Shown here: piece after piece, positions 1 to 42,469 of the stretch | Numbering within the stretch: position 1 is the stretch's first letter | Layout: each line of letters begins with the position of its first letter | DNA from: a virus | Taxonomy: Duplodnaviria; Heunggongvirae; Uroviricota; Caudoviricetes | Length of the DNA stretch: 42,469 bases | Virus record (IMG/VR): IMGVR_UViG_2541047705_000011 | Reading direction: 5' to 3' (one strand) | Notes under the pieces: model-generated | The model's input: the letters and a program-made list of their open reading frames with translations, nothing else | What the model was told of the DNA's origin: nothing | Database searches by the model: none | Program-made: the position numbers and the translations under genes

Positions 1-516
1 ATGAAATTTAAAAAATGTCTTCTGCCTGTGGCAATGTTAGCGTCATTCACTCTGGCAGGATGCCAGTCAAATGCTGATGATCATGCCGCCGATGTTTATC
101 AAACCGATCAACTGAATACCAAACAAGAAACTAAAACCGTTAATATTATTTCCATTCTTCCCGCAAAAGTTGCCGTAGACAACGCCCAAAATAAACGGAA
201 CGCACAAGCCTTCGGCGCGCTTATTGGCGCTGTCGCTGGCGGTGTTATCGGCCACAACGTCGGGTCTGGCAGCAATTCCGGAACGACGGCAGGTGCAGTT
301 GGCGGCGGAGCTGTAGGCGCGGCAGCGGGTTCTATGGTGAATGATAAAACCTTAGTGGAAGGTGTTTCTTTAACATATAAGGAAGGCACCAAAGTGTATA
401 CCTCCACCCAGGTGGGTAAAGAGTGCCAGTTTACGACAGGTTTAGCCGTTGTTATTACCACGACGTATAACGAAACGCGTATTCAGCCAAATACCAAATG
501 TCCTGAAAAGAGCTAA
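1..516 (+). CDS. Glycine-zipper outer-membrane lipoprotein (YcfJ/17-kDa-antigen-like); host or conversion gene
   Basis: ORF track; signal peptide with lipobox LAGC; Gly/Ala-rich GAxxGxxxG zipper; starts at window edge. Confidence 0.6.
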   Translation: MKFKKCLLPVAMLASFTLAGCQSNADDHAADVYQTDQLNTKQETKTVNIISILPAKVAVDNAQNKRNAQAFGALIGAVAGGVIGHNVGSGSNSGTTAGAVGGGAVGAAAGSMVNDKTLVEGVSLTYKEGTKVYTSTQVGKECQFTTGLAVVITTTYNETRIQPNTKCPEKS

Positions 517-531
517 TAATCAGGAGGAGTC

Positions 532-1071
532 ATGAAGAAAGTTTTTCTTTGCGCCATCTTAGCCTCCTTAAGCTATCCGGCTATCGCCTCATCATTGCAG
601 GATCAACTCTCGGCTGTCGCAGAAGCGGAACAGCAAGGTAAAAATGAAGAGCAAAGGCAGCATGACGAATGGGTCGCGGAGCGCAACAGGGAAATCCAGC
701 AAGAGAAGCAACGTCGCGCAAACGCCCAGGCCGCGGCTAATAAAAGAGCGGCAACGGCAGCAGCGAATAAGAAAGCTCGTCAGGATAAACTGGACGCCGA
801 AGCCACTGCGGACAAAAAACGCGATCAAAGTTATGAAGATGAGCTACGTAGCTTAGAGATTCAGAAACAAAAACTGGCGCTGGCGAAAGAAGAAGCCCGC
901 GTCAAGCGCGAAAACGAATTTATCGATCAGGAACTGAAGCACAAAGCTGCGCAAACCGATGTGGTGCAATCTGAAGCTGACGCAAACAGAAATATGACTG
1001 AAGGCGGTCGCGATCTGATGAAAAGCGTGGGTAAAGCAGAAGAGAATAAATCAGATAGCTGGTTTAACTAA
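532..1071 (+). CDS. Secreted charged coiled-coil protein, unknown function
   Basis: ORF track; RBS AGGAGG 6 nt upstream; N-terminal signal peptide; Lys/Glu/Ala/Gln-rich. Confidence 0.55.
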   Translation: MKKVFLCAILASLSYPAIASSLQDQLSAVAEAEQQGKNEEQRQHDEWVAERNREIQQEKQRRANAQAAANKRAATAAANKKARQDKLDAEATADKKRDQSYEDELRSLEIQKQKLALAKEEARVKRENEFIDQELKHKAAQTDVVQSEADANRNMTEGGRDLMKSVGKAEENKSDSWFN

Positions 1072-1109
1072 ACGATGTTAGTAACTTCAAACCTATAATT
1101 CTTTAGGAT

Positions 1110-1143
1110 AAAAAAACCCTCTGTAGTAACAGAGGGTTTTGTT
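1110..1143. terminator. Bidirectional rho-independent terminator between convergent genes
   Basis: A7 run, stem CCCTCTG/CAGAGGG with 6-nt loop, then T-run; lies between the 532-1071 gene and the lysis operon. Confidence 0.7.
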
Positions 1144-1289
1144 CATTCATAGTGCAGGGTCAAATCATTCCCACTCAATTATTTACGATAACCATAACCA
1201 ATTGAGTGATAACATTTTTCCAAATCTCAATTTTTCCCGTACCGTTTTATATACCGTCACCGGAAATCAGTACCATGAAAAATGCCATG

Positions 1290-1772
1290 CTATCTGGTCA
1301 AAGTGTCGTACTGTTTTTCGCAGACTCTTCCGGCTTCGGCTGCCCGGTCAGCATACTCTGCCAGTTGTCTGTTTCTCTCGAGAGATTTGCTGAGCACGTC
1401 GGCAAGCAAAACTCCGGTGTCTGCGGCTGACGACCCAGCGCCGACAATGGCGTTATACTGCCTGAGCTGCTCACGGATGGCAAAGAGTTGTTGCTGCAAC
1501 CGGCCAGCGCTAGCGGCAGCATCAAGAGCATCATTGCGCGCCTGGTCGATCCTCTGCTGAGCTTCACGTTCATTGGTCACTTTCTCCTGTTCGTAGTACT
1601 GACGAACTTTGTCTTCTTCGGCTTTGCGGTCTTCTTCCGCCTGAGCATACCCGGCATCGTACTGGCGACTGCCGTGTATATTCCAGGCAACCACTCCTGA
1701 TATGACCAGAACAGCAAGCACTGCCACGATAAGAAACTGTTTCCAGTATGCTTTTACGAATGCCCAGATCAT
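1290..1772 (-). CDS. Rz-like i-spanin
   Basis: N-terminal TM helix then charged coiled-coil; directly downstream of endolysin with ATGA overlap; contains embedded lipoprotein ORF. Confidence 0.7.
1298..1534 (-). CDS. Rz1-like o-spanin lipoprotein embedded in Rz (+1 frame)
   Basis: Start at [13 protein letters not shown] (lipobox) wholly inside the Rz ORF; Pro/Ser-rich mature part. Confidence 0.55.
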   Translation of the reverse strand: MMLLMLPLALAGCSNNSLPSVSSSGSITPLSALGRQPQTPEFCLPTCSANLSRETDNWQSMLTGQPKPEESAKNSTTL

Positions 1773-2398
1773 ACCGCCAGCACCTTACTGGCAGTGATGT
1801 ACCGCGCTCGCCGGTCGTCGATGCCGTTCCGGCCACCATTGATAATCAGAGTTACACGTGCAATATCGCCGGTATACTTCATGCATCCTTTGCTGGCGAA
1901 GAACCACGCCGCGCTACGAGCCGCATATTCGTCCTGCGCCAGCAGTTCAGGGCTCTCCAGCAGGTCAACCTTCAGACCGTTTCCGCAATCACGATAGTTA
2001 TTCAAACCGGTAATCTGGATAAGTCCGCGCCCTCGGTAATTCCAGCCATCACCAGGGGCATTGTTCCCCATGCGTTTGCTGTATACCAGATTTGCGATCG
2101 CGCGCTGGCGCTCAAGTGGCAATGGTGGTTCACCAGCACGGCGCCCCAGTGCATTAGCCTGCCCCTGAGTGAGACGCCCAGCCAGAACGAAGTTAGCCAG
2201 TCCGCTGACACTGTAGTTGAAATTCTCCTGCAACCTGGTGAAGCCCCCAGACTCATGCCCGACTTGAGCAATAAACATTGCCTGATCTTCTGCTTTGCTG
2301 ATACCAAACTCTTTCATCGCAGAAGTTATATGCGAGAACCAGCGTGCGGCCAGTGCCTCGCTGATACCAGCAGCTCGCTGGAATTGTTTAATCTCCAT
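1769..2398 (-). CDS. Endolysin, glycoside hydrolase family 19 (chitinase-like)
   Basis: Motifs GHESGGF and [12 protein letters not shown]; start trimmed to ATG at 2398 (MEIKQF); ORF-track N-terminal extension discarded. Confidence 0.8.
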
Positions 2399-2696
2399 GT
2401 TTAGACCTCGATACTTTAAAAATTTGAACGACGTTACCGCGCGTTTTAATAACCGCAGCCAGCATGACAGCGTTGATAATGACCTCAGATAAATCCACAG
2501 CCATTGGCGTACGTAACCAGATTGCATAGGCGACTCGAACAGGAATACTGGCCGCAGCAACAATCAGGAAATAAGCAAGCCATCCTCCCCACCTTCGATG
2601 TTGAGAGCCGTTACGCCGGAATGTGACAACGCGAATTGCTATGCCAGTGCAAATAACTGCATTAGTGATAAGCAAAAAAAACTCATGCGTTACCAT
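2388..2696 (-). CDS. Small lysis-associated membrane protein (second holin or antiholin candidate)
   Basis: About 102 aa with 2-3 hydrophobic segments between holin and endolysin; overlaps both neighbours. Confidence 0.5.
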
Positions 2697-3087
2697 CGTC
2701 TTTTCTCCCCGGAATTAACTCGCGTGGATTATCGGAACGGTGATAGAGCCATATACCAATACGCACAGCGACAATTGCTGACACGAATGCGCCTGCAGAG
2801 AAAACAATCCCTTTTTCAAAAGAGTCCTGCGTGATGGTAGGGATCAGGCTGGCTATGCCGATAAGAATTGATGCTGCTGGTTTGTAAAAGAGAAGGCCGC
2901 AAAGAAAGCTGAGCATCGACAGGAGCACCCGGCGACGGATGGGGTACTCTACTGCAGAGGTAACAAAAATTACCGCCCCAGCCAAAGCCCCTAAAGCAAC
3001 CTCCGGAGGGACACCTGCAATAACTGCAGCAAGAGAACCAAAACTAAGCAACTGATTTAATTGCTCACTTGTTACTTGAGCAGACAT
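2683..3087 (-). CDS. Holin
   Basis: 134 aa, multiple TM segments, charged C-terminus; RBS AGGAG 6 nt upstream; first gene of lysis cassette. Confidence 0.65.
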   Translation of the reverse strand: MSAQVTSEQLNQLLSFGSLAAVIAGVPPEVALGALAGAVIFVTSAVEYPIRRRVLLSMLSFLCGLLFYKPAASILIGIASLIPTITQDSFEKGIVFSAGAFVSAIVAVRIGIWLYHRSDNPRELIPGRKDDGNA

Positions 3088-3147
3088 ACTTTCTCCTGTT
3101 TACTATCTATAAGCCAGTCAATTATTGATGACTAAACCCGCATAGTA

Positions 3148-3159
3148 AACCATATATGA
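3148..3159 (-). promoter_or_regulatory. Copy of conserved late-unit motif CATATRTGGTT, upstream of lysis operon
   Basis: Minus-strand TCATATATGGTT about 60 nt upstream of holin start; related copies at 6578-6589 and 27269-27280. Confidence 0.35.
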
Positions 3160-3368
3160 ATCATTATTGTTCCATATCATATATCTCAATAAAAGTACTA
3201 ATGATTTTACAGAACGAGCCAGCAGAGTGGGGGCAGTTGTACAGGAACCATAGACTTAATTTTGTATTTAATAATGCTATGGTGTAATAAACCTGAACAT
3301 GTATTTAAAATACGTACTGATTCATGATAGAATTCAAAGATAACTTTTCACCAACTCCGTTTTTGATA

Positions 3369-3395
3369 CCCGCAATATTTTGCGGGCTTTTTTTT
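3369..3395 (+). terminator. Hairpin plus T8, canonical only in plus orientation, at tailspike 3' end
   Basis: CCCGCAA-TATT-TTGCGGG then C and T8; the T-run overlaps the tailspike stop codon; no plus-strand CDS upstream. Confidence 0.45.
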
Positions 3396-6300
3396 AACGT
3401 TCTTCCAGAGACTGAACCCGCTCTTTTATCTTATCCATTTCTCTGCGCTGCCATGCTGCCTCGATATAGAATAAGAGATCAGGTCTGACCCCCCATCTAG
3501 ATCCTGCTGGCGTTATTTCAACGCGCTCAATGATGTCTTCCATTACCATCACTGGATTATCATCCTCATCAACAATGATGCTCCCGTCATTATCAGTCAG
3601 CGGCATTTCCCTTTGGCCAGTAATGACGTCATCATATACTGCGGGATAATCGTCATAGCAAAGAAAGGCATAGCGGCATGTTGTGCTTTCTTCTTCCATG
3701 AGTCCGTGAGAAATAAGAACATCACGAAGTTGCTGCGCGATTACACCATGATGTATCCTCGCCCCTTCTTCCCCCTTTATAGCGACAGCGTTCAGCCATT
3801 TATAAGCGATATACCTGACGTCACCCCAGGCATCCAGCAATGCTTCGTCAGGAGAGACCGGCTCTGTCTTTAATGTTCCGTCACTGGTAACCACAGGATT
3901 GGAGCCAAGATAAACTGTCGAGAACCTGTTTCCCGGACCACCAAGAGCATTTACATTATCAAGATAAGGTTTAACATCTCCGTTCTCAAAAAGATGTTCG
4001 AGTGCGTTATATACCGCGCGACGTGGAGTACTGCTTCCGGAACCATGCAACGTTATCATTGCACCATCTGCTGAAGACGTTGTTTCACCTCCGCTAACGA
4101 TTAATCTCTGAGCGGTAACATCATCAGACGGTACTTTCTTCGCAATAATGGCGTAATTACCCTCAAGTTTGACTTCCGCGCGAACTTGTCCTGATGTACC
4201 TGCATGGACAGTCAGTGACTGGACGGCAACATCATCTGTGAAATCAACGGGTACAGGAACCGTCCTCACGCCTGACGTCGACATAAAAGTAGGAAGCGTT
4301 CTGTTAGGAGTGGCTCCGTAGACAAAATCCCTTGAAACAAATTCTTCCTGTTTAATTTTCACCCTGAAACAATACAAATCAGCCGGGTGACCATCGTGAA
4401 CATAAGGATATTTTCTGTTGTTATCCCCTATGCTCCATGGGTTTAGAAAGTCTTCCCCACCGAAAATGTAGTACAGCCAGTTGTCTTTGATACAAACTGA
4501 ACCAACACCAACCGCAGAGTTAACTATTCCGCCCTGATAAATCTGATCAGTAACATTAACCCACTCTACATTATCCAGACTCCACTCATTGACGTTAACT
4601 CTGGTCATAAATGTTCTTGGATAATTTCCTGCATAACGGTTATCAGGTTCTCCTCCTTCCCACTCACCAAATGCGCGCTCACTGCCAAAAATAATCAGCT
4701 CATCGCCAACTTTGGCAAAAGGAAGGTTTGAGTGATGAACATTATTTGGGAAGCGAAGAGAATTCCATGATGTACCTAAATCAGAGCTTCTGTGCAATGA
4801 ACTACCGGGTTGAGTACTTAATGTCCCCCTGGTCGTCAGATACAGAATGCCATCATAATATTTTACACATGGCTCAGATGCATTCGCCTCATATTCTGCA
4901 GGTATGCGTCTGCGAACAAAGCTACCAGGAGAACCGAAAGCATCAGAGAAATAGAGTATCCCAAGCTCGCGTGGACCAATATCACCATTATGGTAGCCAA
5001 CAGCAAAACTGTTATCGCTAATCGTCGCAAAACTGTGAATCTCAGTAACAGGAGTGCTTCCGTCAACAAAAGAAGGAATAGTTCCAAGACTGGTTTTTCT
5101 CCATGGTGACGAGTGAAATGATGTACCAAAACTCCAGTATCTACCCTCGTTATTCTGATCCACATCCTGGGTATTTTGCGTCGTAACTGTAAAAGTATTT
5201 TTATCAATAACAGTAGTCACCGTCATATTCCCGGTAACACCTGTAACACCAGAGTTTGAGAAGTTGACAAAATCACCAGCAAATAATCCGTGATCAGTAA
5301 TGCGAATATAAGCGACTTGCTGATTTGCTGCTTTCGTTATACCACCATAAACGCGAAGGCTGCGACTCATTGGGCGATCCCACAACTCTGCAACCTGCAG
5401 TTTATTTCCGCTCACGGTCCGCGTCTCAATTACAGCAAAAAGGCGATTTCTGACAACCCCCATACTCATGCAGTGATAGTTAACTGTGGGATAGTTTTCA
5501 TGTAAATCTGTAAGCCATTCCGGCGTTGTCCAGGTCTTCCCGTCATCTCCTGAGCGAACCCATGCAACATGGAGGTTATTTACACCATGGCGGTCTCCAG
5601 CCATAAAAGGCGCATAGATGACATTGTCATATACAAACGTTTTATCCTGCGTCCAGGCGTTGTACCACGGTGTATCTGTAATTTTAAATAACTCTCCCTG
5701 GATAAAATCTTCAGAAGCATAAAAAAGAGGCTGGCCCGGTATTCTCTCAAATAAAAAACGAGCATTTTTAAATCGACTGACATCCGGAAGAGTTGATACT
5801 TTAAAAGTAAGCCCTAATCCGTCAATTTTATAACCTGGAGATGAGGCTTCAAGGCACGCGCTTATTGCAGTGGAATCGTCATTTATACCATCACCAACAG
5901 CTCCAAAATCTTTGGGGCTAATAGCATCACGCATTTTATCCTGGAACGTTCGGTACACAGCCCCAGAACCATACTGAATAAACCAACCAAAACCACCAAC
6001 AACCCCGGCGATTGCAGCATCGACATAATTACGCATTGAGCGATTATTTACAGCGTCCTGCTCAAATGATGGATCTGCAAGGTTAGAAATTTTGTTTTGC
6101 TTTGCATCGTAATATTTTGCAAGCAAAGATGGTTTCATCAATGCACGTCTGAACCACCCAAAACATTGCTGGATCAGCATCGTCAGGTAGTCAAAGGCAT
6201 CTTCATGCACTTCGGGGAAAAATTTTCCCTGATTGCGAAGGTCTGTCTCCTGCACTACATCAAGCACACGATCTATCGTAATTCGCCATCCAGTAGCAAG

Positions 6301-6513
6301 CGGAGACGGAAGAACCACAGAACCGCCACTATAAGTGCCCGCCCCAGTTACCGTATAACCGGTATCCAGAACCAATTCTGTTACGTTCCCGTTCAGGTCA
6401 GACACCTGAACAACCAGGTCTGATTTTCTGAAAATTCGAAAAGTATACGGAAACGATGTCGTAACGCCGTTACCGGTGTATTCGTTGTGGTCAACTTCGG
6501 TTGAGACCGTCAT
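3394..6513 (-). CDS. Tailspike, endosialidase-like (endo-N-acetylneuraminidase) with C-terminal intramolecular chaperone
   Basis: 1039 aa; N-terminus has T7 tail-fibre-like pattern YxGxG..F..F..LVV; two Asp-boxes SGDDGKTW and SSDLGTSW; C-terminal SDGTLK and HHGVIAQQLRDV resemble the autocleaving chaperone of endosialidases. Confidence 0.7.
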   Translation of the reverse strand: MTVSTEVDHNEYTGNGVTTSFPYTFRIFRKSDLVVQVSDLNGNVTELVLDTGYTVTGAGTYSGGSVVLPSPLATGWRITIDRVLDVVQETDLRNQGKFFPEVHEDAFDYLTMLIQQCFGWFRRALMKPSLLAKYYDAKQNKISNLADPSFEQDAVNNRSMRNYVDAAIAGVVGGFGWFIQYGSGAVYRTFQDKMRDAISPKDFGAVGDGINDDSTAISACLEASSPGYKIDGLGLTFKVSTLPDVSRFKNARFLFERIPGQPLFYASEDFIQGELFKITDTPWYNAWTQDKTFVYDNVIYAPFMAGDRHGVNNLHVAWVRSGDDGKTWTTPEWLTDLHENYPTVNYHCMSMGVVRNRLFAVIETRTVSGNKLQVAELWDRPMSRSLRVYGGITKAANQQVAYIRITDHGLFAGDFVNFSNSGVTGVTGNMTVTTVIDKNTFTVTTQNTQDVDQNNEGRYWSFGTSFHSSPWRKTSLGTIPSFVDGSTPVTEIHSFATISDNSFAVGYHNGDIGPRELGILYFSDAFGSPGSFVRRRIPAEYEANASEPCVKYYDGILYLTTRGTLSTQPGSSLHRSSDLGTSWNSLRFPNNVHHSNLPFAKVGDELIIFGSERAFGEWEGGEPDNRYAGNYPRTFMTRVNVNEWSLDNVEWVNVTDQIYQGGIVNSAVGVGSVCIKDNWLYYIFGGEDFLNPWSIGDNNRKYPYVHDGHPADLYCFRVKIKQEEFVSRDFVYGATPNRTLPTFMSTSGVRTVPVPVDFTDDVAVQSLTVHAGTSGQVRAEVKLEGNYAIIAKKVPSDDVTAQRLIVSGGETTSSADGAMITLHGSGSSTPRRAVYNALEHLFENGDVKPYLDNVNALGGPGNRFSTVYLGSNPVVTSDGTLKTEPVSPDEALLDAWGDVRYIAYKWLNAVAIKGEEGARIHHGVIAQQLRDVLISHGLMEEESTTCRYAFLCYDDYPAVYDDVITGQREMPLTDNDGSIIVDEDDNPVMVMEDIIERVEITPAGSRWGVRPDLLFYIEAAWQRREMDKIKERVQSLEER

Positions 6514-6577
6514 GTTAAATCTCCAGATAGTCGCAGCACCCGTTGCGCCGCATACCTGGTTATTCTATTACCTGGAA

Positions 6578-6589
6578 AACCACATATGG
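6578..6589 (-). promoter_or_regulatory. Copy of conserved late-unit motif CATATRTGGTT, upstream of tailspike
   Basis: Minus-strand CCATATGTGGTT then N5 and GGTAATA, 65-76 nt upstream of tailspike start. Confidence 0.35.
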
Positions 6590-6616
6590 ATAGAAAGGCT
6601 GTAAATACGAATAGAT

Positions 6617-6633
6617 ATTACCTTTCAGGTAAT
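6617..6633. promoter_or_regulatory. Operator-like palindrome ATTACC-TTTCA-GGTAAT (perfect)
   Basis: Perfect 6-bp inverted arms, 5-bp spacer; between tailspike start and the LexA-box gene. Confidence 0.6.
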
Positions 6634-6669
6634 TTGCAAAACGTGCTGGATAGCAAACAAATTATTTGA

Positions 6670-6689
6670 TACTGTATAAATATACAGTT
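6670..6689. promoter_or_regulatory. LexA box (SOS operator)
   Basis: TACTGTATAAATATACAGTT, 18/20 to consensus TACTGTATATATATACAGTA (CTGT-N8-ACAG); 20 nt upstream of the 6709 start; possible -35 TTGATA overlaps. Confidence 0.75.
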
Positions 6690-6708
6690 ATTGCATGGAG
6701 AAGATAAG

Positions 6709-6966
6709 ATGCAGCAGTATCACTATCCACTGGAAGACGGATTTACCGAAAGGATTCACACGCCGGGAGGCGTCAGGTCACTGGTGGAGGGATCGCACTT
6801 GATGAAATTACTCCGGGATCTCGATAAGGATGGATTTAATGTCGATGGCCCACTTGCCGAACTGACTGCACTGATTAACTACGTCACCAGCTCACAGATG
6901 TCTATGCAGGATCTGCAAACACATCTCGACTATTGTGCCGAACAATTACGAAAACAAACCCGGTAA
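6709..6966 (+). CDS. Small antirepressor-like protein (homologous to C-terminal domain of the BRO antirepressor at 8113-8805)
   Basis: 85 aa from ATG 6709 (track ORF starts at TTG 6691); RBS GGAGAAG; aligns with the last ~60 aa of the BRO protein. Confidence 0.6.
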   Translation: MQQYHYPLEDGFTERIHTPGGVRSLVEGSHLMKLLRDLDKDGFNVDGPLAELTALINYVTSSQMSMQDLQTHLDYCAEQLRKQTR

Positions 6967-6972
6967 ATTTAA

Positions 6973-6990
6973 AGGCCGCAAGAGCGGCCT
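6973..6990 (-). terminator. Hairpin terminator between convergent genes
   Basis: AGGCCGC-AAGA-GCGGCCT; T-rich on minus strand downstream; overlaps the 6989-7717 stop codon. Confidence 0.45.
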
Positions 6991-7717
6991 ATCGTTTCGC
7001 TTTGTGCTCGTCCCAGCACGTTTTGCACCATGCCATTAAGCCGTCCGCATTTTGATTATTAGGGTAAAAGCTGGTCCGTTTTCTGCGGACATTACAAATT
7101 GGGCACCACTTCATATGGCGTGTATTCTTTGGACCATCGAGACACCTTGCACACCACTTAGTCAATCCATCTGGATTTTTTGACGATTTCCGGAATTTGT
7201 CATATGGAAGGTTTATTCTGCATCGCAAACACTGCTTGCGGCCACTTGAAACTCTGTTAGCTGATTCTTCTTTTGGCGGCGATACAGAAGGTATTCTTGC
7301 TGGCTCTGATACTGCCTGAGGTGCTTTTTTAGATGACTGAGACGATATGTCATCACCAGGGAATCTTCCATGATATGCCGGACGCGTTGACACTCCAGGT
7401 GGAAGCTCAGCTGTAAACGGCTTTGGCTGAATCAGTTGCCTCTCTTTTGCTAACTCCTGCTGTTTATAATATGTCTGGATTACCGCACTATCATAAGCAG
7501 GAGGTACGGAAATATCAGGCGCGTTACCTCCAGTTTTTTGAAACTGAGTAGATGTGTGTTCTATCACCTGTGTACGACTAATCGTTACCTCCCCATCTTC
7601 GGTCTTTATCGTTTTGTTCTGATTAACGACCGTACGATCAGAGATCTTAGTCTTGTTCTGGTTGATAACGTAAATAATCACCGCAACCACACCAACAACT
7701 ATCCAGAAAACTTCCAT
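6989..7717 (-). CDS. Membrane-anchored protein with two C-terminal zinc-ribbon repeats, unknown function
   Basis: N-terminal TM helix, Pro/Ser-rich linker, then CLRC..x22..WCARC and CPIC..x21..WCKTC; RBS GAGGAAAAG. Confidence 0.6.
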   Translation of the reverse strand: MEVFWIVVGVVAVIIYVINQNKTKISDRTVVNQNKTIKTEDGEVTISRTQVIEHTSTQFQKTGGNAPDISVPPAYDSAVIQTYYKQQELAKERQLIQPKPFTAELPPGVSTRPAYHGRFPGDDISSQSSKKAPQAVSEPARIPSVSPPKEESANRVSSGRKQCLRCRINLPYDKFRKSSKNPDGLTKWCARCLDGPKNTRHMKWCPICNVRRKRTSFYPNNQNADGLMAWCKTCWDEHKAKR

Positions 7718-7736
7718 TGCTTTTCCTCACAATAAC

Positions 7737-7753
7737 ATTACCTTAAAGGTAAT
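7737..7753. promoter_or_regulatory. Operator-like palindrome ATTACC-TTAAA-GGTAAT (perfect)
   Basis: 20 nt upstream of the 7717 start codon; possible -35 TTGATC 17 nt from TACCTT on minus strand. Confidence 0.6.
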
Positions 7754-7785
7754 ATCTTGCTTTCAGGTGATCAAGCGTTAAACGC

Positions 7786-7807
7786 AATCAACCAAATACG
7801 GTTGATT
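7786..7807. promoter_or_regulatory. Second-type palindrome AATCAACC-N6-GGTTGATT
   Basis: Perfect 8-bp inverted repeats with 6-bp spacer, between two ATTACC/GGTAAT sites. Confidence 0.4.
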
Positions 7808-7829
7808 TTAATATTTCTTCGCGTTTATC

Positions 7830-7846
7830 ATTACCTTTGCGGTAAA
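7830..7846. promoter_or_regulatory. Operator-like palindrome ATTACC-TTTGC-GGTAAA (11/12 arms)
   Basis: Same motif family; upstream of structured leader and BRO gene. Confidence 0.5.
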
Positions 7847-7864
7847 TTTACATCGCACTCCTCT

Positions 7865-7958
7865 TGTGCCATAGTAATCGGGCACTGGCAAAATCCAGTG
7901 CCGGGATTGGTCTCCCGGATTACTACAGAGGCACATATGCCGCATAAGCGGTTTTTTT
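7865..7958 (+). other. Candidate structured RNA/leader: three-way junction fold followed by short hairpin and T7 run
   Basis: Nested complementarity TGTGCC/GGCACA, GTAATC/GATTAC, GGCACTGG/CCAGTGCC, GGGA/TCCC; then CCGC-ATAA-GCGG plus TTTTTTT; about 155 nt upstream of BRO start. Confidence 0.3.
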
Positions 7959-8112
7959 ATGTGTAAAGCGCACCTATTCTATGGTGGGCTGTGTGGGGGC
8001 ACCGAAAGGTGCGCCGGGTTCCTTTGTAGCCGGTAAGACCAACTCTGCACAGTTCACCACCATCTGATTGGTCTCAGCGGTGGTGATTAACCTAACTACA
8101 AAGGTGATCGCT

Positions 8113-8805
8113 ATGAATACCAAACCTTCCATCTTTTCCTTTGAGTCATCCTGCCAGATCCGTATGTTCATGATTGACGGAGAACCTTGGTTTGTCACCA
8201 AAGATGTGTGCAATGCTTTGAATATTGATGTTACACAAGCGAGAAAACTTGATAAAAAAGGCTGGAACAAAAAGGGGCTGTATTCAATACAGACCCCTGG
8301 TGGAATACAAGAACTATCCATCGTTTCAGAATCAGGTCTCTACATCCTTATTCTGCGTTGCAAAGAGGCAATGACTGAGGGAACGAGAGCATTCAGATTT
8401 CTTGAATGGGTTACAGGTGAGGTTCTTCCTCAGATCCGCCGCACCGGAAGTTACATTAAAAACTCGCTCCCGCAGGAAGAACGCATAAAGATGGTTGCCG
8501 ACCAGGTAGCCAACGCCACGGCGTCAGCAGTAATGCAGGCGATGAAGATAGAGAACAAAACCTACAGTGCCCCACTGAAGCCCGGCTACCGTAGCCTGAT
8601 TCATTCGCCGTCTGGTGTTCTCGGCCTGACGGAGAACTCACTGCTGATGAATCTGCTGAACCAGTTACAGGACGACGGGCACGACGTATCGGGCGCGGCG
8701 GCGGAGCTGACCACCATGTTCTGCTACATCGTCGGTGTGAGCAAATGCCTGCGTGATATCCAGACCCACGCGGAGTACATCAACGACAAGGCAGGGTTCT
8801 TCTGA
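8113..8805 (+). CDS. BRO-N domain antirepressor
   Basis: BRO-N motif FSFESSCQIRMFMIDGEPWFVTKDVCNAL; RBS AAGGTGA; start trimmed to ATG 8113; C-terminal domain homologous to the 6709-6966 protein. Confidence 0.75.
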   Translation: MNTKPSIFSFESSCQIRMFMIDGEPWFVTKDVCNALNIDVTQARKLDKKGWNKKGLYSIQTPGGIQELSIVSESGLYILILRCKEAMTEGTRAFRFLEWVTGEVLPQIRRTGSYIKNSLPQEERIKMVADQVANATASAVMQAMKIENKTYSAPLKPGYRSLIHSPSGVLGLTENSLLMNLLNQLQDDGHDVSGAAAELTTMFCYIVGVSKCLRDIQTHAEYINDKAGFF

Positions 8806-8875
8806 CGGCGGCGGCACAGGGACGTGCCTTTAAATAATTCTGTACAGATTGCAGACTGGGGGTGAATAGCGTACT

Positions 8876-8892
8876 ATTACCTCAAGGGTAAG
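8876..8892. promoter_or_regulatory. Operator-like palindrome ATTACC-TCAAG-GGTAAG
   Basis: 11/12 arm match; 59 nt upstream of the 8951 start. Confidence 0.5.
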
Positions 8893-8950
8893 AAAGCATT
8901 TTTAATCTTCCCTTCAAAACGCGTCCTGTAGCCAAACATGGGAGGACGAA

Positions 8951-9583
8951 ATGAGAACAAATACAACAAGAAAAGCGATGCCATACATTATCCCAGAAGC
9001 AGATTTCGATAGAAAACTGAACATGTCTGAGAAGAACACTAGTCACACCGAAAGCTACTTAGCGAAAGGTGTGGTTGATTTCGTTCTTCCGGGATTCACA
9101 ACACCTTATGGTTATCGCCTTGTAAAATCTTGTAATGGCGATCATTACAGAATGATTACTACCAGCGATACTCCAGAAACGGTGTATGCGGTTAAGTTAA
9201 TCTTTCGGGAAGATATCGTCGAAGCCAAAAGAACATGTACGCAGATCATGGTATGGCGTACGCCTAATGTTATTCATGACCGTGCTGTTCATGGTTTGCC
9301 TCAGATTTTTTTTCAGTTCTTCCTAGAGCAATATGCGATCGTTGTATCTGATGAGCAACAAACAATCGATGGGAGAAGATTCTGGGAAAGAATGATTTCT
9401 TGGGCTATAAACACCCCGGGATATAATGTATACGTTTCAGATGGCTCTGAAGAAGATAGACCTCTTAGCTTCATGACATCATGGGATGATTTCTATAGCC
9501 AGTGGGCTGATTTCTGTTGGGGCAGTGATAAAGATGTGCATACCCACAGACTACTGGTTATAAGCAAAGATAAACTGCATTAA
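8951..9583 (+). CDS. Hypothetical protein (210 aa), accessory/moron gene, no recognisable family
   Basis: ORF track; RBS GGGAGG; AT-rich; flanked by operator-like site upstream and terminator downstream. Confidence 0.6.
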   Translation: MRTNTTRKAMPYIIPEADFDRKLNMSEKNTSHTESYLAKGVVDFVLPGFTTPYGYRLVKSCNGDHYRMITTSDTPETVYAVKLIFREDIVEAKRTCTQIMVWRTPNVIHDRAVHGLPQIFFQFFLEQYAIVVSDEQQTIDGRRFWERMISWAINTPGYNVYVSDGSEEDRPLSFMTSWDDFYSQWADFCWGSDKDVHTHRLLVISKDKLH

Positions 9584-9588
9584 TAGAA

Positions 9589-9609
9589 GCCCGCAGCGCG
9601 GGCTTTTTT
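9589..9609 (+). terminator. Rho-independent terminator
   Basis: GCCCGC-AGC-GCGGGC followed by T6. Confidence 0.75.
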
Positions 9610-9681
9610 GTGGACGAAACAAAAGTCAGTGCTACACTCATTGACGCCACATTGAGGTGGCTTATAGATGGAAATTTCACA

Positions 9682-9843
9682 ATGAAAAAAGCATTTGCTG
9701 CACTGTTCGTTTTGTTGTCTCTGGTAGCTTCAACTCAGGCCTTTGCCGGTCGTTGTCAGCACGACAGCGATACTGCCGCTGACGGCTCCCGCTGCGGTGG
9801 GCGTTCTGCGGATTCCCGCCCGGGTGGCGGTGGCATTCGTTAA
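9682..9843 (+). CDS. Small secreted Gly/Arg-rich peptide (53 aa)
   Basis: Start at MKKAFAALFVLLSLVASTQAFA (signal peptide); putative promoter TTGACG-N16-TATAGA upstream; ORF-track N-terminal extension discarded. Confidence 0.45.
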   Translation: MKKAFAALFVLLSLVASTQAFAGRCQHDSDTAADGSRCGGRSADSRPGGGGIR

Positions 9844-9849
9844 AAACAA

Positions 9850-9865
9850 GGCCGCGAAAGCGGCC
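9850..9865 (-). terminator. Hairpin GGCCGC-GAAA-GCGGCC, terminator for lipoprotein gene (minus), weaker for plus
   Basis: GNRA-type loop; on minus strand followed by TTGTTTTTA. Confidence 0.55.
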
Positions 9866-9866
9866 T

Positions 9867-9878
9867 GTGACATGTCAC
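9867..9878. repeat. Perfect 12-bp palindrome GTGACATGTCAC (copy 1 of 3)
   Basis: Overlaps lipoprotein stop codon; identical copies at 28357-28368 and 30808-30819. Confidence 0.8.
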
Positions 9879-10255
9879 GCAACGCAATTATTACCGCGCC
9901 ATGTAACATTTTTAATAATCTTATCAGCACCAAACTCAACGTAAACAGAGCAACTGAAATGGAGTGTATAACCGCCATCAGTTGTTGCGTATGTGTTTGA
10001 ATATATAGTATTACCAATTAGATTAGACGTAGTATTATACGTTGTGGTTTGTGGTACGTTATAACTACCAGAGCTTGAGTAAACATACACTCTGTTTCCA
10101 TCTGGAGATGTAAGCTCTCCCTGAGGATACCCCCACTGCTGAACCATTGCGTCTATACTCTGCCCGCGCCACGTAAGCATATTTCTTTCAAACTGTGCAA
10201 CTGACTGGCATCCAACGAGAAGCATAAATCCAAAAATCAAAAATACTTTTCTCAT
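9875..10255 (-). CDS. Lipoprotein (126 aa), candidate superinfection-exclusion/moron protein
   Basis: Start MRKVFLIFGFMLLVGC (lipobox); RBS AGGGG; Thr/Ser/Tyr/Asn-rich mature part; IS1 lies 66 bp upstream of its start. Confidence 0.6.
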   Translation of the reverse strand: MRKVFLIFGFMLLVGCQSVAQFERNMLTWRGQSIDAMVQQWGYPQGELTSPDGNRVYVYSSSGSYNVPQTTTYNTTSNLIGNTIYSNTYATTDGGYTLHFSCSVYVEFGADKIIKNVTWRGNNCVA

Positions 10256-10375
10256 AATTACCCCTATCATGGAAAAACAGCACCAATCCACAAATTAACT
10301 AGTTATTTTATTATTCTTCCGGTGATGCTGCCAACTTACTGATTTAGTGTATGATGGTGTTTTTGAGGTGCTCCA

Positions 10376-10651
10376 GTGGCTTCTGTTTCTATCAGCTGTC
10401 CCTCCTGTTCAGCTACTGACGGGGTGGTGCGTAACGGCAAAAGCACCGCCGGACATCAGCGCTATCTCTGCTCTCACTGCCGTAAAACATGGCAACTGCA
10501 GTTCACTTACACCGCTTCTCAACCCGGTACGCACCAGAAAATCATTGATATGGCCATGAATGGCGTTGGATGCCGGGCAACCGCCCGCATTATGGGCGTT
10601 GGCCTCAACACGATTTTACGTCACTTAAAAAACTCAGGCCGCAGTCGGTAA
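10376..10651 (+). CDS. insA: IS1 InsA
   Basis: Sequence recognised as IS1 InsA ([32 protein letters not shown]...). Confidence 0.95.
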
Positions 10652-11073
10652 CCTCGCGCATACAGCCGGGCAGTGACGTCATCGTCTGCGCGGAAATGGA
10701 CGAACAGTGGGGCTATGTCGGGGCTAAATCGCGCCAGCGCTGGCTGTTTTACGCGTATGACAGTCTCCGGAAGACGGTTGTTGCGCACGTATTCGGTGAA
10801 CGCACTATGGCGACGCTGGGGCGTCTTATGAGCCTGCTGTCACCCTTTGACGTGGTGATATGGATGACGGATGGCTGGCCGCTGTATGAATCCCGCCTGA
10901 AGGGAAAGCTGCACGTAATCAGCAAGCGATATACGCAGCGAATTGAGCGGCATAACCTGAATCTGAGGCAGCACCTGGCACGGCTGGGACGGAAGTCGCT
11001 GTCGTTCTCAAAATCGGTGGAGCTGCATGACAAAGTCATCGGGCATTATCTGAACATAAAACACTATCAATAA
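10570..11073 (+). CDS. insB: IS1 InsB reading frame (expressed as InsAB' fusion by -1 frameshift)
   Basis: Sequence recognised as IS1 InsB; slippery TTAAAAAACTC upstream in the InsA frame. Confidence 0.9.
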
Positions 11074-11117
11074 GTTGGAGTCATTACCTATTCTTCCGAA
11101 CAATACAATTCCGAATA

Positions 11118-11240
11118 CTACAAAGCCGAACCATGCCGCTGCACGCAACAGAGATTCCAATTGAAACCCATTTTTATCAAAATGTATGAATAGCATAAAA
11201 ACGCTGCACATATTAGTACAATAAAAGTTATTTGAACCAT
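11118..11240 (-). CDS. Small hydrophobic peptide (40 aa) with strong RBS, candidate membrane peptide
   Basis: AAGGAG 5 nt before ATG, directly after stop of upstream virion gene; MVQITFIVLICAAFLCYSYILIKMGFNWNLCCVQRHGSAL; below the ORF-track size cutoff. Confidence 0.4.
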   Translation of the reverse strand: MVQITFIVLICAAFLCYSYILIKMGFNWNLCCVQRHGSAL

Positions 11241-11251
11241 CATATCTCCTT

Positions 11252-13726
11252 TTATTGCGGAGTGACATCCTGTGGTCGCCACCAGTATGTCTGGTTAAAC
11301 TCTTTCTTCGAACGTTGCTCCATTTTACGCAAATAGCCTGGTGAAAAATACTCCTGCATCTGGTTAAAGATCATGTGATCGAGAGCCGCCTTCAAGTACC
11401 AGAGATTCGCACCAGGCATCAAACCTTTCCCCAGCTTCACCAGATCACCACCAGTCTGCTCACTCTTCCCTTCCACAGCATTTAACGGTATGCCCTGAGC
11501 AATCTTCACTACGTCATCAACCAGACCAGCTACCGGGCCAAGCATCGACGCCAGCGCGCCGCTTCCGTACCTAGTGTGATCTGACAATAAAAAGTCACCG
11601 TAAAGGCCAAGACCACCACCTTTCAGTAGAGCACCAAGCCAGAATTTTGCGGCATCTTCTCCTGTCATCTCTCGAGAATTACGACCAGACGCAAGGTCGT
11701 TAAGTTGCTGCGACAAAGCGCCAAGAATGGTCGTACTGGCAATAAACGTCGCAATATATGCCGCACGCCCACCAGCAGACGGCATACCCATAGCGCGTGA
11801 CCAGTGACGCATAACAACCGAGATAGGGAACGATTTAAACAGGAAAACACTTCTCGTTAATTCACCTTTCCATGTTCCACGCTGAATACCAGAACCGGTT
11901 ATCAGTTGCTCACGTGCTCCCGGTGTAATAACAGCCATATCAACTTCTTCAGTTACGGCACCGAGCAGTTTACGCATTGCCTCAAATTTCACGCGTTCAG
12001 GCTCACCAAGATGTTTAACTGCTGAATCAGGGATACGCATAATGCTTTCCGGTGTCAGCATCGTATTATTACCGTTCCCCCAGTCCTCCTGTTTCGCCAG
12101 CTTCCATACGCTCCAGTCTGTGTCAGTAATCCCTTTGCTTTTCAGGATACGAAAATCAGAGTCATCGAGGCTACGAAGGTCTGGTGTCCGTGACACTACT
12201 TCTCCCAGGCTTCCCATCATGGTTACGCCATAGGCGCGCTTGTGCGCATCTGACCATGCTGTAAGCCCACTGGCACGCATTACCGCCGTTGCCGCCCAAC
12301 GAGACACTGACGGCCCCATATTATCCATCGCCCAGCGGTTAACGCTGCCAAGTAGAGATTCCATCGCCAGACCAGCGCGGCGCGCCCGCGCAAGTTCTGT
12401 ACGGTTCGTTGGGTCCATAGCTTCAAGCTGGTTGCGGAATAACTGGTTCATTGGAAGGTTGGTAACCTTCGCAGACAGATACATGGTTCCAAGATCAGAG
12501 AACGATGACAGCAACGCGGATCCGAGTCTGCTGGCAACCAGCCAGTTGCGGATATTGTCAGACCATCGCGCGATGTGCGGATTCGCTACAGGCTGTGTCT
12601 TTCCGGAAATAAAGTTGTACAGATTCTCTGTGTTGTTCGCCAGCCGCTCGACTTTACCGGTTTTACTCGGGTTAGCTGTTGCCGTTTCTGCCTTCACCTG
12701 ATCAAGAAGAGAGCGGAAAACATGATCGGGGTTTGGGCCATATGTTTCCACCAGTGCAATATCTTTACTGATACCTTCCAGGTGACCGACCATGATTTCC
12801 CATAGAGAGCGATCGCCATAAAGTTGCTGATATTGCAGATAGGAATCTGCATCTTTGAAATGTATCTGTCGTGATGCATTACCACGGTTAGCACGTGCGC
12901 CGGAAATTCGCATTCCGGTATCAGTAAGCTTATTCAGCCCACCAGTAGCGATCGTGTTATAAGCCTCTCCAAGAAATGAAGACAACTCGGCATCGTTCAT
13001 CAGTTGTCCATCGGCTCGGATATAATATTTGCGATCCAGCTTACCTATAACATCGCTAACCCACTTATCCTTTGATACTGCCCCAACCTTTTCCATAGAA
13101 TGATGTTGAGGGATCCCCCAGTTTTCGAGATAGCCAATGTCCCCACCAGCATCATTAAACCGGCGGCGCAGCAGCTCTGTAACTTCTCTCCACGCCTTAG
13201 CACCGTTTCTTGCTTTAGCATTGCCAGTATTTTGCCCCCGCATTTCATATACCAGGTCACGTACGCCCGCTTCATCTTCAAACAGACCAAAAAAGCGAGG
13301 ATCAACTGCTTCGAATGCCTCCTGCAATTGACTCAATGCATAATCACGAGTGGCTTTTGTTCTGGACTCAACAGAGAGGAAATTCGATTTACCGTCTGCA
13401 TTAAAAGCAATAGTACGGTTAAGAGCGCCAAGTTTCCCATCAGCCCCTTGATAGCTATTGATAAATTTATCCAATCTCTGACGCGCGGCTATAGTGAGAG
13501 CCACACGACGTTTCTTTAATGCCGCTTCTCGCTGTAATTCTTCAGATGCCAATTGTGCTGCTCGATATAGCCGCTCTGATTCGGAAAGTTGTCGCCACGA
13601 CATAGGGTCATCACGAGCAATGGAGCGCATATTTCGATAAATGCGGTCTTCAATGTTCTGTATTTCTCGCGCCGTTAACATGCGCTGCGCCGCCTGCTGA
13701 ACCGCTTGTATACATTCCTGTCTCAT
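11252..13726 (-). CDS. Large internal virion/ejection protein (824 aa)
   Basis: ORF track; last large gene of virion operon, in the position of podovirus injection proteins. Confidence 0.6.
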   Translation of the reverse strand: MRQECIQAVQQAAQRMLTAREIQNIEDRIYRNMRSIARDDPMSWRQLSESERLYRAAQLASEELQREAALKKRRVALTIAARQRLDKFINSYQGADGKLGALNRTIAFNADGKSNFLSVESRTKATRDYALSQLQEAFEAVDPRFFGLFEDEAGVRDLVYEMRGQNTGNAKARNGAKAWREVTELLRRRFNDAGGDIGYLENWGIPQHHSMEKVGAVSKDKWVSDVIGKLDRKYYIRADGQLMNDAELSSFLGEAYNTIATGGLNKLTDTGMRISGARANRGNASRQIHFKDADSYLQYQQLYGDRSLWEIMVGHLEGISKDIALVETYGPNPDHVFRSLLDQVKAETATANPSKTGKVERLANNTENLYNFISGKTQPVANPHIARWSDNIRNWLVASRLGSALLSSFSDLGTMYLSAKVTNLPMNQLFRNQLEAMDPTNRTELARARRAGLAMESLLGSVNRWAMDNMGPSVSRWAATAVMRASGLTAWSDAHKRAYGVTMMGSLGEVVSRTPDLRSLDDSDFRILKSKGITDTDWSVWKLAKQEDWGNGNNTMLTPESIMRIPDSAVKHLGEPERVKFEAMRKLLGAVTEEVDMAVITPGAREQLITGSGIQRGTWKGELTRSVFLFKSFPISVVMRHWSRAMGMPSAGGRAAYIATFIASTTILGALSQQLNDLASGRNSREMTGEDAAKFWLGALLKGGGLGLYGDFLLSDHTRYGSGALASMLGPVAGLVDDVVKIAQGIPLNAVEGKSEQTGGDLVKLGKGLMPGANLWYLKAALDHMIFNQMQEYFSPGYLRKMEQRSKKEFNQTYWWRPQDVTPQ

Positions 13727-13731
13727 TTAAT

Positions 13732-15534
13732 TTAACCTCTCAAGAAACACGCCACAGCGACATCAAACAGGCTGGAATCCTGTATTGCCTGCTCACTTTC
13801 CCTGTTCGCTTCATCCAGTGCTTCACGCGCACTGCGCGATTGTGGATTACCATCATCATCCAGCACGGTGATTATCATGTCAGGTGATTCAAGCAGCGAG
13901 TCTTCAGCTATGCGCAGATCAATATCTCCTGCCTTATCTGACATCATTTTTTGTTCTGCCTGTTGCAATATTTTATCAGGCTCAAAAGGAGCTACTTCGT
14001 CTGGCGTCCTGACCTCTGCTGTTTTATAGAATGAAACAGCCTGAGCATTAAGTTCACTTTCTGCCTGCTGTCTCCGAGCCAGTTCTGCTCGAGCTTCAAA
14101 AAGCTGACCGCCAGGCTCGTGCGGTGCCAACGCGTTACGGGAAAATTCCAGGCGTTCTTGTGCCTGCCGGATTCGTTGATCAATATCGCGAAGTCTGGCC
14201 TGTTTATCTGATCGAGCACGAGACAAAGCTTTACCGCTACCGGTTGGCTCTTCTGCAAGAATTTGTGCACGCTGTTCAGTGAGATTTTCAATAATTCGTT
14301 GGCTATTAGCGATTTCAGACTGGTAAACCTGTCTATCTCCACGCGGCAAAAGCTGCGCGGCCTGTTCTTCAAGCAACCGATTTTCTATAGCACGCGCCGT
14401 TACTCCATCATCTACAGATGACAGAGCCTCATTAACTGCCTGAGACAGCAGACTCTTGCGCCCAGGAATTTCACTGAAAGATGCAGACTCAACAATGCTG
14501 GCAACGTCTACAGGTCTCCCCTGGCTAACATCAGACATAGCTTTTCGCAGAGCCTGAATGTGAGAATTGCGCGAAAGCACGTTGATCGGCACGCCGGGCG
14601 CAATATCAATTTCAGCATGATGAGCGGCATTCGCCGCCAGTGCAGCATCGATATCAACTGGTGAAAAATTTGGTGCGTTTGTAGACTCGCCGCGAGAGTT
14701 AATAAATCTGCCGACACCACCAAACGCCACCCCAAGAACAGCATCAATAGCAATTGCCTGTCGATCCAACACATCATACTGGTTAGCCATTTCGCTATAG
14801 CCACCATCACGAAGTGTTTTTGCAGTAAGCCCACGCTGTGCCATACCGAACGCAATATTTGTACCTGCGGCATAGGCAATATCTGGCGTTGCACGTACTG
14901 CTGTTGCTGCGGCGCGTCGCACTGAACTCTCACCCGTCCGCGCAAGCTGAGCCGCCACACCTTCCGCCAGCGCACCACCAGCACGTAACCCGAGGCTCAT
15001 AGGGATCAGTGTTCCGGCACCAGCAGTAATGCCCTGCACTAATCCCGCTTCCTGCGCCGTCCTGAAATCAACACCCTGTGCTGTCAGCCGTTCAAACTCA
15101 GAAAAACCCTGTAGCGAAGTTACCGCCGCCGCACCTCCGACAGGACCACCGAGCGTTGTACCGACAACAGCCTGCCCGCCCATATCGAACAACCCATAAA
15201 GAACCTGCCCGGCGGTTCCGGTTGTCGCGGCATCAGGCGTCAGCCGCTTAACCTGCTGCTCTGCTAGTTTTCTCTGCTCGGCAATGTATGAAACTGAAGT
15301 ATCATTGAGCGAGGTGTTTTCGTTAATAAACTGAGCAATCGGGGATACGATTTTATCCATCCCTGCCCATAGCAACTGATCTGGCTTTGCCACCAGCCCG
15401 GAGTACAAACCAGACAATGCCGCTCCTACAGCATTGTCGAAAAAACCAACATCGCTGTTAAAGCCCGCTGGATTTGATGCTGCTTCGTCAAGTTGCTGAT
15501 TCTGGTTTACTGGATTAAGGCCAAAGTAACTCAT
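13732..15534 (-). CDS. Internal virion protein (600 aa)
   Basis: ORF track; Gly/Ala-rich N-terminal half and coiled-coil C-terminal half; ATGA overlap with upstream gene. Confidence 0.6.
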   Translation of the reverse strand: MSYFGLNPVNQNQQLDEAASNPAGFNSDVGFFDNAVGAALSGLYSGLVAKPDQLLWAGMDKIVSPIAQFINENTSLNDTSVSYIAEQRKLAEQQVKRLTPDAATTGTAGQVLYGLFDMGGQAVVGTTLGGPVGGAAAVTSLQGFSEFERLTAQGVDFRTAQEAGLVQGITAGAGTLIPMSLGLRAGGALAEGVAAQLARTGESSVRRAAATAVRATPDIAYAAGTNIAFGMAQRGLTAKTLRDGGYSEMANQYDVLDRQAIAIDAVLGVAFGGVGRFINSRGESTNAPNFSPVDIDAALAANAAHHAEIDIAPGVPINVLSRNSHIQALRKAMSDVSQGRPVDVASIVESASFSEIPGRKSLLSQAVNEALSSVDDGVTARAIENRLLEEQAAQLLPRGDRQVYQSEIANSQRIIENLTEQRAQILAEEPTGSGKALSRARSDKQARLRDIDQRIRQAQERLEFSRNALAPHEPGGQLFEARAELARRQQAESELNAQAVSFYKTAEVRTPDEVAPFEPDKILQQAEQKMMSDKAGDIDLRIAEDSLLESPDMIITVLDDDGNPQSRSAREALDEANRESEQAIQDSSLFDVAVACFLRG

Positions 15535-18044
15535 TGCGGAATATCTCCGGAGAATCTCTGACGCTTCTGTGTCAGATCAAGAACAACAGGAGAACCATCA
15601 TCTTTCAGCAGATAACCAGTACCAAGTTTCACCAGGTACTGACTATCGCCGTAACTTTGCAAACCATACTGACCAGGCGGTGTTTTTATCCCGGTGCCGA
15701 CCACTTGTTCATTCCAAGCCTGATTAACCTGCTTATCGAATTGCTCTGCAGACATTCCCCACGGCAAAAGGACATTCCCCATTCCGTTATAGTCATGCAC
15801 GCCACCTGTAGCTACGTTAACAGCCTGCTTCCAGATATCAGTGTCAATTTCGCCTGATATCACGCCTTTTTTCGCCATCACACCAGCGTAATAGTCCTTT
15901 GCGATCTCGTATGCCATTGATGCCCCCTGAGCATCACCAGCAAATGCATCCTTCACCATGTCAGAAAACTCAAGGCGAAGATCAGCATCTTTAGGCATCG
16001 GAATACCTTTCGCATCATCAGTACCTTTACGAGCCGCCGCGCCAGTAAGAATTGTCTGCGCAGCGGTTTCAGGAGACACGGAAACATCCGGATTAAACCA
16101 GTTTTTTTCTGCCAAAATACCACCAGGCTTGTCCATCAGTATCCCGGCAACGGCAGCAGATGGAGCGTTGGCACTGATCTGCTGTAGTGCTGACATATAC
16201 ACCTGCCCACCACCAGTGCTCTGCCTGATGGTATCGAGATATGCTGCCTGTTGGGAAACTGGAGCATCACGAAAGAAAACACCGATCTGATTGGCCTCGT
16301 CTTTGGAAAAGAACGTCAGTGGAGTGCCATATGACTTAGCAAGGTCACTGACCTGAGCAGCACGCAAGGCAACGCTCTGTCCAAAGTTATCCTTATTGCT
16401 CATGTCGATAGGCTTTGCCTGTCCGGCGGCAAGAGAGAACTGTACAGGATCAGCCTGTCGCTGCTTTATCACCTGGCTTGCAGCCGACACAACGTTGTCA
16501 TAAAGAGCGGCTCGTGCCGCATAACCCTCCCCTGTCTCACCAGTATCCGGGCGTAATTGCTCAACATATGCTGTAATGCTGCTTGTCGGCATGTTGCGGA
16601 AAGAGCCTATATACTGTCCGGCGATTTGCGTATTTCTGAACTCGGTATATCGCAGGTTTCCTTCTCTGACTCCATAAGCTGCAATAAAATCAGCCTCACC
16701 AGGTGGGTTAGGAAATTCAACGCCCCGCATATACGCAGCTGTCGCATCGCGAACCTTGCTGTCAATCATCGTTTTATATTCAGCCTGCTGCTGCCGACGC
16801 AGTTGATCCGCCTGTCGCATAAAACTTGCCTGCGCCTCAGGAGATGCCGCATCGAATGCTGCATTACCGGTATAGCGTTTGGTGTTGGTTGGAATTGTTG
16901 ATAAACCAAGTGCTGCACTGACACCAGCAGTTAACTGCTGATCACTGTATGGCTGGCTACCGTTCTCATGATGGATAATGGCTGCACAAAGCGCCTTCAG
17001 GGTATCAGGATTAGATGCATCGAGAGGCTCATCAGCAGAAACGCCAAGTTGTTCGCACACTGCTTTGATATACGACATAGTGTCATTTTTATCAGTAGGC
17101 GGTGCCCAGCGATTAATTATCTCGCTGACGGTATCAATACCCTGCCTCTGATACGACATCAGGTTCCGCCCTAATGCACGAATCCCGTGTTCAGGTGTTT
17201 CGAATTTAGCAAATCGACCATCATCACCGGTCTGGCCTACCCACGGATTAGTTTTGCTGTATTCGAGATTTCCTGGGTTATTGTTGCGTATGCCACGGGC
17301 ACGCTCGGAAGAGTCACTATCTGCTACAGCACGGCGAGCTCCAGCAGCAGTATCACTTAACTCGCCATTACTTTGGATGAATGCGGTCGCATTGTTTGCC
17401 GACCACTGGGACAATGCAGCATCAGCAACCTTCTCTTTAAACTCGATTTTCTTGGCCTGGATTTGCTCGTCACTCCAGCCATGTGCAATGCCGTAATCCT
17501 CAATTTGCTGGAAAGTTTGCTTATTAGCCAATACGTATGCGGCGTTGTCGCCATACAATGCTGCGGCATTTTTACCATTGTTCAGCAGCGTAGCCTGAAA
17601 CTGGCCTTCTTCGTAGGCATTTATTTGCCCTATCTCGTGCCGCCCTGCCTGCGTAGTGAACTGAATGCGCTGCTGCTGCGCCTGCTGCATGAAAGCATTA
17701 CGAGCCTGTTCATCCGGCAGCGACATAGCCAGTTGTTCGACCTGAGCATCAAACTGCTGCGTATACTCCTGACCTTTTCCAATAGCATTTTTCCCTTTCA
17801 GGTTAAGCAATCCTGTTTCAGGATTATTCAGCAGATCACTGCTTATCTGACTGAGGTTAAGAGATGCCTCCTGAGCCAGAGCGATATTGGCACGCTGTTT
17901 TGCCTGACCAAAAACATCAATTGCCTCTGTCCCTGCCCGAACAAAAGCATCACCAATACCTGGCTGAGAAAACGTCTGCAAGCCTGCTGACTGAACTCCA
18001 CGGCTCTGAACCTGACGGCCGGATACTGTTGGTACGACTGGCAT
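15531..18044 (-). CDS. Internal virion protein (838 aa)
   Basis: Start trimmed to ATG 18044 (MPVVPTVSG) with RBS GGAGG; one-base overlap with stop of upstream gene. Confidence 0.6.
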   Translation of the reverse strand: MPVVPTVSGRQVQSRGVQSAGLQTFSQPGIGDAFVRAGTEAIDVFGQAKQRANIALAQEASLNLSQISSDLLNNPETGLLNLKGKNAIGKGQEYTQQFDAQVEQLAMSLPDEQARNAFMQQAQQQRIQFTTQAGRHEIGQINAYEEGQFQATLLNNGKNAAALYGDNAAYVLANKQTFQQIEDYGIAHGWSDEQIQAKKIEFKEKVADAALSQWSANNATAFIQSNGELSDTAAGARRAVADSDSSERARGIRNNNPGNLEYSKTNPWVGQTGDDGRFAKFETPEHGIRALGRNLMSYQRQGIDTVSEIINRWAPPTDKNDTMSYIKAVCEQLGVSADEPLDASNPDTLKALCAAIIHHENGSQPYSDQQLTAGVSAALGLSTIPTNTKRYTGNAAFDAASPEAQASFMRQADQLRRQQQAEYKTMIDSKVRDATAAYMRGVEFPNPPGEADFIAAYGVREGNLRYTEFRNTQIAGQYIGSFRNMPTSSITAYVEQLRPDTGETGEGYAARAALYDNVVSAASQVIKQRQADPVQFSLAAGQAKPIDMSNKDNFGQSVALRAAQVSDLAKSYGTPLTFFSKDEANQIGVFFRDAPVSQQAAYLDTIRQSTGGGQVYMSALQQISANAPSAAVAGILMDKPGGILAEKNWFNPDVSVSPETAAQTILTGAAARKGTDDAKGIPMPKDADLRLEFSDMVKDAFAGDAQGASMAYEIAKDYYAGVMAKKGVISGEIDTDIWKQAVNVATGGVHDYNGMGNVLLPWGMSAEQFDKQVNQAWNEQVVGTGIKTPPGQYGLQSYGDSQYLVKLGTGYLLKDDGSPVVLDLTQKRQRFSGDIPQ

Positions 18045-18589
18045 TATAATCCTCCGGGTAATCTGGTTCCTGCTGCTGCCCCGATTGGCGCAGGGGTGCT
18101 TTGAGTAAACGGACTCCACGTCCCACCAAACATCTGGTACGCACCGTATGCCTTCAGAGGCGCAGTGAGCAATGTTGTTGCTGCTCCCACATTCCCCTGT
18201 TTACGGGCTGAACTGGCTTCTGCTTTATAGTTGGCAGCCTGAACCTGATAACCGTAAGCCTCGCGTTGCGCGTTATTCACCGTCGTCAGAGAATCAAGAG
18301 CGCCAAACTGGGCAGTGTCGCCAAATATATCCAGCGCGTTACCTGTAGATAAATCAGCGCCGGTAGCCCCCATTGTCGCCGCCTGTGTACCAAGCCGCTG
18401 TCGGGTCTCTCTGCGCCGTTGCTCAGCTTCAGCGTTACCTCTGTTTATTGCATCATTTGCCTGAGCTGTGGCTATATCTGTGTTCGCTTCTGCAACCTTC
18501 GAGACATACTTTCCCTGTTGGTACTGGGTGTATGCCTGAATGCCACTCATGGCGAGCATTGCGCCACCAGCAATAACCGGATCGCACAT
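18044..18589 (-). CDS. Internal virion protein (181 aa)
   Basis: ORF track; Ala/Gly/Gln-rich; coupled to flanking genes. Confidence 0.55.
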   Translation of the reverse strand: MCDPVIAGGAMLAMSGIQAYTQYQQGKYVSKVAEANTDIATAQANDAINRGNAEAEQRRRETRQRLGTQAATMGATGADLSTGNALDIFGDTAQFGALDSLTTVNNAQREAYGYQVQAANYKAEASSARKQGNVGAATTLLTAPLKAYGAYQMFGGTWSPFTQSTPAPIGAAAGTRLPGGL

Positions 18590-19053
18590 TATTTTCTCTC
18601 CATGTGAAATCTGTGGAAATTAAGACCAAGAGCACCATAAGGCGCGGCTTCTTCAAGCCTGAATCCAAGCCAGTGCAGCCATGCTTTGGCAACATGGTTT
18701 CGCTCGTCGACGTAGTTTTCCAGGCGCGGATAAACTGCCAGCATCTGCTGCAATACAGGGCGGCAGTGGCGAAGAAATGTCTTCTGATATTTTTCAATAC
18801 GGCTGGTTCCTACCAGCCAGGGCGTACCATTGCCACCGATCATTGACGCCGGAGATACGCCAAACATGGTTACCAGTTCTCCGTTCGCAAATCCTGACCA
18901 GGCCATAGTCGCAGTGCGAAGACCAACACGCAGCGCATCTTCGGTAGTCATCAGCGATACCGCATACAGTTCGTCAATATCAGCCTGACGAACATCCGGC
19001 AAAATCATCTGAAGATGCTCTTCGGTAGCGGGAATAATTTGAACGTCAATCAT
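18589..19053 (-). CDS. Virion assembly protein (154 aa), unknown function
   Basis: ORF track; start overlaps stop of the 823-aa gene. Confidence 0.5.
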   Translation of the reverse strand: MIDVQIIPATEEHLQMILPDVRQADIDELYAVSLMTTEDALRVGLRTATMAWSGFANGELVTMFGVSPASMIGGNGTPWLVGTSRIEKYQKTFLRHCRPVLQQMLAVYPRLENYVDERNHVAKAWLHWLGFRLEEAAPYGALGLNFHRFHMERK

Positions 19054-21524
19054 CAGAATCCCCCAACAGTAAGGCGAGGAATAACGGCAAGAACAGACAG
19101 CGGCAACGGGTCAAGCTGACGGATTTTTACACGTCCGTTTTTGCCCCAGTTACTGTCCAGTTTCACTTCTACTTTTCCGGTAGCATCATCAACAGGATCA
19201 TCGTAGAACTCGAATTCACGCTGTGGATATTCGTACCATTTACCGCCGGGCGTAGTCGCCCAGATGCCGCGACTGGCATTCACAACCAGAGTAACGGACG
19301 GGATCACCTGTTTTTTGTCCAGCAGCGTTTCCTGTCCGTTAATGTTGATATCCAGTGTTTCGAATTCAGCAGTTATTGGCAGGCCGATGTGCACTACAGC
19401 CCCCGGTGATTCCAGCGTGACGGCACCTCCGGAAACCACTTTCTGTGGTTCCACGTTCGCATCAGAGAGGATGTTTACGGTCTGGCCTTCAAGATGAGAC
19501 AAGCCGCCAAATGTCCGGCGCGCCATCTGCCAGTTCGTGGTGGCCACATTCCTGAGGGATGGCGGGACGTTCCTGTTAGCACGAACCACTACAGCGGTAT
19601 TGCTGGTTACAGAAATAATGTCGCAACGTAATTCTTTTGACACCTCATCGCCAGTATCAGGATCAGTTCCGGTATAAGGGAACTGTAGTTGCGCGCCGAC
19701 ATCACTACTGGTGAAGTACGCACCACCAGAAACACTGATTGTATATTCCGCGCGGTAATCCCATTCGCCAGAACCACCAGTGATGGTCATCGTTCTGTCA
19801 GACGTATTTCTTCCATCATAGCTAAGGCCAGAATCAACAAAGAAAGCATCTTCATCGCTGGTAAATAAACGGCTGGACAGTCGCTCGATGTATCTCACTG
19901 TTTGCCCGTTAACGGTTCGGTTAATGACGAAATACACCGCATCTTCATTGCCTTCGCTGATACTGCATGTGCTTTCATATTTTCCGGTACTGGACTGTGG
20001 TGCCCATGCAAAAACCTGTTGATCACGCAAATAGGTCATCACCAGTAATTTACCGTCATCACGAATGCAGAAGGCGCTGGAGTAAGGGACTATCGAGAAG
20101 CACCAGTCAACAATGCTGTGCTTCTGAAAAAGATGATTGGCAAGGATGGTCAGGTCGTTCCCCTGATAGCCGTCAACATCGAATGAGTAGGCCAGATCAC
20201 GGACAACGCTGCCTTTCTCCTGGACGAACAGAGCAATATTCGCCACGGCAATTGGCGGGACGTTGCTTGAGCCATTTGATCCCTGAGAGCTGAATGCAAA
20301 TGATGATGGGGTTAACACTTTGTTCTGGTCGCCGGTGATGACGTACTCACCTCCGGAAGTCAGCGCCACCAGAGAACCAACATCAATCAGGTGGCGGATC
20401 TCATTAACCTGACGTCCGGCATAGGTGTAGATAATTCTGTCGTCATCCTGCGTAGGATTGCTTTTGCCAAAATCCTTATAATCCCCGGTACGGCTGGCCC
20501 AGATAGTCTGAGGAAACGCAGTCGATGCGGCGAAGTAAAGACGTTGTTGATAATAAACAACAGTGCCAGGATAACCATTAACACTGTTCCAGGCATATTT
20601 AGCCCATTTATAGCTGGCATTATCCTCGCCCACGACCTGCGAAGGGATATAGGAAATCACCTCGGCAGTTGCAGTAGTTCCATTTGCAGCAGTGATACGG
20701 GCAATGCCAAAACCACTGTGCAGATATTCCCACTCAATGCCAGTATCATCATCACCGGATCCGCCCCAGCCATCCCATGATGTGCCTTCTGTATGCGAAG
20801 GGCGCAAAGTACCTGTTTTGCCTGCTGTAACGGCGCGATAGTAGTTACTGTCTGCACGGCGAATATCGCCAATCGACGTACTCTTACTGGTTTCCCATAC
20901 CGGCACAGAATCCACTGCAGGCTGTTCCAGATAGAACAATTTGCCTACCTGCTCCGCGCCAAAAATAGAGGCGCTTGCCGTTAGCGTAATTGTCCCGGTG
21001 CTGGCGCTGGCATAAACCGTCACTGACTCGTCAATATTGATATCTTCAAATGGCCCGTTCTTCGTTACCACATCAACCAGTTGCCAGTTGTCATGCGCAT
21101 AGCGGCGCAACTCTTTCGGCGGGTATGCCGGATGAACCAGCGTAAGCACGTCTGCGCTTTGCGTGAATTTAATTCGGAACAGATCGGCTTCAGTATATGG
21201 CGTGGCAATTTCATAAATAACATTGCTGCTGTTCAGCACCAACGCACCATCTTTGATAACGCGCATGTACTGGTGTCCAAACTCCAGAGCATAAGTCTGA
21301 ACCGTCGAGAACTGGAACGGGATCAGGCGGCATTTCCGATTTGGGTATTTGGCGGCACCGACAAAACGCGTACCAGGTCGATTCTCAACGCCGCCATACT
21401 GCCGCACGATAAAGTTATCGCACTTGCGCAATGCCACCTGGTACTTAGCCATGTCAATACGCCCGTACAACGACGGTCCAATCTCACCACCGGCAAAGCT
21501 GGGCTGGATCCAACTGATAGCCAT
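19053..21524 (-). CDS. Tail tubular protein B-like (nozzle)
   Basis: 823 aa directly downstream of tubular-A-like gene; size and position match podovirus tail-tube protein B. Confidence 0.55.
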   Translation of the reverse strand: MAISWIQPSFAGGEIGPSLYGRIDMAKYQVALRKCDNFIVRQYGGVENRPGTRFVGAAKYPNRKCRLIPFQFSTVQTYALEFGHQYMRVIKDGALVLNSSNVIYEIATPYTEADLFRIKFTQSADVLTLVHPAYPPKELRRYAHDNWQLVDVVTKNGPFEDINIDESVTVYASASTGTITLTASASIFGAEQVGKLFYLEQPAVDSVPVWETSKSTSIGDIRRADSNYYRAVTAGKTGTLRPSHTEGTSWDGWGGSGDDDTGIEWEYLHSGFGIARITAANGTTATAEVISYIPSQVVGEDNASYKWAKYAWNSVNGYPGTVVYYQQRLYFAASTAFPQTIWASRTGDYKDFGKSNPTQDDDRIIYTYAGRQVNEIRHLIDVGSLVALTSGGEYVITGDQNKVLTPSSFAFSSQGSNGSSNVPPIAVANIALFVQEKGSVVRDLAYSFDVDGYQGNDLTILANHLFQKHSIVDWCFSIVPYSSAFCIRDDGKLLVMTYLRDQQVFAWAPQSSTGKYESTCSISEGNEDAVYFVINRTVNGQTVRYIERLSSRLFTSDEDAFFVDSGLSYDGRNTSDRTMTITGGSGEWDYRAEYTISVSGGAYFTSSDVGAQLQFPYTGTDPDTGDEVSKELRCDIISVTSNTAVVVRANRNVPPSLRNVATTNWQMARRTFGGLSHLEGQTVNILSDANVEPQKVVSGGAVTLESPGAVVHIGLPITAEFETLDININGQETLLDKKQVIPSVTLVVNASRGIWATTPGGKWYEYPQREFEFYDDPVDDATGKVEVKLDSNWGKNGRVKIRQLDPLPLSVLAVIPRLTVGGF

Positions 21525-22129
21525 CAGGACAACCTCGCAATGGTAAACTCATCAACCGGTGGCTGTGGTTCCTGTGATTCATTCTGGCTATGCGAGCCAG
21601 CACTAAGAATCACGCGATTGTACATATTGAGGGCAAACGTACCGAGGTCTTCATTCCCAGTCAGCGCCATGTTAATAGCTGCCGCAAGACGCCAGGCCAA
21701 CGCCTCCATAAAAATGGCATCAAACATGTTCACATCTGAAACGCGAGAGACATACTTGAGCCATGCCTGCGGCTGGTCTGTGTAGATCAACTTTCCTGTT
21801 CCGTTGGTGTCTGCACCAACTTCGTACTGAACGCGCATTGCTGCTGTTGGATTGCGTACACCAGGAAGCATAATTTCAGTAATGCGCAGACAATCGGACG
21901 GGTACTGATACGCATATTCCCAGTCAGGCGGTGGATTGCTCGTATCTGCAAGCGCCACGCGTTTGGTAGCAAAGTTCCAGTCAAAATCAGAAAGCACAGC
22001 ATCACGGCAGGCCTCAAAGTGCAGCGAACATTCCCCCGCTTCCTTGCTGGCTTCCGTCAGGCTGTTAATGCTGCGGCTATTGCCAATATTGGACAGCGCA
22101 CGATTGCAGATCTCTACTACAGAGGCCAT
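21524..22129 (-). CDS. Tail tubular protein A-like
   Basis: 201 aa; N-terminal EICNRALSNIGNS resembles the T7 gp11 N-terminus (recalled, not searched). Confidence 0.5.
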   Translation of the reverse strand: MASVVEICNRALSNIGNSRSINSLTEASKEAGECSLHFEACRDAVLSDFDWNFATKRVALADTSNPPPDWEYAYQYPSDCLRITEIMLPGVRNPTAAMRVQYEVGADTNGTGKLIYTDQPQAWLKYVSRVSDVNMFDAIFMEALAWRLAAAINMALTGNEDLGTFALNMYNRVILSAGSHSQNESQEPQPPVDEFTIARLS

Positions 22130-22452
22130 TACTCACCCCCATTGCCGTACAGGGTTTCAGCCGCTGATTTTTCTACATCCCCGGAAACAGGAGCGATCGC
22201 CATATCAGTGATCTGCAGATCGGCGCTGCGATTAACACCATCGTCAGTTTCTCTGGCAGACAGGCCTCGAATAACAGCTTTTGCAGTTATCATCACTTCT
22301 GTTCCGACGCCCTGAGGTTGCGCCTTCAGCTTATTCAATGTGTCGTTATTAAGAGTGATGCACAGCCCCCACGGGTATTCATCGCGAGTTCTGGTTTCTC
22401 CGCTCTCATCCTGGTAGCTGTCAGTGCCGGTTTTGAGGTTTACGAGTTCCAT
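22129..22452 (-). CDS. Hypothetical virion protein
   Basis: Track ORF starts at GTG 22458; internal ATG 22452 has RBS AGGAG at 5 nt. Confidence 0.5.
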   Translation of the reverse strand: MELVNLKTGTDSYQDESGETRTRDEYPWGLCITLNNDTLNKLKAQPQGVGTEVMITAKAVIRGLSARETDDGVNRSADLQITDMAIAPVSGDVEKSAAETLYGNGGE

Positions 22453-22463
22453 ATACACTCCTG

Positions 22464-22484
22464 CAATAAAGGGGCCGAAGCCCC
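22464..22484 (-). terminator. Intra-operon hairpin GGGGC-UUCG-GCCCC plus U-tract (partial terminator or mRNA stabiliser)
   Basis: UUCG tetraloop hairpin then TTTATTG on minus strand, just before next gene's RBS. Confidence 0.4.
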
Positions 22485-22502
22485 TTGTCGGATTCGCGAG
22501 GC

Positions 22503-22847
22503 TTACACGCCTAGTTCTTTACGCTTATCTGCGATCTTCTCGCGGAGCGTTTCGGCTTTAGCGTTATGGTGTGGCTTCTCGTTAAAGAGCAATTCGTACT
22601 CTTCACGGAGCTTATCCAGTTCACCATCATCTGACACATCGTTGATGATTTTGGTGCTGGTTGCTGCCATTGACACCTTTCCTGCAACTTTTGCTTTTGC
22701 CTGTCTGGCTGCATCGTTAACAGGTTCCAGTGCGCTACCAGGCTCACCTTCGTATTCGATTTCTGCCCCCTCCGGCCACAGAGTGTTATGGATATGAGAG
22801 AGGCGCAGAACGCGGTATCTTGGTTTCTCACCTGACATCGATATCAC
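22503..22847 (-). CDS. Hypothetical virion-module protein (114 aa)
   Basis: ORF track; within capsid-proximal cluster. Confidence 0.5.
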   Translation of the reverse strand: MISMSGEKPRYRVLRLSHIHNTLWPEGAEIEYEGEPGSALEPVNDAARQAKAKVAGKVSMAATSTKIINDVSDDGELDKLREEYELLFNEKPHHNAKAETLREKIADKRKELGV

Positions 22848-22848
22848 C

Positions 22849-23286
22849 TTAACCAGTTACTTTTGAGCGGATCGGATACGGCGTATTGGCATCAACATCA
22901 AGACTGATACCAGCAGTGAATTCGCCAGCCGTTAGTGGGCCAGTTGCGACGGAGTAGTTAACACGCAGATATCGCTGAACACCGGCAGGCACCTTTGCAG
23001 AAACAACTCGTTTACCTGCTGTCAGGGCGGTCTTTGCCAGTGCGCCACTATCATAAATAGTGGTCCATGAGCTGTTATTCTCACTCGTCTGCAACTGGAT
23101 GTTTACAGTTGCATCACCGCTTGCTGAGGCGGCTGCGTTAACCAGCACCCAAAACTCAAGCGGGTAACCCACGCCGATATCGCGATGGTTTCCATCAATT
23201 GGACCGAGATCGATTACGTCAGTAGAAGCCGCGGTATCAGTTACCGCCTGTGCTTCGGAGAACATCAACAGTTTGTCGGTGATCAT
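22849..23286 (-). CDS. Putative capsid decoration/structural protein (145 aa)
   Basis: ORF track; directly downstream of major capsid gene; RBS GGAGAAAG. Confidence 0.5.
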   Translation of the reverse strand: MITDKLLMFSEAQAVTDTAASTDVIDLGPIDGNHRDIGVGYPLEFWVLVNAAASASGDATVNIQLQTSENNSSWTTIYDSGALAKTALTAGKRVVSAKVPAGVQRYLRVNYSVATGPLTAGEFTAGISLDVDANTPYPIRSKVTG

Positions 23287-23337
23287 CTTCTTTCTCCATT
23301 AGTGGGTCTGTTACGACCCACAGGTTAATAACAGGCG

Positions 23338-24330
23338 TTACACCACGCGGGCTTCTGTTTCCAGAAGCGCATCAGTTTCACGGATTGGTACACCACGGAA
23401 TGAAGTCCACCACTCGCCTTCTGTCTCTTTTACGCTGATCGCCAGAGATGTTTTCTCCAGAGATTGCAGATCAAGAGCCTGGCCTACAGTGCGGTTCATG
23501 TAGAACACCGGGCGACCCATGCCACGATTTGGAATGCGATGCAGTGCTTTAACCATCAACTTCGCAATATTTGCGGCAGAGGATGGTTCTGAAAGATTGC
23601 TGACATCGATGTTTGCAATGCGAACAACATAACGCCAGTCACGCAGAGCAAGTCCGTTATCCCATTTGTAATGGGTACGGTAGCCTTCGTACTTGCCGCC
23701 ATTAGCATCTTCCAGTGTCACCTGGCCTTTATCTTCCATCTGAATGCCAGCCTTCTGCCCTTTCGGGAAGATGCCATGCACGGTGTTTTCGCCCCACACC
23801 ACTAACCAGATTGAGGTGTTATCTGTACCCGTGCCACCAGCATCAATGATGTTCTGAGCATTACCTGCAGACAGGCTGGAATAGCGGGAGGACAGTCCCA
23901 TAAACTGCTGAGGGTTAACGCTGGAATCACCATAAAACAGCGTCTGCGCCATCTGCTGATTCATCGCTTCAATAAATGCGCGGTCTTCAGACAGGCGGAA
24001 TTCGGCGGTATTGCCGTTCAGATCAGCCAGTGACTTATCGACTTCAGCATAGGTTTCCAGCATGCCCACGTAATCGGTTACCTGCACTGTGGTTGATTTG
24101 CTTGGCTGTACGCCATAGTTCAGCAAACGCCAGGTAGCTGAAGGTAAACCAGAACGAATGGTGGTTCGGTGTCCGGTAGGAAGGTTCCCTTCGACAAAAG
24201 GCATATCCTGAAGGATCGGGTTAGTTTGACCGAGAAGCTCGATAATCTTATCGACTTTCCCGTTTTGATCGACGCGCTTACCCCAGTCAGCCAGCGTCAG
24301 CGCAGTTAAGCCTTTAACAGCCATTGTCAT
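23338..24330 (-). CDS. Major capsid protein
   Basis: 330 aa; follows the acidic scaffold gene; size and position typical. Confidence 0.7.
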   Translation of the reverse strand: MTMAVKGLTALTLADWGKRVDQNGKVDKIIELLGQTNPILQDMPFVEGNLPTGHRTTIRSGLPSATWRLLNYGVQPSKSTTVQVTDYVGMLETYAEVDKSLADLNGNTAEFRLSEDRAFIEAMNQQMAQTLFYGDSSVNPQQFMGLSSRYSSLSAGNAQNIIDAGGTGTDNTSIWLVVWGENTVHGIFPKGQKAGIQMEDKGQVTLEDANGGKYEGYRTHYKWDNGLALRDWRYVVRIANIDVSNLSEPSSAANIAKLMVKALHRIPNRGMGRPVFYMNRTVGQALDLQSLEKTSLAISVKETEGEWWTSFRGVPIRETDALLETEARVV

Positions 24331-24338
24331 TTCCTCTC

Positions 24339-25040
24339 TTATTTGCCATAGAGCACTTCGGCCGCACTACGCTGGCCTTCATTACCACCGGTGACCATGC
24401 CATCTTCAGACATCGCCTTTCCGATTTTCACGAACGTTTTGACCAGATCAGGGTGATTACCCAGCCCGGTGGTGTTCAGATATTCTTTGAGTTCAGGTGT
24501 CCCGAACTGGTCAAGCGCACGCTGTGCGGCGCTAAGGTTAGAAATCAACTTGTCGCCACCGATTTCTTTGTCGGCTTTTACATCCGCAGCCCACTGCTCG
24601 GTTGTTTTCTGCCAGGCTTCTGCCTGGCGCTGCTGAACACCTGCCAGAATCTTCGGATAAGCATCAACCAGCTTTTGCGCTTGCTCGTTGGTCAGGTTTA
24701 GTTCTCGCGCCACCGGCTCGAATTCCTTCAATGCTTCTGTATCCAGCTCTACGCCTTCGGCAGCCTGAAACTCGTACTTTTCAGGCGCACCCTCTGGTTT
24801 ATCGCCGTCCTTTTTTTCATCCTGCTTATCGTTTTCAGGCTTTTTGTCATCAGCAGGTTTATCGCCATCAGCAACAGGTTGTGGCTTATCACCTTCCTGT
24901 TGTGATGGATCACCAACTGGAGCAGGGTTATCACCTGCAGGCGCTGACGGTTCTGACGCAGCCGGAGCTGCTCCACCATCGACTGGTTGCTCATTGCAAA
25001 GACGGCGATACAGCAAACGCTCAAATAAATTCATGATCAC
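24339..25040 (-). CDS. Scaffolding protein
   Basis: Acidic, Pro/Asp/Lys-rich low-complexity N-terminal half; between portal and capsid. Confidence 0.6.
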   Translation of the reverse strand: MIMNLFERLLYRRLCNEQPVDGGAAPAASEPSAPAGDNPAPVGDPSQQEGDKPQPVADGDKPADDKKPENDKQDEKKDGDKPEGAPEKYEFQAAEGVELDTEALKEFEPVARELNLTNEQAQKLVDAYPKILAGVQQRQAEAWQKTTEQWAADVKADKEIGGDKLISNLSAAQRALDQFGTPELKEYLNTTGLGNHPDLVKTFVKIGKAMSEDGMVTGGNEGQRSAAEVLYGK

Positions 25041-25333
25041 TCCTGTTCACTGGCCTCTTTGGCCATCTTCAAATACTGTTCAGGGCAATGCGCCATAACG
25101 CGCTGAAACAGTTCCAGCGCCAGATTGCGTTGCCCCTCATTAAATGCCATTGCCATAGCATCCATCGGTGAGATAGCGGAAAACACACGGCCTTTCTCCA
25201 GCACCGACCAGACAACGCGACGCCCCTGTTCACTGCTCATGACAAAGCGAATGTCATCAATTTCACGCTGTGCCATGTCACGTTGCTTACGGGCGTTTTC
25301 TTCTTTCAGTTGATCGTCTTCATAATCTGTCAT
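25037..25333 (-). CDS. Small head-assembly-module protein (98 aa)
   Basis: ORF track; overlaps portal stop and scaffold start. Confidence 0.45.
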   Translation of the reverse strand: MTDYEDDQLKEENARKQRDMAQREIDDIRFVMSSEQGRRVVWSVLEKGRVFSAISPMDAMAMAFNEGQRNLALELFQRVMAHCPEQYLKMAKEASEQE

Positions 25334-27009
25334 TGTGATAGCCCACCCTGACCACTAACTGCATTCGCCATAGCTGACAACACACTCGGATCCGAAGTTT
25401 TAGCTTCGCTTAGCGTCTTGGCCCCCTGTGCCGCCGCCATCCCCATCGCCATCATTTGTTGCTGCTGTTGTTGCTGTGCCCGTTGCTGGCGAGCCTGCTC
25501 AACCTGTTCCTGCGGAACAATGACGGTTGGAGACACTCCGGACATATCAGCGAATGCATCGATCGCCTGATCAACGTTGAGTTTGTCGAGAGCTTCTGGT
25601 TTCGCTTGCGCAAGTTGACCAATGAAGTTAACCGTGGACGCCAGACTGGACAGGCCGATAGACTTCTGCGCCTGAGCCATGACGGAAATGTATTCGACCT
25701 TCAGGGGCATACCTTCCATCGCGTCAGGCGGTGGCGGCAGCATGTTTTTACGCACCATCATCGAGAAAGCGCGGTCAATGAGAGGATTAAGACATTCGTC
25801 GTTCAGACGCTCCAGAACCGGCCCCAACATCAGAAGTTTTTCTTCTTTCATTTCGATCACCGCTTCAACAGGCATCGAGCGGGTATTGATGTTCTGCAAC
25901 ATCATGAACAGATCGACAAAGTAGGCGCTGTTAATGATTTGACGGGTGTCCTGAATGTCTGCCACCAAATCTGCTGTACTGGGGTTAACCAGATAAGCAG
26001 GCCTGAAACCATCCTGACCAGTAATCTGATCGATATACGTGATGTCGCCAGGAAGAAGGGAGGCACGCTGATTCTTGAGGGAAGTCGGAGCAACCATCGG
26101 CGGATTGGTGGCTTTATCAATCAACTGCGACTTGCGCTTCTGGAGAAGCTGCAATGCCTTAACAGGTCCAAGCGCCAGCATACCCGGGCATGATGATCCA
26201 TAAACATCTTCGCCGTTAACTTCCCAGCGCGGAGCCATAATTGGAAACTCATCGAATCCGGACTCACGCAACAACTTGTCGTTATCGCCACCAACCTCGT
26301 AATAAACCGATTTGAATGGCTTGTTCTTGCTATCCAGCTTCGATGTATCGCGGTCAATGTTCGGGTAAACCGAATGCATCACTTCAATCCACTTCTCGTA
26401 GGTGCCGCTTTCCCACATGCTTTTTACGGATTCGCTGACGTTATTTAGTCCGAACTCCTGAACAAGCTGACGAACAGTCATAGAGAACTTGCGAAAACAG
26501 GTGTCCACACTGCCACGAGGTGAGTTAGCCAGGTAGTAACTTCCTATCGGGAATGGCATTGTACGAATGATGTCCTCGTCATCCTCCAGCACCGCCATTG
26601 CGCCAGTGCTGTATGTGCCGAGGCTTCCGTATAACTGCGGCAGCGACTGATAGAGATTCGACTTATTGAACATATCGTTCATGCGGTTCTGCACCGCCTC
26701 AAGCCACAACTTAACAGGGCCATAATCCATCATTTCAGGATCTGGCGTAGCCAGGCGAAACCACGGACGCGCGGGGCTTGTGATGCCTGACATCATGCCG
26801 CTGGCGAGAGTGCGCGCCGCCATAGTCCCGGTCGAATCAATAATGCGTGTATTGCGTCGATCGTTACGGTTGACCTCAGAAGTCAGAAAGCGGGAACCAC
26901 GCGGGTTGATGTAATCACTCAACTCGCGCCAGTGCGGCTCGAACGACTGACGCTCGCTTTCAAGTTGTGCGAACTGTTTGTTCAATCGCTCTTTAGTTGT
27001 TTCCGCCAT
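25330..27009 (-). CDS. Portal protein
   Basis: 559 aa; Gln-rich C-terminal tail (QQRAQQQQQQQMMAMGMAAAQ) like podovirus portals; RBS GGAG. Confidence 0.75.
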   Translation of the reverse strand: MAETTKERLNKQFAQLESERQSFEPHWRELSDYINPRGSRFLTSEVNRNDRRNTRIIDSTGTMAARTLASGMMSGITSPARPWFRLATPDPEMMDYGPVKLWLEAVQNRMNDMFNKSNLYQSLPQLYGSLGTYSTGAMAVLEDDEDIIRTMPFPIGSYYLANSPRGSVDTCFRKFSMTVRQLVQEFGLNNVSESVKSMWESGTYEKWIEVMHSVYPNIDRDTSKLDSKNKPFKSVYYEVGGDNDKLLRESGFDEFPIMAPRWEVNGEDVYGSSCPGMLALGPVKALQLLQKRKSQLIDKATNPPMVAPTSLKNQRASLLPGDITYIDQITGQDGFRPAYLVNPSTADLVADIQDTRQIINSAYFVDLFMMLQNINTRSMPVEAVIEMKEEKLLMLGPVLERLNDECLNPLIDRAFSMMVRKNMLPPPPDAMEGMPLKVEYISVMAQAQKSIGLSSLASTVNFIGQLAQAKPEALDKLNVDQAIDAFADMSGVSPTVIVPQEQVEQARQQRAQQQQQQQMMAMGMAAAQGAKTLSEAKTSDPSVLSAMANAVSGQGGLSQ

Positions 27010-27023
27010 TTCAATGACTCCGG

Positions 27024-27230
27024 TTACTGACCAAGCAGTGTTTTACCGCTGGTATTAGCGGTTGATGTGTCGCCCTGAGAACCGGTAAGCAGCGTAGAAC
27101 TACGACCAGCAGCAGCGCGACGGCGACGAGTTTCTTCGTCGCGGGCATCAACAACGGCGGCATCCTGCTCCTGTGGTGCTGCCTGAACTTCTGGTGTTGC
27201 AGGCACTGACGGTGAGCTACCCATGCACAT
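27024..27230 (-). CDS. Small low-complexity protein upstream of portal (68 aa)
   Basis: RBS GGAGTCATTGAT identical in context to the portal RBS. Confidence 0.4.
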   Translation of the reverse strand: MCMGSSPSVPATPEVQAAPQEQDAAVVDARDEETRRRRAAAGRSSTLLTGSQGDTSTANTSGKTLLGQ

Positions 27231-27268
27231 ATCAATGACTCCGTACGCAATTAAATTATTACCAATTT

Positions 27269-27280
27269 AACCACATATGA
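27269..27280 (-). promoter_or_regulatory. Copy of conserved late-unit motif CATATRTGGTT, upstream of portal unit
   Basis: Minus-strand TCATATGTGGTT then N5 and GGTAATA, 39-50 nt upstream of the 27230 start. Confidence 0.35.
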
Positions 27281-27298
27281 TTTATTTATCGTAGATAG

Positions 27299-27327
27299 TT
27301 GACATTTAACGCACAAATTATTACCTT
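27299..27327 (+). promoter_or_regulatory. Sigma70-like promoter directed toward tRNA-Arg
   Basis: -35 TTGACA, 17-bp spacer, -10 TACCTT, overlapped by an operator-like palindrome. Confidence 0.5.
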
Positions 27328-27336
27328 TCAGGTAAG
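27320..27336. promoter_or_regulatory. Operator-like palindrome ATTACC-TTTCA-GGTAAG
   Basis: 11/12 arm match; overlaps the -10 of the promoter above. Confidence 0.55.
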
Positions 27337-27657
27337 CAAAGGGTTCATTCCGGTTATTAACCTGACTGGCTTGTCGTTAAATTGAACAGGTGGAGTGAGC
27401 TTTTATTTTGAGCAGTACGGCGTATGGCACATGCGCCGATAGCGGTCTGGATACGTTTAAGGGGCACCCTCCCTTGCTCGGGCAAACGAACCAGGTAGCC
27501 GGAATGTGCAAGTCGAGCGGTTTTATTCCGCGCACGGGGATTCACCATCCCGGCGATTCGGTGTGACGCCTCGGAAGAGACGAGGGTACAACGATGAGAG
27601 CATTTATGGAGCCGCGACAAAGTGTGGCGCCTTAACAGGCTAAGTGCTCTCAGCGTT

Positions 27658-27734
27658 GTGGCATTAGCTCAGTCGGACAGAGCAACCGCCTTCTAAGCGG
27701 TTGGTCGCAGGTTCGAATCCTGCATGCCACGCCA
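27658..27734 (+). tRNA. Phage-encoded tRNA-Arg (anticodon UCU)
   Basis: 77-nt cloverleaf: acceptor GTGGCAT/ATGCCAC, D-stem GCTC/GAGC, anticodon stem ACCGC/GCGGT with loop CTTCTAA, T-arm GCAGG-TTCGAAT-CCTGC, discriminator G, encoded CCA. Confidence 0.9.
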
Positions 27735-27777
27735 GAATCACGCCTAAGGACCGTGATGCCAGAAGTTCCAGGGGCTT

Positions 27778-27819
27778 GGCGGTGATGGTTTCCCTTGAAG
27801 GACTATCACCGCCCTTTTT
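27778..27819 (+). terminator. Terminator after tRNA
   Basis: 9-bp stem GGCGGTGAT/ATCACCGCC with 18-nt loop, then CTTTTT. Confidence 0.55.
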
Positions 27820-27897
27820 ACAGCAGGACGCCATTGCGATGACTTCATGCTGTAAACCAGTACAGCCACGGAAGGCATAACTCATTGCTTCCAGTTC

Positions 27898-27921
27898 GCC
27901 CGGTTCGCCGGGCATTTTTTT
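27898..27921 (+). terminator. Strong hairpin plus T7 immediately upstream of moron RBS (terminator or attenuator)
   Basis: GCCCGG-TTCG-CCGGGC, A, then TTTTTTT; RBS AAGGTGAG begins at the next base. Confidence 0.6.
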
Positions 27922-27932
27922 AAGGTGAGATC

Positions 27933-28352
27933 ATGAAAACAATTGATATGTTGGCTAAGTATCTAAATGAATGGCCATTAAAATATTCTCGTATCGTTCA
28001 GGCTGAAGACTGCGTTTTTTATGGCGTTTTTGCTGGTAATGAAATGCATTACGAAGTAATTCAGAGTGAGGGACTGGCCGGGTTAACTCTTAGCGAAGAC
28101 CATGGTACTAGCGTTACGTTCCATGACTGGATAACAGCACAACGTTCTGAAATGGAAAAAGGCGATGTGTTTGATATTTCTCGCGCTGTTTACGCTAAAG
28201 CAAAAAGTGATAATGATTACATGAGCGAACACTTATACAACATGAAGTTACAATGCCTGCATGCGGCGCTTATTCAGAATGGGTACTTCGATAAAACAAG
28301 TGCCATCAATATTGCGGAAGCCATCAACACTGGATTTAATGCCATTAAGTAA
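27933..28352 (+). CDS. Hypothetical moron protein (139 aa), no recognisable family
   Basis: ORF track; only plus-strand gene inside the minus-strand late region; RBS AAGGTGAG; terminator downstream. Confidence 0.6.
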   Translation: MKTIDMLAKYLNEWPLKYSRIVQAEDCVFYGVFAGNEMHYEVIQSEGLAGLTLSEDHGTSVTFHDWITAQRSEMEKGDVFDISRAVYAKAKSDNDYMSEHLYNMKLQCLHAALIQNGYFDKTSAINIAEAINTGFNAIK

Positions 28353-28356
28353 CACC

Positions 28357-28368
28357 GTGACATGTCAC
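28357..28368. repeat. Perfect 12-bp palindrome GTGACATGTCAC (copy 2 of 3)
   Basis: 5 nt after moron stop codon, before its terminator. Confidence 0.8.
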
Positions 28369-28372
28369 AAAC

Positions 28373-28399
28373 AGCCAGCCGATGAGCTGGCTTTGTTTT
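28373..28399 (+). terminator. Rho-independent terminator for moron gene
   Basis: AGCCAGC-loop-GCTGGCT then TTGTTTT. Confidence 0.65.
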
Positions 28400-28442
28400 A
28401 TCCTCATCAGAGGATATCAACGACATTATCCCCACCAGCGGA

Positions 28443-29918
28443 TTAAGCATAGGGATCGTAATCTGTGATGGCCTTGCCTTGCTGGTTCTGCTGCCCGGGA
28501 ATTCGCAGACGCTTCGACACAGGGAACGCAAACGTCAGCAGTAGCGCATCGCCTTTACCCGGCGAACGCCCAAGCCGCTCCTTGATATCCTCCTTCGGTT
28601 CGATAACGATTTTACCGTCCACGCGAACTTTGTACTCTGCCGCCGACAGGTCGTCTGCAGTTTCCTGGTCATCCAGCATGCCGCCCAGCCTCAGCCATGT
28701 CTTACATGAGTTGAACATCTCCCCACGCTTGTTAAGCATCTGCGGGTCAGTGGACGCACCGCCGAACGGAACAAGTTGCCATGTGCGCCCCCAGCCGTCA
28801 CCGATTGACTTCAGACCAGTTCCGTAACCGAAGTCGATGAACACTGCGTCAGCCTGGTACTGGTCTTCAAAGTCAGCGATACGCTTCGCCATAATCAGAT
28901 CGTCAGTGGTCTTGTTGCCAGTCCATAGCACCTTACTGTGCAGCCCCTGCCGCAGGTATATCACAGCGTCATCAACGCCGGAGTACGCCGGGTCAACGCC
29001 GATTATCACCGGAGCATGTGCAACCTGCGCAGCGGTTACCACCCGTTTCATTGCCTCGTCAGTAAGACCGGTAGGGATAAACTGCAATTCAGATGCATCA
29101 GGGAATATGCCGCGCACACGGATTTTAACGAAGTCGCTGTCTTCCCCGTAGTCATCAACCCATTTCTGCAACTGCTGTTTGTTAGTGCCTTCCACCGTCC
29201 GGCTGTCAATCTGCGCACACTTCCAGCGGTGTTTGTACTTGCGGAAACATTCACGGAAACGCCCGGTGTTACGCGTCGGGTTCCCGAACGCCACCCAGAT
29301 GATTTCGGTGTCTTCGTCCGTAAGCGCACCCTCAGCAACTTCCCACACCAGATCCGCAATGTTCGACGCTTCATCGAATACCACGATGATGCGTTTGCGC
29401 TCGTTGTGTAGTCCGGCGAATGCCTCAGTGTTGTGCTCAGACCAGGGGATTGCGTCAGCTCGCCACCGCTTGTCGTGCCCAGGATCATTGCTGTACATCG
29501 CAGTAGCGGTACAGGTAAACCAGTCTTTCGTGATAGCAAGGTTCGACCACTTGATAATTTCCGGCCAGGTCTTCGTTCGTAGCTGGTTGTCGGTGTTGGC
29601 GGTCACCACGACCTTACAATCCTCGCAAGTGGACATGCCCCAGTTGATCAGCATTGAGATGAATGCGGATTTACCAATACCGTGACCAGAAGCGCGTGCC
29701 AGCATAAGCGGCTGATAGCGCGTCTCTGGATTCTGCAGGTGATCACGTATCTCTCGGAACGCATCAGCCTGCCACTGACGTGGGCCGGTAGCATGTGCCA
29801 GTTCAGTACCCTCTTCCCCCCACGGGAACGCATAGAGGGCATAGCCAAGCGGATCGTGAGTGAACCCTGCAATATCCTCGATTAACTGCTCTTCAGGAGA
29901 TAACGCTGTATCTGTCAC
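28443..29918 (-). CDS. Terminase large subunit
   Basis: 491 aa; Walker A ASGHGIGKS near N-terminus; nuclease-type C-terminal half; follows small subunit. Confidence 0.85.
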   Translation of the reverse strand: MTDTALSPEEQLIEDIAGFTHDPLGYALYAFPWGEEGTELAHATGPRQWQADAFREIRDHLQNPETRYQPLMLARASGHGIGKSAFISMLINWGMSTCEDCKVVVTANTDNQLRTKTWPEIIKWSNLAITKDWFTCTATAMYSNDPGHDKRWRADAIPWSEHNTEAFAGLHNERKRIIVVFDEASNIADLVWEVAEGALTDEDTEIIWVAFGNPTRNTGRFRECFRKYKHRWKCAQIDSRTVEGTNKQQLQKWVDDYGEDSDFVKIRVRGIFPDASELQFIPTGLTDEAMKRVVTAAQVAHAPVIIGVDPAYSGVDDAVIYLRQGLHSKVLWTGNKTTDDLIMAKRIADFEDQYQADAVFIDFGYGTGLKSIGDGWGRTWQLVPFGGASTDPQMLNKRGEMFNSCKTWLRLGGMLDDQETADDLSAAEYKVRVDGKIVIEPKEDIKERLGRSPGKGDALLLTFAFPVSKRLRIPGQQNQQGKAITDYDPYA

Positions 29919-30511
29919 TGATTGCCATCCTGACGTTCTTTCAGTCTCTTCCTGGCTGCCGCTATGCGATCAGCAATTGTCACATTCACATTAACATCCA
30001 GGCGTTCTTTGAATGCGTTGACGTCGACGTGCTTACCAATCAGTTCGAGGTTCTTCACCTTGTCAGGCCATTTAATTTTTTTGAGGATTGTCTCTATCGA
30101 ATCCTCGTTCATGTTCATGATGGTCGATGACAGATCAAAGCCGCTAAGCGTAGTGCGCCAGATTTTCGGCCACTCTCGGATTGGCTTAAGGCTACCATCG
30201 TCGTTGAGGATGTCGATCACGTCCATCTGGTCGATCTCCACCAGGCGCATGAGAACGTAATCAGCACTGACGCGCATTCGTTTGTTGCGCTCCTCCATCA
30301 ACTCGGCAATCCGTTTCTGAATGCGTTCATCGCGCATCATGACACTGGCTTTAACTGCCGCTGTATTTGGGGAGAATCCTGCATTAATCGCTGCCTGAGT
30401 CTGGTTTTCAGGCGTTTTGATGTATGACTGGCAATAAGCCTCCTGCATTGCTGTTAGTGGCTTAAATTGCGTTGATTTGCGTTTATAGGTTTTAGGTTCA
30501 GCAGGCATCAT
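29915..30511 (-). CDS. Terminase small subunit
   Basis: Start trimmed to ATG 30511 (MMPAEPKTYKRK); track ORF starts at TTG 30589 with no RBS; overlaps large-subunit start. Confidence 0.65.
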   Translation of the reverse strand: MMPAEPKTYKRKSTQFKPLTAMQEAYCQSYIKTPENQTQAAINAGFSPNTAAVKASVMMRDERIQKRIAELMEERNKRMRVSADYVLMRLVEIDQMDVIDILNDDGSLKPIREWPKIWRTTLSGFDLSSTIMNMNEDSIETILKKIKWPDKVKNLELIGKHVDVNAFKERLDVNVNVTIADRIAAARKRLKERQDGNQ

Positions 30512-30518
30512 AACCACC

Positions 30519-30547
30519 GTGGTAATAGTTACCGTTGTGGTAATAGT
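30519..30547 (-). repeat. Direct repeats GTGGTAATAGT x2 (18-bp period) upstream of terminase small subunit
   Basis: Copies at 30519-30529 and 30537-30547; contain the GGTAAT half-site; lie between an upstream terminator and the TerS start. Confidence 0.5.
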
Positions 30548-30553
30548 ACCATG

Positions 30554-30580
30554 CAAAATAAAGCCGCCATAGTTGGCGGC
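30554..30580 (-). terminator. Rho-independent terminator preceding the late operon
   Basis: GCCGCCA-ACTA-TGGCGGC then TTTATTTTG on minus strand, just after the 30586 stop. Confidence 0.6.
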
Positions 30581-30585
30581 AGTAT

Positions 30586-30798
30586 TCAAAGTCCATCAAA
30601 TTCATCGTAAAAACTCTCGTCAAGATACCCTTCCCATTTACCGCGAATGAAAATTACATCCTCGCCGCAAGGGTGCTGACTGTCGATAACTATATCCCTC
30701 CTGACGCAACCATACTTATGCATGAGAAATTTAACCTCTTTCGGAAAATTTGCTGAGTTATCTCTCATATCTTCAAGGTCGTAGCGTATTTTTGGCAT
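30586..30798 (-). CDS. Hypothetical small protein (70 aa)
   Basis: Start trimmed to ATG 30798 with RBS GAAGGTG; the track start at 30819 is the ATG inside the palindrome. Confidence 0.45.
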   Translation of the reverse strand: MPKIRYDLEDMRDNSANFPKEVKFLMHKYGCVRRDIVIDSQHPCGEDVIFIRGKWEGYLDESFYDEFDGL

Positions 30799-30807
30799 AA
30801 CACCTTC

Positions 30808-30819
30808 GTGACATGTCAC
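30808..30819. repeat. Perfect 12-bp palindrome GTGACATGTCAC (copy 3 of 3)
   Basis: Overlaps stop codon of the 30816-31157 gene. Confidence 0.8.
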
Positions 30820-31157
30820 ACTATTAATTTCGTTTCATGCCAGCCTTTGGTCACCCAGCATTGCGAGTCACCATTACACGGGCATGAATTAACTGGAACT
30901 CTCTCGCCGCACTTACCGCAACGTTTTCTGCTGATCGATTTTATACGCCCGCGCACGCGTGCATCATCCTGGCGGATCAGTAACGCTATATACTCACCAA
31001 ATTCGTAAGGTGCACGCCCGGGGCGACGCGTGGCGCAGTTCCGCTCCAGCATTTCAATTTCCTGAGCATCAAGCACAATTTCCAGCTTACGCACACCAGA
31101 TGCAGCTTGTCTGGCTCTCTGAGCGGCTTTGCGCTCTGCTGCTGATTTAGCCATCAA
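30816..31157 (-). CDS. Small basic protein with N-terminal RHH-like segment and C-terminal Cys cluster (zinc-ribbon-like)
   Basis: 113 aa; AERKAAQRARQAASGVRKLEIVLDAQEIEMLE then CGKCGERVPVNSCPCNGDSQC. Confidence 0.5.
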   Translation of the reverse strand: MMAKSAAERKAAQRARQAASGVRKLEIVLDAQEIEMLERNCATRRPGRAPYEFGEYIALLIRQDDARVRGRIKSISRKRCGKCGERVPVNSCPCNGDSQCWVTKGWHETKLIV

Positions 31158-31428
31158 TATTCACCTTTATCGCGAACACCTTTACCGGTTTATCTCCGAA
31201 GTGCGGATGTGTGATTGTCTTGATTTCATATCCACCATACGGAACATCAATTCTGCGGCTGGAATCGTCGCGCTTCGGATATCCCTTCGTGATAATCAGG
31301 CGGTCATACTCGCGGAACATAATTCGCTTATTCCAGTAGTCATTACACAGGCGATACTCTTCCGTTTTCTCTCCGCGAATCATGGCATCGAAGTATTCAC
31401 CTTTGACGGCAAGTTGCAGGTTAGCCAC
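31147..31428 (-). CDS. DUF3850/ASCH-like small protein
   Basis: 93 aa; family assignment recalled from sequence pattern, not searched. Confidence 0.45.
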   Translation of the reverse strand: MANLQLAVKGEYFDAMIRGEKTEEYRLCNDYWNKRIMFREYDRLIITKGYPKRDDSSRRIDVPYGGYEIKTITHPHFGDKPVKVFAIKVNIDG

Positions 31429-31705
31429 GACCTTCCTCCTTTGGCTTGTGAATTTGTATCGTCATGCCGCTTTGAGTGGTGACTACAACGACAGAACCAG
31501 GCTTAAGGCTGTTAAGATTGAATGCTTCGTAAAACGAATCCAAGGCCAGCGCTTTTTTATTCTTCCGGTTCCACCAACGCCATCCCTTGCTACAGGCTAC
31601 ACTGACAATCCACTGTCCACTCCTGTAAGCCATATAAAACCAGATGAGCAAAACCTGAAGGAATGCTATCCAGTAAATAATCGTATATTTAGCGAAGGAG
31701 TCCAT
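31421..31705 (-). CDS. Small membrane protein (94 aa)
   Basis: Start trimmed to ATG 31705 (MDSFAKYTIIYWIAFLQVLLIWFYMAY); ATGA overlap with upstream stop. Confidence 0.5.
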   Translation of the reverse strand: MDSFAKYTIIYWIAFLQVLLIWFYMAYRSGQWIVSVACSKGWRWWNRKNKKALALDSFYEAFNLNSLKPGSVVVVTTQSGMTIQIHKPKEEGRG

Positions 31706-32592
31706 CACTTCACCTCCTGCGGCGGTTCTGGTAGCGGCATCCAGAACAAGGCGTTCCCTAACCACGATAAAGTGCCGTCGCTCAACTCCACGTATTCCCC
31801 TTGTACCTGTCCTGCCATATACTCGCCGTGCTTTGAATAAATTAAAATCCAATCATCTTGAGGGGGCATTCGCTCACTACAGCTTATCCAACCATCCGGA
31901 GTTACCGGATAGTTGCCAGCCAGTCTACACAAAACAGTCTTAACCGCCTCAATACGGTCATCATCGCAACTTTCCAGCGTATCTATGCGATCGAGCATGA
32001 TGATGGCGTTATCAATATCAGGATTGCCGGTCCACTCATTACCGCGATTGGATTCGGCAGCCTGGTTGCCGCGTACTGGTTGATTCTCGGCTTTACCCTG
32101 TCTGTCGTCGCTGCATGAATGCCCTTCCAGCCAGACCAGTGCTTGTCGCATGAAATACGCAATATGCTTGCCGTGGTAATCGTCTTCATCGATGTGAAAA
32201 GCGATACTGCGGATATATTCAATTGCGTTTTCAATGGCCTCCGGCGTTATCGGAGTTGGTCCATCGAATTCGGGCATGTCAGGACCTTTTCTGATAGCTT
32301 TAGCCAGCTCCAGCGGGTCATCGTAAAGCCAGTCGCCAGTTTGTGGGTGATTTGCTTCTGCAAGCTGCGCAGCCCATTCAAGACCATCTTTTTGACCTTG
32401 GAGATAATCAAGCGGCAACTCTTCATGATTACTTGCAGGTTCTGCACTATCAGCTTCGCGCCGCTTCTGTAGCTCTGCTGCCATCGCTCTCACGACTTCA
32501 ACTGGTGCCCTTGCAGCAAACTCTATGTTGGTGATTAGCTCATTAAGATATTGCTCGCCTGGATACTGTTTCTTATCGGTTATAGTGGTCAT
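31705..32592 (-). CDS. DUF551-like C-terminal domain protein
   Basis: Start trimmed to ATG 32592 (MTTITDKK), adjacent to upstream stop; C-terminus WISCSERMPP..WLGNALFWMPLPEPP. Confidence 0.5.
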   Translation of the reverse strand: MTTITDKKQYPGEQYLNELITNIEFAARAPVEVVRAMAAELQKRREADSAEPASNHEELPLDYLQGQKDGLEWAAQLAEANHPQTGDWLYDDPLELAKAIRKGPDMPEFDGPTPITPEAIENAIEYIRSIAFHIDEDDYHGKHIAYFMRQALVWLEGHSCSDDRQGKAENQPVRGNQAAESNRGNEWTGNPDIDNAIIMLDRIDTLESCDDDRIEAVKTVLCRLAGNYPVTPDGWISCSERMPPQDDWILIYSKHGEYMAGQVQGEYVELSDGTLSWLGNALFWMPLPEPPQEVK

Positions 32593-32593
32593 A

Positions 32594-33184
32594 TCACTCT
32601 CCTTTGATGCGAATGCCAGCGGTGCGTGGCACATTAACTTCCACGATGCGCACAGTTGGTTTGTACATCTCAATCGCTGTCAGCCAGTCAGCGCCAGTCA
32701 TGCGCTTTTCTGCATCGCCATTAGTCCAATTAACCGGTACACCAATAGCCTTCATCGCGATTTCTATTTCCCCGGCAATGGCGCTTTTCCCGCAACCAGT
32801 AAAACCAGATACAACGACCAGAACTTCACCTTTGGCTGGTTTTATTTCCCGCGCTTCCAGTTCTGCTATGCGCTTACTTCCATCCGAGATAACACCTTCG
32901 TAATACTCACGCTGCTCGTTGAGTTTTGATTTTGCTTTCTCAAGCTCAACTCTCAGCTTCCCTACCGTTAGCGCAATTTCCTCGTTCTCCTGGTCGCGGG
33001 ATTTGATGTATTGCTGGTTCCTTTCCAGTTCATCCAGCAGTGCCAGCGCGATATCTGGCGAAAAGTGCTTCATAAAATCGTTAAGCGCATTAATTCGCTG
33101 ATCGAAGGGCATTACAGGTGCTTCACCAGCAATTTTTGTTTTTTCAGCGATTTCACGAAGCTTTTGATAATCAATCTTGCTCAC
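32594..33184 (-). CDS. Hypothetical coiled-coil protein with Walker-A-like GFTGCGKS motif
   Basis: 196 aa; N-terminal coiled coil; C-terminal VVVSGFTGCGKSAIAG. Confidence 0.45.
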   Translation of the reverse strand: MSKIDYQKLREIAEKTKIAGEAPVMPFDQRINALNDFMKHFSPDIALALLDELERNQQYIKSRDQENEEIALTVGKLRVELEKAKSKLNEQREYYEGVISDGSKRIAELEAREIKPAKGEVLVVVSGFTGCGKSAIAGEIEIAMKAIGVPVNWTNGDAEKRMTGADWLTAIEMYKPTVRIVEVNVPRTAGIRIKGE

Positions 33185-33681
33185 TGGTTGCCTCCTTTGC
33201 GAAGCTCAGCGGCGAAGGCTACTGCGTGATCATGATGTTCAAGCGTGTATGCACACTCCGCAAACATCTCCACGCCCTGCGCCCGTACTTCAGCCAGGAA
33301 AGCATCGGTGGCTGGAGTTTCGCTGTGGTGCAGGGCATCATTAATAATCATCGCAGCAACTCCGGCCTGCCCTGCATCCGTGACCGACACATGCTCAAGA
33401 GTTACGGCCATTGCGTGTTTCAGCCCCGCATTCTCCGCCGCCAGCGCCGAAAACGTCTCGTGTGCCAACTTAACAGCTGCATCAGCCTGCTTAATTGACT
33501 CAATCGCTTTCTGCTGGTCTTCGGCCAGCGCATTAGCACGCGCCAGTTGCACTTCCAGTTGCGTTGCCAAATCGCTGATCAGCTTTGCCACACTACGCAT
33601 ATCAACTGCACCACATTCTGCTTTCAGTTCCGAAGCCATCTCATGCCCGGCGGAAACTAACCCTTTGATATTACTTTCCAT
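33181..33681 (-). CDS. Hypothetical protein (166 aa)
   Basis: ORF track; Ala-rich helical; overlaps downstream start. Confidence 0.45.
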   Translation of the reverse strand: MESNIKGLVSAGHEMASELKAECGAVDMRSVAKLISDLATQLEVQLARANALAEDQQKAIESIKQADAAVKLAHETFSALAAENAGLKHAMAVTLEHVSVTDAGQAGVAAMIINDALHHSETPATDAFLAEVRAQGVEMFAECAYTLEHHDHAVAFAAELRKGGNQ

Positions 33682-33742
33682 CTTTACCCTCGCTTATCCA
33701 CATAACTTATTGATTACATTGATAACTAAAAAGATCGTCGAT

Positions 33743-34087
33743 TCAGAACTCTTCGATGTTCCAGCCACCACCTGCTTTCTTTGGTTTAACCGTTACCCCG
33801 ATGATTCGGAACGGATACTGATCTGCGGCGACTTTGGTTTTCACCCTGGCGTCGTCGGTCCAGAAACCTTTCACTTCGTGCAGTTCCATCTCGCCGGTGG
33901 CGAGCATCACAGCAAAATCGGGCGTATAGAACGTGTTGTCAGCTAACCGCAGCTTGATACCCTCGAATCGATACCAGGCGATTTCCCCTGCACGTTTACG
34001 CTGCTCAAGGTGCTGGCAATACGCAGATTCTGTTTTGTTCATCTGGCCTGTTTTGAGTCGACCAAGAGCCTGTATCTGTTTTCTCAT
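33743..34087 (-). CDS. DUF1064 family protein
   Basis: 114 aa; pattern YRFEGIKLRLADNTFYTPDF..HEVKGFWTDDARVK recalled as DUF1064. Confidence 0.55.
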   Translation of the reverse strand: MRKQIQALGRLKTGQMNKTESAYCQHLEQRKRAGEIAWYRFEGIKLRLADNTFYTPDFAVMLATGEMELHEVKGFWTDDARVKTKVAADQYPFRIIGVTVKPKKAGGGWNIEEF

Positions 34088-34089
34088 GA

Positions 34090-34106
34090 TTTACCCATGA
34101 GGTAAT
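34090..34106. promoter_or_regulatory. Operator-like palindrome TTTACC-CATGA-GGTAAT
   Basis: 3 nt upstream of the DUF1064 start codon. Confidence 0.5.
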
Positions 34107-34151
34107 TAAAAACCACATAAGACACGAAATCAATAGATTTCAGAATATTTT

Positions 34152-34168
34152 ATTACCCAGCAGGTAAT
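34152..34168. promoter_or_regulatory. Operator-like palindrome ATTACC-CAGCA-GGTAAT (perfect)
   Basis: In the P/DUF1064 intergenic region. Confidence 0.6.
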
Positions 34169-34204
34169 CATCGAGACGTAAAAAAATGCGCTATCGCGCT
34201 GGTA

Positions 34205-35005
34205 TTACTTGATAAATCCTGCCGCCTTTCCCCGCCTGTATTCCTCCATCAGCCACTGCGCCGGTGTTATTCCCCCCAGGGTGGCGGCGTTAGGCATGCA
34301 CCCGAAACTTCGCCCTGGTGGATGGTAAACGTCTCTCCCTGTGTCCGGAGGCGTACTCATGGGTTCTGGCTTTGCCTGTATGCTGATCACCGGATCGGGT
34401 ATCTGCTGTCCGGAAGCCACCTTTTTCGCCCAATCATCGAGCAGCCTGCGCGCGTGTTTCTCAACCTCAATCTCGCTAAGCTGGCGCTGATACATTGCAC
34501 GGCGGGTATCACATACGACCCAGTACATAACCGGATGCCGCCACGGGAATCTTTCGGGACCACCAGGATATAAACTTTTTTCCTTGCTGTACCGGTGAAA
34601 CTCCGTCATCACATCGTCAATGGTGACGCCAAGAACCATCTTGCTGTCTTTGCACCACTTGATGAATTGCCCTGGCGACGGCCAGAACGGAGAATCACTG
34701 GCGCGGGCGTGGCGCATACCAGCAGAAACCTGTTCACGGGTTCGGATCCCACCTTCGGCAAACGCAGCAATCCACTGCTGTTTTGCAGCAACTTCCTGCT
34801 CTGGCGTCTTCAGGTTGGTTACCACTGCCGCCGGAAACAGTTGTTTCAACTGTTTGAAAAGGGCATCAACAAGCCTCTCTGCTGACATGTTCACTACGTT
34901 GTCATTGTTGGTGTACTGATGCTCATAACCTGACATGCGAGAAAGGGCTTCTCCGTCACGGTTTTGTATTGCGGTAAAAACGTTGTTCACAAGAAATCCT
35001 CCCAT
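34205..35005 (-). CDS. Replication protein P-like (helicase loader)
   Basis: Lambda-P-like core SAGMRHARASDSPFWPSPGQF; overlaps O-like stop. Confidence 0.8.
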   Translation of the reverse strand: MGGFLVNNVFTAIQNRDGEALSRMSGYEHQYTNNDNVVNMSAERLVDALFKQLKQLFPAAVVTNLKTPEQEVAAKQQWIAAFAEGGIRTREQVSAGMRHARASDSPFWPSPGQFIKWCKDSKMVLGVTIDDVMTEFHRYSKEKSLYPGGPERFPWRHPVMYWVVCDTRRAMYQRQLSEIEVEKHARRLLDDWAKKVASGQQIPDPVISIQAKPEPMSTPPDTGRDVYHPPGRSFGCMPNAATLGGITPAQWLMEEYRRGKAAGFIK

Positions 35006-35802
35006 GCTTCAGGGCTGTTCCAGTGCGGAACGTTGTTATCAGGTAATGTTGATTGCTTCTGTCTGCTAATCTGCAGCCGCCTTGCCAGCTTCTGCTCCCA
35101 CTGTGCCTGATGGTATGCCTTACCCTCAGCCATCCAGTAAATTCTGAACTCTGCAAGTTCCTGTGCCGTTGGCAGACTGTCCAGGTAGATTCCCTGCAAT
35201 GAGCTTTTCCGAAGAAAGTCATCTGATGGCTGCCATTGTTCATGCATGACAAATTTGCCTAATTGCCCTGGCCCACCAGGAGGAACAAAGTTATTCATCA
35301 CGGCGTTGTTTGCGCCGGGGTCATGAGGCACAGAATCCCCGGTTTTTGTCCTGCTCTCCCTCTCTTGGTTAAATGACTGGTTATATGACTGGTTCTGGAT
35401 CCCGTTTTTGGGATCATTCAACATCCCGTTTTTGGGATCATTCAACATCCCGTTTTTGGGTATATTCCCGTTTTCGGTAACATTACCGTTTTCGGGTTCA
35501 TTACCCCCTTCCCGGTTGCCTTTAATGTTCCCGTTTTTGGTTATATTAAGAGAGAAAACCCGCACTCTTTTCGTCGCTCCCTTTCTCTCTCCGGTATCTG
35601 AAATAAGCCCCATTTTCATGAGCGATATAAGCCCGGCCTGCACGGTTTTTTTATTCAGGCAAGTGTCTTTAACGAGGCGTTCTATGCTGGGGTAGCAGAG
35701 GTTATATTCATCGGCTCTGTCAGCCATCGAGAGCAGTATGAGCTTTAATGACGAGCTACCTGGATCTGTCTCCCAGGCCCAATCTGTTGCATGTCTGCTC
35801 AT
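34987..35802 (-). CDS. Replication initiator O-like protein with internal ori iterons
   Basis: RBS GGAG; HTH-like N-terminus; repetitive KNGxxNDPKNG middle encoded by DNA iterons. Confidence 0.75.
   Translation of the reverse strand: MSRHATDWAWETDPGSSSLKLILLSMADRADEYNLCYPSIERLVKDTCLNKKTVQAGLISLMKMGLISDTGERKGATKRVRVFSLNITKNGNIKGNREGGNEPENGNVTENGNIPKNGMLNDPKNGMLNDPKNGIQNQSYNQSFNQERESRTKTGDSVPHDPGANNAVMNNFVPPGGPGQLGKFVMHEQWQPSDDFLRKSSLQGIYLDSLPTAQELAEFRIYWMAEGKAYHQAQWEQKLARRLQISRQKQSTLPDNNVPHWNSPEAWEDFL
35401..35541. repeat. Iteron array (candidate origin) inside the O-like gene
   Basis: About six copies of CCCGTTTT(T/C)GG at 18-24 bp spacing, two as perfect 24-bp tandem ATCCCGTTTTTGGGATCATTCAAC. 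Confidence 0.65.
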
Positions 35803-35817
35803 GATTAATCTCCGCTA

Positions 35818-36018
35818 TCAGCTTGAATGTTGTGGGGAGGAATTAATCATGATCTGCTTAATCTCTGCCCTGATGCGACGGTTTGATTCCATGGTGCACT
35901 CAACACAGTGTCCGTTGTAAACCCAGCGTTCACTGTCATGTCCGTGCTTACATGGTTTTCCGGTGTAGTAGCGTTTAAGTCCGCGCTTTGCGGCATCAAT
36001 ACGTGTAATGATTTCCAT
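35818..36018 (-). CDS. Small zinc-finger protein in the CII position (66 aa)
   Basis: CKHGH..x10..CVEC motif; start ATG 36018 or 36054, both with weak RBS. Confidence 0.45.
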   Translation of the reverse strand: MEIITRIDAAKRGLKRYYTGKPCKHGHDSERWVYNGHCVECTMESNRRIRAEIKQIMINSSPQHSS

Positions 36019-36097
36019 GGTAAGCCCTGTTATTAGTATTGGGATTACGGTCATTTTGTGCTGACACAAAAAAAAGATCAACCAGATTTGGTTTTTT

Positions 36098-36114
36098 ATT
36101 ACCTTTGAGGTGCG
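36098..36114. promoter_or_regulatory. Degenerate operator-like site ATTACC-TTTGA-GGTGCG
   Basis: Perfect left arm, 3/6 right arm; just downstream of the Cro-side terminator. Confidence 0.3.
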
Positions 36115-36128
36115 AATAGATATGAAAA

Positions 36129-36146
36129 GACCGCCGGATGGCGGTC
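36129..36146 (-). terminator. Rho-independent terminator after Cro-like gene
   Basis: GACCGCC-ATCC-GGCGGTC then TTTTCAT on minus strand. Confidence 0.65.
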
Positions 36147-36168
36147 TACAGAGGGTTGTGGCTGGATA

Positions 36169-36399
36169 TCATGAGTAGAAGAAGTATGCCAGTTCTGCTT
36201 TTGAGCGCAACCATTGTCTTGATTTACAGGCTTTAAAAAGCCCATTCATCAATACCTTACCTGGCATTTTGCGCTTACCTGTTAAGTGAGTCTGGATATA
36301 GTGACTCGTCGTTCCGGCTTCCTGTGCGAAGGCTTCACGCTCATCCGGAGTGAGTGCAAGCCAGTGCTTTTTGAAATCGAAATGTCCGTTATCGCTCAT
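36169..36399 (-). CDS. Cro-like HTH regulator
   Basis: 76 aa; HTH FAQEAGTTSHYIQTHLTG; divergent from CI-like gene, points toward O/P. Confidence 0.65.
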   Translation of the reverse strand: MSDNGHFDFKKHWLALTPDEREAFAQEAGTTSHYIQTHLTGKRKMPGKVLMNGLFKACKSRQWLRSKAELAYFFYS

Positions 36400-36434
36400 A
36401 GCTATTGCCTGATATTTATTTCAGATAATAAATA

Positions 36435-36499
36435 TTCACCCATAAGGTAACAAAAATCAAGGATAGTTACCTATGAGGTGCATTTACCTGTTGGGTAAT
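36435..36499. promoter_or_regulatory. Immunity-region operator cluster (three sites)
   Basis: 36435-36451 TTCACC-CATAA-GGTAAC; 36466-36482 GTTACC-TATGA-GGTGCA; 36483-36499 TTTACC-TGTTG-GGTAAT; candidate Cro-side promoter -35 TTGTTA / -10 TATTAT on minus strand. Confidence 0.6.
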
Positions 36500-36553
36500 A
36501 TTGCTTTAAATTGAATCATCTACTGATTCATATATGAGGCGATTTTCCAGAAA

Positions 36554-37138
36554 ATGAAAAGTATCCAGGACGTCCGCAGGCAAAATCTCAACGACTTGAT
36601 CGACCGTGAATTCAATGGTGTTCAGACGCGGATGGCAGAAAAACTTGGAACTCAGGCAAATCTGGTAAACCGCTGGGCTCTTGGCAAGAAGGTTATCGGC
36701 GACCAGGTTGCGCGAAAAATTGAAGCTGCCGCCAATAAACCCCGTAACTGGCTTGATATCGATCGCTCGCTTTCTCAGGAAGGTTTTCAGCCTGTCGGCC
36801 CAAGCGACATTGGTCAGCTGGCGGCTCACAACCTGGAACGCTGGATGAGCGAAAGCCGCGACCTTTCAACACAGGGAAAACTTCACCGCGCATCCGGCGT
36901 CGCCCAGGTGACAATCAGCCGCCTGTTAAACAATGAGGTCAGCGTTTCCATTTCCACCCTGGAGAATGTTGCATCCGCATTCGGGCGTCACGGATATGAA
37001 CTACTGATTCACCCGCACGACCCTGCGACTATCAACTATGACCGCTCGCGCTACGCATTGTTACCCGAAACCGAGAAAGCAAAGATCGAAAGTTACATTG
37101 AATTTGTCATCAACCAGAACGAAAAAAACAAACAATAA
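36554..37138 (+). CDS. CI-like repressor with two HTH domains and no recognisable S24 peptidase domain
   Basis: 194 aa; HTH segments TRMAEKLGTQANLVNRW and LHRASGVAQVTISRLLN; no Ser-Lys autocleavage module seen; weak SD. Confidence 0.65.
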   Translation: MKSIQDVRRQNLNDLIDREFNGVQTRMAEKLGTQANLVNRWALGKKVIGDQVARKIEAAANKPRNWLDIDRSLSQEGFQPVGPSDIGQLAAHNLERWMSESRDLSTQGKLHRASGVAQVTISRLLNNEVSVSISTLENVASAFGRHGYELLIHPHDPATINYDRSRYALLPETEKAKIESYIEFVINQNEKNKQ

Positions 37139-37160
37139 AATCATATTTTTCAGTAAGTAA

Positions 37161-37182
37161 GCCGCCTTCTGGCGGCTTTTTT
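37161..37182 (+). terminator. Rho-independent terminator after CI-like gene
   Basis: GCCGCC-TTCT-GGCGGC followed by T6. Confidence 0.8.
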
Positions 37183-37194
37183 ATTGCCTGTTCG

Positions 37195-37211
37195 ATTACC
37201 TAATGGGTAAT
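37195..37211. promoter_or_regulatory. Operator-like palindrome ATTACC-TAATG-GGTAAT (perfect)
   Basis: 19 nt upstream of the early promoter -35. Confidence 0.6.
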
Positions 37212-37229
37212 TTTTTTAACTCATATCTA

Positions 37230-37258
37230 TTGACATCAAACCAGATACGCATAATTAT
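37230..37258 (+). promoter_or_regulatory. Early promoter for the plus-strand early operon
   Basis: -35 TTGACA, 17-bp spacer, -10 AATTAT; flanked by operator-like palindromes. Confidence 0.55.
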
Positions 37259-37273
37259 TACCTCAACGGTAAC
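37257..37273. promoter_or_regulatory. Operator-like palindrome ATTACC-TCAAC-GGTAAC
   Basis: Overlaps -10/+1 of the early promoter. Confidence 0.55.
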
Positions 37274-37291
37274 AGACCGAGGTAACAAGTT

Positions 37292-37444
37292 ATGCAGTGG
37301 AAAATCATCAACGGTTGGTACTGCGTTACTGCATGCGGATTCATGAGCTGGAAGTTCCGCACCTTACAGGAAGGCATTAAGTGGGCTTTCGTCAGCAAAG
37401 AAGCTCGCGATGTGGCCAACGATAACGAGATATGGGAGGGCTGA
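37292..37444 (+). CDS. First early-operon small protein (50 aa), Trp-rich, unknown function
   Basis: Found by reading; RBS GAGGTAA; MQWKIINGWYCVTACGFMSWKFRTLQEGIKWAFVSKEARDVANDNEIWEG; below ORF-track cutoff. Confidence 0.45.
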   Translation: MQWKIINGWYCVTACGFMSWKFRTLQEGIKWAFVSKEARDVANDNEIWEG

Positions 37445-37446
37445 TA

Positions 37447-37746
37447 ATGAAAGTTAATCAGCAGAAAAATCTTCAAAAAATCATGCTGGCATTCGACAAG
37501 GACTACCGCCTGTCAGAACAGCTATATGACCGACAAGTTGAACTGATTGAGAGCATCCGACTTCATCAACTGTCCTCAACTTTCGACGTTGTAACAGGCA
37601 AAGGCGTTCGTCAGGAAGTGCTGGAAGCAGCTAAAGACAGCCCTGAGTTCGAAGAACTGATGGATTCCTACCGGCGCGAGGCAATGGCAATTATCGCCCG
37701 CTGGGATCTGGCGGATCGGATTGATGGACAGAAGGACGCGGCATGA
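37447..37746 (+). CDS. Early-operon hypothetical protein (99 aa)
   Basis: Start trimmed to ATG 37447 (MKVNQQ); coupled to upstream stop. Confidence 0.5.
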   Translation: MKVNQQKNLQKIMLAFDKDYRLSEQLYDRQVELIESIRLHQLSSTFDVVTGKGVRQEVLEAAKDSPEFEELMDSYRREAMAIIARWDLADRIDGQKDAA

Positions 37747-38642
37747 TGCAGAACGCTGGAATCATGGATAGAACAAAATACATCGGAGGAAGCGATGTTG
37801 CAGGGATTCTTGGAATTAGCCCATGGCGCACCCCGCTTGAGGTTTATCTGGATAAGGTCCAGCCACGTGTCAAACCAGTAGACCCAAGCAAGCAGAAAGT
37901 TTTCACGCGTGGCCAGCGTATGGAGCCATACGTAATAGACCTGCTTTCTGAGGAAACAGGGATGGAAATCGTTCATCGCGGAAACCGCTATATCCACCGT
38001 GATTACGATTTTATTGCAGCTGAGATCGATGCAGAAGCAGCGTCAGGCGAGAACATTGAGATCAAAACAGTTAGTCCGTTCAAAGCCAAAGAATGGGGAG
38101 AAATCCAGACAGATGCAATTCCTGTGCATTACACGGCACAGGCCATGCACGGGTTGATGGTTACAAACAAACAGGTATGCGTTTTCGGTGTGCTTATCGG
38201 TGGCGACGACTTCCGAATCTATCGGGTTGAGCGTGATGAAGAAACTATCCAGGCGATCTTAGAAAAAGAAATCGCTTTCTGGGACCGAGTGAAAAATCTT
38301 AACCCGCCGGAAGCTACCAGCGTAAGCGATGTATCGCTGATGTTTGAGAAAGATGCCGGGACAAGTATCGAGGCTGACGGAAAGGCACTCGCACTATTCA
38401 ACGATCTACGAGACATGAAGTCACGCAGAAAATCACTGGAAGAAGAAATAGCTATATCAGAAGAGAAGCTGAAGATGTACATGCAAGAGCACTCAGTCCT
38501 GACCCTGGACGGAAAGCCGCTCTGCACATGGAAATCTCAGATCAGCAACAGATTCGACCAGAAGCTATTCCAGTCAGTACACCCTGAGTTATTCGAAAAA
38601 TTCAAAACAACAACGACACAACGCGTCTTCAGAATGAAGTAA
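37743..38642 (+). CDS. YqaJ-like recombination exonuclease
   Basis: YqaJ-type N-terminus YIGGSDVAGILGISPWRTPLEVY; adjacent to RecT. Confidence 0.8.
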   Translation: MMQNAGIMDRTKYIGGSDVAGILGISPWRTPLEVYLDKVQPRVKPVDPSKQKVFTRGQRMEPYVIDLLSEETGMEIVHRGNRYIHRDYDFIAAEIDAEAASGENIEIKTVSPFKAKEWGEIQTDAIPVHYTAQAMHGLMVTNKQVCVFGVLIGGDDFRIYRVERDEETIQAILEKEIAFWDRVKNLNPPEATSVSDVSLMFEKDAGTSIEADGKALALFNDLRDMKSRRKSLEEEIAISEEKLKMYMQEHSVLTLDGKPLCTWKSQISNRFDQKLFQSVHPELFEKFKTTTTQRVFRMK

Positions 38643-38651
38643 GGAGAAAAA

Positions 38652-39674
38652 ATGTCTATCAATGCACTTAAGGCAGCGGCTACCGGTAACCAAGTTGCAC
38701 ATCATAATGAGAAACCAACAACTCTGGCCGGACTTCTGGCAGACCCAAAAATTAAAGCTCAGATGGCTTTGGCACTTCCAAAGCACATGACAGCAGACCG
38801 TCTGGCGCGCATAGCAACCACAGAGATCCGAAAGGTTCCAAAACTTGCATCATGCGACCAAGCCAGCTTCCTGGGGGCAATTATGCAATGTGCCCAATTG
38901 GGTCTTGAACCAGGCGGAGCTCTTGGACACGCTTACCTGATACCGTTCGACAAACGCCAGAAAGTAAATGGAAGATGGGAAACCGTATCTACAGAAGCAC
39001 AGCTGATTATCGGCTATCGCGGAATGATTGACCTTGCCCGCCGCTCTGGGCAGATCCTGAGTATCTCGGCTCGTACCGTACATACAAACGACAAATTCAG
39101 CTACTCATACGGCCTGGAAGAAACGCTCGAGCATTTACCTTGCGAAACAGGTGACCGCGGAGAATTAACGCACGTTTACGCCGTTGCACGACTGAAAGAT
39201 GGCGGAGTCCAATTTGAAGTTATGAGCCGGGCAGACATTGAGAAAGTTCGTGCACTGAGCAAAGCCGGTAGCAGTGGCCCATGGGTTGATCACTTCGATG
39301 AGATGGCTAAAAAAACAGTAATTCGCCGACTATTCAAATATCTTCCTGTTTCTATTGAAATGCAGAAGGCTGTTGTTATGGATGAGCACGCTGAAGCTGG
39401 ACTTAGCCAAGATAACGCAGCTGTTATCACTGGTGAATATTCCGTAGTTGACGATGAGCGTCAACACCTGTCGCCAATTTCAGATTCAGAACGAGAAGAA
39501 GCTCGAGAATATATCATCGCGATACTTAATAGCCTGGATCCATCTGCTGAAGATGCAAAAACGATGTTCAAGCGCGCTGAAAATGAGATTAACACCATGG
39601 CTGAAAAGCTCGGTGATGAATATCACCAAAAATTCATGATGACGCTTAACGATATGCGTCCAGAATTCGAGTAA
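38652..39674 (+). CDS. RecT-family single-strand annealing protein
   Basis: RBS AAGGAG; typical RecT-family length and position after the exonuclease. Confidence 0.8.
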   Translation: MSINALKAAATGNQVAHHNEKPTTLAGLLADPKIKAQMALALPKHMTADRLARIATTEIRKVPKLASCDQASFLGAIMQCAQLGLEPGGALGHAYLIPFDKRQKVNGRWETVSTEAQLIIGYRGMIDLARRSGQILSISARTVHTNDKFSYSYGLEETLEHLPCETGDRGELTHVYAVARLKDGGVQFEVMSRADIEKVRALSKAGSSGPWVDHFDEMAKKTVIRRLFKYLPVSIEMQKAVVMDEHAEAGLSQDNAAVITGEYSVVDDERQHLSPISDSEREEAREYIIAILNSLDPSAEDAKTMFKRAENEINTMAEKLGDEYHQKFMMTLNDMRPEFE

Positions 39675-39723
39675 CCACCACCGCGGTGCCACACGCGCCG
39701 CACTGCAACCAAGAGAGGTATTT

Positions 39724-39972
39724 ATGAAAGGTGCATTAGGTAAGAAGGAACTCCTGGCGGTGGTGCCACTGTCATGGAGCACTATCGACCGTATGGAGCG
39801 CGCAGGGGAATTTCCTAAACGCTGGTATATCACTGACAAACGCTGCGCATGGAACCGTGACGAAGTTGAGCGTTGGCTTGATGAACGTCAGGCAGCAAGC
39901 CCGGCAGAGTTCCAGGGTAAAAAACCTCCTGTTCAGCAACGTGTATATCGTCCCGTGAGCAACGCTGCATGA
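39724..39972 (+). CDS. AlpA-family regulator / excisionase-like protein
   Basis: 82 aa; LSWSTIDRMERAGEFPKRWYITDKRCAWNRDEVERWL matches AlpA/Xis-type HTH pattern. Confidence 0.65.
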   Translation: MKGALGKKELLAVVPLSWSTIDRMERAGEFPKRWYITDKRCAWNRDEVERWLDERQAASPAEFQGKKPPVQQRVYRPVSNAA

Positions 39973-40081
39973 GTGCGCTGCTAAGGCACTGGAGCAAATG
40001 GTCAGGATGGTACTTATTCCTGGCCTCTGTTTCAGCATGGCTTTATCTGCTGGCATTAATTTTCAGAGAGGGTTGGATTAA

Positions 40082-40381
40082 GTGAGAAAGTTAAGCCGAC
40101 TTGAAAAATATCACATGAATAAGGTTTCAATGCGCAGTCCGTCAAAGATTGTCGCCGTTACTCCTGCGGCGATAGAGATCGAAAAACGCGCGATTGAAAG
40201 AGAGAAAAAAGGGCAATTCCGCATTGCCGCTCACCTTTGGCTTCAGTGTATGGATGTTGCTTCTGGTGATGTTGAACGTGCAAGGATCGCGGTTCGCAGG
40301 GACCAATGTATCACAAAAGGTAACGGCCTTCGCCGTGGCGACTATAGCGGCATAGGATGTTGCGGGGTGGTTTATGACTAA
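40082..40381 (+). CDS. Hypothetical protein (start uncertain: GTG 40082 or ATG 40130)
   Basis: ORF track; ATG 40130 has RBS AAGG. Confidence 0.4.
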   Translation: MRKLSRLEKYHMNKVSMRSPSKIVAVTPAAIEIEKRAIEREKKGQFRIAAHLWLQCMDVASGDVERARIAVRRDQCITKGNGLRRGDYSGIGCCGVVYD

Positions 40382-41024
40382 GAAATACACACTAATCTAT
40401 GCAGATCCACCCTGGGTATACCGGGACAAAGCCGCAGATGGTAATCGCGGTGCCGGTTTTAAATATCCGGTTATGAGTGTGCTGGATATCTGCCGCCTTC
40501 CTGTGTGGGATTTGGCCGATGAAAACTGTCTGTTGGCCATGTGGTGGGTGCCAACACAACCACTCGAAGCACTAAAAGTTGTTGAAGCCTGGGGATTCCG
40601 TCTGATGACGATGAAGGGCTTCACGTGGATAAAATGTGGTAGTCGACAACCAGATAAACTGGTTATGGGTATGGGACACATGACTCGCGCCAATAGTGAA
40701 GATTGCCTGTTTGCGGTAAAGGGAAAACTACCTACGCGCATTAATGCAGGGATCGTTCAGTCATTTACCGCACCGCGGCTTGAGCATTCAAGAAAGCCAG
40801 ATGTCGTTCGTGAAAAACTTGTGCAATTGTTAGGCGATGTTTCTCGCATTGAACTGTTCGCCCGCCAGTCGTCTCATGGTTTCGATGTTTGGGGTAATCA
40901 GTGCGAAGACCCGGCAGTGCAACTACACCCTGGATACGCGTTGGATATTGCCAGATTAACAAATGCATTCAGCAATTCTCCGCTGTCACCAACAGACAAC
41001 CAGGGGCGGGAGCGTGCTGCATGA
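40374..41024 (+). CDS. MT-A70 family DNA N6-adenine methyltransferase
   Basis: Catalytic DPPW motif in IYADPPWVY; 216 aa. Confidence 0.8.
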   Translation: MTKKYTLIYADPPWVYRDKAADGNRGAGFKYPVMSVLDICRLPVWDLADENCLLAMWWVPTQPLEALKVVEAWGFRLMTMKGFTWIKCGSRQPDKLVMGMGHMTRANSEDCLFAVKGKLPTRINAGIVQSFTAPRLEHSRKPDVVREKLVQLLGDVSRIELFARQSSHGFDVWGNQCEDPAVQLHPGYALDIARLTNAFSNSPLSPTDNQGRERAA

Positions 41025-41215
41025 ACAGGGCATCACCAGCAGATTTAAGAAAATGCCTTGAAACTGCAAACATGCTTGCACACAGCGGGATCAGGTTTGT
41101 TCCAATTCCCGCTGTCACTGATGCTGAATTTGCAACACTGTCAGCAATATTCGAAAACAAAATTGAATCACTGGCAGCAGAAGCAGAGATGGAAGAAAAT
41201 CAGCAGAACTATTAA
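41021..41215 (+). CDS. Small integrase-adjacent protein (DUF1382-like, tentative)
   Basis: Start trimmed to ATG 41021 overlapping methyltransferase stop; 64 aa. Confidence 0.4.
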   Translation: MNRASPADLRKCLETANMLAHSGIRFVPIPAVTDAEFATLSAIFENKIESLAAEAEMEENQQNY

Positions 41216-41218
41216 ACG

Positions 41219-42469
41219 TTATTCCCCCGCCATCCACTTCTCAAACGTCGACGGGGAGAACGGAATCAGATCCGTATGCTCCCCGTCAATCCATGAATCA
41301 ATCATATCGGCCCACTGCTGCAACATGTAGGCGCGCTGTCTGGCGTATTCCGCTTTGTTATATACGGCGCGCACACCTTTCTGCTCATGTGCCAGAGCCT
41401 TTTCAATCCAGTCTGAAGGATAACCAGCCTCATGCAACAACGTACTGGCTGTACGGCGCATATCATGTACAGTGAAGTCCTGAATATGCTCACCATCTTC
41501 ATTTATTATTTTCACCGTTCTGTCGATCAGAGAGTTCAGCGCGGCATTAGATAATGGCTTCCGGAAATTGTAACGACCAGGAACCAGATATTCACTTCCA
41601 CCAGCGCACATCTGCAACCCGACCAATATATCCTGTGCCTGTTTAGGCAGGTAAATAACGTGCGCCCGGCTTCCCTTCATGCGGTCTGGAGGAATTGTCC
41701 ATGTCCATTTTTTAAAATCTATTTCATCCCACGTTGCATTGGTGAATTCGCCCTTACGAACCATAGTGATAAGCACCAGTTTTAAAGCCATTTTCATAGT
41801 GCCCATAGCACCAATGGCATCCAGCGTGCGGAAGAATAGGCCAATTTCTTCTGGTGTCAGTGTTCGCTCTCGTGGTTTAAATATGGCGATAGACGAAGGT
41901 TTAATGTCAGCCGCAGGATTAAACAAACCATGACCACGGTCATTGGCGTGACGGTATACGCTACTGATGATCTCCCTGGCCTGCACTGCTGTTGCCCGGC
42001 CACCGCGTTCGACAATCCGGTCACACAAATCACGAACCATCGATGTGGTAATTTCAGCCATCATTTTATTGCCAAGAACCGGAAGTATGTCACGGTCGAT
42101 CACCGCCTGTTTCATTGCGCGGGTACTGTCAGCCAGGATGACGTGTTTCATATAACTGTCGGTATGTACCGCAAACGTCTCGGCACCACGAATCTTTTTG
42201 ATACCGTCACGTTTAGCCGCAGCCGGTGACTGGCCTGCTTTAAGCAGCTTCTTTGCAGCAATCAGTTCTTCTCGCGCTTCTGCCAGGCTGATACCGTCAC
42301 GCCCATACTGCCCGATTACCAGTGTTTCGCGGCGACCGTTGATACGGTAGTCATAGCGAAACGAGACCGTGCCTGACGTAAGCACAGCTACATACAGCCC
42401 GTCACGATCGGAGACCTTGTACAGTTTGTCCTGCGGCTTGAGGTTTTTTAATTTTGTATCGGTAAGCAC
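41219..42469 (-). CDS. Tyrosine integrase (P4-like), N-terminus at window edge
   Basis: N-terminal LTDTKLKNLKPQDKLYKVSDRDGLYV; catalytic HDMRRTAST and C-terminal Tyr region; first codon GTG at 42467-42469, true start may lie outside the window. Confidence 0.85.
   Translation of the reverse strand: MLTDTKLKNLKPQDKLYKVSDRDGLYVAVLTSGTVSFRYDYRINGRRETLVIGQYGRDGISLAEAREELIAAKKLLKAGQSPAAAKRDGIKKIRGAETFAVHTDSYMKHVILADSTRAMKQAVIDRDILPVLGNKMMAEITTSMVRDLCDRIVERGGRATAVQAREIISSVYRHANDRGHGLFNPAADIKPSSIAIFKPRERTLTPEEIGLFFRTLDAIGAMGTMKMALKLVLITMVRKGEFTNATWDEIDFKKWTWTIPPDRMKGSRAHVIYLPKQAQDILVGLQMCAGGSEYLVPGRYNFRKPLSNAALNSLIDRTVKIINEDGEHIQDFTVHDMRRTASTLLHEAGYPSDWIEKALAHEQKGVRAVYNKAEYARQRAYMLQQWADMIDSWIDGEHTDLIPFSPSTFEKWMAGE

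Follow-up and report, generated by a model that had tools for sequence, protein, structure and literature searches.

In phages of the epsilon15/phiV10 type, an 11-nucleotide box, CATATRTGGTT, stands conserved and within a fixed architecture at the heads of the late transcription units. We tentatively favour, as the most likely reading, the view that it constitutes a previously undescribed late-promoter core element that would be read by a putative phage factor. The analysis is centred on a Uetakevirus (epsilon15/phiV10-like) prophage sequence of 42,469 nucleotides, the whole of which is hereafter termed the window.

Occurrence and conservation of the CATATRTGGTT box

Three exact copies of CATATRTGGTT are found in the window against an expectation of 0.03 derived from 100 dinucleotide-preserving shuffles of the same sequence, none of which yielded three. 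All three are intergenic and lie on the minus strand, in the same orientation as the late genes downstream of them. One copy (CATATGTGGTT, 27269..27279) precedes the structural operon, which begins with the gp3 homologue (27024-27230, minus strand) followed by the portal gene (25330-27009, minus strand), both being open reading frames (ORFs) recognized by homology to phiV10p06/p07. A second copy with the same sequence (CATATGTGGTT, 6578..6588) is situated ahead of the tailspike ORF (3394..6513, minus strand), and the third (CATATATGGTT, 3148..3158) ahead of the lysis operon (1290..3087, minus strand), whose ORFs encode a membrane protein, a holin, an endolysin and spanins; this last copy is in a variant context common to phage ZX5. 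The distance from the box to the start codon of the first gene (27230, 6513 and 3087, respectively) ranges from 38 to 62 nt. The original prediction of minus-strand copies before the lysis, tailspike and portal units is thus borne out and its sites are right, with the spans being one base too long at the upstream end. It had also proposed that a similar frequency of the motif inside coding regions would speak against a regulatory role; a motif search of the coding regions of the window recovered no copy with one mismatch or less. The only one-mismatch match in the window, CTTATGTGGTT (34111-34121, minus strand), is likewise intergenic, while at two mismatches the count falls to chance level (26 found versus 20.4 expected).

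An imperfect 14-bp palindrome with the consensus AACCATATATGGTT has the box as its right-hand 11 nt. At their lysis sites phiV10 and Tyrion show it in perfect form, and with up to three mismatches allowed it occurs six times in the window against 1.55 expected. This partial dyad symmetry, together with one inverted occurrence in Tyrion, suggests that the box might be bound by a dimeric protein.

Comparison with related prophages, which had been proposed as a check, places the box at homologous positions across the genus while the neighbouring bases drift. The genomes of phiV10, epsilon15, Tyrion, SPN1S and PAT1 retain it in each of the three homologous places, and that of BUCT711, which has no separate lysis unit, in two; the flanking bases diverge around it in these six other genomes. 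Repetition at operon heads, co-orientation and conservation amid variable flanks are the features expected of a late-operon box. In a collection of viral contigs, 116 of 119 matches to the composite motif lie directly upstream of gp3/portal (66) or of the tailspike gene (50). The portal block aaataaatCATATGTGGTTaaattGGTAATAAT is nearly invariant in the six other genomes and 66 viral contigs. An alignment of 57 unique regions upstream of tailspike genes, collected by protein homology, shows CATAT, GGTT, GGTAATA and AAT to be invariant, with box positions 6-7 and the intervening N5 being variable. At the lysis site of the window the box is kept with no dyad nearby, and an 18-nt block, CATATATGGTTTAYTRTG, is all that its surroundings have in common with the phiV10-type lysis region. 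In the recombinant contig L340, homology sets in no more than about 5 nt ahead of the box. Both observations suggest that the box belongs to the promoter itself.

The gene layout points in the same direction. The late genes all run in one direction and are interrupted by opposite-strand islands, namely the tRNA/moron, antirepressor-c4 and O-antigen modification islands. The resulting strand switch before each box site calls for a promoter there; late transcription would accordingly need three restarts, and the box is present at every one of these points.

Putative promoter geometry and candidate regulators

The sites share a common order, which comprises a TTACC-N5-GGTAA dyad, a spacer of 29, 32 or 41 nt that is variable in sequence and constant in length, the box, a further 7-10 nt and a -10-like hexamer. 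Conserved -10-like hexamers are seen at fixed distances, in the form of TA(G/C)AAT at the tailspike site, TAT(A/G)AT at phiV10-type lysis sites and AATAAT at the portal site, and in all three units the predicted hexamer has A as its second and T as its sixth base. The original prediction had noted GGTAATA 5 nt after two of the copies, and this sequence is indeed present at the tailspike (6566-6572) and portal (27257-27263) sites and absent at the lysis copy. In the tailspike promoter of the window, the GGTAA half-site of the operator runs into the -10-like TAGAAT (6562..6572, minus strand); the conserved GGTAATA(G/C)AAT is invariant except for the third hexamer position (TAGAAT/TACAAT). At the portal unit, GGT is followed by the putative -10-like hexamer AATAAT (27255..27263, minus strand), which overlaps GGTAATA and has the rare variants GATAAT, AATGAT and AATAAA.

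Measured against these hexamers, the box would extend from about -33/-30 to -23/-20, thereby covering the downstream part of the -35 region and the upstream part of the spacer. The best -35 candidates are poor, TCCATA/TTCATA and ATCATA matching the consensus at 3-4 of 6 positions, and at neither the tailspike nor the portal site did a sigma-70 consensus scan (at least 4 of 6 per hexamer and 9 of 12 overall) detect a canonical promoter, in line with factor dependence. The same scan gave two 9-of-12 candidates at the lysis site of the window, one on each side of the box. Given that it overlies the -35/spacer region upstream of conserved -10-like hexamers, a role as a promoter core or a regulator site is reasonable. 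The proposal of a late-promoter or late-activator site hence survives as regards its non-coding, conserved position at the heads of three late units and its overlap with the -35/spacer region, with the choice of activation over repression being the part that does not follow. The spacing between the box and the best -10 candidate counts against a late-promoter box, as it varies between sites (7, 8 and 10 nt), and so does the lack of a -10 at 7 nt from the box in the lysis variant of the window. The literature searched, which did not extend to the two likeliest papers, yielded no late transcript 5' ends and no expression or reporter data for any member of the group; full-text searches with the motif strings returned only unrelated primer matches, and the text of the ZX5 paper predicts four promoters and gives no operator or late-promoter sequences.

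On the favoured interpretation, a dimeric phage-encoded DNA-binding factor would dock on the box and enable sigma-70 RNA polymerase to start there, with the P1 late promoters (-22 box) and the T4 middle promoters (-30 MotA box) as parallels. What the sequences show is the existence, significance, placement, conservation and fixed architecture of the box; its assignment to promoters, its place relative to the transcription start, protein binding and a positive effect are inferred. In most relatives the Rep operator would lie at about -70 or -80, with a half-site beside the -10 at two sites, and the late promoters are probably also held off directly in the lysogen.

We searched the early and regulatory genes for the putative factor. 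The original prediction had recognized no Q-like antiterminator, and this holds insofar as no antiterminator family, including the Q family, was matched among 20 early/regulatory ORFs (PHROGs; 10 also with Pfam); it had passed over a small conserved regulator preceding terS, the gp49/phiV10p55 homologue (30816-31157), with ribbon-helix-helix-like features and a Cys cluster. This protein, the best-placed candidate, segregates with a different palindrome, GTGACATGTCAC, and not with the box, which counts against the late-promoter reading. The GTGACATGTCAC palindromes lie beside terminators. Distant p55 alignments were too divergent for locus retrieval, and for gp40 as a candidate binder a scan for homologues elsewhere returned only identical Uetakevirus copies. 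By eye, the box did not fit the consensus sequences of the DnaA box, IHF, Fis, CRP or sigma-54/sigma-E/sigma-28. A joint, so far undescribed scheme might be envisaged in which a factor-read -30 box replaces the -35 hexamer of three restart promoters, each phased to a Rep operator at -70 or -80 that acts as a clamp, while gp49/p55, separately, would use the GTGACATGTCAC palindromes at operon ends, whose position beside intrinsic terminators suggests antitermination or read-through control common to unrelated prophages; taken as a whole, this combination seems to us unlikely.

Repressor operators and competing interpretations

Perfect TTACC-N5-GGTAA dyads number 11, and none was found with N4, N6 or N7. 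One such dyad, TTACCTGAAAGGTAA (6618..6632), is located 29 nt upstream of the tailspike box, a spacing that recurs in 7/7 genomes and 48/49 Uetakevirus contig sites (30 nt in the remaining one). Another TTACCTGAAAGGTAA copy (27321..27335) is located 41 nt upstream of the portal box, as in 7/7 genomes and 64/65 contigs, and overlaps the -10 of a divergent plus-strand promoter, TTGACA-17-TACCTT. Most relatives have a full operator at a fixed distance upstream of each site. The epsilon15 RefSeq record, which cites the structure (5D50) of Rep from the relative SPC32H, gives the operators as 17-bp ATTACC-N5-GGTAAT; the sites homologous to the tailspike and portal dyads are annotated as 'repressor', and of its seven repressor sites none is at a box. 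The GGTAATA near two boxes is an exact operator half-site, and with a full operator nearby this makes direct repressor control a serious rival to the late-promoter reading.

In its most developed form, the box would be an auxiliary low-affinity Rep operator and the late promoters weak sigma-70 promoters blocked in the lysogen. A Rep tetramer on the strong dyad 29-41 nt upstream would also contact the box, through an ACC-N6-GGT core, and/or the GGTAA half-site, looping the DNA until the antirepressor removes Rep. SPC32H Rep is said (work attributed to Kim et al., PNAS 2016) to be a tetramer pairing DNA-binding domains from different dimers, which favours this proposal. The AACC-N6-GGTT of the box resembles TTACC-N5-GGTAA, both having a palindromic ACC...GGT core and occurring near each other. 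The spacers of 29, 32 and 41 nt, constant in 7 genomes and about 113 contig sites, correspond to centre-to-centre distances of about 40.5, 43.5 and 52.5 bp, which are near whole helical turns, and such a fixed box-dyad distance fits repression equally well as the late-promoter box. Moreover, every other box-like copy (34111, 36080, 37239 and 7790) lies within about 40 bp of a dyad. In contrast to genuine Rep operators, the box reads A(A/T)(C/T)C-N6-GGTT, with a weak left half, N6 instead of the N5 of all 11 operators, GGTT instead of GGTAA and a conserved CATAT centre; the only true half-site is the GGTAATA at two boxes. Furthermore, the epsilon15 annotators passed over the box, the box persists without a nearby dyad at the window lysis site and in the recombinant contig, and the dyads can be accounted for independently, as operators of the divergent promoters. 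We regard this main rival as doubtful, albeit deserving of attention.

The box-like copies outside the late promoters bear on this issue and count against a pure activator site, inasmuch as they are inside good early-promoter spacers or just upstream of a -35. The one-mismatch copy CTTATGTGGTT (34111..34121, minus strand) is in the spacer of an early/middle promoter, TTGATT-17-TTTAAT, of the DUF1064/resolvase operon, between two repressor dyads, and related copies are present in the corresponding promoter of relatives, inverted in Tyrion. A full palindrome, AACCAGATTTGGTT (36080..36093), follows the terminator of the cro-like gene and abuts a -35-like TTGATC upstream of gp40; its A(A/T)CC-N6-GGTT-GATC form is conserved in all relatives examined, and it appears to belong to the same family as the box. 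Ahead of rep, the box-like CATATATGAGG (36526-36536) lacks conservation among relatives and was set aside.

These copies could also be taken to mean that a second repressor-type regulator of the phage, such as a Cro-like protein or the small zinc-finger gp40, acts at the box and lowers the activity of the promoters. Box-like palindromes in the spacers of the early-left promoter (Tyrion) and the DUF1064-operon promoter, another directly upstream of gp40 in every relative, and the overlap with the -35/spacer, a classical repressor position, are all compatible with this. Yet shutting off head, tail and lysis genes would have no obvious purpose, and the cro-rep interval, the expected site of action for a Cro-type protein, contains no such palindrome. 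Nor does the box covary with cro alleles: five contigs with a distinct cro/rep allele have a GATT variant at the portal site that is not mirrored at the post-cro site. This proposal thus strikes us as improbable.

Of comparably low probability is the alternative that the box functions in the leader, being placed at the transcription start or immediately before it, with the real promoters further upstream, either as the 5' edge of regulatory RNA hairpins (for RNase III processing, masking of the ribosome-binding site or mRNA stabilization) or as a start-site-proximal operator. Support comes from the lysis leader. In the window a hairpin (3090..3150, minus strand) has its 5' arm beginning at the GGTT of the box and its 3' arm reaching the ribosome-binding site. 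A strong hairpin is conserved at the lysis site, 22-24 bp long, with that of the window differing in sequence; the folding energies are -17.5 kcal/mol in the window, -31 in phiV10 (z-score -5.8) and -35 in epsilon15 (z-score -6.4), the record of which annotates the homologous stretch as an RNase III site. As the hairpin starts at the GGTT, the promoter geometry is ambiguous at this site; if it is in the mRNA, transcription would start at or upstream of the box, contrary to the late-promoter reading. At 5/6 lysis sites a hexamer whose second base is A and whose sixth is T ends 1-3 nt upstream of the box. Pairing of GGUUAAAUU with AAUUUAAUU is possible in the portal leader, but with a z-score of -1.5 it is no better than in shuffles. 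At the tailspike and portal sites no conserved -10-like hexamer is seen upstream of the box, where those 29-41 nt are the least conserved. Outside the E. coli group, the stretch downstream of the tailspike box does not preserve the complement of GGTT, even though GGTT itself never varies, and the variation of GGTAATA(G/C)AAT solely at the third position of TAnAAT is the signature of a -10 and not of an RNA loop.

Finally, an absence of separate function, through chance or as a relic of promoter-region duplication, as could be hinted at by a 16-mer, TACCTGAAAGGTAATA, that the portal region and the tailspike region of the window have in identical form, can hardly be credited in the face of the shuffles, the spacers between common blocks that differ in length and sequence, a lysis copy that has nothing else in common with the other two, and a box that is constant over genera while its flanks change.

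Significance and comparison with known late-promoter systems

Phages of the epsilon15/phiV10 type are used both as models for structural work and as reporters for E. coli O157 and Salmonella, and are common enterobacterial prophages. An 11-base box with a fixed architecture offers three concrete promoters and a bait for the late regulator, as well as a simple signature by which late transcription units could be annotated across hundreds of prophages.

Among known systems, the P1 late promoters, which depend on Lpa/gp10 and the host SspA, share with the present putative promoters a box that replaces the -35 hexamer a few bases upstream of the -10, its repetition ahead of dispersed late operons in a temperate phage, and, in P1, repressor operators scattered genome-wide; a P1-type c4 antisense RNA module is also carried by the window. 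Identity with the P1 -22 box was nonetheless rejected, since the annotated LPlyz reads AAGTGATTT-gcat-TATCCT, with 4 nt between box and -10, and is unlike CATATRTGGTT in both sequence and spacing; the box of the window is longer, further upstream and phased to a repressor operator. Moreover, no annotated late promoter activator resembling Lpa was detected among the 20 phage ORFs scanned (PHROGs; 10 also with Pfam).

In T4 middle promoters a MotA box near -30, with the consensus (a/t)(a/t)(a/t)TGCTTtA, is used while AsiA remodels sigma. As is proposed here, a box centred near -30 replaces -35 recognition beside a good -10; however, the consensus differs, T4 is lytic and nothing like AsiA-mediated sigma remodelling is evident here. 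The late promoters of P2, 186 and P4 have a TGT-N12-ACA dyad centred near -55, which is recognized by the zinc-finger activators Ogr, B and Delta. They resemble the present case in that several late operons each have a dyad for a small phage activator, but the dyads differ in position and sequence; no match to TGT-N12-ACA was returned when about 110 nt ahead of each box were searched with a regular expression.

Lambda PR' is a single late promoter with good -35 and -10 hexamers, a Q-binding element between them, a sigma-dependent pause and a terminator just downstream. The location of a late-regulator site inside the promoter spacer would be common to both, whereas here there are three promoters and no recognized Q-family protein. 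The strong constitutive promoter and proximal terminator of a Q-type system are likewise not seen: the -35 hexamers are poor, and no promoter-proximal terminator was reported in the portal leader, which at 38 nt from box end to ATG has no room for one. If the repressor indeed acts directly on the late promoters, this would be a departure from the logic of the lambda cascade.

Distribution and conservation of the CATATRTGGTT box

The first 25 kb of the window is 97 % identical to phiv142-3, HEMP4, phiV10 and the O157 typing phages 9 and 10, and 81 % identical to Enterobacter phage Tyrion. These identities identify it as an epsilon15/phiV10-type prophage of the genus Uetakevirus, with late genes on the minus strand. 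Its gene order runs int, early genes and the gp49/phiV10p55 homologue (p55), followed by the terS-terL unit, the gp3-portal and structural unit, the tailspike, the lysis genes and the attachment site. A motif search of the window recovered CATATRTGGTT exactly three times (3148-3158, 6578-6588 and 27269-27279), always on the minus strand and ahead of the lysis, tailspike and portal units; the original prediction had placed the copies correctly but made each span one base too long. The expected number is 0.03, and three copies were reached in none of 100 shuffles. The sole one-mismatch match, CTTATGTGGTT (34111-34121, minus strand), is intergenic, and at two mismatches the count is at chance level. 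As no copy falls within coding sequence, the motif does not show the comparable frequency inside genes against which its proposed role was to be judged.

Together with three left-hand bases the box forms an imperfect 14-bp palindrome with the consensus AACCATATATGGTT; in phiV10 and Tyrion the lysis copy is a perfect palindrome. Allowing up to three mismatches, the consensus matches six times in the window where 1.55 would be expected, and five of these matches are intergenic. The half nearer the promoter at the late sites is always GGTT, which is much better conserved than the left half. A related copy (36080-36093) lies beyond the terminator that ends the cro-like gene, directly beside a -35-like TTGATC in front of gp40, and this post-cro form, A(A/T)CC-N6-GGTT-GATC, is kept in every relative. 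Another lies inside the spacer of the DUF1064/resolvase-operon promoter, where it is inverted in Tyrion, and the early-left promoter spacer of Tyrion carries yet another. On the plus strand, an inverted partial copy with two mismatches, CATACCTGGTT (6551-6561), lies just downstream of the tailspike -10, which in the E. coli group is thus bracketed by two box-like sequences; this copy is not kept in the Salmonella, Enterobacter and Klebsiella relatives.

All three homologous sites carry the motif in phiV10, epsilon15, Tyrion, SPN1S and PAT1; BUCT711 lacks a separate lysis unit and has the motif at the two others, with AATATGTGGTT as the portal version. At the portal the block aaataaatCATATGTGGTTaaattGGTAATAAT hardly varies. 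The tailspike consensus is CATATnnGGTT-N5-GGTAATA(G/C)AAT (N4 in SPN1S), and that of the lysis site (A)(A/T)(C/T)CATAT(A/G)TGGTT-tattgtg-TAT(A/G)AT. The lysis-site context of the window is unrelated to the phiV10 type and common only to ZX5 and two fragments; despite this the site retains the 18-nt block CATATATGGTTTAYTRTG. Scanning a viral contig collection for CATATRTGGTT-N5-GGTAAT returned at least 120 stretches; among the 119 matches listed, 66 immediately precede gp3/portal and 50 precede the tailspike, the remainder comprising one cut off at a contig end and two chance-like matches. In 57 unique tailspike upstream regions, gathered via the protein and not via the motif, CATAT, GGTT, GGTAATA and AAT never change, in contrast to motif positions 6-7 and the N5. 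The contig L340 (IMGVR_UViG_2585427789_000028) is a natural recombinant, in which unrelated sequence takes the place of all that normally precedes the tailspike box, the dyad and LexA box included; homology in its tailspike region begins only about 5 nt upstream of the motif.

Proposed promoter geometry and the repressor-type dyads

We tentatively adopt the promoter half of the original proposal of a late-promoter or late-activator site, a reading to which we give somewhat less than an even chance. It is preferred because opposite-strand islands interrupt the late genes three times, so that a promoter is required at each restart, and every restart carries the box over a poor -35 region. Neither the tailspike nor the portal site scored as a canonical promoter in a sigma-70 consensus scan. 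The predicted -10 hexamers are TA(G/C)AAT (tailspike), TAT(A/G)AT (phiV10-type lysis) and AATAAT (portal). In support of this assignment, GGTAATA(G/C)AAT varies at a single base, the third of a TAnAAT hexamer. Numbered from these hexamers, the box lies at about -33 to -23 (tailspike) and -30 to -20 (lysis), and the centre of a repressor-type dyad at -70 (tailspike and lysis) or -80 (portal).

The GGTAATA previously noted 5 nt after the box is indeed present at the tailspike and portal copies, and is a half-site of a longer dyad (15-17 bp), (A)TTACC-N5-GGTAA(T), of which the window holds 11 perfect and several imperfect copies. With up to three mismatches to one dyad copy, 11 matches were found against 0.24 expected, N5 being the only spacing. 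The gap that separates the cro-like gene (36169-36399) from the HTH repressor gene (36554-37138) is filled by three dyads. Exactly these dyads, including those upstream of gp3 and the tailspike, are marked as "repressor" sites in the epsilon15 RefSeq record, in which the CATAT..GGTT box carries no annotation. Two overlapping dyads also directly precede the terS start codon (30511-30543), one with a GGTTA arm (TTACCACGGTGGTTA).

The spacer between dyad and box is variable in sequence and constant in length, measuring 29 nt at the tailspike, 32 nt at the phiV10-type lysis site and 41 nt at the portal. This spacing is fixed in all genomes examined, at 64 of 65 portal contig sites and at 48 of 49 Uetakevirus tailspike contig sites, the sole tailspike exception having a 30-nt spacer. 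Such constancy, the near-integral helical distances from dyad to box and the operator-like core of the box would suit the main alternative, in which the box serves a tetramer of the prophage repressor, Rep, as a second, weak operator contacted by looping from the strong dyad. We regard this as unlikely, though worth serious consideration, as the N6 spacing of the box is a poorer fit and the box persists without a nearby dyad at the lysis site of the window and in L340. Upstream of the portal box the dyad overlies the -10 of a divergent plus-strand promoter, TTGACA-17-TACCTT (~27290-27335), which faces tRNA-Arg, away from the portal unit, and is kept in epsilon15 and Klebsiella relatives; the dyad may therefore serve this promoter first.

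At the lysis site a very stable, conserved leader hairpin of 22-24 bp has its 5' edge exactly at the GGTT of the box and reaches as far as the ribosome-binding site of the first lysis gene (window 3090-3150, minus strand; 24747-24805 and 24759-24812 in the comparison genomes L001 and L002). Its folding energy is -31 kcal/mol (z -5.8) in phiV10 and -35 kcal/mol (z -6.4) in epsilon15, whose record labels it as an RNase III site; the window has a different, weaker hairpin. In a transcript begun anywhere upstream, the leader hairpin would occlude the ribosome-binding site. Were it part of the lysis mRNA, transcription would start at or before the box, a reading that we consider improbable since this geometry is without support at the tailspike and portal sites.

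A LexA (SOS) box, CTGT-N8-ACAG (~6670-6690), lies in the plus-strand promoter of a small gene (6691-6966), back to back with the tailspike promoter; all relatives aligned retain it. LexA-controlled antirepressor induction has reportedly been seen in SPC32H/SPN1S, and this LexA box would fit such control.

Candidate binders, p55 and a palindrome near terminators

No Q-, Lpa- or Ogr-like protein was detected among the 20 ORFs scanned, in agreement with the earlier failure to recognize a Q-like antiterminator. Directly ahead of terS, where a late regulator classically sits, lies p55 (30816-31157), a homologue of epsilon15 gp49. It matches phrog_536 ("transcriptional regulator"), and sequence comparison with Pfam and PDB gave no match. 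The family is small, numbering 154 clusters (E up to 0.001) in a set of 1.8 billion representatives, and has a basic N-terminus and four conserved cysteines. We compared 38 non-Uetakevirus loci, with homologues 42-80 % identical (most 73-80 %), with 29 Uetakevirus loci. Box-like sites are 14 times rarer in the former (0.03 versus 0.42 per 10 kb), and another palindrome, GTGACRYGTCAC, is found in 36/38 and 29/29, respectively. By this genomic comparison, p55 does not travel with the box. The remaining candidate binders are the zinc-finger-like gp40 (35818-36018), the cro-like, PerC-like (40082-40381) and AlpA-like (39724-39972) proteins, and Rep.

Three exact copies of the 12-bp palindrome GTGACATGTCAC are found in the window, with about 0 expected. 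An intrinsic terminator lies 0-5 nt away from two of them, of which one (9867-9878) is located where the structural operon ends and the other (28357-28368) follows the plus-strand gene beside terL. The third (30808-30819) overlaps the p55 stop codon, the next terminator being ~230 nt downstream, past a small extra ORF. Unrelated prophage contigs carry this palindrome too (36/38 loci; central pair AT, CA/TG or CG), downstream of p55 homologues and of other gene ends, in most cases with a terminator 0-25 nt further on. The palindrome is a candidate p55 site and may take part in terminator-linked control. The extra ORF (30586-30800, minus strand, ~70 aa), between p55 and the terminator preceding terS, is probably an inserted accessory (moron) gene; the corresponding gap in phiV10 is only ~40 nt long. 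The terS-terL unit lacks the box and lies behind this terminator, and may thus be expressed by read-through from the early-right operon.

Relationship to known phage systems

Full-text matches to the box, its complement, the dyad and GTGACATGTCAC were unrelated primers only, and the ZX5 paper gives software-predicted promoters only; within the searchable literature the box is undescribed. A 245-bp stretch (27417-27661) adjoining the tRNA-Arg(TCT) gene (27658-27734, plus strand) is ~80 % identical to unannotated DNA of P1/P7, Stx2c phages, the cdtI phage and mEp460, its P1/P7 counterpart lying just after tRNA-Ile. On the plus strand, 7882-7958 and 7977-8064 score above the Rfam gathering threshold as isrK (74.7 bits) and the P1/P7 C4 antisense RNA (78.6 bits), respectively. 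With repressor dyads at 7745 and 7838 upstream and antirepressor-like genes downstream, they form a P1 immI-like c4-icd-ant module, here within a podovirus. In kind, the box would be a phage late-promoter consensus element, the dyads being already annotated repressor sites. The P2-type TGT-N12-ACA is absent from the box upstream regions, and the box differs in sequence from P1 LPlyz (AAGTGATTT-gcat-TATCCT). In its proposed mode of action, however, it may be likened to the -22 box of P1 late promoters and to the MotA box of T4.

Follow-up and report, generated by a model that had tools for sequence, protein, structure and literature searches.

An endosialidase tailspike with an ε15-type adaptor in a guaA-integrated temperate prophage of K1-type Escherichia coli

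Tailspikes that degrade the polysialic acid capsule are found in several podoviruses of K1-type E. coli. The gene described here, in a window (the whole stretch of viral DNA analysed) of 42,469 nucleotides, almost certainly codes for a tailspike that binds the receptor and degrades the capsule, and that belongs to a temperate podovirus of the ε15-like group (Uetakevirus) integrated into K1-type E. coli at the guaA 3' end. This assignment is built on direct observation of the domain layout, the conserved residues, the identity with characterised enzymes, the prophage setting and the distribution. The endosialidase tailspike reading of the first-pass annotation is correct but ordinary, since the protein, the ε15-like phage and the earlier K1 prophage CUS-3 have already been published.

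One unbroken ORF of 1039 codons fills positions 3394-6513 exactly, with the ATG at 6513 and the TAA at 3396-3394, which bears out the 1039-aa protein described earlier. The plus strand of the same interval is full of stops, so coding on that strand was ruled out and the gene lies on the minus strand, a point on which the first-pass annotation was silent. A Shine-Dalgarno GGAG is located 8 nt upstream of the ATG, and the protein matches phrog_1171 (tail spike) over its full length with E=0. RefSeq already labels the protein as an endosialidase. The features of the gene and its surroundings are collected in Table 1.

Table 1. Coordinates of the tailspike gene, its domains and the prophage features in the window
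Feature	Position	Strand	Evidence
att core ATTGAGTGGGAATGATT, yfgI-side prophage end	1163..1179	-	exact match, 0 expected by chance
Lysis cassette directly downstream of tailspike: two holins, GH19 endolysin, DUF2514 spanin-like protein	1290..3087	-	Pfam, RefSeq
GC-rich hairpin, 8 nt past tailspike stop codon; T-run on plus strand	3369..3386		terminator scan and sequence
Complete tailspike gene (endosialidase precursor), 1039 aa + stop	3394..6513	-	ORF list and translation
C-terminal intramolecular chaperone/self-cleaving domain (Peptidase_S74, PF13884), aa 877-1039	3397..3885	-	Pfam E=1.8e-10
2,378-nt cassette common to CUS-3 siaK1, gene nt 700-3077, about aa 234-1025	3437..5814	-	sliding identity, breakpoint alignments
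Stalk, triple-β-helix tailspike domain (PF12219, End_tail_spike), aa 722-876	3886..4350	-	Pfam E=8.4e-78
Catalytic six-bladed β-propeller (PF12217, End_beta_propel), aa 272-721	4351..5700	-	Pfam E=1.4e-233; 1v0e/3gvl E=0
Asp-box SSDLGTSW, aa 576-583	4765-4788	-	fits S-x-D-x-G-x-x-W
β-barrel (PF12195, End_beta_barrel) inserted in propeller, aa 383-465	5119..5367	-	Pfam E=3.2e-46
Asp-box SGDDGKTW, aa 321-328	5530-5553	-	fits S-x-D-x-G-x-x-W
Endosialidase N-terminal extension (PF12218, End_N_terminal), aa 205-271	5701..5901	-	Pfam E=5.9e-32
Diverged junction, aa 193-233	5815..5937	-	alignment, per-domain identities
N-terminal virion-attachment adaptor, ε15/phiV10 (Uetakevirus) type, aa 1-192	5938..6513	-	tblastn, PDB, AF2, Foldseek
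Tyrosine integrase, 416 aa, guaA-side prophage end	41219..42469	-	Pfam Arm-DNA-bind_3, Phage_int_M, Phage_integrase; RefSeq

The comparison with known endosialidases that had been proposed as a check matched every endosialidase domain, the propeller included. All five Pfam domains are full-length matches, with PF12217 covered end to end (1-367/367) and PF12195 and PF12219 likewise complete, and the set lies far beyond chance, with E-values from 1.4e-233 to 2e-10. The two Asp-boxes previously noticed in the central region, SGDDGKTW at aa 321 and SSDLGTSW at aa 576, line up with the boxes of K1F. Residues 205-876 align end to end and with few gaps to the endoNF crystal structures 1v0e and 3gvl (E=0; 65-70% identity over 672 residues), and residues 757-1038 match the endoNF chaperone-domain structure 3gw6 with E=1.9e-93. 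Together with the Peptidase_S74 match, the latter upholds the suggestion of an autocleaving C-terminal chaperone, which had been based on SDGTLK (starting at aa 877) and HHGVIAQQLRDV (at aa 921).

The residues of the active site point in the same direction. The catalytic H350, R549, E581, R596 and R647 of K1F correspond to H309, R515, E547, R562 and R613, all identical; with Q330, D331, H527, S528, K585 and N699 they make up the catalytic or mutation-intolerant K1F residues listed previously (PMC12632334), 11/11 of which are conserved in this protein. K1F S911 and K916 correspond to S877 and K882, so that the Ser/Lys pair is retained. This pair presumably constitutes the catalytic dyad of chaperone self-cleavage, as in endoNF. 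The boundary between the mature K1F protein (gp17*) and its CTD (gp17-CTD) is annotated at residues 910/911, and the endoNF crystal chains stop at the position aligned with T876, which is where the mature protein ends. In the stalk, Q853 of endoNF, which we take to be a polysialic acid binding position, is replaced by Met; the active CUS-3 enzyme has the same residue in the alignment, and the substitution is therefore no real objection.

The N-terminus was described earlier as T7-tail-fibre-like, and this holds for the fold and not for the sequence. By tblastn, the adaptor is 67-72% identical to the tailspike N-termini of Salmonella E15-type phages, SPN1S, TL-2011b and O157 typing phage 10, and it matches the Dpo31/Dpo36 fibre in the PDB with E=1e-35. 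With the T7-tail Pfam model PF03906 the score was only 15.9 bits where 25.2 are required (E=0.011, over a 27-residue stretch), and a 20-sequence profile compared by hhalign with the N-terminus of K1F gp17 gave no significant match (probability 0.12, E=0.47); these two results speak against a T7 gp17-type N-terminus at the sequence level. The AF2 model of the N-terminus contains a β-domain with a pLDDT of about 90 and is confident only for aa 6-87. Foldseek searches with this model retrieved 8ck1_B (E=4e-11), the T7 gp17 N-terminus 7boz_a (E=2.8e-4, probability 1.00) and 9jz0_b (rmsd 3.3 Å over 86 columns, 16% identity). As judged from the predicted model, the adaptor resembles T7 gp17 remotely and at the fold level only. 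The following junction (aa 193-233) is homologous to the endosialidase N-terminal extension, with 41% identity to CUS-3 and 34% to K1F.

The propeller is identical at 450/450 residues to that of CUS-3 SiaK1 (CP000711; Stummeyer et al. 2006, PMID 16689790), whose endo-alpha-sialidase activity carries the evidence code IDA in the GenBank annotation (PMID 16689790). From this identity, the protein would be expected to cleave α2,8-polysialic acid endolytically. The specificity for polysialic acid of the K1 type predicted by the first-pass annotation agrees with the CUS-3 propeller and with the fact that the carrier strains, like the host of the near-identical phage vB_EcoP_ZX5, are of serotype K1. 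The carrier genomes are K1 ExPEC and APEC, such as APEC O1, O7:K1 CE10, and O1:K1:H7 and O2:K1:H5 strains.

By analogy with the endoNF and CUS-3 homologues, from which catalysis, self-cleavage and host range of the window's copy are extrapolated, the following mechanism is proposed. The C-terminal chaperone domain (aa 877-1039) would aid trimerisation of the precursor and then excise itself between T876 and S877 via the dyad of Ser877 and Lys882. The mature trimer, with 876 residues per chain, would join the ε15-type tail through the N-terminal adaptor (aa 1-192) and bind the α2,8-polysialic acid (K1) capsule through the β-barrel and stalk, while the six-bladed β-propeller with H309, R515, E547, R562 and R613 would cut the polymer endolytically. 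Capsule cleavage would allow the virion to tunnel through the K1 capsule to the outer membrane.

The surrounding genes belong to an ε15-like Uetakevirus temperate prophage integrated at guaA, as judged by gene content and collinearity. The att core ATTGAGTGGGAATGATT at one end has been published for ZX5, phiV10 and ε15 (PMC9782041), and for the corresponding prophage of APEC O1 the RefSeq annotation places guaA next to the integrase, with yfgI and guaA as the flanks, and lists the capsid staple gp10, a core protein of the T7 gp14 family and further backbone genes. With the integrase domains, the att core and an HTH repressor candidate at 36554-37138, the earlier view of a temperate, integrase-bearing prophage is well founded. 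ZX5 and the window are collinear and 97-99.7% identical. An intergenic IS1 (about 10322-11088) and, at 6967-7830, an accessory segment different from that of ZX5 set the window apart but leave the tailspike untouched. CUS-3 has a phase-variable neuO O-acetyltransferase beside its tailspike, whereas the window contains no neuO heptanucleotide repeat (AAGACTC), and Pfam and PHROG searches of the tailspike-neighbouring ORFs yielded a BRO-N antirepressor, PHROGs of unknown function and IS1 and no recognisable acyltransferase.

The similarity to CUS-3 extends beyond the propeller to a shared cassette. Residues 234-1025 are identical to SiaK1 at 788/792 positions (99.5%), the last 14 residues differ, and the underlying DNA is about 99.7% identical to siaK1 (7-8 mismatches) with a sharp 3' breakpoint. 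The ε15-type endosialidase chimera is present in 73/5,426 complete E. coli genomes, at least 12 of which are double lysogens with a co-resident CUS-3; genes of the CUS-3 type number 154. Variation in the cassette is very slight among 16 copies, and its polymorphisms are reticulate, failing to sort by prophage type (ε15-like versus P22-like); at columns 621 and 690 all four allele combinations occur, and the two copies of AREA_486 are 2/2,378 nt apart and have two private alleles in common. This reticulate pattern suggests recurrent exchange between the two prophage types. Within genomes, pairs of ε15-type and CUS-3-type cassettes show 9, 10, 3, 2, 2 and 11 differences, compared with a between-genome mean of 8.3. 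These mixed distances do not bear out a general in-situ homogenisation of co-resident cassettes, and the claim is limited to reticulate exchange for this reason. We lean slightly towards regarding the cassette as a shared pool, with repeated recombination between two unrelated families of temperate podoviruses, the ε15-like guaA prophage and the P22-like CUS-3, inside K1 E. coli carrying both. The two phage types would use one receptor and differ in immunity. The edges, diverged yet homologous (aa 193-233 and the last 14 residues), suggest from their alignment a conversion between two pre-existing endosialidase genes instead of a one-off fusion. No report of cassette exchange between ε15-like and CUS-3 prophages was found in the literature, the coverage of which was incomplete.

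The same variation bears on whether the gene is still that of a working phage. An intact sequence could persist in a defective prophage after losing its role in infection, possibly being kept for a benefit to the host such as capsule remodelling. The IS1 and the replaced accessory segment, both absent from the ZX5 configuration, would fit such a relic, and the sister CUS-3-type tailspike is frameshifted in CE10, indicating that genes of this kind do decay. Against this, the full-length ORF differs by 2 aa from the version of an infectious phage, the structural, lysis, integrase and repressor genes are all present at 97-99.7% identity to ZX5, the IS1 sits between genes, and the scant variation across the 16 cassette copies is consistent with constraint or recent spread, all of which makes a relic improbable.

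It is more improbable still that the enzyme prefers a substrate other than plain α2,8-polysialic acid, such as O-acetylated K1 or the alternating α2,8/α2,9 polymer of the K92 type. Such a preference might be read from the catalytic region, only 65-70% identical to endoNF, from 7 extra residues (FVDGSTP) in the propeller compared with K1F, and from the CUS-3 O-acetyltransferase that host strains often also harbour, but the propeller is 100% identical to that of SiaK1, for which an assayed endo-α-sialidase activity is annotated, none of the catalytic and functionally critical residues of K1F is altered, and a K1 host supports the growth of ZX5.

The receptor had been introduced as one mostly known from lytic phages, with an implied surprise at a temperate carrier. 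This does not stand: the temperate CUS-3 is long established and ZX5 was described in 2022, so a temperate K1 phage is no novelty. Considering the RefSeq label, the 99.8% identical ZX5 protein and the record of temperate K1 phages since CUS-3, the value of the present annotation in itself is small; its practical use is as a confirmed example of the K1 endosialidase module on an ε15-like chassis. The chimera is common in K1 lineages of neonatal-meningitis, urinary and avian pathogens, and it is relevant to therapeutic K1 phages and endosialidase, since receptor-binding modules could pass to or from resident prophages.

The closest known relative is ORF7 of vB_EcoP_ZX5 (MW722083), which has the same length and shares 1037/1039 residues, the two substitutions being S368R and V1033I. 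As a free temperate Uetakevirus, ZX5 forms plaques on E. coli O87:H52:K1 and lysogenises it, with integration at guaA and induction by mitomycin (PMC9782041); it shares the Uetakevirus genome, guaA site, att core and K1 host type with the window's prophage. Its tail protein was read as a T7-like tail fibre N-terminus, an endosialidase and an intramolecular chaperone (Li et al. 2022, PMC9782041), in a study that contained no enzyme assay and left the identity with the CUS-3 cassette unremarked. CUS-3 is likewise a temperate K1 prophage of ExPEC but is itself P22-like (Lederbergvirus), and its adaptor is a P22-type head-binding domain, in contrast to the ε15-type adaptor found here (17.5% identity over the alignable part, otherwise unalignable). 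In endoNF (gp17 of the lytic K1F; 1v0e, 3gvl, 3gw6) the domains between N-terminal extension and chaperone are arranged as they are here, the catalytic residues and the cleavage dyad are unchanged, and the part in common is 65% identical, whereas K1F, a lytic T7-like phage, has a genuine T7 gp17-type N-terminus. The tailspikes of the Uetakevirus members ε15, phiV10, SPN1S and TL-2011b are 67-72% identical over roughly the N-terminal 165 residues, in the same genome backbone and gene position, but bear right-handed β-helix O-antigen depolymerase or other receptor-binding modules in place of an endosialidase. The K1 endosialidase module is found on at least four podovirus chassis, namely the T7-like K1F, the SP6-like K1E/K1-5, the P22-like CUS-3 and the ε15-like ZX5.

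The tailspike gene of the window is preceded by a GGAG ribosome-binding site 8 nt upstream of its ATG, and all four motifs quoted in the first-pass annotation were located in its translated frame: SGDDGKTW at aa 321, SSDLGTSW at aa 576, SDGTLK at aa 877, and HHGVIAQQLRDV at aa 921. The plus-strand reading of 3394-6513 was rejected, as it contains stops throughout. Pfam matched all phage endosialidase domains in the protein, each across the full model length (see table). Residues 205-876 aligned end to end with endoNF, the endosialidase gp17 of lytic phage K1F (1v0e, 3gvl; E=0), and residues 757-1038 aligned with the structure of the endoNF C-terminal chaperone domain (3gw6, E=2e-93). A deep-mutational scan of K1F gp17 reported the catalytic residues H350, R549, E581, R596, and R647 and the further critical positions Q330, D331, H527, S528, K585, and N699 (PMC12632334). 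In the alignment, 11/11 of these residues are identical in the window protein, where the catalytic five are numbered H309, R515, E547, R562, and R613. The K1F record annotates the end of the mature protein at residue 910 and the start of the released chaperone domain at S911; this boundary aligns to T876/S877 of the window protein, and K916, the partner lysine of the cleavage Ser, aligns to K882. Because the domains, the structure alignment, the catalytic residues, and the cleavage site all match, the sialidase propeller expected of an endosialidase is clearly present. In the decisive comparison, 788 of 792 residues (aa 234-1025), including 450/450 in the propeller, are identical to SiaK1, the tailspike of the P22-like temperate prophage CUS-3, whose GenBank record assigns endo-alpha-sialidase activity to siaK1 by direct assay (IDA, PMID 16689790). 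Considering this near-identity to a protein annotated as assayed, it can very safely be inferred that the window protein would cleave α2,8-polysialic acid.

Features of the tailspike gene, its protein, and the surrounding prophage
Feature	Position	Strand or location	Details
Tailspike ORF	3394-6513 exactly	minus, ATG at 6513	1039 codons + stop, single uninterrupted reading frame
Endosialidase cassette	3437-5814		gene nt 700-3077
End_N_terminal	aa 205-271		Pfam E=6e-32
End_beta_propel	aa 272-721		Pfam E=1.4e-233
End_beta_barrel, insertion	aa 383-465		Pfam E=3e-46
End_tail_spike	aa 722-876		Pfam E=8e-78
Peptidase_S74 chaperone domain	starts aa 877		Pfam E=2e-10
GC-rich hairpin	3369-3386	8 nt past tailspike stop	T-run on plus strand; A-run ahead on gene strand
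Lysis cassette		directly downstream of tailspike	
att core	1163-1179		ATTGAGTGGGAATGATT
LexA-box-like palindrome	6672-6687		CTGTATAAATATACAG, perfect
Variable accessory slot	6967-7830	beside tailspike	ORF 6989-7717, minus, 242 aa, phrog_6762, unknown function
BRO-N antirepressor	8068-8805	reached by plus-strand operon	
IS1 element	~10322-11088		InsA 10376-10651, Pfam E=5e-31; InsB 10570-11073, E=6e-78
tRNA-Arg	27658-27734	between portal and terminase regions	anticodon TCT; likewise annotated in APEC O1
HTH repressor candidate	36554-37138		
Tyrosine integrase	41219-42469		

Residues 1-192 show no relationship to the P22-type head-binding domain of CUS-3. This adaptor shares 67-72% identity with Uetakevirus tailspike N-termini (Salmonella ε15-type phage, SPN1S, TL-2011b, and O157 typing phage 10); those phages have it joined to different receptor-binding modules. 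Its initial description as T7-tail-fibre-like holds by fold but not by sequence: PF03906 (Pfam) scored 15.9 bits, below the 25.2 cut-off, and hhalign of a 20-sequence adaptor profile against the truly T7-like K1F N-terminus gave a probability of only 0.12. On the other hand, the AlphaFold model, confident for the β-domain only (aa 6-87), matched the tail-bound podovirus fibre N-terminus of Carin-1 (8ck1_B, E=4e-11, 48% identity) and the tail-bound N-terminus of T7 gp17 (7boz_a, E=3e-4, probability 1.00; 9jz0_b, rmsd 3.3 Å over 86 columns). Since the sequence tests fail and the fold search matches, the adaptor is an ε15-type member by sequence and, in its predicted fold, a remote structural relative of the T7 adaptor. 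A 277-aa protein of Kluyvera cryocrescens (P0010) shares 80% identity with the ε15-type adaptor and runs on into an endosialidase N-terminal extension domain (PF12218), hinting at a chimera of similar kind outside E. coli.

The endosialidase cassette shares ~99.7% DNA identity with CUS-3 siaK1 (7-8 mismatches in 2,378 nt). At the 3' end the shared sequence stops abruptly, at codon 1025-1026; its 5' flank (aa 193-233) retains endosialidase N-terminal extension homology but is only 41% identical to CUS-3. Such edges, diverged yet homologous, are a better fit to conversion between two pre-existing endosialidase genes than to one fusion. Of 5,426 complete E. coli genomes queried for the specific junctions, 73 held the ε15-type chimera and 154 the CUS-3-type junction; among the 60 records listed per type, at least 12 genomes, including IHE3034, CE10, and APEC O18, carried both. 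Sixteen cassette copies were compared, nine of the ε15 type and seven of the CUS-3 type, with six pairs from the same genome among them; they revealed only 25 variable columns and no sorting by phage type, with all four allele combinations present at columns 621 and 690. The AREA_486 pair differs at 2 sites and has two private alleles in common. Three alleles common to the CE10 pair recur, among the 16 copies compared, in no other genome than AF14, where both copies have them. Because within-genome pairs were not uniformly closer (9, 10, 3, 2, 2, and 11 differences versus a between-genome mean of 8.3), we do not claim systematic within-genome homogenisation; our claim, read from these alignments, is that the cassette has probably been exchanged recurrently between the two prophage families. 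A literature search of incomplete coverage found no description of such exchange. CE10 is a double lysogen in which a 1-nt insertion at cassette column 1366 frameshifts the CUS-3-type endosialidase gene (L009:3100-6046) and the ε15-type copy is intact.

The prophage is sited between yfgI and guaA and is collinear over its entire length with the free phage vB_EcoP_ZX5 (ZX5; MW722083, Uetakevirus) at 97-99.7% identity. The integrase, repressor candidate, antirepressor, and att core were all found, in agreement with its earlier designation as an integrase-bearing temperate prophage. Its tailspike DNA is 100% identical to the E. coli APEC O1 gene, for which RefSeq already gives endosialidase as the protein name. 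The palindrome CTGTATAAATATACAG has a single copy in the window versus 0.05 expected by chance, in the intergenic stretch from which the tailspike gene and the plus-strand operon reaching the BRO-N antirepressor diverge; its placement ahead of this operon suggests that antirepressor induction may be under SOS control. Mitomycin induction and an active antirepressor were reported for ZX5, with LexA unmentioned (PMC9782041). The hairpin past the tailspike stop resembles a terminator acting in the opposite direction or in both, and the lysis genes, which share the orientation of the tailspike, come after it.

In CUS-3, the phase-variable capsule O-acetyltransferase gene neuO adjoins the tailspike, whereas the window prophage contains no AAGACTC repeat and, among the ORFs near the tailspike, no recognisable acyltransferase. 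Its tailspike neighbours are accessory genes of unknown function, an antirepressor, and, in this copy, IS1, which lies between the gene of an 824-aa virion protein and a 138-aa ORF, is missing from ZX5 and APEC O1, and has ~9-10 bp of ZX5 sequence duplicated at its edges. The 242-aa slot protein shows a Cys-rich C-terminus and weak endonuclease VII/Lar-like matches; its ORF is missing from ZX5 and APEC O1, but phage TL-2011b has a 95% identical version, and a YafO-family toxin gene occupies the equivalent slot in IHE3034 and APEC O18.

ZX5 was isolated on E. coli YO1 (serotype O87:H52:K1) by Li et al. 2022 (PMC9782041), who showed it to be short-tailed and temperate, integrating into the guaA 3' end via the att core ATTGAGTGGGAATGATT, with both spontaneous and mitomycin induction. 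For its tail protein ORF7, which differs from the window protein at 2 residues, the authors described three parts: an N-terminus like that of T7 tail fibres, an endosialidase in the centre, and an endosialidase intramolecular chaperone at the C-terminus (PMC9782041). CUS-3, a temperate P22-like K1 phage with an endosialidase tailspike, has been textbook modular tailspike evolution since 2006. As a matter of proportion, the first-pass remark that lytic phages supply most known cases of K1 specificity is fair, but it confers no novelty, CUS-3 and ZX5 both being temperate. The tailspike finding is real and correctly interpreted, yet already known from these phages, and the remaining interest lies in the probable population-level cassette exchange between co-resident prophages.

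What the first reader, a model, noticed from the sequence alone, without database searches (positions are those of the whole stretch)
6617..37273. One 17-bp palindrome (ATTACC-N5-GGTAAT) marks 13 intergenic sites across the prophage
Perfect or near-perfect copies sit at the immunity region (3 sites), flank the early promoter (2), lie in the P/DUF1064 gap (2), overlap the -10 of the tRNA-Arg promoter, and precede the tailspike/LexA-box gene, the zinc-ribbon gene, the BRO antirepressor and the 210-aa moron. In at least three places an arm doubles as a TACCTT -10 element 17 bp from a TTGAC/TTGAT -35. This looks like a single repressor regulon far more dispersed than the two-operator lambda paradigm, and it includes accessory genes and both antirepressor loci.
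Basis: seen in the sequence. Interest (0 to 1): 0.8.

Follow-up and report, generated by a model that had tools for sequence, protein, structure and literature searches.

The report
Dispersed repressor operators of ε15-like prophage
The repeated 17-bp palindrome is real and is almost certainly the binding site of this ε15/φV10-type prophage's main repressor, placed at nearly every lytic promoter, but the same sites are already annotated as repressor-binding sites in the type phage ε15, so this is a known system, not a discovery.

Summary
ATTACC-N5-GGTAAT occurs 12 times at ≤1 mismatch against 0.06 expected, and all 12 copies lie in the 8.5% of the window that is non-coding. Three weaker copies sit at 36098, 36435 and 36466.

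The window is a Uetakevirus (ε15/φV10-like) prophage. Its repressor (36554-37138) is 100% identical to that of φV10 and ZX5, and is a full-length homologue of the structurally solved SPC32H Rep. The small gene beside site 6617 is the SPC32H-type antirepressor Ant, behind a perfect LexA box.

The same motif is enriched 12-18-fold (14-18 matches against 0.8-1.5 expected) in six relatives from four host genera, at the same map positions. In the ε15 GenBank record the perfect copies are already annotated as "protein_bind: repressor".

Operators overlap promoters in a geometry conserved between distant clades. Two promoters carry operator pairs exactly 62 bp apart, in 13 of 14 cases across the family.

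Only the TACCTT -10 detail is partly wrong.

By-products:
- an isrK/C4-RNA module upstream of the Bro antirepressor;
- a Bro-N::Ant-domain fusion;
- an operator-bearing moron cassette also found in a lambdoid phage;
- a second conserved palindrome at operon ends.

The parts
6617..6633 (.). Perfect operator in the divergent gap between tailspike (3394-6513, -) and ant. It lies 17 bp upstream of the inferred P_ant -35.
   Evidence: homologous site annotated as repressor-binding in ε15 (19895-19911); same layout in SPC32H
6672..6687 (.). Perfect LexA box CTGTATAAATATACAG overlapping the inferred ant promoter
   Evidence: conserved position in SPC32H
6709..6966 (+). ant: small SPC32H-type antirepressor (85 aa)
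   Evidence: PDB 5D50_E, E 5e-47; start codon fixed
7737..7753 (.). Perfect operator 19 nt upstream of the 242-aa zinc-ribbon gene (6989-7717, -). TTGATC-17-TACCTT on the - strand.
7802..7831 (+). Promoter-like TTGATT-18-TATCAT; its -10 overlaps operator 7830 by 2 bp
7830..7846 (.). Operator (1 mismatch) at the start of the isrK-C4-bro transcription unit
7882..7958 (+). isrK-like Hfq-binding sRNA with terminator
   Evidence: 74.7 bits; gathering score 50
7977..8064 (+). C4 antisense RNA (P1/P7 immI type)
   Evidence: 78.6 bits; gathering score 45
8113..8805 (+). Bro-N antirepressor whose C-terminal residues 149-222 are an Ant-like domain
   Evidence: 42% identity to Ant, E 1e-15
8876..8892 (.). 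Operator (1 mismatch) overlapped by a TACTAT -10, 58 nt upstream of the 210-aa moron (8951-9583, +)
   Evidence: the same module sits upstream of the homologue in lambdoid phage LLS
27320..27336 (.). Operator (1 mismatch) between gp3/portal (-) and tRNA-Arg plus a 139-aa gene (+). TTGACA (27299-27304)-17-TACCTT (27322-27327) points toward the tRNA.
   Evidence: conserved in SPC32H; annotated as a repressor site in ε15 (2931-2947)
30510..30544 (.). Two operators with starts 18 bp apart (30510-30526 and 30528-30544). They sit directly upstream of the terS ATG (30508, -) and downstream of the early-right terminator (30563-80). An extended -10, TGGTACTAT, lies on the - strand at 30551-30543.
   Evidence: same layout in ε15, φV10, Tyrion, TL-2011b and SPC32H
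34090..34168 (-). Operator pair (34152-34168 and 34090-34106, centres 62 bp apart) bracketing the - strand promoter TTGATT (34133-28)-17-TTTAAT (34110-05). The DUF1064 ATG follows 2 nt after the proximal operator.
   Evidence: 62-bp spacing in 7 of 7 genomes
36098..36114 (.). Weak site (good half GGTAAT) after the cro-like gene's terminator
   Evidence: counterparts in φV10 at 33111 and Tyrion at 35364
36435..36499 (.). Tripartite OR: 36483-36499 (1 mismatch, rep-proximal), 36466-36482 (weak) and 36435-36451 (TTCACC variant). The last overlaps the -35 and spacer of the P_R-like promoter, which runs 36453-36425 on the - strand.
   Evidence: same 17 and 30-31 bp spacing in ε15 and SPC32H
36169..36399 (-). 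cro-like gene (76 aa)
   Evidence: phrog_35, transcriptional repressor
36554..37138 (+). rep: SPC32H-type non-cleavable repressor (194 aa)
37195..37273 (+). OL pair (37195-37211 and 37257-37273, centres 62 bp apart) bracketing the P_L-like promoter TTGACA-17-AATTAT (37230-37258)
   Evidence: conserved in SPC32H

Best explanation
The palindromes are most likely the operators of the prophage's master repressor Rep (36554-37138). Rep is an SPC32H/ε15-type protein with an N-terminal HTH domain and a C-terminal tetramerisation and Ant-binding domain, and it has no autocleavage domain.

In the lysogen, Rep would occupy an operator at nearly every lytic transcription unit:
- the early-left promoter (37195/37257);
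- the divergent P_R/rep region (36435-36499);
- a second early-right promoter after the replication genes (34090/34152);
- the terS-terL late operon (30510/30528);
- the gp3-portal / tRNA-Arg divergent region (27320);
- the tailspike/ant gap (6617);
- three accessory units (7737, 7830, 8876).

Repression would work by promoter occlusion. The -10 hexamer overlaps operator bases 1-2, so the operator centre falls at about +1. At two promoters a second operator lies exactly 62 bp upstream, about six helical turns. This would let the two DNA-binding pairs of one Rep tetramer hold both sites.

Induction would not involve Rep cleavage. DNA damage removes LexA from the box at 6672-6687, Ant is made, and Ant strips Rep from DNA. 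A second antirepressor, a Bro-N::Ant-domain fusion, is itself behind a Rep operator plus isrK and C4 RNAs. It could therefore only reinforce de-repression once it has begun.

Shown here: motif enrichment, intergenic placement, positional and geometric conservation, and protein homologies. Inferred: actual Rep occupancy of each site, tetramer bridging, and the order of events.
For: Enrichment: 12 sites against 0.06 expected, all non-coding.

Protein homology: Rep matches PDB 5D50_A over residues 1-190 (E 4e-42), and no S24 peptidase domain is found. Ant matches 5D50_E (E 5e-47), behind a perfect LexA box.

Prior annotation: the ε15 record marks seven homologous sites as 'protein_bind repressor', and all seven are perfect ATTACC-N5-GGTAAT.

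Family-wide pattern: the motif gives 14-18 matches (≤2 mismatches) against 0.8-1.5 expected in ε15, φV10, Tyrion, BUCT711 and TL-2011b, and a PWM scan of SPC32H finds it at the same positions. The map positions are shared. The Rep recognition helix NLVNRW is invariant although overall identity is only about 43%.

Promoter overlap: TTGACA-17-AATTAT|TACC at 37230-37258 and TTGATT-18-TATCAT|TACC at 7802-7831. The same Op-18-[-35]-17-[-10] layout occurs in SPC32H.

One operator per unit: a lysis-cassette operator is present only in the relatives where an opposite-strand insert splits the tailspike from the lysis genes.

Experiment on an identical protein: overexpression of the ZX5 repressor abolished free phage and cut holin and endolysin mRNA by more than 99.9% (PMC9782041).

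Literature: Rep binds palindromic DNA as a tetramer with DNA-binding domain pairs drawn from different dimers (PMC9638917). Its tetramerisation domain resembles DNA-looping TetDloop domains (PMC9986798).
Against: I could access no direct binding data (EMSA, footprint or ChIP) for any site in this phage type. The primary ε15 and SPC32H papers are not held.

The Cro-like protein is even better conserved (78%), so conservation cannot show which protein reads the motif.

Several sites lack a convincing σ70 promoter on the strand of the late genes they precede (6617 toward the tailspike, 27320 toward gp3). How Rep would silence those genes is therefore not shown.

The promoter calls are consensus matches only. 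The scan found about as many as in shuffled sequence.
Confidence: 0.85

Rival explanations
1. The Cro-like protein (36169-36399) is the main reader of the sites, or an additional one. As in lambda, Cro and the repressor would share operators, and the dispersed sites might serve Cro-mediated turn-down of transcription during lytic growth.
For: The Cro-like protein matches a phage 'transcriptional repressor' family (phrog_35, E 9e-13). It is 78% identical between the E. coli and Salmonella clades, with an invariant HTH-like stretch AGTTSHYIQ. This conservation parallels that of the motif. The P_R-proximal operator keeps a variant half-site, TTCACC, in both clades, which could encode differential Rep/Cro affinity.
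Against: ε15's curators assigned the sites to the repressor. Rep is reported to bind palindromic sites as a tetramer. The fixed 62-bp pairs fit a tetramer with two DNA-binding units better than a 76-aa Cro. Shared use by both proteins is not excluded. The confidence given is for Cro as the exclusive reader.
Confidence: 0.07
2. The motif is bound by a host factor or by another phage regulator (AlpA-like at 39724-39972, or PerC-like at 40082-40381). It would then act as an activator site for late and accessory promoters, not as a repressor operator.
For: Upstream members of the 62-bp pairs, and the site upstream of P_ant, are centred near -62, a classic activator position. One good copy persists upstream of the 210-aa moron in lambdoid phage LLS. 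LLS has no Rep homologue and no other good sites.
Against: The sites cluster most densely on both flanks of rep itself. The motif co-occurs with Rep across four host genera. Proximal sites cover the -10/+1 region, which is a repressing position. The LLS copy is explained more simply by transfer of a moron cassette from a Uetakevirus.
Confidence: 0.04
3. The repeats are a selfish or structural repeat (for example a miniature mobile element, or terminator or recombination hot-spots) with no role in transcription control.
For: The sites sit at module boundaries of a mosaic genome, and one copy travels with a moron between phage types.
Against: Only the arms are conserved. The 5-bp spacer and the flanks vary freely, which is the signature of a protein-binding site. 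The register with the -10 hexamers and the 62-bp pair spacing are fixed even where the intervening sequence has diverged.
Confidence: 0.02

Closest known systems
Salmonella phage ε15 repressor gp38 and its annotated operators (GenBank AY150271.2; Kropinski et al. 2007, Virology 369:234, not readable here)
   Same: The 17-bp motif is identical. The map positions are the same (terS, gp3/portal, ant/tailspike gap, OL, replication-gene gap), and these sites are annotated 'protein_bind: repressor'. The repressor is homologous with an invariant recognition helix.
   Different: Rep is only 42% identical overall. ε15 has three strong OL sites where the window has two. The window adds operators at accessory units that ε15 lacks (7737, 7830 with isrK/C4/bro, and 8876). 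The window lacks the lysis-cassette site that ε15 has.
Salmonella phage SPC32H Rep-Ant-LexA antirepression switch (Kim & Ryu 2013 J Virol; Kim et al. 2016 PNAS; PDB 5D50 and 5D4Z)
   Same: Rep and Ant are full-length homologues. A LexA box sits at the ant promoter with a Rep operator 17 bp upstream of the -35. The promoter-operator geometry and the 62-bp pairs are the same.
   Different: The window carries a second antirepressor, a Bro-N::Ant-domain fusion behind isrK and C4 RNAs, which is absent from the SPC32H annotation.
Phage P1/P7 C1 repressor with many dispersed operators, and the immI module (C1 operator, c4 RNA, ant)
   Same: One repressor controls many scattered transcription units (PMC1934351). 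An antirepressor operon combines a primary-repressor operator with a C4 antisense RNA (the P1 immI layout is from my own knowledge).
   Different: P1 operators are asymmetric, whereas these are palindromic. Rep gave no Pfam or PDB match to a P1 C1 protein. The virion type and lifestyle differ: an integrated podovirus here, a plasmid myovirus for P1.
Mycobacteriophage L5/Bxb1 gp71-type repressors with about 30 'stoperators'
   Same: Many repressor sites are spread over the genome (PMC1934351).
   Different: L5 sites are asymmetric 13-mers. Besides repressing early promoters, they also stop elongation of transcripts (PMC1934351). Here the sites are symmetric, strictly intergenic, and positioned on promoters.
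Lambda CI/Cro switch with tripartite OL and OR
   Same: Operators are 17-bp palindromes. OR is tripartite and lies between divergent repressor and cro-like genes. Operators flank the early-left promoter.
   Different: There is no S24 autocleavage domain, and induction is by antirepressor. Operators also sit at late, tRNA and accessory promoters. No Q-type antiterminator is evident among the gene annotations of the relatives.

Membership tests
Uetakevirus (ε15/SPC32H-type) Rep operator set | Repressor homologous over its full length to SPC32H Rep / ε15 gp38 | tested here: met
   PDB 5D50_A, E 4e-42, residues 1-190 of 194. 42% identity to ε15 gp38 and 100% to φV10/ZX5.
Uetakevirus (ε15/SPC32H-type) Rep operator set | Motif identical to the sites annotated as repressor-binding in ε15 | tested here: met
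   All seven ε15 'protein_bind repressor' features are perfect ATTACC-N5-GGTAAT.
Uetakevirus (ε15/SPC32H-type) Rep operator set | Sites at the same map positions as in relatives | tested here: met
   terS pair, gp3/portal, ant/tailspike, OL, OR and the replication-gap pair are matched in 6-7 genomes.
Uetakevirus (ε15/SPC32H-type) Rep operator set | LexA-controlled small antirepressor Ant in place of repressor autocleavage | tested here: met
   Ant matches 5D50_E at E 5e-47. Perfect LexA box at 6672-6687. No S24 peptidase domain in Rep.
Uetakevirus (ε15/SPC32H-type) Rep operator set | Physical binding of Rep to each site | not testable with these tools
   Needs EMSA, footprinting or ChIP. The primary papers are not held.
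Lambda-type CI/Cro immunity region | RecA-stimulated autocleavable repressor (S24 peptidase C-terminal domain) | tested here: not met
   Pfam finds only HTH families. The C-terminal half aligns to the SPC32H Rep tetramerisation and Ant-binding domain.
Lambda-type CI/Cro immunity region | Operators confined to OL and OR flanking the repressor gene | tested here: not met
   Nine of the 12 strong sites lie outside the immunity region.
Lambda-type CI/Cro immunity region | Tripartite OR between divergent repressor and cro genes | tested here: inconclusive
   There is one strong site and two weak ones, with starts 17 and 31 bp apart, matching ε15's three sites. Occupancy is unknown.
P1/P7 C1 regulon with immI | C4 antisense RNA upstream of an antirepressor gene, downstream of a primary-repressor operator | tested here: met
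   Rfam C4 at 7977-8064 (78.6 bits) lies between operator 7830 and bro at 8113. The same arrangement is present in φV10, TL-2011b and Tyrion.
P1/P7 C1 regulon with immI | C1-family repressor and asymmetric 17-bp operators | tested here: not met
   Sites are palindromic. Rep's only solved relatives are the SPC32H Rep chains, and its Pfam hits are generic HTH families.
L5-type stoperators | Asymmetric sites that also stop elongation of transcripts, as well as repressing early promoters | tested here: not met
   All 12 sites are symmetric, intergenic and promoter-associated. The L5 description is taken from PMC1934351.

The most novel reading that the evidence does not exclude
The most novel reading not excluded has two parts.

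First, Uetakeviruses would run a 'flat', antiterminator-free lysis-lysogeny circuit. A single non-cleavable tetrameric repressor would directly gate every lytic transcription unit, late operons included. At key promoters it would do so by clamping the promoter between two operators held at an invariant 62 bp (centres at about -62 and +1) by the two DNA-binding pairs of one tetramer.

Second, promoter-plus-operator cassettes would travel with morons, even into lambdoid phages such as LLS. A resident Uetakevirus could then regulate genes of co-resident prophages in trans.
Probability: 0.3. Interest if true: 0.5.

Novelty: already known. Interest (0 to 1): 0.22.

Why it matters
The finding correctly recovers, from raw sequence alone, the regulatory logic of a clinically common prophage family: φV10/TL-2011b-type prophages of E. 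coli O157 and O103, and ε15/SPC32H of Salmonella. It gives a complete operator map for the φV10-type genome, whose GenBank record annotates none.

It does not change what is known. The type phage already carries these annotations, and dispersed-operator repressors are classical in P1 and L5.

Modest added value comes from four points:
- the strictly conserved 62-bp operator-pair architecture, which gives a testable link to the published tetrameric 'trans' DNA-binding model;
- the apparent rule of one operator per lytic transcription unit;
- the layered control of a second, Ant-domain-bearing Bro antirepressor by a Rep operator plus isrK and C4 RNAs;
- an operator-bearing moron cassette shared with a lambdoid phage.

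Tried and rejected
(1) I tried to read the primary papers: ε15 genome (PMID 17825342 / PMC2698709), SPC32H J Virol 2013 (PMC3807360) and PNAS 2016 (PMC4983836). None is held. Full-text searches for the motif, for 'Uetakevirus operator' and for 'epsilon15 operator' found no accessible paper that describes the sites. Statements about Rep biochemistry therefore rest on secondary accounts and on my memory of the abstracts.

Both proteins keep invariant HTH segments across the genus, so the test cannot discriminate.

(3) I looked for a distant Rep N-terminal-domain relative with a changed motif, in Pseudomonas phage PseuP_224. Only 3-mismatch hits appeared, at chance level (17 of 200 shuffles). This was uninformative.

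It fits 27320(+) and 7737(-) only. Five other sites use a hexamer ending on operator bases 1-2.

(5) I looked for a Rep site upstream of the lysis cassette (3088-3393), as seen in φV10, ε15, SPC32H and Tyrion. None is present. I interpret this as co-transcription with the tailspike gene.

(6) The 2-mismatch hits at 2728 and 18046 are dismissed. They are coding, have broken cores, and are conserved only as coding sequence or a Shine-Dalgarno element in relatives.

(7) Most fetched loci did not appear in the Python sandbox. Cross-genome scans were therefore done with the DNA search.

Full report
**Observation.** ATTACC-N5-GGTAAT occurs 4 times perfectly (6617, 7737, 34152, 37195). At ≤1 mismatch there are 12 copies against 0.06 expected from dinucleotide shuffles, and at ≤2 mismatches 14 against 1.17. 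I built a gene map from the ORF list and the annotations of relatives. On that map all 12 good copies lie wholly in the 8.5% of the window that is non-coding (P≈1e-13). An unbiased count of hyphenated palindromes puts TTACC-N5-GGTAA far ahead of any other, with 11 copies against 3-4 for the runners-up. A PWM scan adds weaker copies at 36098, 36435 and, by eye, 36466. The two 2-mismatch hits in coding sequence (2728, 18046) look like chance.

**What the window is.** The window is a Uetakevirus (ε15/φV10-like) prophage of E. coli. It runs from the lysis-side morons at the left end to the integrase start codon at the right end. The ORF at 36554-37138 is 100% identical to the repressors of φV10, ZX5, phiv142-3 and others. 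It aligns over residues 1-190 to the solved SPC32H repressor (PDB 5D50_A, E 4e-42). Pfam finds only HTH families in it and no S24 peptidase domain. The small gene at 6709-6966 is the SPC32H-type antirepressor Ant (5D50_E, E 5e-47). A perfect LexA box, CTGTATAAATATACAG, precedes it at 6672-6687, and SPC32H has the same layout. From my memory of Kim & Ryu 2013, LexA represses ant in SPC32H, and Ant rather than RecA-stimulated cleavage inactivates Rep. Secondary sources confirm that Rep binds palindromic DNA as a tetramer whose DNA-binding domain pairs come from different dimers, and that Ant breaks the tetramer (PMC9638917; PMC9986798). Overexpression of the identical ZX5 repressor abolished free phage and reduced holin and endolysin transcripts by more than 99.9% (PMC9782041).

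**The sites are already annotated in the type phage.** The ε15 GenBank record (AY150271.2) carries seven 'protein_bind: repressor / lysogeny' features. Each is a perfect ATTACC-N5-GGTAAT. They lie upstream of terS, upstream of gp3/portal, between gp19 (the Ant homologue) and the tailspike, three times beside the repressor gene, and once in the gap after the replication genes. These are the same map positions as in the window.

**The pattern is genus-wide.** At ≤2 mismatches the motif gives 14-18 matches against 0.8-1.5 expected in ε15, φV10, Tyrion (Enterobacter), BUCT711 (Klebsiella) and TL-2011b. A PWM scan of SPC32H finds it at the same positions. This holds although Rep is only 42-45% identical between clades. 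The Rep alignment explains it. The N-terminal HTH keeps an invariant recognition helix, N36-L-V-N-R-W41, along with A28, E29, K46, A53 and R54.

**Anatomy and mechanism.** The promoter scan finds two promoter-like sites that overlap operators. TTGACA-17-AATTAT (37230-37258, 10 of 12 matches) has its last two bases as the first two of operator 37257. TTGATT-18-TATCAT (7802-7831) overlaps operator 7830 in the same way. My own scoring gives the same register at three further sites:
- 34090 on the - strand, TTGATT-17-TTTAAT;
- 8876, with a TACTAT -10;
- the terS-proximal pair, with an extended -10 TGGTACTAT on the - strand.

With the -10 ending on operator base 2, the operator centre falls at about +1, which is a position for occlusion. 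At the early-left promoter and at the promoter after the replication genes, a second operator lies 18 bp upstream of the -35. This gives a centre-to-centre distance of 17+18+6+17+4 = 62 bp. SPC32H has the same layout at both promoters although the intervening sequence has diverged. The spacing is exactly 62 bp in 7 of 7 genomes at the replication gap and in 6 of 7 at OL, the exception being 63 bp in BUCT711. Sixty-two base pairs is about six helical turns. I infer, but have not shown, that one Rep tetramer holds both operators.

The upstream operator at P_ant (6617) sits at a similar distance, 17 bp from the inferred -35. There the LexA box takes the place of the proximal operator.

One is the promoter facing tRNA-Arg (TTGACA-17-TACCTT, 27299-27327), which is conserved in SPC32H. 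The other is the 242-aa gene promoter, on the - strand at 7737.

**Why the sites are dispersed.** The lytic genes are broken into many transcription units by inserts on the opposite strand: the tRNA and its moron, the ant and moron block, and the serotype-conversion genes. Almost every lytic unit begins with an operator. One comparison supports a rule of one operator per unit. φV10, ε15, SPC32H and Tyrion have an opposite-strand insert between the tailspike and the lysis cassette, and all four have a site upstream of the lysis genes. The window, TL-2011b and BUCT711 have these genes co-directional, and all three lack it.

**The second antirepressor.** Between operator 7830 and the Bro-N gene (true ATG at 8113) Rfam finds two RNAs: an isrK-like sRNA at 7882-7958 and a C4 antisense RNA at 7977-8064. 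The same order, operator then isrK then C4 then bro, holds in φV10, TL-2011b and Tyrion. Residues 149-222 of the Bro protein are 42% identical to Ant (E 1e-15). It is therefore a Bro-N::Ant-domain fusion and probably targets the same Rep domain. This mirrors the P1 immI arrangement of primary-repressor operator, c4 and ant; the P1 layout is from my own knowledge.

**Rivals.** The Cro-like protein (phrog_35) is 78% conserved across clades and may share the operators, as Cro does in lambda. Conservation cannot separate the two readers. A conserved TTCACC variant at the P_R-proximal operator hints at differential affinity. A host factor or an activator is unlikely, because the sites cluster around rep, co-occur with Rep across four host genera, and cover the -10/+1 region. 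A non-regulatory repeat is unlikely, because only the arms are conserved while the spacing and register are fixed.

**Comparison and novelty.** This is the same system as in ε15 and SPC32H. Functionally it resembles the dispersed-operator repressors of P1/P7, L5/Bxb1 and φ105 (PMC1934351), but its operators are symmetric and promoter-bound. It is not a lambda-type switch: it has no S24 domain, its operators are not confined to OL and OR, and no Q-like gene is annotated in its relatives. I rate it 'already known'.

**Limits.** I had no access to binding data. The primary ε15 and SPC32H papers are not held. Promoter assignments are consensus matches only, at frequencies similar to shuffled sequence. 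How the tailspike and gp3-portal units are transcribed and silenced remains unclear.

Noticed in passing
window 7882-7958 and 7977-8064 (+): Rfam finds an isrK-like sRNA and a C4 antisense RNA in the 280-nt leader between the Rep-operated promoter (7802-7846) and the Bro antirepressor gene. This is a P1 immI-like / Gifsy-1 isrK-like module. The same order is present in φV10, TL-2011b and Tyrion.
   Followed up: partly
window 8113-8805 (+) compared with 6709-6966 (+): The Bro-N 'antirepressor' carries a C-terminal domain (residues 149-222) 42% identical to the small Ant protein (E 1e-15). The prophage therefore encodes two Ant domains, one controlled by LexA and one by a Rep operator plus C4 RNA.
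   Followed up: partly
window 9867-9878, 28357-28368, 30808-30819: A second perfect palindrome, GTGACATGTCAC, occurs three times. Each copy follows the last gene of a lytic operon, and the copies at 9867 and 28357 adjoin an intrinsic terminator. Two or three copies occur at equivalent places in ε15, SPC32H, φV10, Tyrion, BUCT711 and TL-2011b. Its function is unknown.
   Followed up: partly
window 8870-8892; L010 (Escherichia phage LLS) 42046-42068: The 210-aa moron's homologue (84% aa identity) in the lambdoid siphovirus LLS keeps the TACTAT -10 and the ATTACC-N5-GGTAA operator upstream. LLS has no Rep homologue and no other good site. The promoter-operator-gene cassette appears to move between phage types.
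   Followed up: partly
window 3088-3393: There is no Rep site upstream of the lysis cassette, unlike φV10, ε15, SPC32H and Tyrion. This correlates with the absence of an opposite-strand oac or serotype-conversion insert between the tailspike and the lysis genes, as also in TL-2011b and BUCT711.
   Followed up: partly
window 30509-30544 and 34088-34106 (- strand genes): Operators abut start codons: 1 nt before the terS ATG and 2 nt before the DUF1064 ATG. The right half-site (GGTGGT or GGGTAA) probably doubles as the Shine-Dalgarno sequence. The same is seen in ε15 and SPC32H.
   Followed up: no
window 36435-36451; ε15 33387; SPC32H 34436: The cro-proximal OR operator keeps the same deviant left arm, TTCACC, in both the E. 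coli and Salmonella clades. This suggests a selected difference in affinity (Rep versus Cro?) and not decay.
   Followed up: no
window 10570-11073 (+) and 9875-10291 (-): A transposase-like ORF (phrog_720) and a 138-aa ORF are inserted between the end of the late operon and the moron block. This region has no Rep site.
   Followed up: no
φV10 record L004 2672-2923 versus window 27658-27734: φV10's annotated CDS p04 lies antisense to an unannotated tRNA-Arg(UCU) gene, which Rfam finds at L004 2856-2929. This is probably a mis-annotation in the public record.
   Followed up: no

Follow-up and report, generated by a model that had tools for sequence, protein, structure and literature searches.

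Background

The Rep/Ant/LexA switch of Salmonella phage SPC32H was reportedly described by Kim and Ryu in 2013 (J Virol 87:11775) and by Kim and colleagues in 2016 (PNAS 113:E2480; structures 5D50 and 5D4Z). The model assumed by default for a temperate phage inducible by SOS is RecA-stimulated self-cleavage of the repressor. In SPC32H, according to two reviews, LexA self-cleavage permits the synthesis of Ant, which inactivates the repressor by protein–protein binding (PMC7380047, PMC9638917). These and two other sources describe an Ant tetramer that engages two Rep dimers, so that the DNA-binding Rep tetramer falls apart (PMC7380047, PMC9638917, PMC9986798, 2025 preprint), and one of them divides Rep into a helix-turn-helix (HTH) domain and a domain for tetramerization and Ant binding (PMC9986798). 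A non-cleavable repressor, an antirepressor encoded outside the immunity region, and direct control by LexA are also described for GfoA and GfhA of Gifsy-1 and Gifsy-3 and for Tum of coliphage 186 (PMC3121763). The core mechanism, in which an antirepressor under LexA control acts on a repressor that cannot be cleaved, is not new: it is established for the Gifsy phages and for SPC32H, in the latter case with crystal structures.

Antirepressors can also stand behind regulatory RNAs. The immI region of P1 and P7, reportedly described by Citron and Schuster in 1990, consists of the c4 antisense RNA followed by icd and ant, and these two phages have an identical primary repressor and different C4 specificities. 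Gifsy-1 carries an isrK-orf45(STnc1160)-anrP locus, in which IsrK has its own terminator and read-through continues into an RNA that is processed and a gene for an antirepressor-like protein (PMC4825925); as Gifsy-1 also has a LexA-controlled antirepressor, it has two arms (PMC3121763). The APSE phages of Hamiltonella carry a cassette of isrK, c4, and a BRO-N gene, and the a' and b' elements of their C4 correspond to non-coding sequence preceding the BRO-N gene (bioRxiv 10.1101/2020.03.17.996009).

We analyzed a 42,469-nt stretch of viral DNA (hereafter the window), which is an E. coli prophage of the epsilon15/phiV10 type (Uetakevirus). Its lysis–lysogeny switch is very probably antirepression of the SPC32H type, built from Rep and a LexA-controlled Ant; a second antirepressor gene, ant2, would be a reinforcing or anti-immunity arm behind an RNA gate.

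Setting of the locus

The features discussed below are listed in Table 1. The gene order at this locus, with the tailspike gene on the minus strand and ant on the plus strand, is common to the window, SPC32H, epsilon15, and phiV10; ant is divergent from the tailspike gene and lies outside the immunity region. The segment from 6600 to 8810, comprising ant, ant2, and the RNA module between them, finds a match in 542 of 5426 complete E. coli genomes. The small ant gene is labeled 'hypothetical protein' in the best 12 of these 542 matching genomes, the name it also has in E. coli phage and genome records (GenBank, RefSeq). Prophages of the phiV10 type were induced 21- and 47-fold by microcin Mcc1229, a DNA-damaging bacteriocin (2025 preprint).

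Table 1. Features of the putative antirepression circuit, with positions in the window.
Feature	Position	Strand	Remarks
Palindrome (candidate Rep operator)	6618..6632		Between tailspike gene and ant; conserved in 11/11 aligned phages
Predicted ant promoter	6647..6675	+	-35 TGGATA, 17-nt spacer, -10 TACTGT; lenient hexamer scan 7/12 (weak hexamers)
LexA (SOS) box TACTGTATAAATATACAGTT	6670..6689		2 mismatches to the 20-nt consensus TACTGTATATATATACAGTA
ant, 85-aa antirepressor, ortholog of SPC32H Ant	6709..6966	+	88% identity; PDB 5D50_E; phrog_450
GC-rich hairpin	6973..6990		Between ant and convergent 242-aa gene; T-run on minus strand only
Palindrome	7738..7752		20 nt upstream of 242-aa minus-strand gene
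Palindrome	7831..7845		Abuts -35 of isrK promoter; same layout in phiV10 and Tyrion
Predicted isrK/C4/ant2 promoter	7847..7875	+	TTTACA, 17-nt spacer, (TG)CATAGT; conserved in Tyrion
IsrK-like small RNA with own terminator	7882..7958	+	Rfam RF01394, 74.7 bits (gathering 50), full length
Upstream C4 targets inside IsrK	b1 7907-7913; a1 7923-7931	+	Complementarity to C4
C4 antisense RNA	7977..8064	+	Rfam RF01695, 78.6 bits (gathering 45), full model length
C4 antisense elements	8021-8029; 8036-8042	+	CCUUUGUAG; AGACCAA
Downstream C4 targets	8068..8104	+	b2 UUGGUCU 8068-8074; a2 CUACAAAGG 8096-8104
ant2, 230-aa fusion	8113..8805	+	BRO-N (16-106) and Ant-like C-terminal domain (149-225); Pfam, PDB
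Cro-like early gene, divergent from rep	36169..36399	-	phrog_35 transcriptional repressor, E = 7.7e-12; syntenic with SPC32H_042
Operator cluster (candidate)	36436..36498		Between cro-like gene and rep; 36436 (1 mismatch), 36467 (2 mismatches), 36484 (perfect)
rep, 194-aa repressor without cleavage module, ortholog of SPC32H Rep	36554..37138	+	PDB 5D50_A match
Palindrome pair	37196..37272		Just downstream of rep, before rightward early operon; syntenic epsilon15 sites annotated repressor-binding

The small antirepressor

Besides its identity to the SPC32H product annotated 'ant: anti-repressor protein', the product of ant aligns over 83 of its 85 residues with the crystallized 'Anti-repressor protein' of PDB 5D50 chain E (E = 4e-47) and matches phrog_450 with E = 9e-48. 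Profile searches with Ant returned no Pfam or NCBIfam family, and PADLOC gave no match for Ant, Ant2, or the neighboring accessory genes. The original prediction, made from the window's letters and reading frames, had aligned this small protein with about the last 60 aa of the BRO-N antirepressor encoded at 8113-8805. The alignment itself was recovered, but it is longer than supposed and spans 74 aa (residues 149-222) at 42% identity (E = 1e-15).

Since the small protein corresponds to no more than the last third of Ant2, it might be read as what is left of a partial copy of the BRO-N gene that has decayed, in which case the LexA box would be fortuitous and the 230-aa protein the sole antirepressor. 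The 'hypothetical protein' label in E. coli records fits this reading, as does the choice of the BRO-N protein alone for testing in a study of phage ZX5 (PMC9782041). We nevertheless consider a decayed duplicate very improbable. The small protein shares 88% identity with an antirepressor that has been named and crystallized, is intact in 35 of 35 matching phage records, and is far better conserved than Rep. At the loci examined in SPC32H, epsilon15, BUCT554, and BUCT711 there is neither an isrK/C4 module nor an annotated gene for a BRO-N antirepressor. The LexA box is kept in every aligned relative.

The LexA box and the ant promoter

A near-consensus SOS box had been proposed upstream of the small gene, and this proposal stands. 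The box is the sole match with three or fewer mismatches in the 42-kb window, where 0.01 would be expected, and a match of this quality appeared in one of 100 shuffled sequences. The shorter motif CTGT-N8-ACAG occurs three times in the window against an expectation of 0.71, and only the copy at 6670-6689 has an AT-rich spacer and TA flanks; the spacers of the other two (at 23308 and 27850) are GC-rich, and their number fits chance. A second LexA box controlling ant2 was considered and rejected, as the window holds no other box at three or fewer mismatches.

An alignment places the box at the same position in 11 related phages, that of SPC32H included. In eight of these, from E. coli, Salmonella, and Enterobacter, the half-sites are invariant and the N8 spacer is variable; in the three Klebsiella phages ATGT replaces CTGT. 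The gene was correctly predicted to encode 85 aa, but its start codon (ATG at 6709) is 19 nt from the end of the box rather than 20. A GGAG Shine-Dalgarno sequence is found at 6697-6700.

With the standard promoter scan, no promoter at 9/12 appeared upstream of ant. From the hexamers and their conservation we predict a promoter whose -10 coincides with the left arm of the box; the block CTGGATAG and the TACTGT hexamer are conserved across the aligned phages. On the evidence of its sequence and conservation, the box is a putative binding site for host LexA.

The repressor

The repressor had been described from the sequence as a CI-like, tandem-HTH protein without an S24 module, and our searches agree. 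Rep has two HTH-type regions, one YdaS-like (21-61) and one of the HTH_3 type (106-147). A Pfam profile search of Rep gave no match to Peptidase_S24 (PF00717) at E ≤ 0.1, its NCBIfam matches were limited to sub-threshold HTH models, and a scan of all 194 aa found no Ala-Gly or Cys-Gly dipeptide. Residues 1-190 of 194 match the crystallized 'Repressor' of PDB 5D50 chain A (E = 4e-42), and 5D4Z, a crystallized C-terminal fragment of Rep, is the match for the C-terminal half. Whether the repressor has an S24 fold is a question settled by the solved structure of this full-length homolog (5D50_A), and the answer is that it has none. A single-sequence AlphaFold2 model of Rep was uninformative (mean pLDDT 44.9, pTM 0.22), and the solved homolog makes such a model unnecessary.

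These results bear on the possibility that Rep is inactivated by RecA-stimulated self-cleavage, as lambda CI is, with the antirepressors as mere accessories. We found nothing in support of it. Homology to the solved structure of Rep covers the whole 194-aa chain, and this, together with the missing peptidase match and cleavage dipeptides, makes self-cleavage of Rep hardly credible.

Rep is instead a candidate for removal by Ant. It is 100% identical to phiV10 p40 and only 42% identical to SPC32H Rep, with 53% identity in the N-terminal domain and 38% in the Ant-binding C-terminal domain. Given this level of identity, the Ant–Rep interface in the window phage is one that we infer from its SPC32H counterpart.

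The second antirepressor and its RNA leader

The original prediction also held that the protein encoded at 8113-8805 is a BRO-N antirepressor and that it is controlled separately from the small one. A Pfam profile search (E = 1.8e-13) confirmed a BRO-N domain in residues 16-106. The Ant-like domain at the C terminus aligns with PDB 5D50_E (E = 1.6e-13) and has 20 invariant positions in common with Ant. No NCBIfam model matched Ant2, on which P22_AR_N scored only 17.6 bits (cutoff 30.7); neither P22_AR_N nor P22_AR_C matched Ant. Because BRO-N is joined here to an Ant-like domain, Ant2 most likely targets the same Rep as Ant. Its homolog in ZX5 is 80% identical; gross overexpression of that protein lowered lysogeny about 1000-fold, in a study with Rep binding outside its scope (PMC9782041).

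Separate control is borne out by a predicted promoter of its own and by an IsrK/C4 antisense-RNA leader. The IsrK-like RNA matches its family, marked by two 5' hairpins and an intrinsic terminator, over the full length, and a terminator scan also found the terminator. A further Rfam model, RF03163 (c4-a1b1), scored 39.9 bits at 7869-7921, below its gathering threshold of 46.7. The C4 elements pair with both sets of targets. Downstream, all nine positions of a2 and all seven of b2 form Watson–Crick pairs, and a2 overlaps AAGGUGA, the Shine-Dalgarno sequence of ant2. Inside IsrK, b1 pairs at seven of seven positions, and a1 forms nine pairs including one G-U.

The pairing is maintained across phages. 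In a sample of seven sequences representing three types, 98.9% of cells were paired between C4 and a2/b2, with two of the seven b':b2 pairs compensatory, and 100% between C4 and a1/b1, with four of the seven b':b1 pairs compensatory. A 1-nt deletion is common to a', a1, and a2, a coordinated indel across phages. The window phage and phiV10 have an identical Rep, yet their C4/target types differ, each co-varying internally; there are at least three types overall. The ZX5 repressor is reported to be identical to that of phiV10. By C4 type, the window phage belongs to type I, and ZX5 and phiV10 to type II.

A leader ORF of 28 codons (7981-8067) lies inside the C4 region. Its stop is 46 nt before ant2, which makes translational coupling of the orf45 type doubtful in the window. 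The ZX5 counterpart reaches to 6 nt before ant2, so the length of this ORF is not conserved.

It could be argued that Ant2 is the main inducer in the E. coli lineage, responding to SOS-independent signals via IsrK as in the Gifsy-1 IsrK/AnrP system, and that the LexA–Ant arm is redundant. The stationary-phase spontaneous induction of Gifsy-1 needs the isrK promoter, and expression of AnrP induces the prophage (PMC4825925). ZX5 lysogens spontaneously release about 1e7 PFU/mL, and the drop in lysogeny on Ant2 overexpression in the same study would also fit (PMC9782041). We find this account improbable. A Rep-operator-like palindrome abuts the isrK promoter, which is therefore probably shut in the lysogen; ant2 is split in phiV10 (p23 and p22); and no Ant2-related gene was found at the SPC32H and epsilon15 loci examined, and SPC32H has the characterized LexA/Ant switch. 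With LexA-controlled Ant as the trigger, Ant2 would be a reinforcing or anti-immunity arm.

Candidate Rep operators

The perfect palindrome TTACC-N5-GGTAA occurs 11 times in the window, where 0.2-0.8 copies would be expected, and none of 100 shuffles reached this number. SPC32H has 10 copies and phiV10 has eight, at syntenic spots, with the same half-sites in SPC32H as in the window. The epsilon15 site syntenic with the copy at 6618-6632 is annotated 'protein_bind: repressor'; in the window this copy overlaps neither of the predicted core promoters. Judging by its placement, the palindrome is probably the sequence through which Rep acts, by binding copies that flank rep and copies at other phage promoters.

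Another regulator, such as an activator of the late genes or the product of the cro-like gene, might bind the palindrome in place of Rep, and ant2 would then be outside Rep control. Copies at 30511 and 30529 (terS), 27321 (portal region), and 6618 (tailspike) also stand before late operons, the half-sites are unchanged between SPC32H and the window although the N-terminal domains of the two Reps are only 53% identical, and the label 'repressor' in epsilon15 was predicted by an annotator. On the other hand, the densest clusters lie on both sides of rep in an OL/OR-like arrangement, and the sites are paired, as expected of a tetramer that binds two palindromes (PMC9638917). We regard a binder other than Rep as unlikely, and retain Rep as the probable ligand.

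Proposed switch

SOS induction through a LexA-controlled antirepressor instead of repressor cleavage was the central claim of the original prediction, and every element of it maps onto the SPC32H Rep/Ant/LexA switch. For the window phage we infer the following order of events. In the lysogen, Rep, a two-domain HTH protein with no protease domain, would silence the phage, and host LexA would sit on the SOS box, covering the predicted -10 of ant. DNA damage would activate RecA and lead to LexA self-cleavage, allowing the 85-aa Ant to be made. Ant would then bind Rep and strip it from DNA, and lytic growth would follow with the repressor uncleaved.

The promoter abutting the Rep-operator-like palindrome would drive the IsrK-like RNA, then C4, then ant2. 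C4 would pair with two short sequences, one of them over the ant2 ribosome-binding site, and block translation, and IsrK would offer decoy copies of both C4 targets. Given this pairing and the palindrome at the promoter, Ant2 would be made only after Rep has left the promoter and C4 has been out-titrated.

Comparison with known systems

SPC32H is the closest match, sharing with the window its genus, its gene order, an Ant of 88% identity, homology along the full length of Rep, and a LexA box at the same position before ant. The two differ in the sequence of Rep, in the host of the window phage (E. coli), and in the naming of the small gene, which is called ant in SPC32H and is un-named in E. 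coli records; the SPC32H locus examined also has no isrK-C4-ant2 module or Zn-ribbon insert. GfoA, GfhA, and Tum share the logic described above with the window. They belong to other phage types with other repressor families, and no sequence kinship was found (Ant has no Pfam or NCBIfam family match), so they are analogues of the window Ant and not members of its family.

The RNA module resembles immI of P1 and P7 in having a C4 RNA (RF01695) upstream of an antirepressor gene, and two antisense elements that each have one target upstream and one downstream of c4, the downstream pair being at the ribosome-binding region. As with P1 and P7, C4 specificity varies among phages of the window group whose primary repressor is identical. 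Unlike in P1 and P7, where the downstream targets are on the Shine-Dalgarno sequence of icd, those of the window are on that of ant2 itself; no icd-like gene is evident in the window, the antirepressor is a fusion of BRO-N to an Ant-like domain, and the phage is a podovirus. Gifsy-1 shares the self-terminated IsrK, the read-through, and the two arms; the difference lies in the leader ORF, whose orf45-type coupling is doubtful in the window. The APSE phages share the isrK, c4, and BRO-N cassette, belong to another phage lineage, and have no SPC32H-type Rep/Ant link reported (bioRxiv 10.1101/2020.03.17.996009).

Implications

The new detail is the second antirepressor, a BRO-N::Ant-like fusion behind an RNA module of the P1 immI and Gifsy-1 IsrK type. 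The practical value lies in annotation and scope, with 542 of 5426 complete E. coli genomes matching the segment and no Pfam or NCBIfam model available for Ant. The ZX5 paper, the one experimental study of an E. coli member, missed the small Ant as well as its LexA box (PMC9782041).

We tentatively suggest that Uetakeviruses of E. coli, Enterobacter, and Klebsiella may use a two-tier circuit converging on one Rep-binding domain, in which LexA-controlled Ant is the trigger and the BRO-N fusion stands behind a Rep operator and a C4/IsrK gate. Because differing C4/target types occur with an identical Rep, the RNA gate would act as a second, exchangeable immunity determinant. If so, a superinfecting phage whose C4 is of another type would make Ant2 and thereby overcome the immunity of the resident lysogen. 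P7 breaks P1 immunity in this manner. A 'second immunity' in the style of P1 and P7 would become testable in a small, tractable podovirus, and the module in the window connects three systems that have been described separately: Rep/Ant of SPC32H, immI of P1, and IsrK/AnrP of Gifsy-1.

Prophage context

Searches with the switch region and with the immunity region each led to temperate podoviruses of the epsilon15/phiV10 group (genus Uetakevirus). The nearest relatives, phiV10, TL-2011b, ZX5 and EC.W1-9, show 92–99 per cent DNA identity across the shared parts. The window looks like a whole prophage because it runs from lysis genes at its left end to an integrase. The tailspike has all four endosialidase Pfam domains and an S74 chaperone, which implies specificity for the K1 polysialic-acid capsule; the same is reported for ZX5. 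An IS1 transposase ORF (DDE_Tnp_IS1, E = 6e-78) marks an insertion sequence within the prophage, in the accessory region between ant2 (the larger antirepressor gene) and the structural genes. Two other accessory genes lie beyond ant2, one encoding a 210-aa protein (phrog_1349) and preceded by an operator-like palindrome, the other a 138-aa product whose N-terminus resembles a lipoprotein signal sequence; Pfam and PADLOC searches gave no match for either product.

Features of the switch and of the surrounding prophage, in window coordinates
Feature	Position	Strand	Remarks
Tailspike	3394-6513	-	endosialidase
LexA box	6670-6689		TACTGTATAAATATACAGTT
GGAG	6697-6700		
ant	6709-6966	+	ATG at 6709; Ant, 85 aa
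GC hairpin	6973-6990		
242-aa gene	6989-7717	-	phrog_6762
Promoter-like site	7847-7875	+	TTTACA-17-CATAGT with upstream TG; ends 7 nt before IsrK 5' end
'a1b1 target' motif	7869-7921	+	Rfam, just below threshold
IsrK-type RNA	7882-7958	+	Rfam 74.7 bits (gathering 50); own terminator
C4 antisense RNA	7977-8064	+	Rfam 78.6 bits (gathering 45)
28-codon ORF	7981-8067	+	TGA at 8065
ant2	8113-8805	+	Ant2, 230 aa
Accessory gene	8951-9583	+	phrog_1349
Accessory gene	9875-10291	-	
IS1 transposase ORF	10570-11073	+	
tRNA-Arg	27658-27734	+	anticodon TCT
rep	36554-37138	+	Rep, 194 aa
Integrase	41219-42469		
Palindromes flanking rep	36436 (1 mismatch)/36467/36484; 37196/37258		densest clusters
Palindromes near antirepressor genes	6618; 7831; 8877		between tailspike and ant; abutting -35 of isrK promoter; after ant2
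Other palindromes	34091/34153; 30511 (1 mismatch)/30529; 27321; 7738		

A probable LexA-controlled antirepressor

The original prediction placed a near-consensus SOS box ahead of a small antirepressor-like gene. That box differs from the E. coli LexA consensus at two of twenty positions and is the sole site with three or fewer mismatches in 42 kb, where 0.01 would be expected by chance. Three copies of the looser core CTGT-N8-ACAG are present in the window (0.71 expected); the two besides the box are unremarkable, with GC-rich spacers. The box does lie upstream of ant, the 85-codon gene, though the gap is 19 nt and not the 20 first given.

The tailspike–ant intergenic region of the window was aligned with those of ten relatives (phiV10, TL-2011b, ZX5, SPC32H, epsilon15, Tyrion, BUCT554 and three Klebsiella phages). 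Both arms of the box, TACTGT and ACAGT, are invariant in all eight sequences from E. coli, Salmonella and Enterobacter phages, and the central eight bases vary freely; in the three Klebsiella phages ATGT replaces CTGT. Invariant arms around a variable centre are what one would expect if the site is kept for LexA and not through descent alone. At 17 nt ahead of the box, a conserved CTGGATAG block is a plausible -35, and we infer that the left arm of the box is the -10 of the predicted ant promoter, so that LexA would occlude it. A preprint reports that the microcin Mcc1229, among the DNA-damaging bacteriocins studied there, induced phiV10-type prophages of gut E. coli 21- and 47-fold, which is consistent with SOS control.

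Ant is 88 per cent identical to SPC32H_020, annotated 'ant: anti-repressor protein' in Salmonella phage SPC32H, and matches the 'Anti-repressor protein' chain of PDB 5D50 (E = 4e-47). The CI-like repressor, Rep, had been described as a tandem helix-turn-helix (HTH) protein without an S24 peptidase, and this description holds: there is an HTH_3 domain at residues 106–147 and a weaker YdaS-like HTH at 21–61, while the domain search gave no S24 signal, which places Rep outside that family. Its sequence also has no Ala-Gly or Cys-Gly dipeptide. Residues 1–190 of 194 match the 'Repressor' chain of 5D50 (E = 4e-42), and a crystallised fragment, 5D4Z, matches the C-terminal half. Rep is 100 per cent identical to phiV10 p40 and 42 per cent identical to SPC32H Rep, whose N-terminal domain is reportedly (in a 2016 abstract) the DNA-binding one.

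In several Salmonella prophages including SPC32H, PMC7380047 describes LexA self-cleavage leading to production of an antirepressor, which inhibits the repressor by protein–protein contact. SPC32H Rep is described as a tetramer on DNA, with DNA-binding pairs drawn from different dimers; tetrameric Ant takes two Rep dimers, breaking the Rep tetramer (PMC9638917). The C-terminal domain of Rep is given as its tetramerisation and Ant-binding domain (PMC9986798). All four sequence-testable features of an SPC32H-type system (4/4) are present in the window, and the proposed LexA-controlled antirepressor thus appears to match this published switch. Gifsy GfoA/GfhA (PMC3121763) and 186 Tum work similarly; no sequence relationship to either was detected here. 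As a separate observation, Ant is highly conserved between the window and SPC32H, yet its target Rep is not, and the reported Ant-binding domain is only 38 per cent identical. Either few interface residues are conserved, or Ant is otherwise constrained (by its own tetramer, or by cross-talk with several repressors).

A candidate Rep operator

The palindrome TTACC-N5-GGTAA has eleven perfect copies in the window (0.2–0.8 expected), a number reached in none of 100 shuffles. SPC32H (ten copies) and phiV10 (eight copies) likewise have it as their most enriched palindrome, in syntenic places. Copies sit in intergenic spots, often paired 48–93 bp apart, and the densest clusters lie on both sides of rep. 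The epsilon15 GenBank record labels syntenic sites 'protein_bind: repressor', which is the annotators' prediction. Copies also precede late operons (terS, portal region, tailspike), which suggests that Rep, or whichever protein binds the palindrome, directly acts on late promoters too. The copy at 27321 adjoins a tRNA-Arg gene, as it does in SPC32H.

A putative second antirepressor with its own RNA module

Ant2 has a BRO-N domain at its N-terminus, as predicted. Ant aligns with its C-terminal part, over 74 aa (residues 149–222, 42 per cent identity, E = 1e-15) and not the roughly 60 first estimated. The last 77 residues of Ant2 match crystallised Ant (E = 1.6e-13), and twenty positions are invariant among six small Ants and four Ant2 C-termini. 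A BRO-N match turned up in 1069 phage records, of which only 18 reach at least 80 per cent coverage of Ant2; every one listed is a Uetakevirus-type phage, so the domain joined to BRO-N is the Rep-binding domain of this lineage itself. We infer that Ant2 inactivates the same Rep as Ant. In ZX5, which has an identical small Ant (100 per cent) and an Ant2 homologue of 80 per cent identity, overexpressing that homologue cut the prophage count from 1e9 to 1e6 and repressor transcription by 75 per cent (PMC9782041). The same paper is silent on LexA, the small Ant and the RNAs. In phiV10 (2376–3055 of the fetched locus) the ant2 homologue is split into p23 (194 aa) and p22 (29 aa). The split interrupts the Ant-like C-terminal domain, and the type phage may have a defective second arm.

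An Rfam search of the plus strand from the 242-aa gene to ant2 identified an IsrK-type RNA and a C4 antisense RNA behind a promoter-like site, an arrangement that would give ant2 the separate control originally proposed. The C4 element CCUUUGUAG (8021–8029) is fully complementary to CUACAAAGG at 8096–8104, overlapping the AAGGUGA Shine-Dalgarno of ant2, and pairs, with one G-U, with CUACAGAGG at 7923–7931 inside IsrK. A second element, AGACCAA (8036–8042), is fully complementary to UUGGUCU at both 8068–8074 and 7907–7913. Both elements are predicted to be exposed, and the layout is that of the P1/P7 immI design, in which antisense a' and b' face an upstream target pair and a downstream pair at the ribosome-binding site (Citron & Schuster 1990, as summarised in bioRxiv 10.1101/2020.03.17.996009).

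Seven copies of the module, of three types, were compared for covariation. GACCAA stands opposite UUGGUC in the window, Tyrion and KpST512, CGCCAA opposite UUGGCG at both targets in phiV10, TL-2011b and ZX5, and UCUCAA opposite UUGAGA in Kp4865-1. A one-base loss in a' of the phiV10 group is matched by the corresponding loss in each of a1 and a2. Across the seven sequences, b':b1 is paired in 100 per cent of cells, with four of seven pairs changed on both sides, and b':b2 in 98.9 per cent, with two pairs changed on both sides; a shift of the partner by one to three columns lowers pairing to 23–50 per cent. Seven sequences of three types are not statistically strong, but the triple covariation is suggestive of pairing maintained through change and otherwise hard to explain.

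Copies of the module also occur in phiV10, TL-2011b, ZX5, Tyrion and two Klebsiella phages. The loci fetched for SPC32H, epsilon15, BUCT554 and BUCT711 lack it. A transcript reading through from IsrK as far as the start of ant2 (7882–8120, plus strand) is far more stable than its shuffles (-99.4 kcal/mol, z = -5.2). Its minimum-energy fold pairs the IsrK targets in cis with the C4 antisense elements, and hints at alternative cis/trans structures like those described for Gifsy-1. The 28-codon ORF lies wholly within the C4 RNA, and its TGA stop corresponds to CGA in phiV10 and ZX5. In ZX5 the longer version, annotated 'ash family protein', extends to 6 nt from ant2. The ORF may be a counterpart of Gifsy-1 orf45 or P1 icd, or else a mis-annotated RNA gene.

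In the window phage, ant and ant2 are probably insulated from each other. In phiV10 and Tyrion the operator and isrK promoter come straight after ant, and no T-run terminator was found between ant and that promoter. The window and TL-2011b have a convergent 242-aa gene and a GC hairpin inserted there, so transcription that starts at the LexA-controlled promoter is least likely to run on into ant2 in the window phage. The 242-aa protein combines a hydrophobic helix at its N-terminus with two Cys-rich, Zn-ribbon-like repeats towards its C-terminus, and shows weak endonuclease VII, Lar-like and Stc1 matches; a PADLOC search gave no hit. An operator-like palindrome lies 20 nt upstream of its gene, which is missing from phiV10 and ZX5 and represented in TL-2011b only by a non-coding 'similar to hypothetical protein' feature.

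Prevalence and implications

Of 5426 complete E. coli genomes, 542 have a match to 6600–8810 and 103 cover at least 80 per cent of this stretch, which includes the 242-aa gene. The small gene ant is un-named in the best-matching genomes. Judged by sequence, the prediction for the LexA arm was correct and rediscovers a mechanism already in print, here in an E. coli member that is new and widespread. Apart from an icd/orf45-type coupled leader gene, for which the 28-codon ORF is a candidate, the second arm has the features of the C4/IsrK families; it also resembles the Gifsy-1 isrK-orf45-anrP locus and the isrK-c4-BRO cassette of APSE phages (bioRxiv 10.1101/2020.03.17.996009). Such an RNA-gated second antirepressor is under-described.

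Should Rep use the palindrome as its operator, the isrK-C4-ant2 operon would be shut in the lysogen and would open only once LexA-controlled Ant has removed Rep, so Ant2 would be a reinforcing arm. The C4 RNA made by a resident prophage would also keep ant2 silent in an incoming phage that shares its C4 type. The ZX5 repressor is reported to be identical to that of phiV10 (PMC9782041). The window phage and phiV10 likewise have identical Rep, yet the window C4 type differs from that of phiV10 and ZX5. P1 and P7 have a common c1 and differing c4, and hence are heteroimmune. By analogy, phages with the same Rep and different C4 types might possess a P1/P7-like second immunity, a possibility that we raise tentatively.

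Follow-up and report, generated by a model that had tools for sequence, protein, structure and literature searches.

A membrane-anchored double zinc-finger protein encoded by an optional cassette under predicted repressor control in an epsilon15/phiV10-like E. coli prophage

Introduction

What does a small optional gene in the antirepressor region of a prophage do for the phage that carries it? We address this question for one gene in a 42,469-nt stretch of viral DNA (the window; IMG/VR record IMGVR_UViG_2541047705_000011, Caudoviricetes). An initial annotation from the sequence alone described its product as a membrane-anchored protein with two zinc-binding repeats, recognised no family, and proposed a superinfection-exclusion or abortive-infection candidate on the basis of position and architecture. 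Here we combine conservation, structure prediction, remote homology and comparative genomics of the locus, and weigh the functions that these would allow.

Results

The gene lies on the minus strand of the window and is preceded by a ribosome-binding site.

6989..7717, minus strand, stop codon included: coding sequence of the 242-residue membrane-anchored double zinc-finger protein (open reading frame list, PHROG match)
7725..7728, minus strand: Shine-Dalgarno sequence GAGG, 7 nt 5' of the ATG, read directly from the sequence

The open reading frame, as read from the window sequence, starts with ATG and encodes 242 amino acids. In the record of TL-2011b no coding sequence is called and the region is a misc_feature 'similar to hypothetical protein', which would speak for a spurious or decaying frame. 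However, the 242-codon frame is intact in TL-2011b as well, PGAP annotates a protein for this gene in E. coli genomes, and AlphaFold2 (AF2) models the transmembrane helix and the fingers with high confidence. Among E. coli alleles dN/dS is 0.2-0.4 over the whole gene and 0.05-0.15 in the zinc-finger domain (small counts in both cases), thus the gene is under purifying selection. All eight cysteines are invariant in an alignment of 41 sequences from across Gammaproteobacteria with identity down to 21%; one of the tryptophans is invariant, the other nearly so, and further M, G, K, F, D, R and L residues are invariant or near-invariant in the family. A spurious or decaying frame is therefore exceedingly improbable and is ruled out by conservation. 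The gene is a genuine, optional gene of an epsilon15/phiV10-like E. coli prophage.

The protein can be divided into five parts.

7658..7714, minus strand: N-terminal transmembrane helix, residues 2-20 (AF2, hydropathy, family conservation)
7565..7636, minus strand: juxtamembrane beta-hairpin, residues 28-51, with a TIKTEDGEV motif (AF2 and conservation)
7244..7540, minus strand: disordered Pro/Ser/Ala-rich tether, residues 60-158 (composition, low pLDDT)
7118..7243, minus strand: zinc finger 1, residues 159-200, with C163, C166, C189 and C192 and an F...DG...WC motif
6992..7117, minus strand: zinc finger 2, residues 201-242, with C205, C208, C231 and C234 and a basic C-terminal helix

Structure prediction, which had been proposed as a check, yields a transmembrane helix, a beta-hairpin, a disordered tether and confidently modelled fingers. 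The helix at residues 2-20 has a pLDDT of about 90, it is conserved across the family, and the N-terminus is the sole strongly hydrophobic 19-mer of the protein (mean Kyte-Doolittle 2.3), in agreement with the single N-terminal transmembrane helix described at first. K22, K24 and R28 come after it, and an N-out/C-in topology is predicted. The two strands of the hairpin span residues 28-38 and 41-51, with T38 and G41 conserved in the family. The tether, earlier described as a Pro/Ser-rich linker, contains 14 Pro, 13 Ser and 10 Ala among its 99 residues, is predicted to be disordered (pLDDT about 45-60), and is variable in length and unalignable among homologues. Taken together, it is strongly supported that the product is a single-pass inner-membrane protein with its bulk in the cytoplasm and a flexible tether of about 100 residues.

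Four CxxC motifs (163-166, 189-192, 205-208 and 231-234) form two Cys4 zinc fingers with a net charge of +15, and finger 1 is modelled with a pLDDT above 90. The repeats had been given as CxxC-x21-22-WCxxC; the distance from the first CxxC to the W before the second is exactly 21 residues in both. Contrary to the first impression that no family could be recognised, the protein matches phrog_6762 over its full length (E 1.4e-148; residues 1-242 align with positions 1-242 of the 242-position profile) and by this match belongs to PHROG 6762, a family of unknown function with Stc1-like fingers of the HNH-accessory type. Searches of Pfam, NCBIfam and PADLOC found no family for the whole protein. 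Finger 1 (residues 161-193) matches Pfam Stc1 (PF12898) with 21.5 bits and E 3.5e-4, below the gathering cut-off of 24.8 bits, while multi-finger relatives from the family-profile search pass this cut-off, for example one at 60.9 bits. By these scores the finger is Stc1-like and the protein lies outside the curated Stc1 membership.

For structure comparison the C-terminal domain was modelled separately from the full-length protein. The zinc site of finger 1 is similar to those of PacI and Hpy99I, and the region of finger 2 has structure matches in BFVD; in PHROG it matches finger modules from EndoVII, HNH and Lar-like proteins. Against PDB sequences, a profile search found weak matches alone, to XPA and PacI (E 0.23), and Foldseek found no PDB match for the full-length model at E<=0.001, because this model is mostly tether. 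The remote homology search, likewise proposed at the outset, thus led to PHROG 6762, to Stc1-like fingers and to endonuclease finger modules, and to no known defence or superinfection-exclusion family. It is strongly supported that the fingers belong to the accessory class found ahead of HNH, EndoVII and GIY-YIG endonucleases. Here they are fused to a membrane anchor and lack the nuclease domain: the similarity to beta-beta-alpha-Me endonucleases is confined to the zinc-site module, the whole protein has no Pfam HNH or Endonuclease_7 match at E<=1, and the 41-sequence alignment shows no family-wide conservation of any His, Asn or Glu. A nuclease function is rejected, as neither a nuclease domain nor conserved catalytic residues are present. 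The net charge and the finger type suggest nucleic-acid binding.

The gene is located between two antirepressor units.

6973..6990, minus strand: G+C-rich hairpin terminator directly 3' of the stop codon
6672..6966, plus strand: LexA box and convergent gene of a Tum-like small antirepressor (homology to epsilon15 gp19)
7786..7807, no strand: palindrome AATCAACC-N6-GGTTGATT between the divergent promoters
7830..8805, plus strand: divergent unit with operator, c4-a1b1/isrK, C4 RNA and Bro-N antirepressor
7830-7846: operator of the divergent unit
7869-7958: c4-a1b1/isrK
7977-8064: C4 antisense RNA
8068..8805, plus strand: Bro-N antirepressor gene

The convergent orientation to a LexA-controlled antirepressor gene, as initially proposed, is well founded. 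A near-consensus LexA box TACTGTATAAATATACAGT at 6672-6690 stands ahead of the ATG of the gene at 6709..6966 (plus strand), which shows homology to antirepressors over their C-terminal part (phrog_450 and phrog_1760), and the two convergent genes have the terminator at 6973..6990 in common. The core of the palindrome at 7786..7807 differs by 2 mismatches from the late-promoter-associated motif AACCAYATRTGGTT.

Relative to phiV10 the locus is an indel of about 830 bp with clean flanks. The cassette is absent from phiV10, ZX5 and phiv142-3 although their repressor is 100% identical, and epsilon15 also lacks it. Among complete E. coli genomes the frame is found in 129 and the repressor in 537, so that only about 129 of the 537 with this repressor have the cassette, and about 2.4% of the complete genomes have this allele. 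MS20653 and APEC O2:K1 strains are examples of E. coli with the prophage. As in a moron or accessory cassette, the gene is present or absent between collinear phages and has its own promoter and terminator; it is an optional, self-contained cassette of promoter, operator, coding sequence and terminator in the antirepressor region. Beyond E. coli, 32 homologues are found in Enterobacterales. The family profile has roughly 1,600 hits; at E<=1e-10 it recovers 145 cluster representatives, in many cases through the zinc fingers only, and the scan of genome contigs gave only 15 loci.

The promoter region is characterized by an operator-like palindrome, for which a main repressor encoded elsewhere in the window is the predicted ligand.

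7737..7753, no strand: perfect 17-bp predicted operator ATTACC-N5-GGTAAT for the epsilon15/phiV10-type repressor (palindrome, epsilon15 annotation)
7746..7751, minus strand: predicted -10 hexamer TACCTT, inside the operator, inferred from the conserved layout
7769..7774, minus strand: predicted -35 hexamer TTGATC, 17 nt upstream of the -10
36554..37138, plus strand: prophage repressor gene, the predicted trans-acting factor (phrog_8 transcriptional regulator)

The perfect site that the initial annotation had noticed near the start is ATTACCTTAAAGGTAAT at 7737-7753, 19 nt from the ATG. Allowing up to 2 mismatches, the window contains 14 ATTACC-N5-GGTAAT sites where 1.17 would be expected, and 14 was not attained in any of 100 shuffles. 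They include sites at the promoters of the Tum-like gene, C4/Ant, tRNA-Arg and accessory genes, and they flank the early promoters and the repressor gene (36483, 37195 and 37257). The epsilon15 record NC_004775.2 gives identical half-sites the feature label 'protein_bind: repressor, lysogeny'; a text search of the literature gave no match for the consensus. On the feature table of NC_004775.2 and the in-window statistics we assign the palindrome as a predicted operator of the epsilon15-family main repressor. As in the epsilon15 regulon, where the half-sites are identical, sites are scattered at early, late and accessory promoters; the window repressor, in contrast, is 42% identical to that of epsilon15, and the operator at 7737-7753 is a predicted site. 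The many C1-controlled operators of P1 resemble this type of layout. The window repressor is 100% identical to the repressors of phiV10 and vB_EcoP_ZX5, and overexpression of the ZX5 repressor protein blocks lytic growth (PMC9782041).

The operator is perfectly conserved in all E. coli copies of the gene. A consensus promoter scan called no promoter for the gene, with the -10 below threshold, and TACCTT matches the -10 consensus at only 3 of 6 positions, so the promoter was inferred from conservation of the layout. The arrangement of a -35 followed by 15 nt and the operator is common to the window and to loci L065-L070, L071 and L081, where the overlap of promoter and operator is kept though the intergenic DNA is otherwise unalignable. 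Window site 27320 is a consensus promoter with the same layout (TTGACA-N15-operator). The Providencia homologue has a different perfect palindrome, ATTAACC-N5-GGTTAAT, at the same position, with one further copy (1 mismatch) in 12 kb of Providencia sequence. Since the operator covers the -10/+1 region and the layout is conserved in diverged homologues, the gene is predicted to be silent in a stable lysogen and active once infection or induction has occurred.

This predicted timing bears on classical superinfection exclusion, in which the protein would be made constitutively in the lysogen and block DNA entry at the inner membrane as P22 SieA, T4 Imm and HK97 gp15 do. The membrane anchor and the optional cassette suit such a function, and so does the location. 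The gene lies between the ejection-protein operon and the tailspike/immI region, a slot that recurs in Providencia, Serratia and Yersinia phages and that sieA occupies on the P22 map. Like the window protein, SieA, Imm and gp15 are small phage-encoded inner-membrane proteins. However, they are not homologous to it and have no cytoplasmic zinc-finger domain, and SieA is made in the lysogen, where the window gene is predicted to be repressed. The perfect main-repressor operator overlaps the predicted -10/+1, and the 19 nt between operator and ATG are too short for an alternative promoter. PHROG and PADLOC searches show no homology to any superinfection-exclusion family, the only such PHROG match being to 'Sie-like' phrog_8545 over the transmembrane helix alone (E 0.068). 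In addition, the cytoplasm-facing domain resembles a nucleic-acid binder and not a channel blocker. We thus consider classical superinfection exclusion unlikely for the window gene, even with the probable lysogenic expression of its lambdoid relatives (see below) counting in its favour.

Distant homologues (27-40% identity) are found in lambdoid prophages, directly downstream of cI or abutting it. In six lineages the homologue lies 15-54 nt 3' of cI on the same strand, and in two loci it abuts cI convergently; the cI-linked homologues include ones from Aeromonas and Acinetobacter. Elsewhere it comes after Arc (one locus) or Rha (two loci). Thus, the family sits in phage immunity regions. Since the lambdoid homologues are co-directional with cI, with gaps of 15-18 nt, they are probably co-transcribed with it and hence expressed in lysogens. 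The cI-adjacent slot of lambdoid prophages holds exclusion genes such as lambda rexAB, 933W stk and BTP1 bstA, and is the classical place for lysogen-expressed defence. The window gene differs from these in that it shares no homology with them, lies away from the repressor gene, and sits in the antirepressor region with a predicted repressor operator. The wiring in epsilon15-type phages (off in the lysogen) and in lambdoid phages (with cI) would point to opposite timing, which is a contradiction.

The company of switch genes raises a second alternative, that the protein modulates the lysis-lysogeny decision as a tethered factor which sequesters or stabilises the repressor, Tum/Ant, or host FtsH or RecA and so sharpens induction or establishment. 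The gene is placed between two antirepressor units here and by cI, Arc or Rha in relatives, and it is part of the predicted repressor regulon. Stc1-type fingers are protein-interaction modules in their founding example, S. pombe Stc1, and can mediate protein-protein instead of nucleic-acid contacts. Against this, phages whose repressor is 100% identical and which share the c4/Ant module function in the absence of the gene, and the cassette-less ZX5 has been shown to be functional in experiments (PMC9782041). The family also co-occurs with unrelated repressors (epsilon15-type HTH, S24-type CI and Arc), which makes recognition of one specific partner unlikely. An integral part of the switch is rejected on the ground of the identical-repressor phages that lack the gene, and a modulating role appears improbable.

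A third alternative is a self-serving early function, either anchoring or protecting the phage's own genome at the membrane like phi29 p16.7, or counteracting restriction or nucleases near the entry site. Early, repressor-controlled expression is predicted, the basic cytoplasmic fingers are carried on a long tether, and in PHROG finger 2 has a match to 'Lar-like restriction alleviation protein' (E 2.5e-8) that covers the generic zinc-finger motif only. The membrane-anchored DNA-binding early protein p16.7 of phi29 serves the replication of its own phage and is a conserved core gene. It shares with the window protein the N-terminal transmembrane helix, the early gene class and a C-terminal nucleic-acid-binding domain (the latter two predicted here), but it has another DNA-binding fold and is a core replication gene, whereas the window gene is an optional cassette. 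This cassette is dispensable and patchy among near-identical phages, and the family extends over unrelated types of virion and, in Buttiauxella, to a small prophage remnant. Also, co-transcription with cI in lambdoid relatives would be unexpected for an entry or replication factor. Such a function is therefore quite improbable.

Discussion

We tentatively favour a fourth possibility, in which the protein would be a membrane-tethered nucleic-acid binder for exclusion or abortive infection, similar to AbiP and PdpSau and encoded by a repressor-controlled optional cassette. In this mechanism, the main repressor would bind the operator over the -10/+1 of a weak sigma-70 promoter and keep the gene off in the stable lysogen. 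Expression of the gene would start as soon as a naive cell is infected, or upon inactivation of the repressor by either the LexA-controlled Tum-like protein or C4-RNA-gated Ant. A basic nucleic-acid-binding module would then be held just beneath the inner membrane and may interfere with the DNA or nucleoprotein complexes of rival phages, whether these superinfect the cell or are co-induced prophages. The lambdoid relatives, in the rexAB-like slot by cI, would serve this purpose in the lysogen. The function is the least certain step of this explanation, and the protein is a reasonable candidate for blocking competing phages.

The closest likeness in layout is with the lactococcal AbiP (AbiC/P group) and the staphylococcal PdpSau. 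In AbiP, an N-terminal membrane anchor is combined with a positively charged nucleic-acid-binding cytoplasmic domain, and abortive infection requires both (PMC13064643). PdpSau is prophage-encoded as a single gene and has a membrane helix and a positively charged, nucleic-acid-binding cytoplasmic C-terminus (PMC10127798). The window protein shares the single gene, the N-terminal anchor (residues 2-20) and the basic cytoplasmic domain, with binding predicted. It differs in having a tandem Cys4 zinc finger where AbiP and PdpSau have an OB-fold-like domain, in its long disordered tether and conserved beta-hairpin, and in its predicted repressor control. Sequence similarity to the two proteins is absent, and PADLOC gave no match and so no sequence relation to any known defence protein.

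Prophage defence normally acts in the lysogen, so a repressor-silenced gene is atypical. The initial proposal of an exclusion or abortive-infection candidate can be kept in part: the optional cassette, the antirepressor region, the cI-abutting homologues and the AbiP/PdpSau-like layout agree with it, while exclusion expressed in the lysogen does not fit the operator over the -10/+1. A broader reading, which we regard as rather doubtful, is that the whole family would serve phages as a weapon against one another, encoded by a single gene of the immunity region and so far overlooked. Its zinc fingers would sense or clamp nucleic acid from a tether under the inner membrane. The lambdoid prophages would express it with cI. 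In epsilon15-like phages it would be wired to the repressor for a 'lytic-phase exclusion', deployed only while the prophage wakes or establishes, and directed at competitors that superinfect or are induced at the same time.

Prophages of Gammaproteobacteria carry the family widely. Without confirmation of the function, the protein would be one more conserved hypothetical prophage protein; the map of 14 epsilon15-type operator sites in a phiV10-like E. coli prophage is of use as an annotation by itself. Should the function be confirmed, a single gene would provide a compact module for defence or exclusion that relies on a new sensing domain. The gene would also clearly exemplify direct control of an accessory gene by a prophage repressor, with a bearing on the competition between prophages during simultaneous induction.

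Architecture and conservation of the zinc-finger protein

The gene at 6989..7717 on the minus strand starts with an ATG preceded by GAGG and encodes a protein of 242 aa. All the elements named in the initial annotation, an N-terminal transmembrane helix, a Pro/Ser-rich linker and two CxxC/WCxxC repeats, are present. The sole hydrophobic segment is the N-terminal 19-mer, which AlphaFold2 models as a helix (residues 2-20) followed by two long strands (28-38 and 41-51). Confidence is low to about residue 158 and is followed by a confident C-terminal fold with pLDDT >90; modelled separately, this domain has a mean pLDDT of 88. Of the 99 tether residues, 14 are Pro, 13 Ser and 10 Ala. The eight cysteines are found at 163/166, 189/192, 205/208 and 231/234, and the spacing from the first Cys pair to the Trp before the second is exactly 21 residues in both repeats. 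Since Lys and Arg directly follow the helix while the N-terminus is just Met-Glu, the positive-inside rule would place the fingers in the cytoplasm, a reducing compartment in which Cys4 sites can retain zinc.

Judged by its homologues, the gene is real and constrained. The whole architecture is common to 32 homologues in Enterobacterales, and when 1.84 billion cluster representatives were searched with the family profile, 145 matched at E<=1e-10, dozens of these over the full length. Across an alignment of 41 sequences, with identities as low as 21%, none of the eight Cys varies, nor does one of the two Trp; the other Trp is nearly invariant. The dN/dS among E. coli alleles is 0.2-0.4 for the whole gene and 0.05-0.15 for the finger domain. 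In the record of phage TL-2011b the gene is under-annotated: it appears only within a misc_feature 'similar to hypothetical protein' (NC_019445.1 34153-35241, positions 4489-5577 of our locus L001), which also covers the promoter and C4 region, and the 242-codon frame is intact there.

Structure prediction and homology search, the check proposed initially, identified Stc1/HNH-accessory-like fingers and the family PHROG 6762. A family thus exists where none had been recognised, although it has no assigned function. The Pfam Stc1 model scores 21.5 bits on the fingers, below its 24.8-bit cut-off. In PHROG, the fingers match the finger parts of families labelled "endonuclease VII", "HNH endonuclease", "Lar-like" and primase. 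The family profile also picks up proteins in which the finger is repeated 3-10 times, and some of these are fusions with SF1/SF2 helicases or HEAT repeats. Comparison with BFVD gives 40 viral proteins at E<=0.001; HNH endonuclease, EndoVII, "Zn-finger protein" and "Stc1 domain" are frequent among their names. These names would suggest a nuclease, a reading ruled out by the lack of a nuclease domain in the protein and of any conserved His, Asn or Glu in the 41-sequence alignment. All this makes a non-catalytic binding domain the best reading of the finger module. With a net charge of +15 on the C-terminal domain, its target is most likely nucleic acid. None of the defence-system models matches the protein.

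The host prophage

Alignments and gene order identify the region as part of an epsilon15/phiV10-like (Uetakevirus-type) E. coli prophage. TL-2011b aligns across all of 6500-8100 at 94.6% in DNA comparison, and for phiV10, vB_EcoP_ZX5, phiv142-3 and others the DNA match is restricted to the two flanks of this segment. The maps of TL-2011b, phiV10 and epsilon15 share one gene order: ejection/virion proteins come first, followed by an accessory/antirepressor region and, after it, by a small gp19-like gene and the tail fibre. The repressor (36554..37138) is 100% identical to those of phiV10, ZX5 and phiv142-3 and 42% identical to that of epsilon15. Overexpression of the ZX5 repressor blocks lytic development (PMC9782041).

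The tailspike (3394-6513, minus strand) joins an epsilon15-type N-terminus to a complete K1 endosialidase, with End_N_terminal, beta-propeller (E 1e-233), tail-spike and S74 chaperone domains. K1-capsulated E. coli should therefore be the target of this prophage, in agreement with the matches to APEC O1/O2:K1 genomes. In the stretch separating the virion-protein operon from the accessory region (~10347-11073, plus strand), ORFs of 91 aa and 167 aa, which by eye we take to be IS1 InsA/InsB-like, suggest an IS1 insertion.

The predicted repressor regulon

The operator-like site noted upstream of the start is a perfect copy, ATTACCTTAAAGGTAAT, at 7737-7753, its end 19 nt from the ATG. It is the predicted operator of the prophage repressor, an identity based on the epsilon15 record and on site statistics in the window. 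The epsilon15 GenBank record labels seven 16-17-bp sites "protein_bind: repressor; lysogeny", all seven reading (A)TTACC-N5-GGTAAT. The window holds 14 copies of ATTACC-N5-GGTAAT with <=2 mismatches, against 1.17 expected by chance. This operator was reportedly defined genetically in the epsilon15 paper.

ATTACC-N5-GGTAAT sites (start positions, 17 bp each)
6617, 7737, 7830, 8876, 27320, 30510, 30528, 34090, 34152, 36483, 37195, 37257

The repressor gene itself has three sites next to it (36483, 37195, 37257). The early-region pairs 34090/34152 and 37195/37257 are exactly 62 bp apart, a spacing also found in epsilon15. Two further sites stand in tandem, 18 bp apart, in or next to the start of the small-terminase gene. 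Others stand ahead of further accessory units (6617, 7830, 8876, 27320). By this distribution the predicted regulon spans the whole phage genome, much as C1 operators are scattered in large number over P1.

Several accessory units are worth recording:
8876-9583, plus: 210-aa protein, phrog_1349; 1-mismatch operator 58 nt upstream
9875-10291, minus: 138-aa lipoprotein-like protein, phrog_3716
27296-27734, plus: consensus promoter TTGACA, 15 nt, operator 27320-27336; direction opposes the late operon

Relatives of phrog_3716 also adjoin homologues of the zinc-finger gene in other phages (e.g. loci L071 and L009). The 27296 promoter reads into a ~300-nt G+C-rich leader and tRNA-Arg(UCU) (27658-27734), followed by a 139-aa ORF (27933..28352); the phage tRNA would seem to be controlled directly by the repressor.

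A second motif, AACCAYATRTGGTT, has 5 matches in the window against 0.55 expected. Three copies (3148-3161, 6578-6591, 27269-27282) closely precede the lysis, tailspike and gp3/portal operons, in the arrangement 'motif-N7-TAATAx'; the others are at 7790-7803 and 36080-36093. The same element is found upstream of the lysis genes in phiV10 and epsilon15, which makes it a candidate late-promoter or activator site.

Promoter and predicted expression

Though a consensus promoter scanner calls no promoter for the zinc-finger gene, one can be predicted from comparison across homologues. A -35 (TTGATC, 7769-7774) stands 15 nt ahead of the operator, and the predicted -10 (TACCTT, 7746-7751; spacer 17 nt) falls within the operator's left half. 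The layout of -35, 15 nt and operator is shared by homologous loci with TTGACC (L065-L070), TTGATC (L071) and TTGAAC (L081), whose proteins are only 59-64% identical and whose intergenic DNA is otherwise different; it recurs at 27320 with a perfect TTGACA. No promoter can fit downstream of the operator because just 19 nt separate it from the ATG. Given this overlap, bound repressor should occlude RNA polymerase, and the gene is predicted to be off in a stable lysogen and on when the repressor is absent or inactivated.

A Providencia homologue has another perfect palindrome, ATTAACC-N5-GGTTAAT, at the equivalent position, which suggests that the control site may follow the specificity of the resident repressor. 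Between the divergent promoters, a palindrome at 7786-7807 includes a 2-mismatch copy of AACCAYATRTGGTT. At the same position in L064-L070 (Citrobacter/Enterobacter/Salmonella-type contigs), directly upstream of the homologue -35 and ~65-80 nt upstream of the ATG, the conserved perfect palindrome TGTGACATGTCACA is found; it may be the site of a second regulator.

The antirepressor neighbourhood

The gene is flanked by the following features:
6709-6966, plus: homologue of epsilon15 gp19, convergent; near-consensus LexA box spanning its promoter
7830-7846: operator overlapping promoter TTGATT-18-TATCAT (7802-7831) of the divergent immI element
7869-8064, plus: a1b1 targets/isrK and C4 antisense RNA (Rfam 74.7 and 78.6 bits)
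8068-8805, plus: Bro-N antirepressor (Ant), directly downstream of the C4 antisense RNA

The product of 6709..6966 matches the C-terminal domain of antirepressors (phrog_450, phrog_1760). With the LexA box, this homology identifies it as a Tum-like, SOS-triggered antirepressor, bearing out the convergent LexA-controlled gene described initially. By its predicted parts, the divergent unit 7869-8805 is a complete P1/P7-type immI control element; the zinc-finger gene thus sits in the middle of the antirepressor region. The Tum-like protein and the C-terminal third of Ant are homologous, both matching phrog_450 and phrog_15539, and presumably carry the same repressor-binding domain. The phage would thus have two antirepressor modules with different triggers, SOS and C4 RNA.

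An optional cassette

The cassette is optional, as genome comparison indicates. The phiV10 alignment lacks ~830 bp (roughly 6968-7822) comprising terminator, ORF, Shine-Dalgarno, operator and promoter, and keeps both flanks, including the operator of the C4 promoter. The gene is absent from the annotated epsilon15 map. Among 5426 complete E. coli genomes, 537 carry the repressor and only 129 the ORF (>=80% coverage). These absences speak against an integral role in regulation, which the location could suggest, since the immunity switch works in repressor carriers lacking the cassette.

Relatives and their wiring

Podovirus-type phages and prophages (Providencia, Serratia, Yersinia YeP5, Citrobacter/Enterobacter-type contigs, Acinetobacter) carry the homologue at the end of the ejection-protein operon, beside Tum-like, Arc, Rha or toxin-antitoxin genes and small lipoprotein genes, a typical accessory-gene region. 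One copy survives in a small prophage remnant of Buttiauxella. In lambdoid-type prophages, distant relatives (27-40% identity) follow the gene of an HTH+S24 CI repressor at a distance of 15-54 nt and in the same orientation, and a divergent cro-like gene sits beyond the repressor (Aeromonas phiARM81mr, two Acinetobacter lineages, Marinobacterium, Neptunomonas and the L173/174 group of loci). In Oceanobacter and Pseudoalteromonas the homologue abuts cI convergently. Lambda rexAB and other exclusion genes expressed in lysogens occupy this place next to cI, and the cI-linked relatives are probably expressed together with cI. The epsilon15-type wiring, in contrast, predicts expression only outside stable lysogeny. 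Either the timing differs between lineages, or both states require the function.

Proposed role

In the mechanism we propose, the repressor quite probably occupies 7737-7753 and keeps the gene silent in the lysogen. It follows that the gene would switch on in a newly infected naive cell, or once the Tum-like protein or Ant has inactivated the repressor. The protein would then insert with a cytoplasmic C-terminus, presenting its two predicted basic zinc fingers on a tether of ~100 residues. More tentatively, the fingers might bind DNA, RNA or nucleoprotein near the membrane and so hinder competing phages.

By analogy, the closest functional precedents would be AbiP and PdpSau. AbiP depends on its single transmembrane helix as well as on a domain that binds nucleic acid non-specifically, and a phage protein triggers it (PMC13064643). 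In PdpSau, a membrane helix is combined with a C-terminus that is cytoplasmic and positively charged (PMC10127798). Their layout is common to the present protein, but fold and sequence are not. The initial proposal of superinfection exclusion or abortive infection can thus be kept in part: with an operator over the promoter, classical lysogen-expressed exclusion is unlikely in this phage, while the gene is a plausible accessory candidate for an exclusion- or Abi-like function, with a membrane-anchored product.
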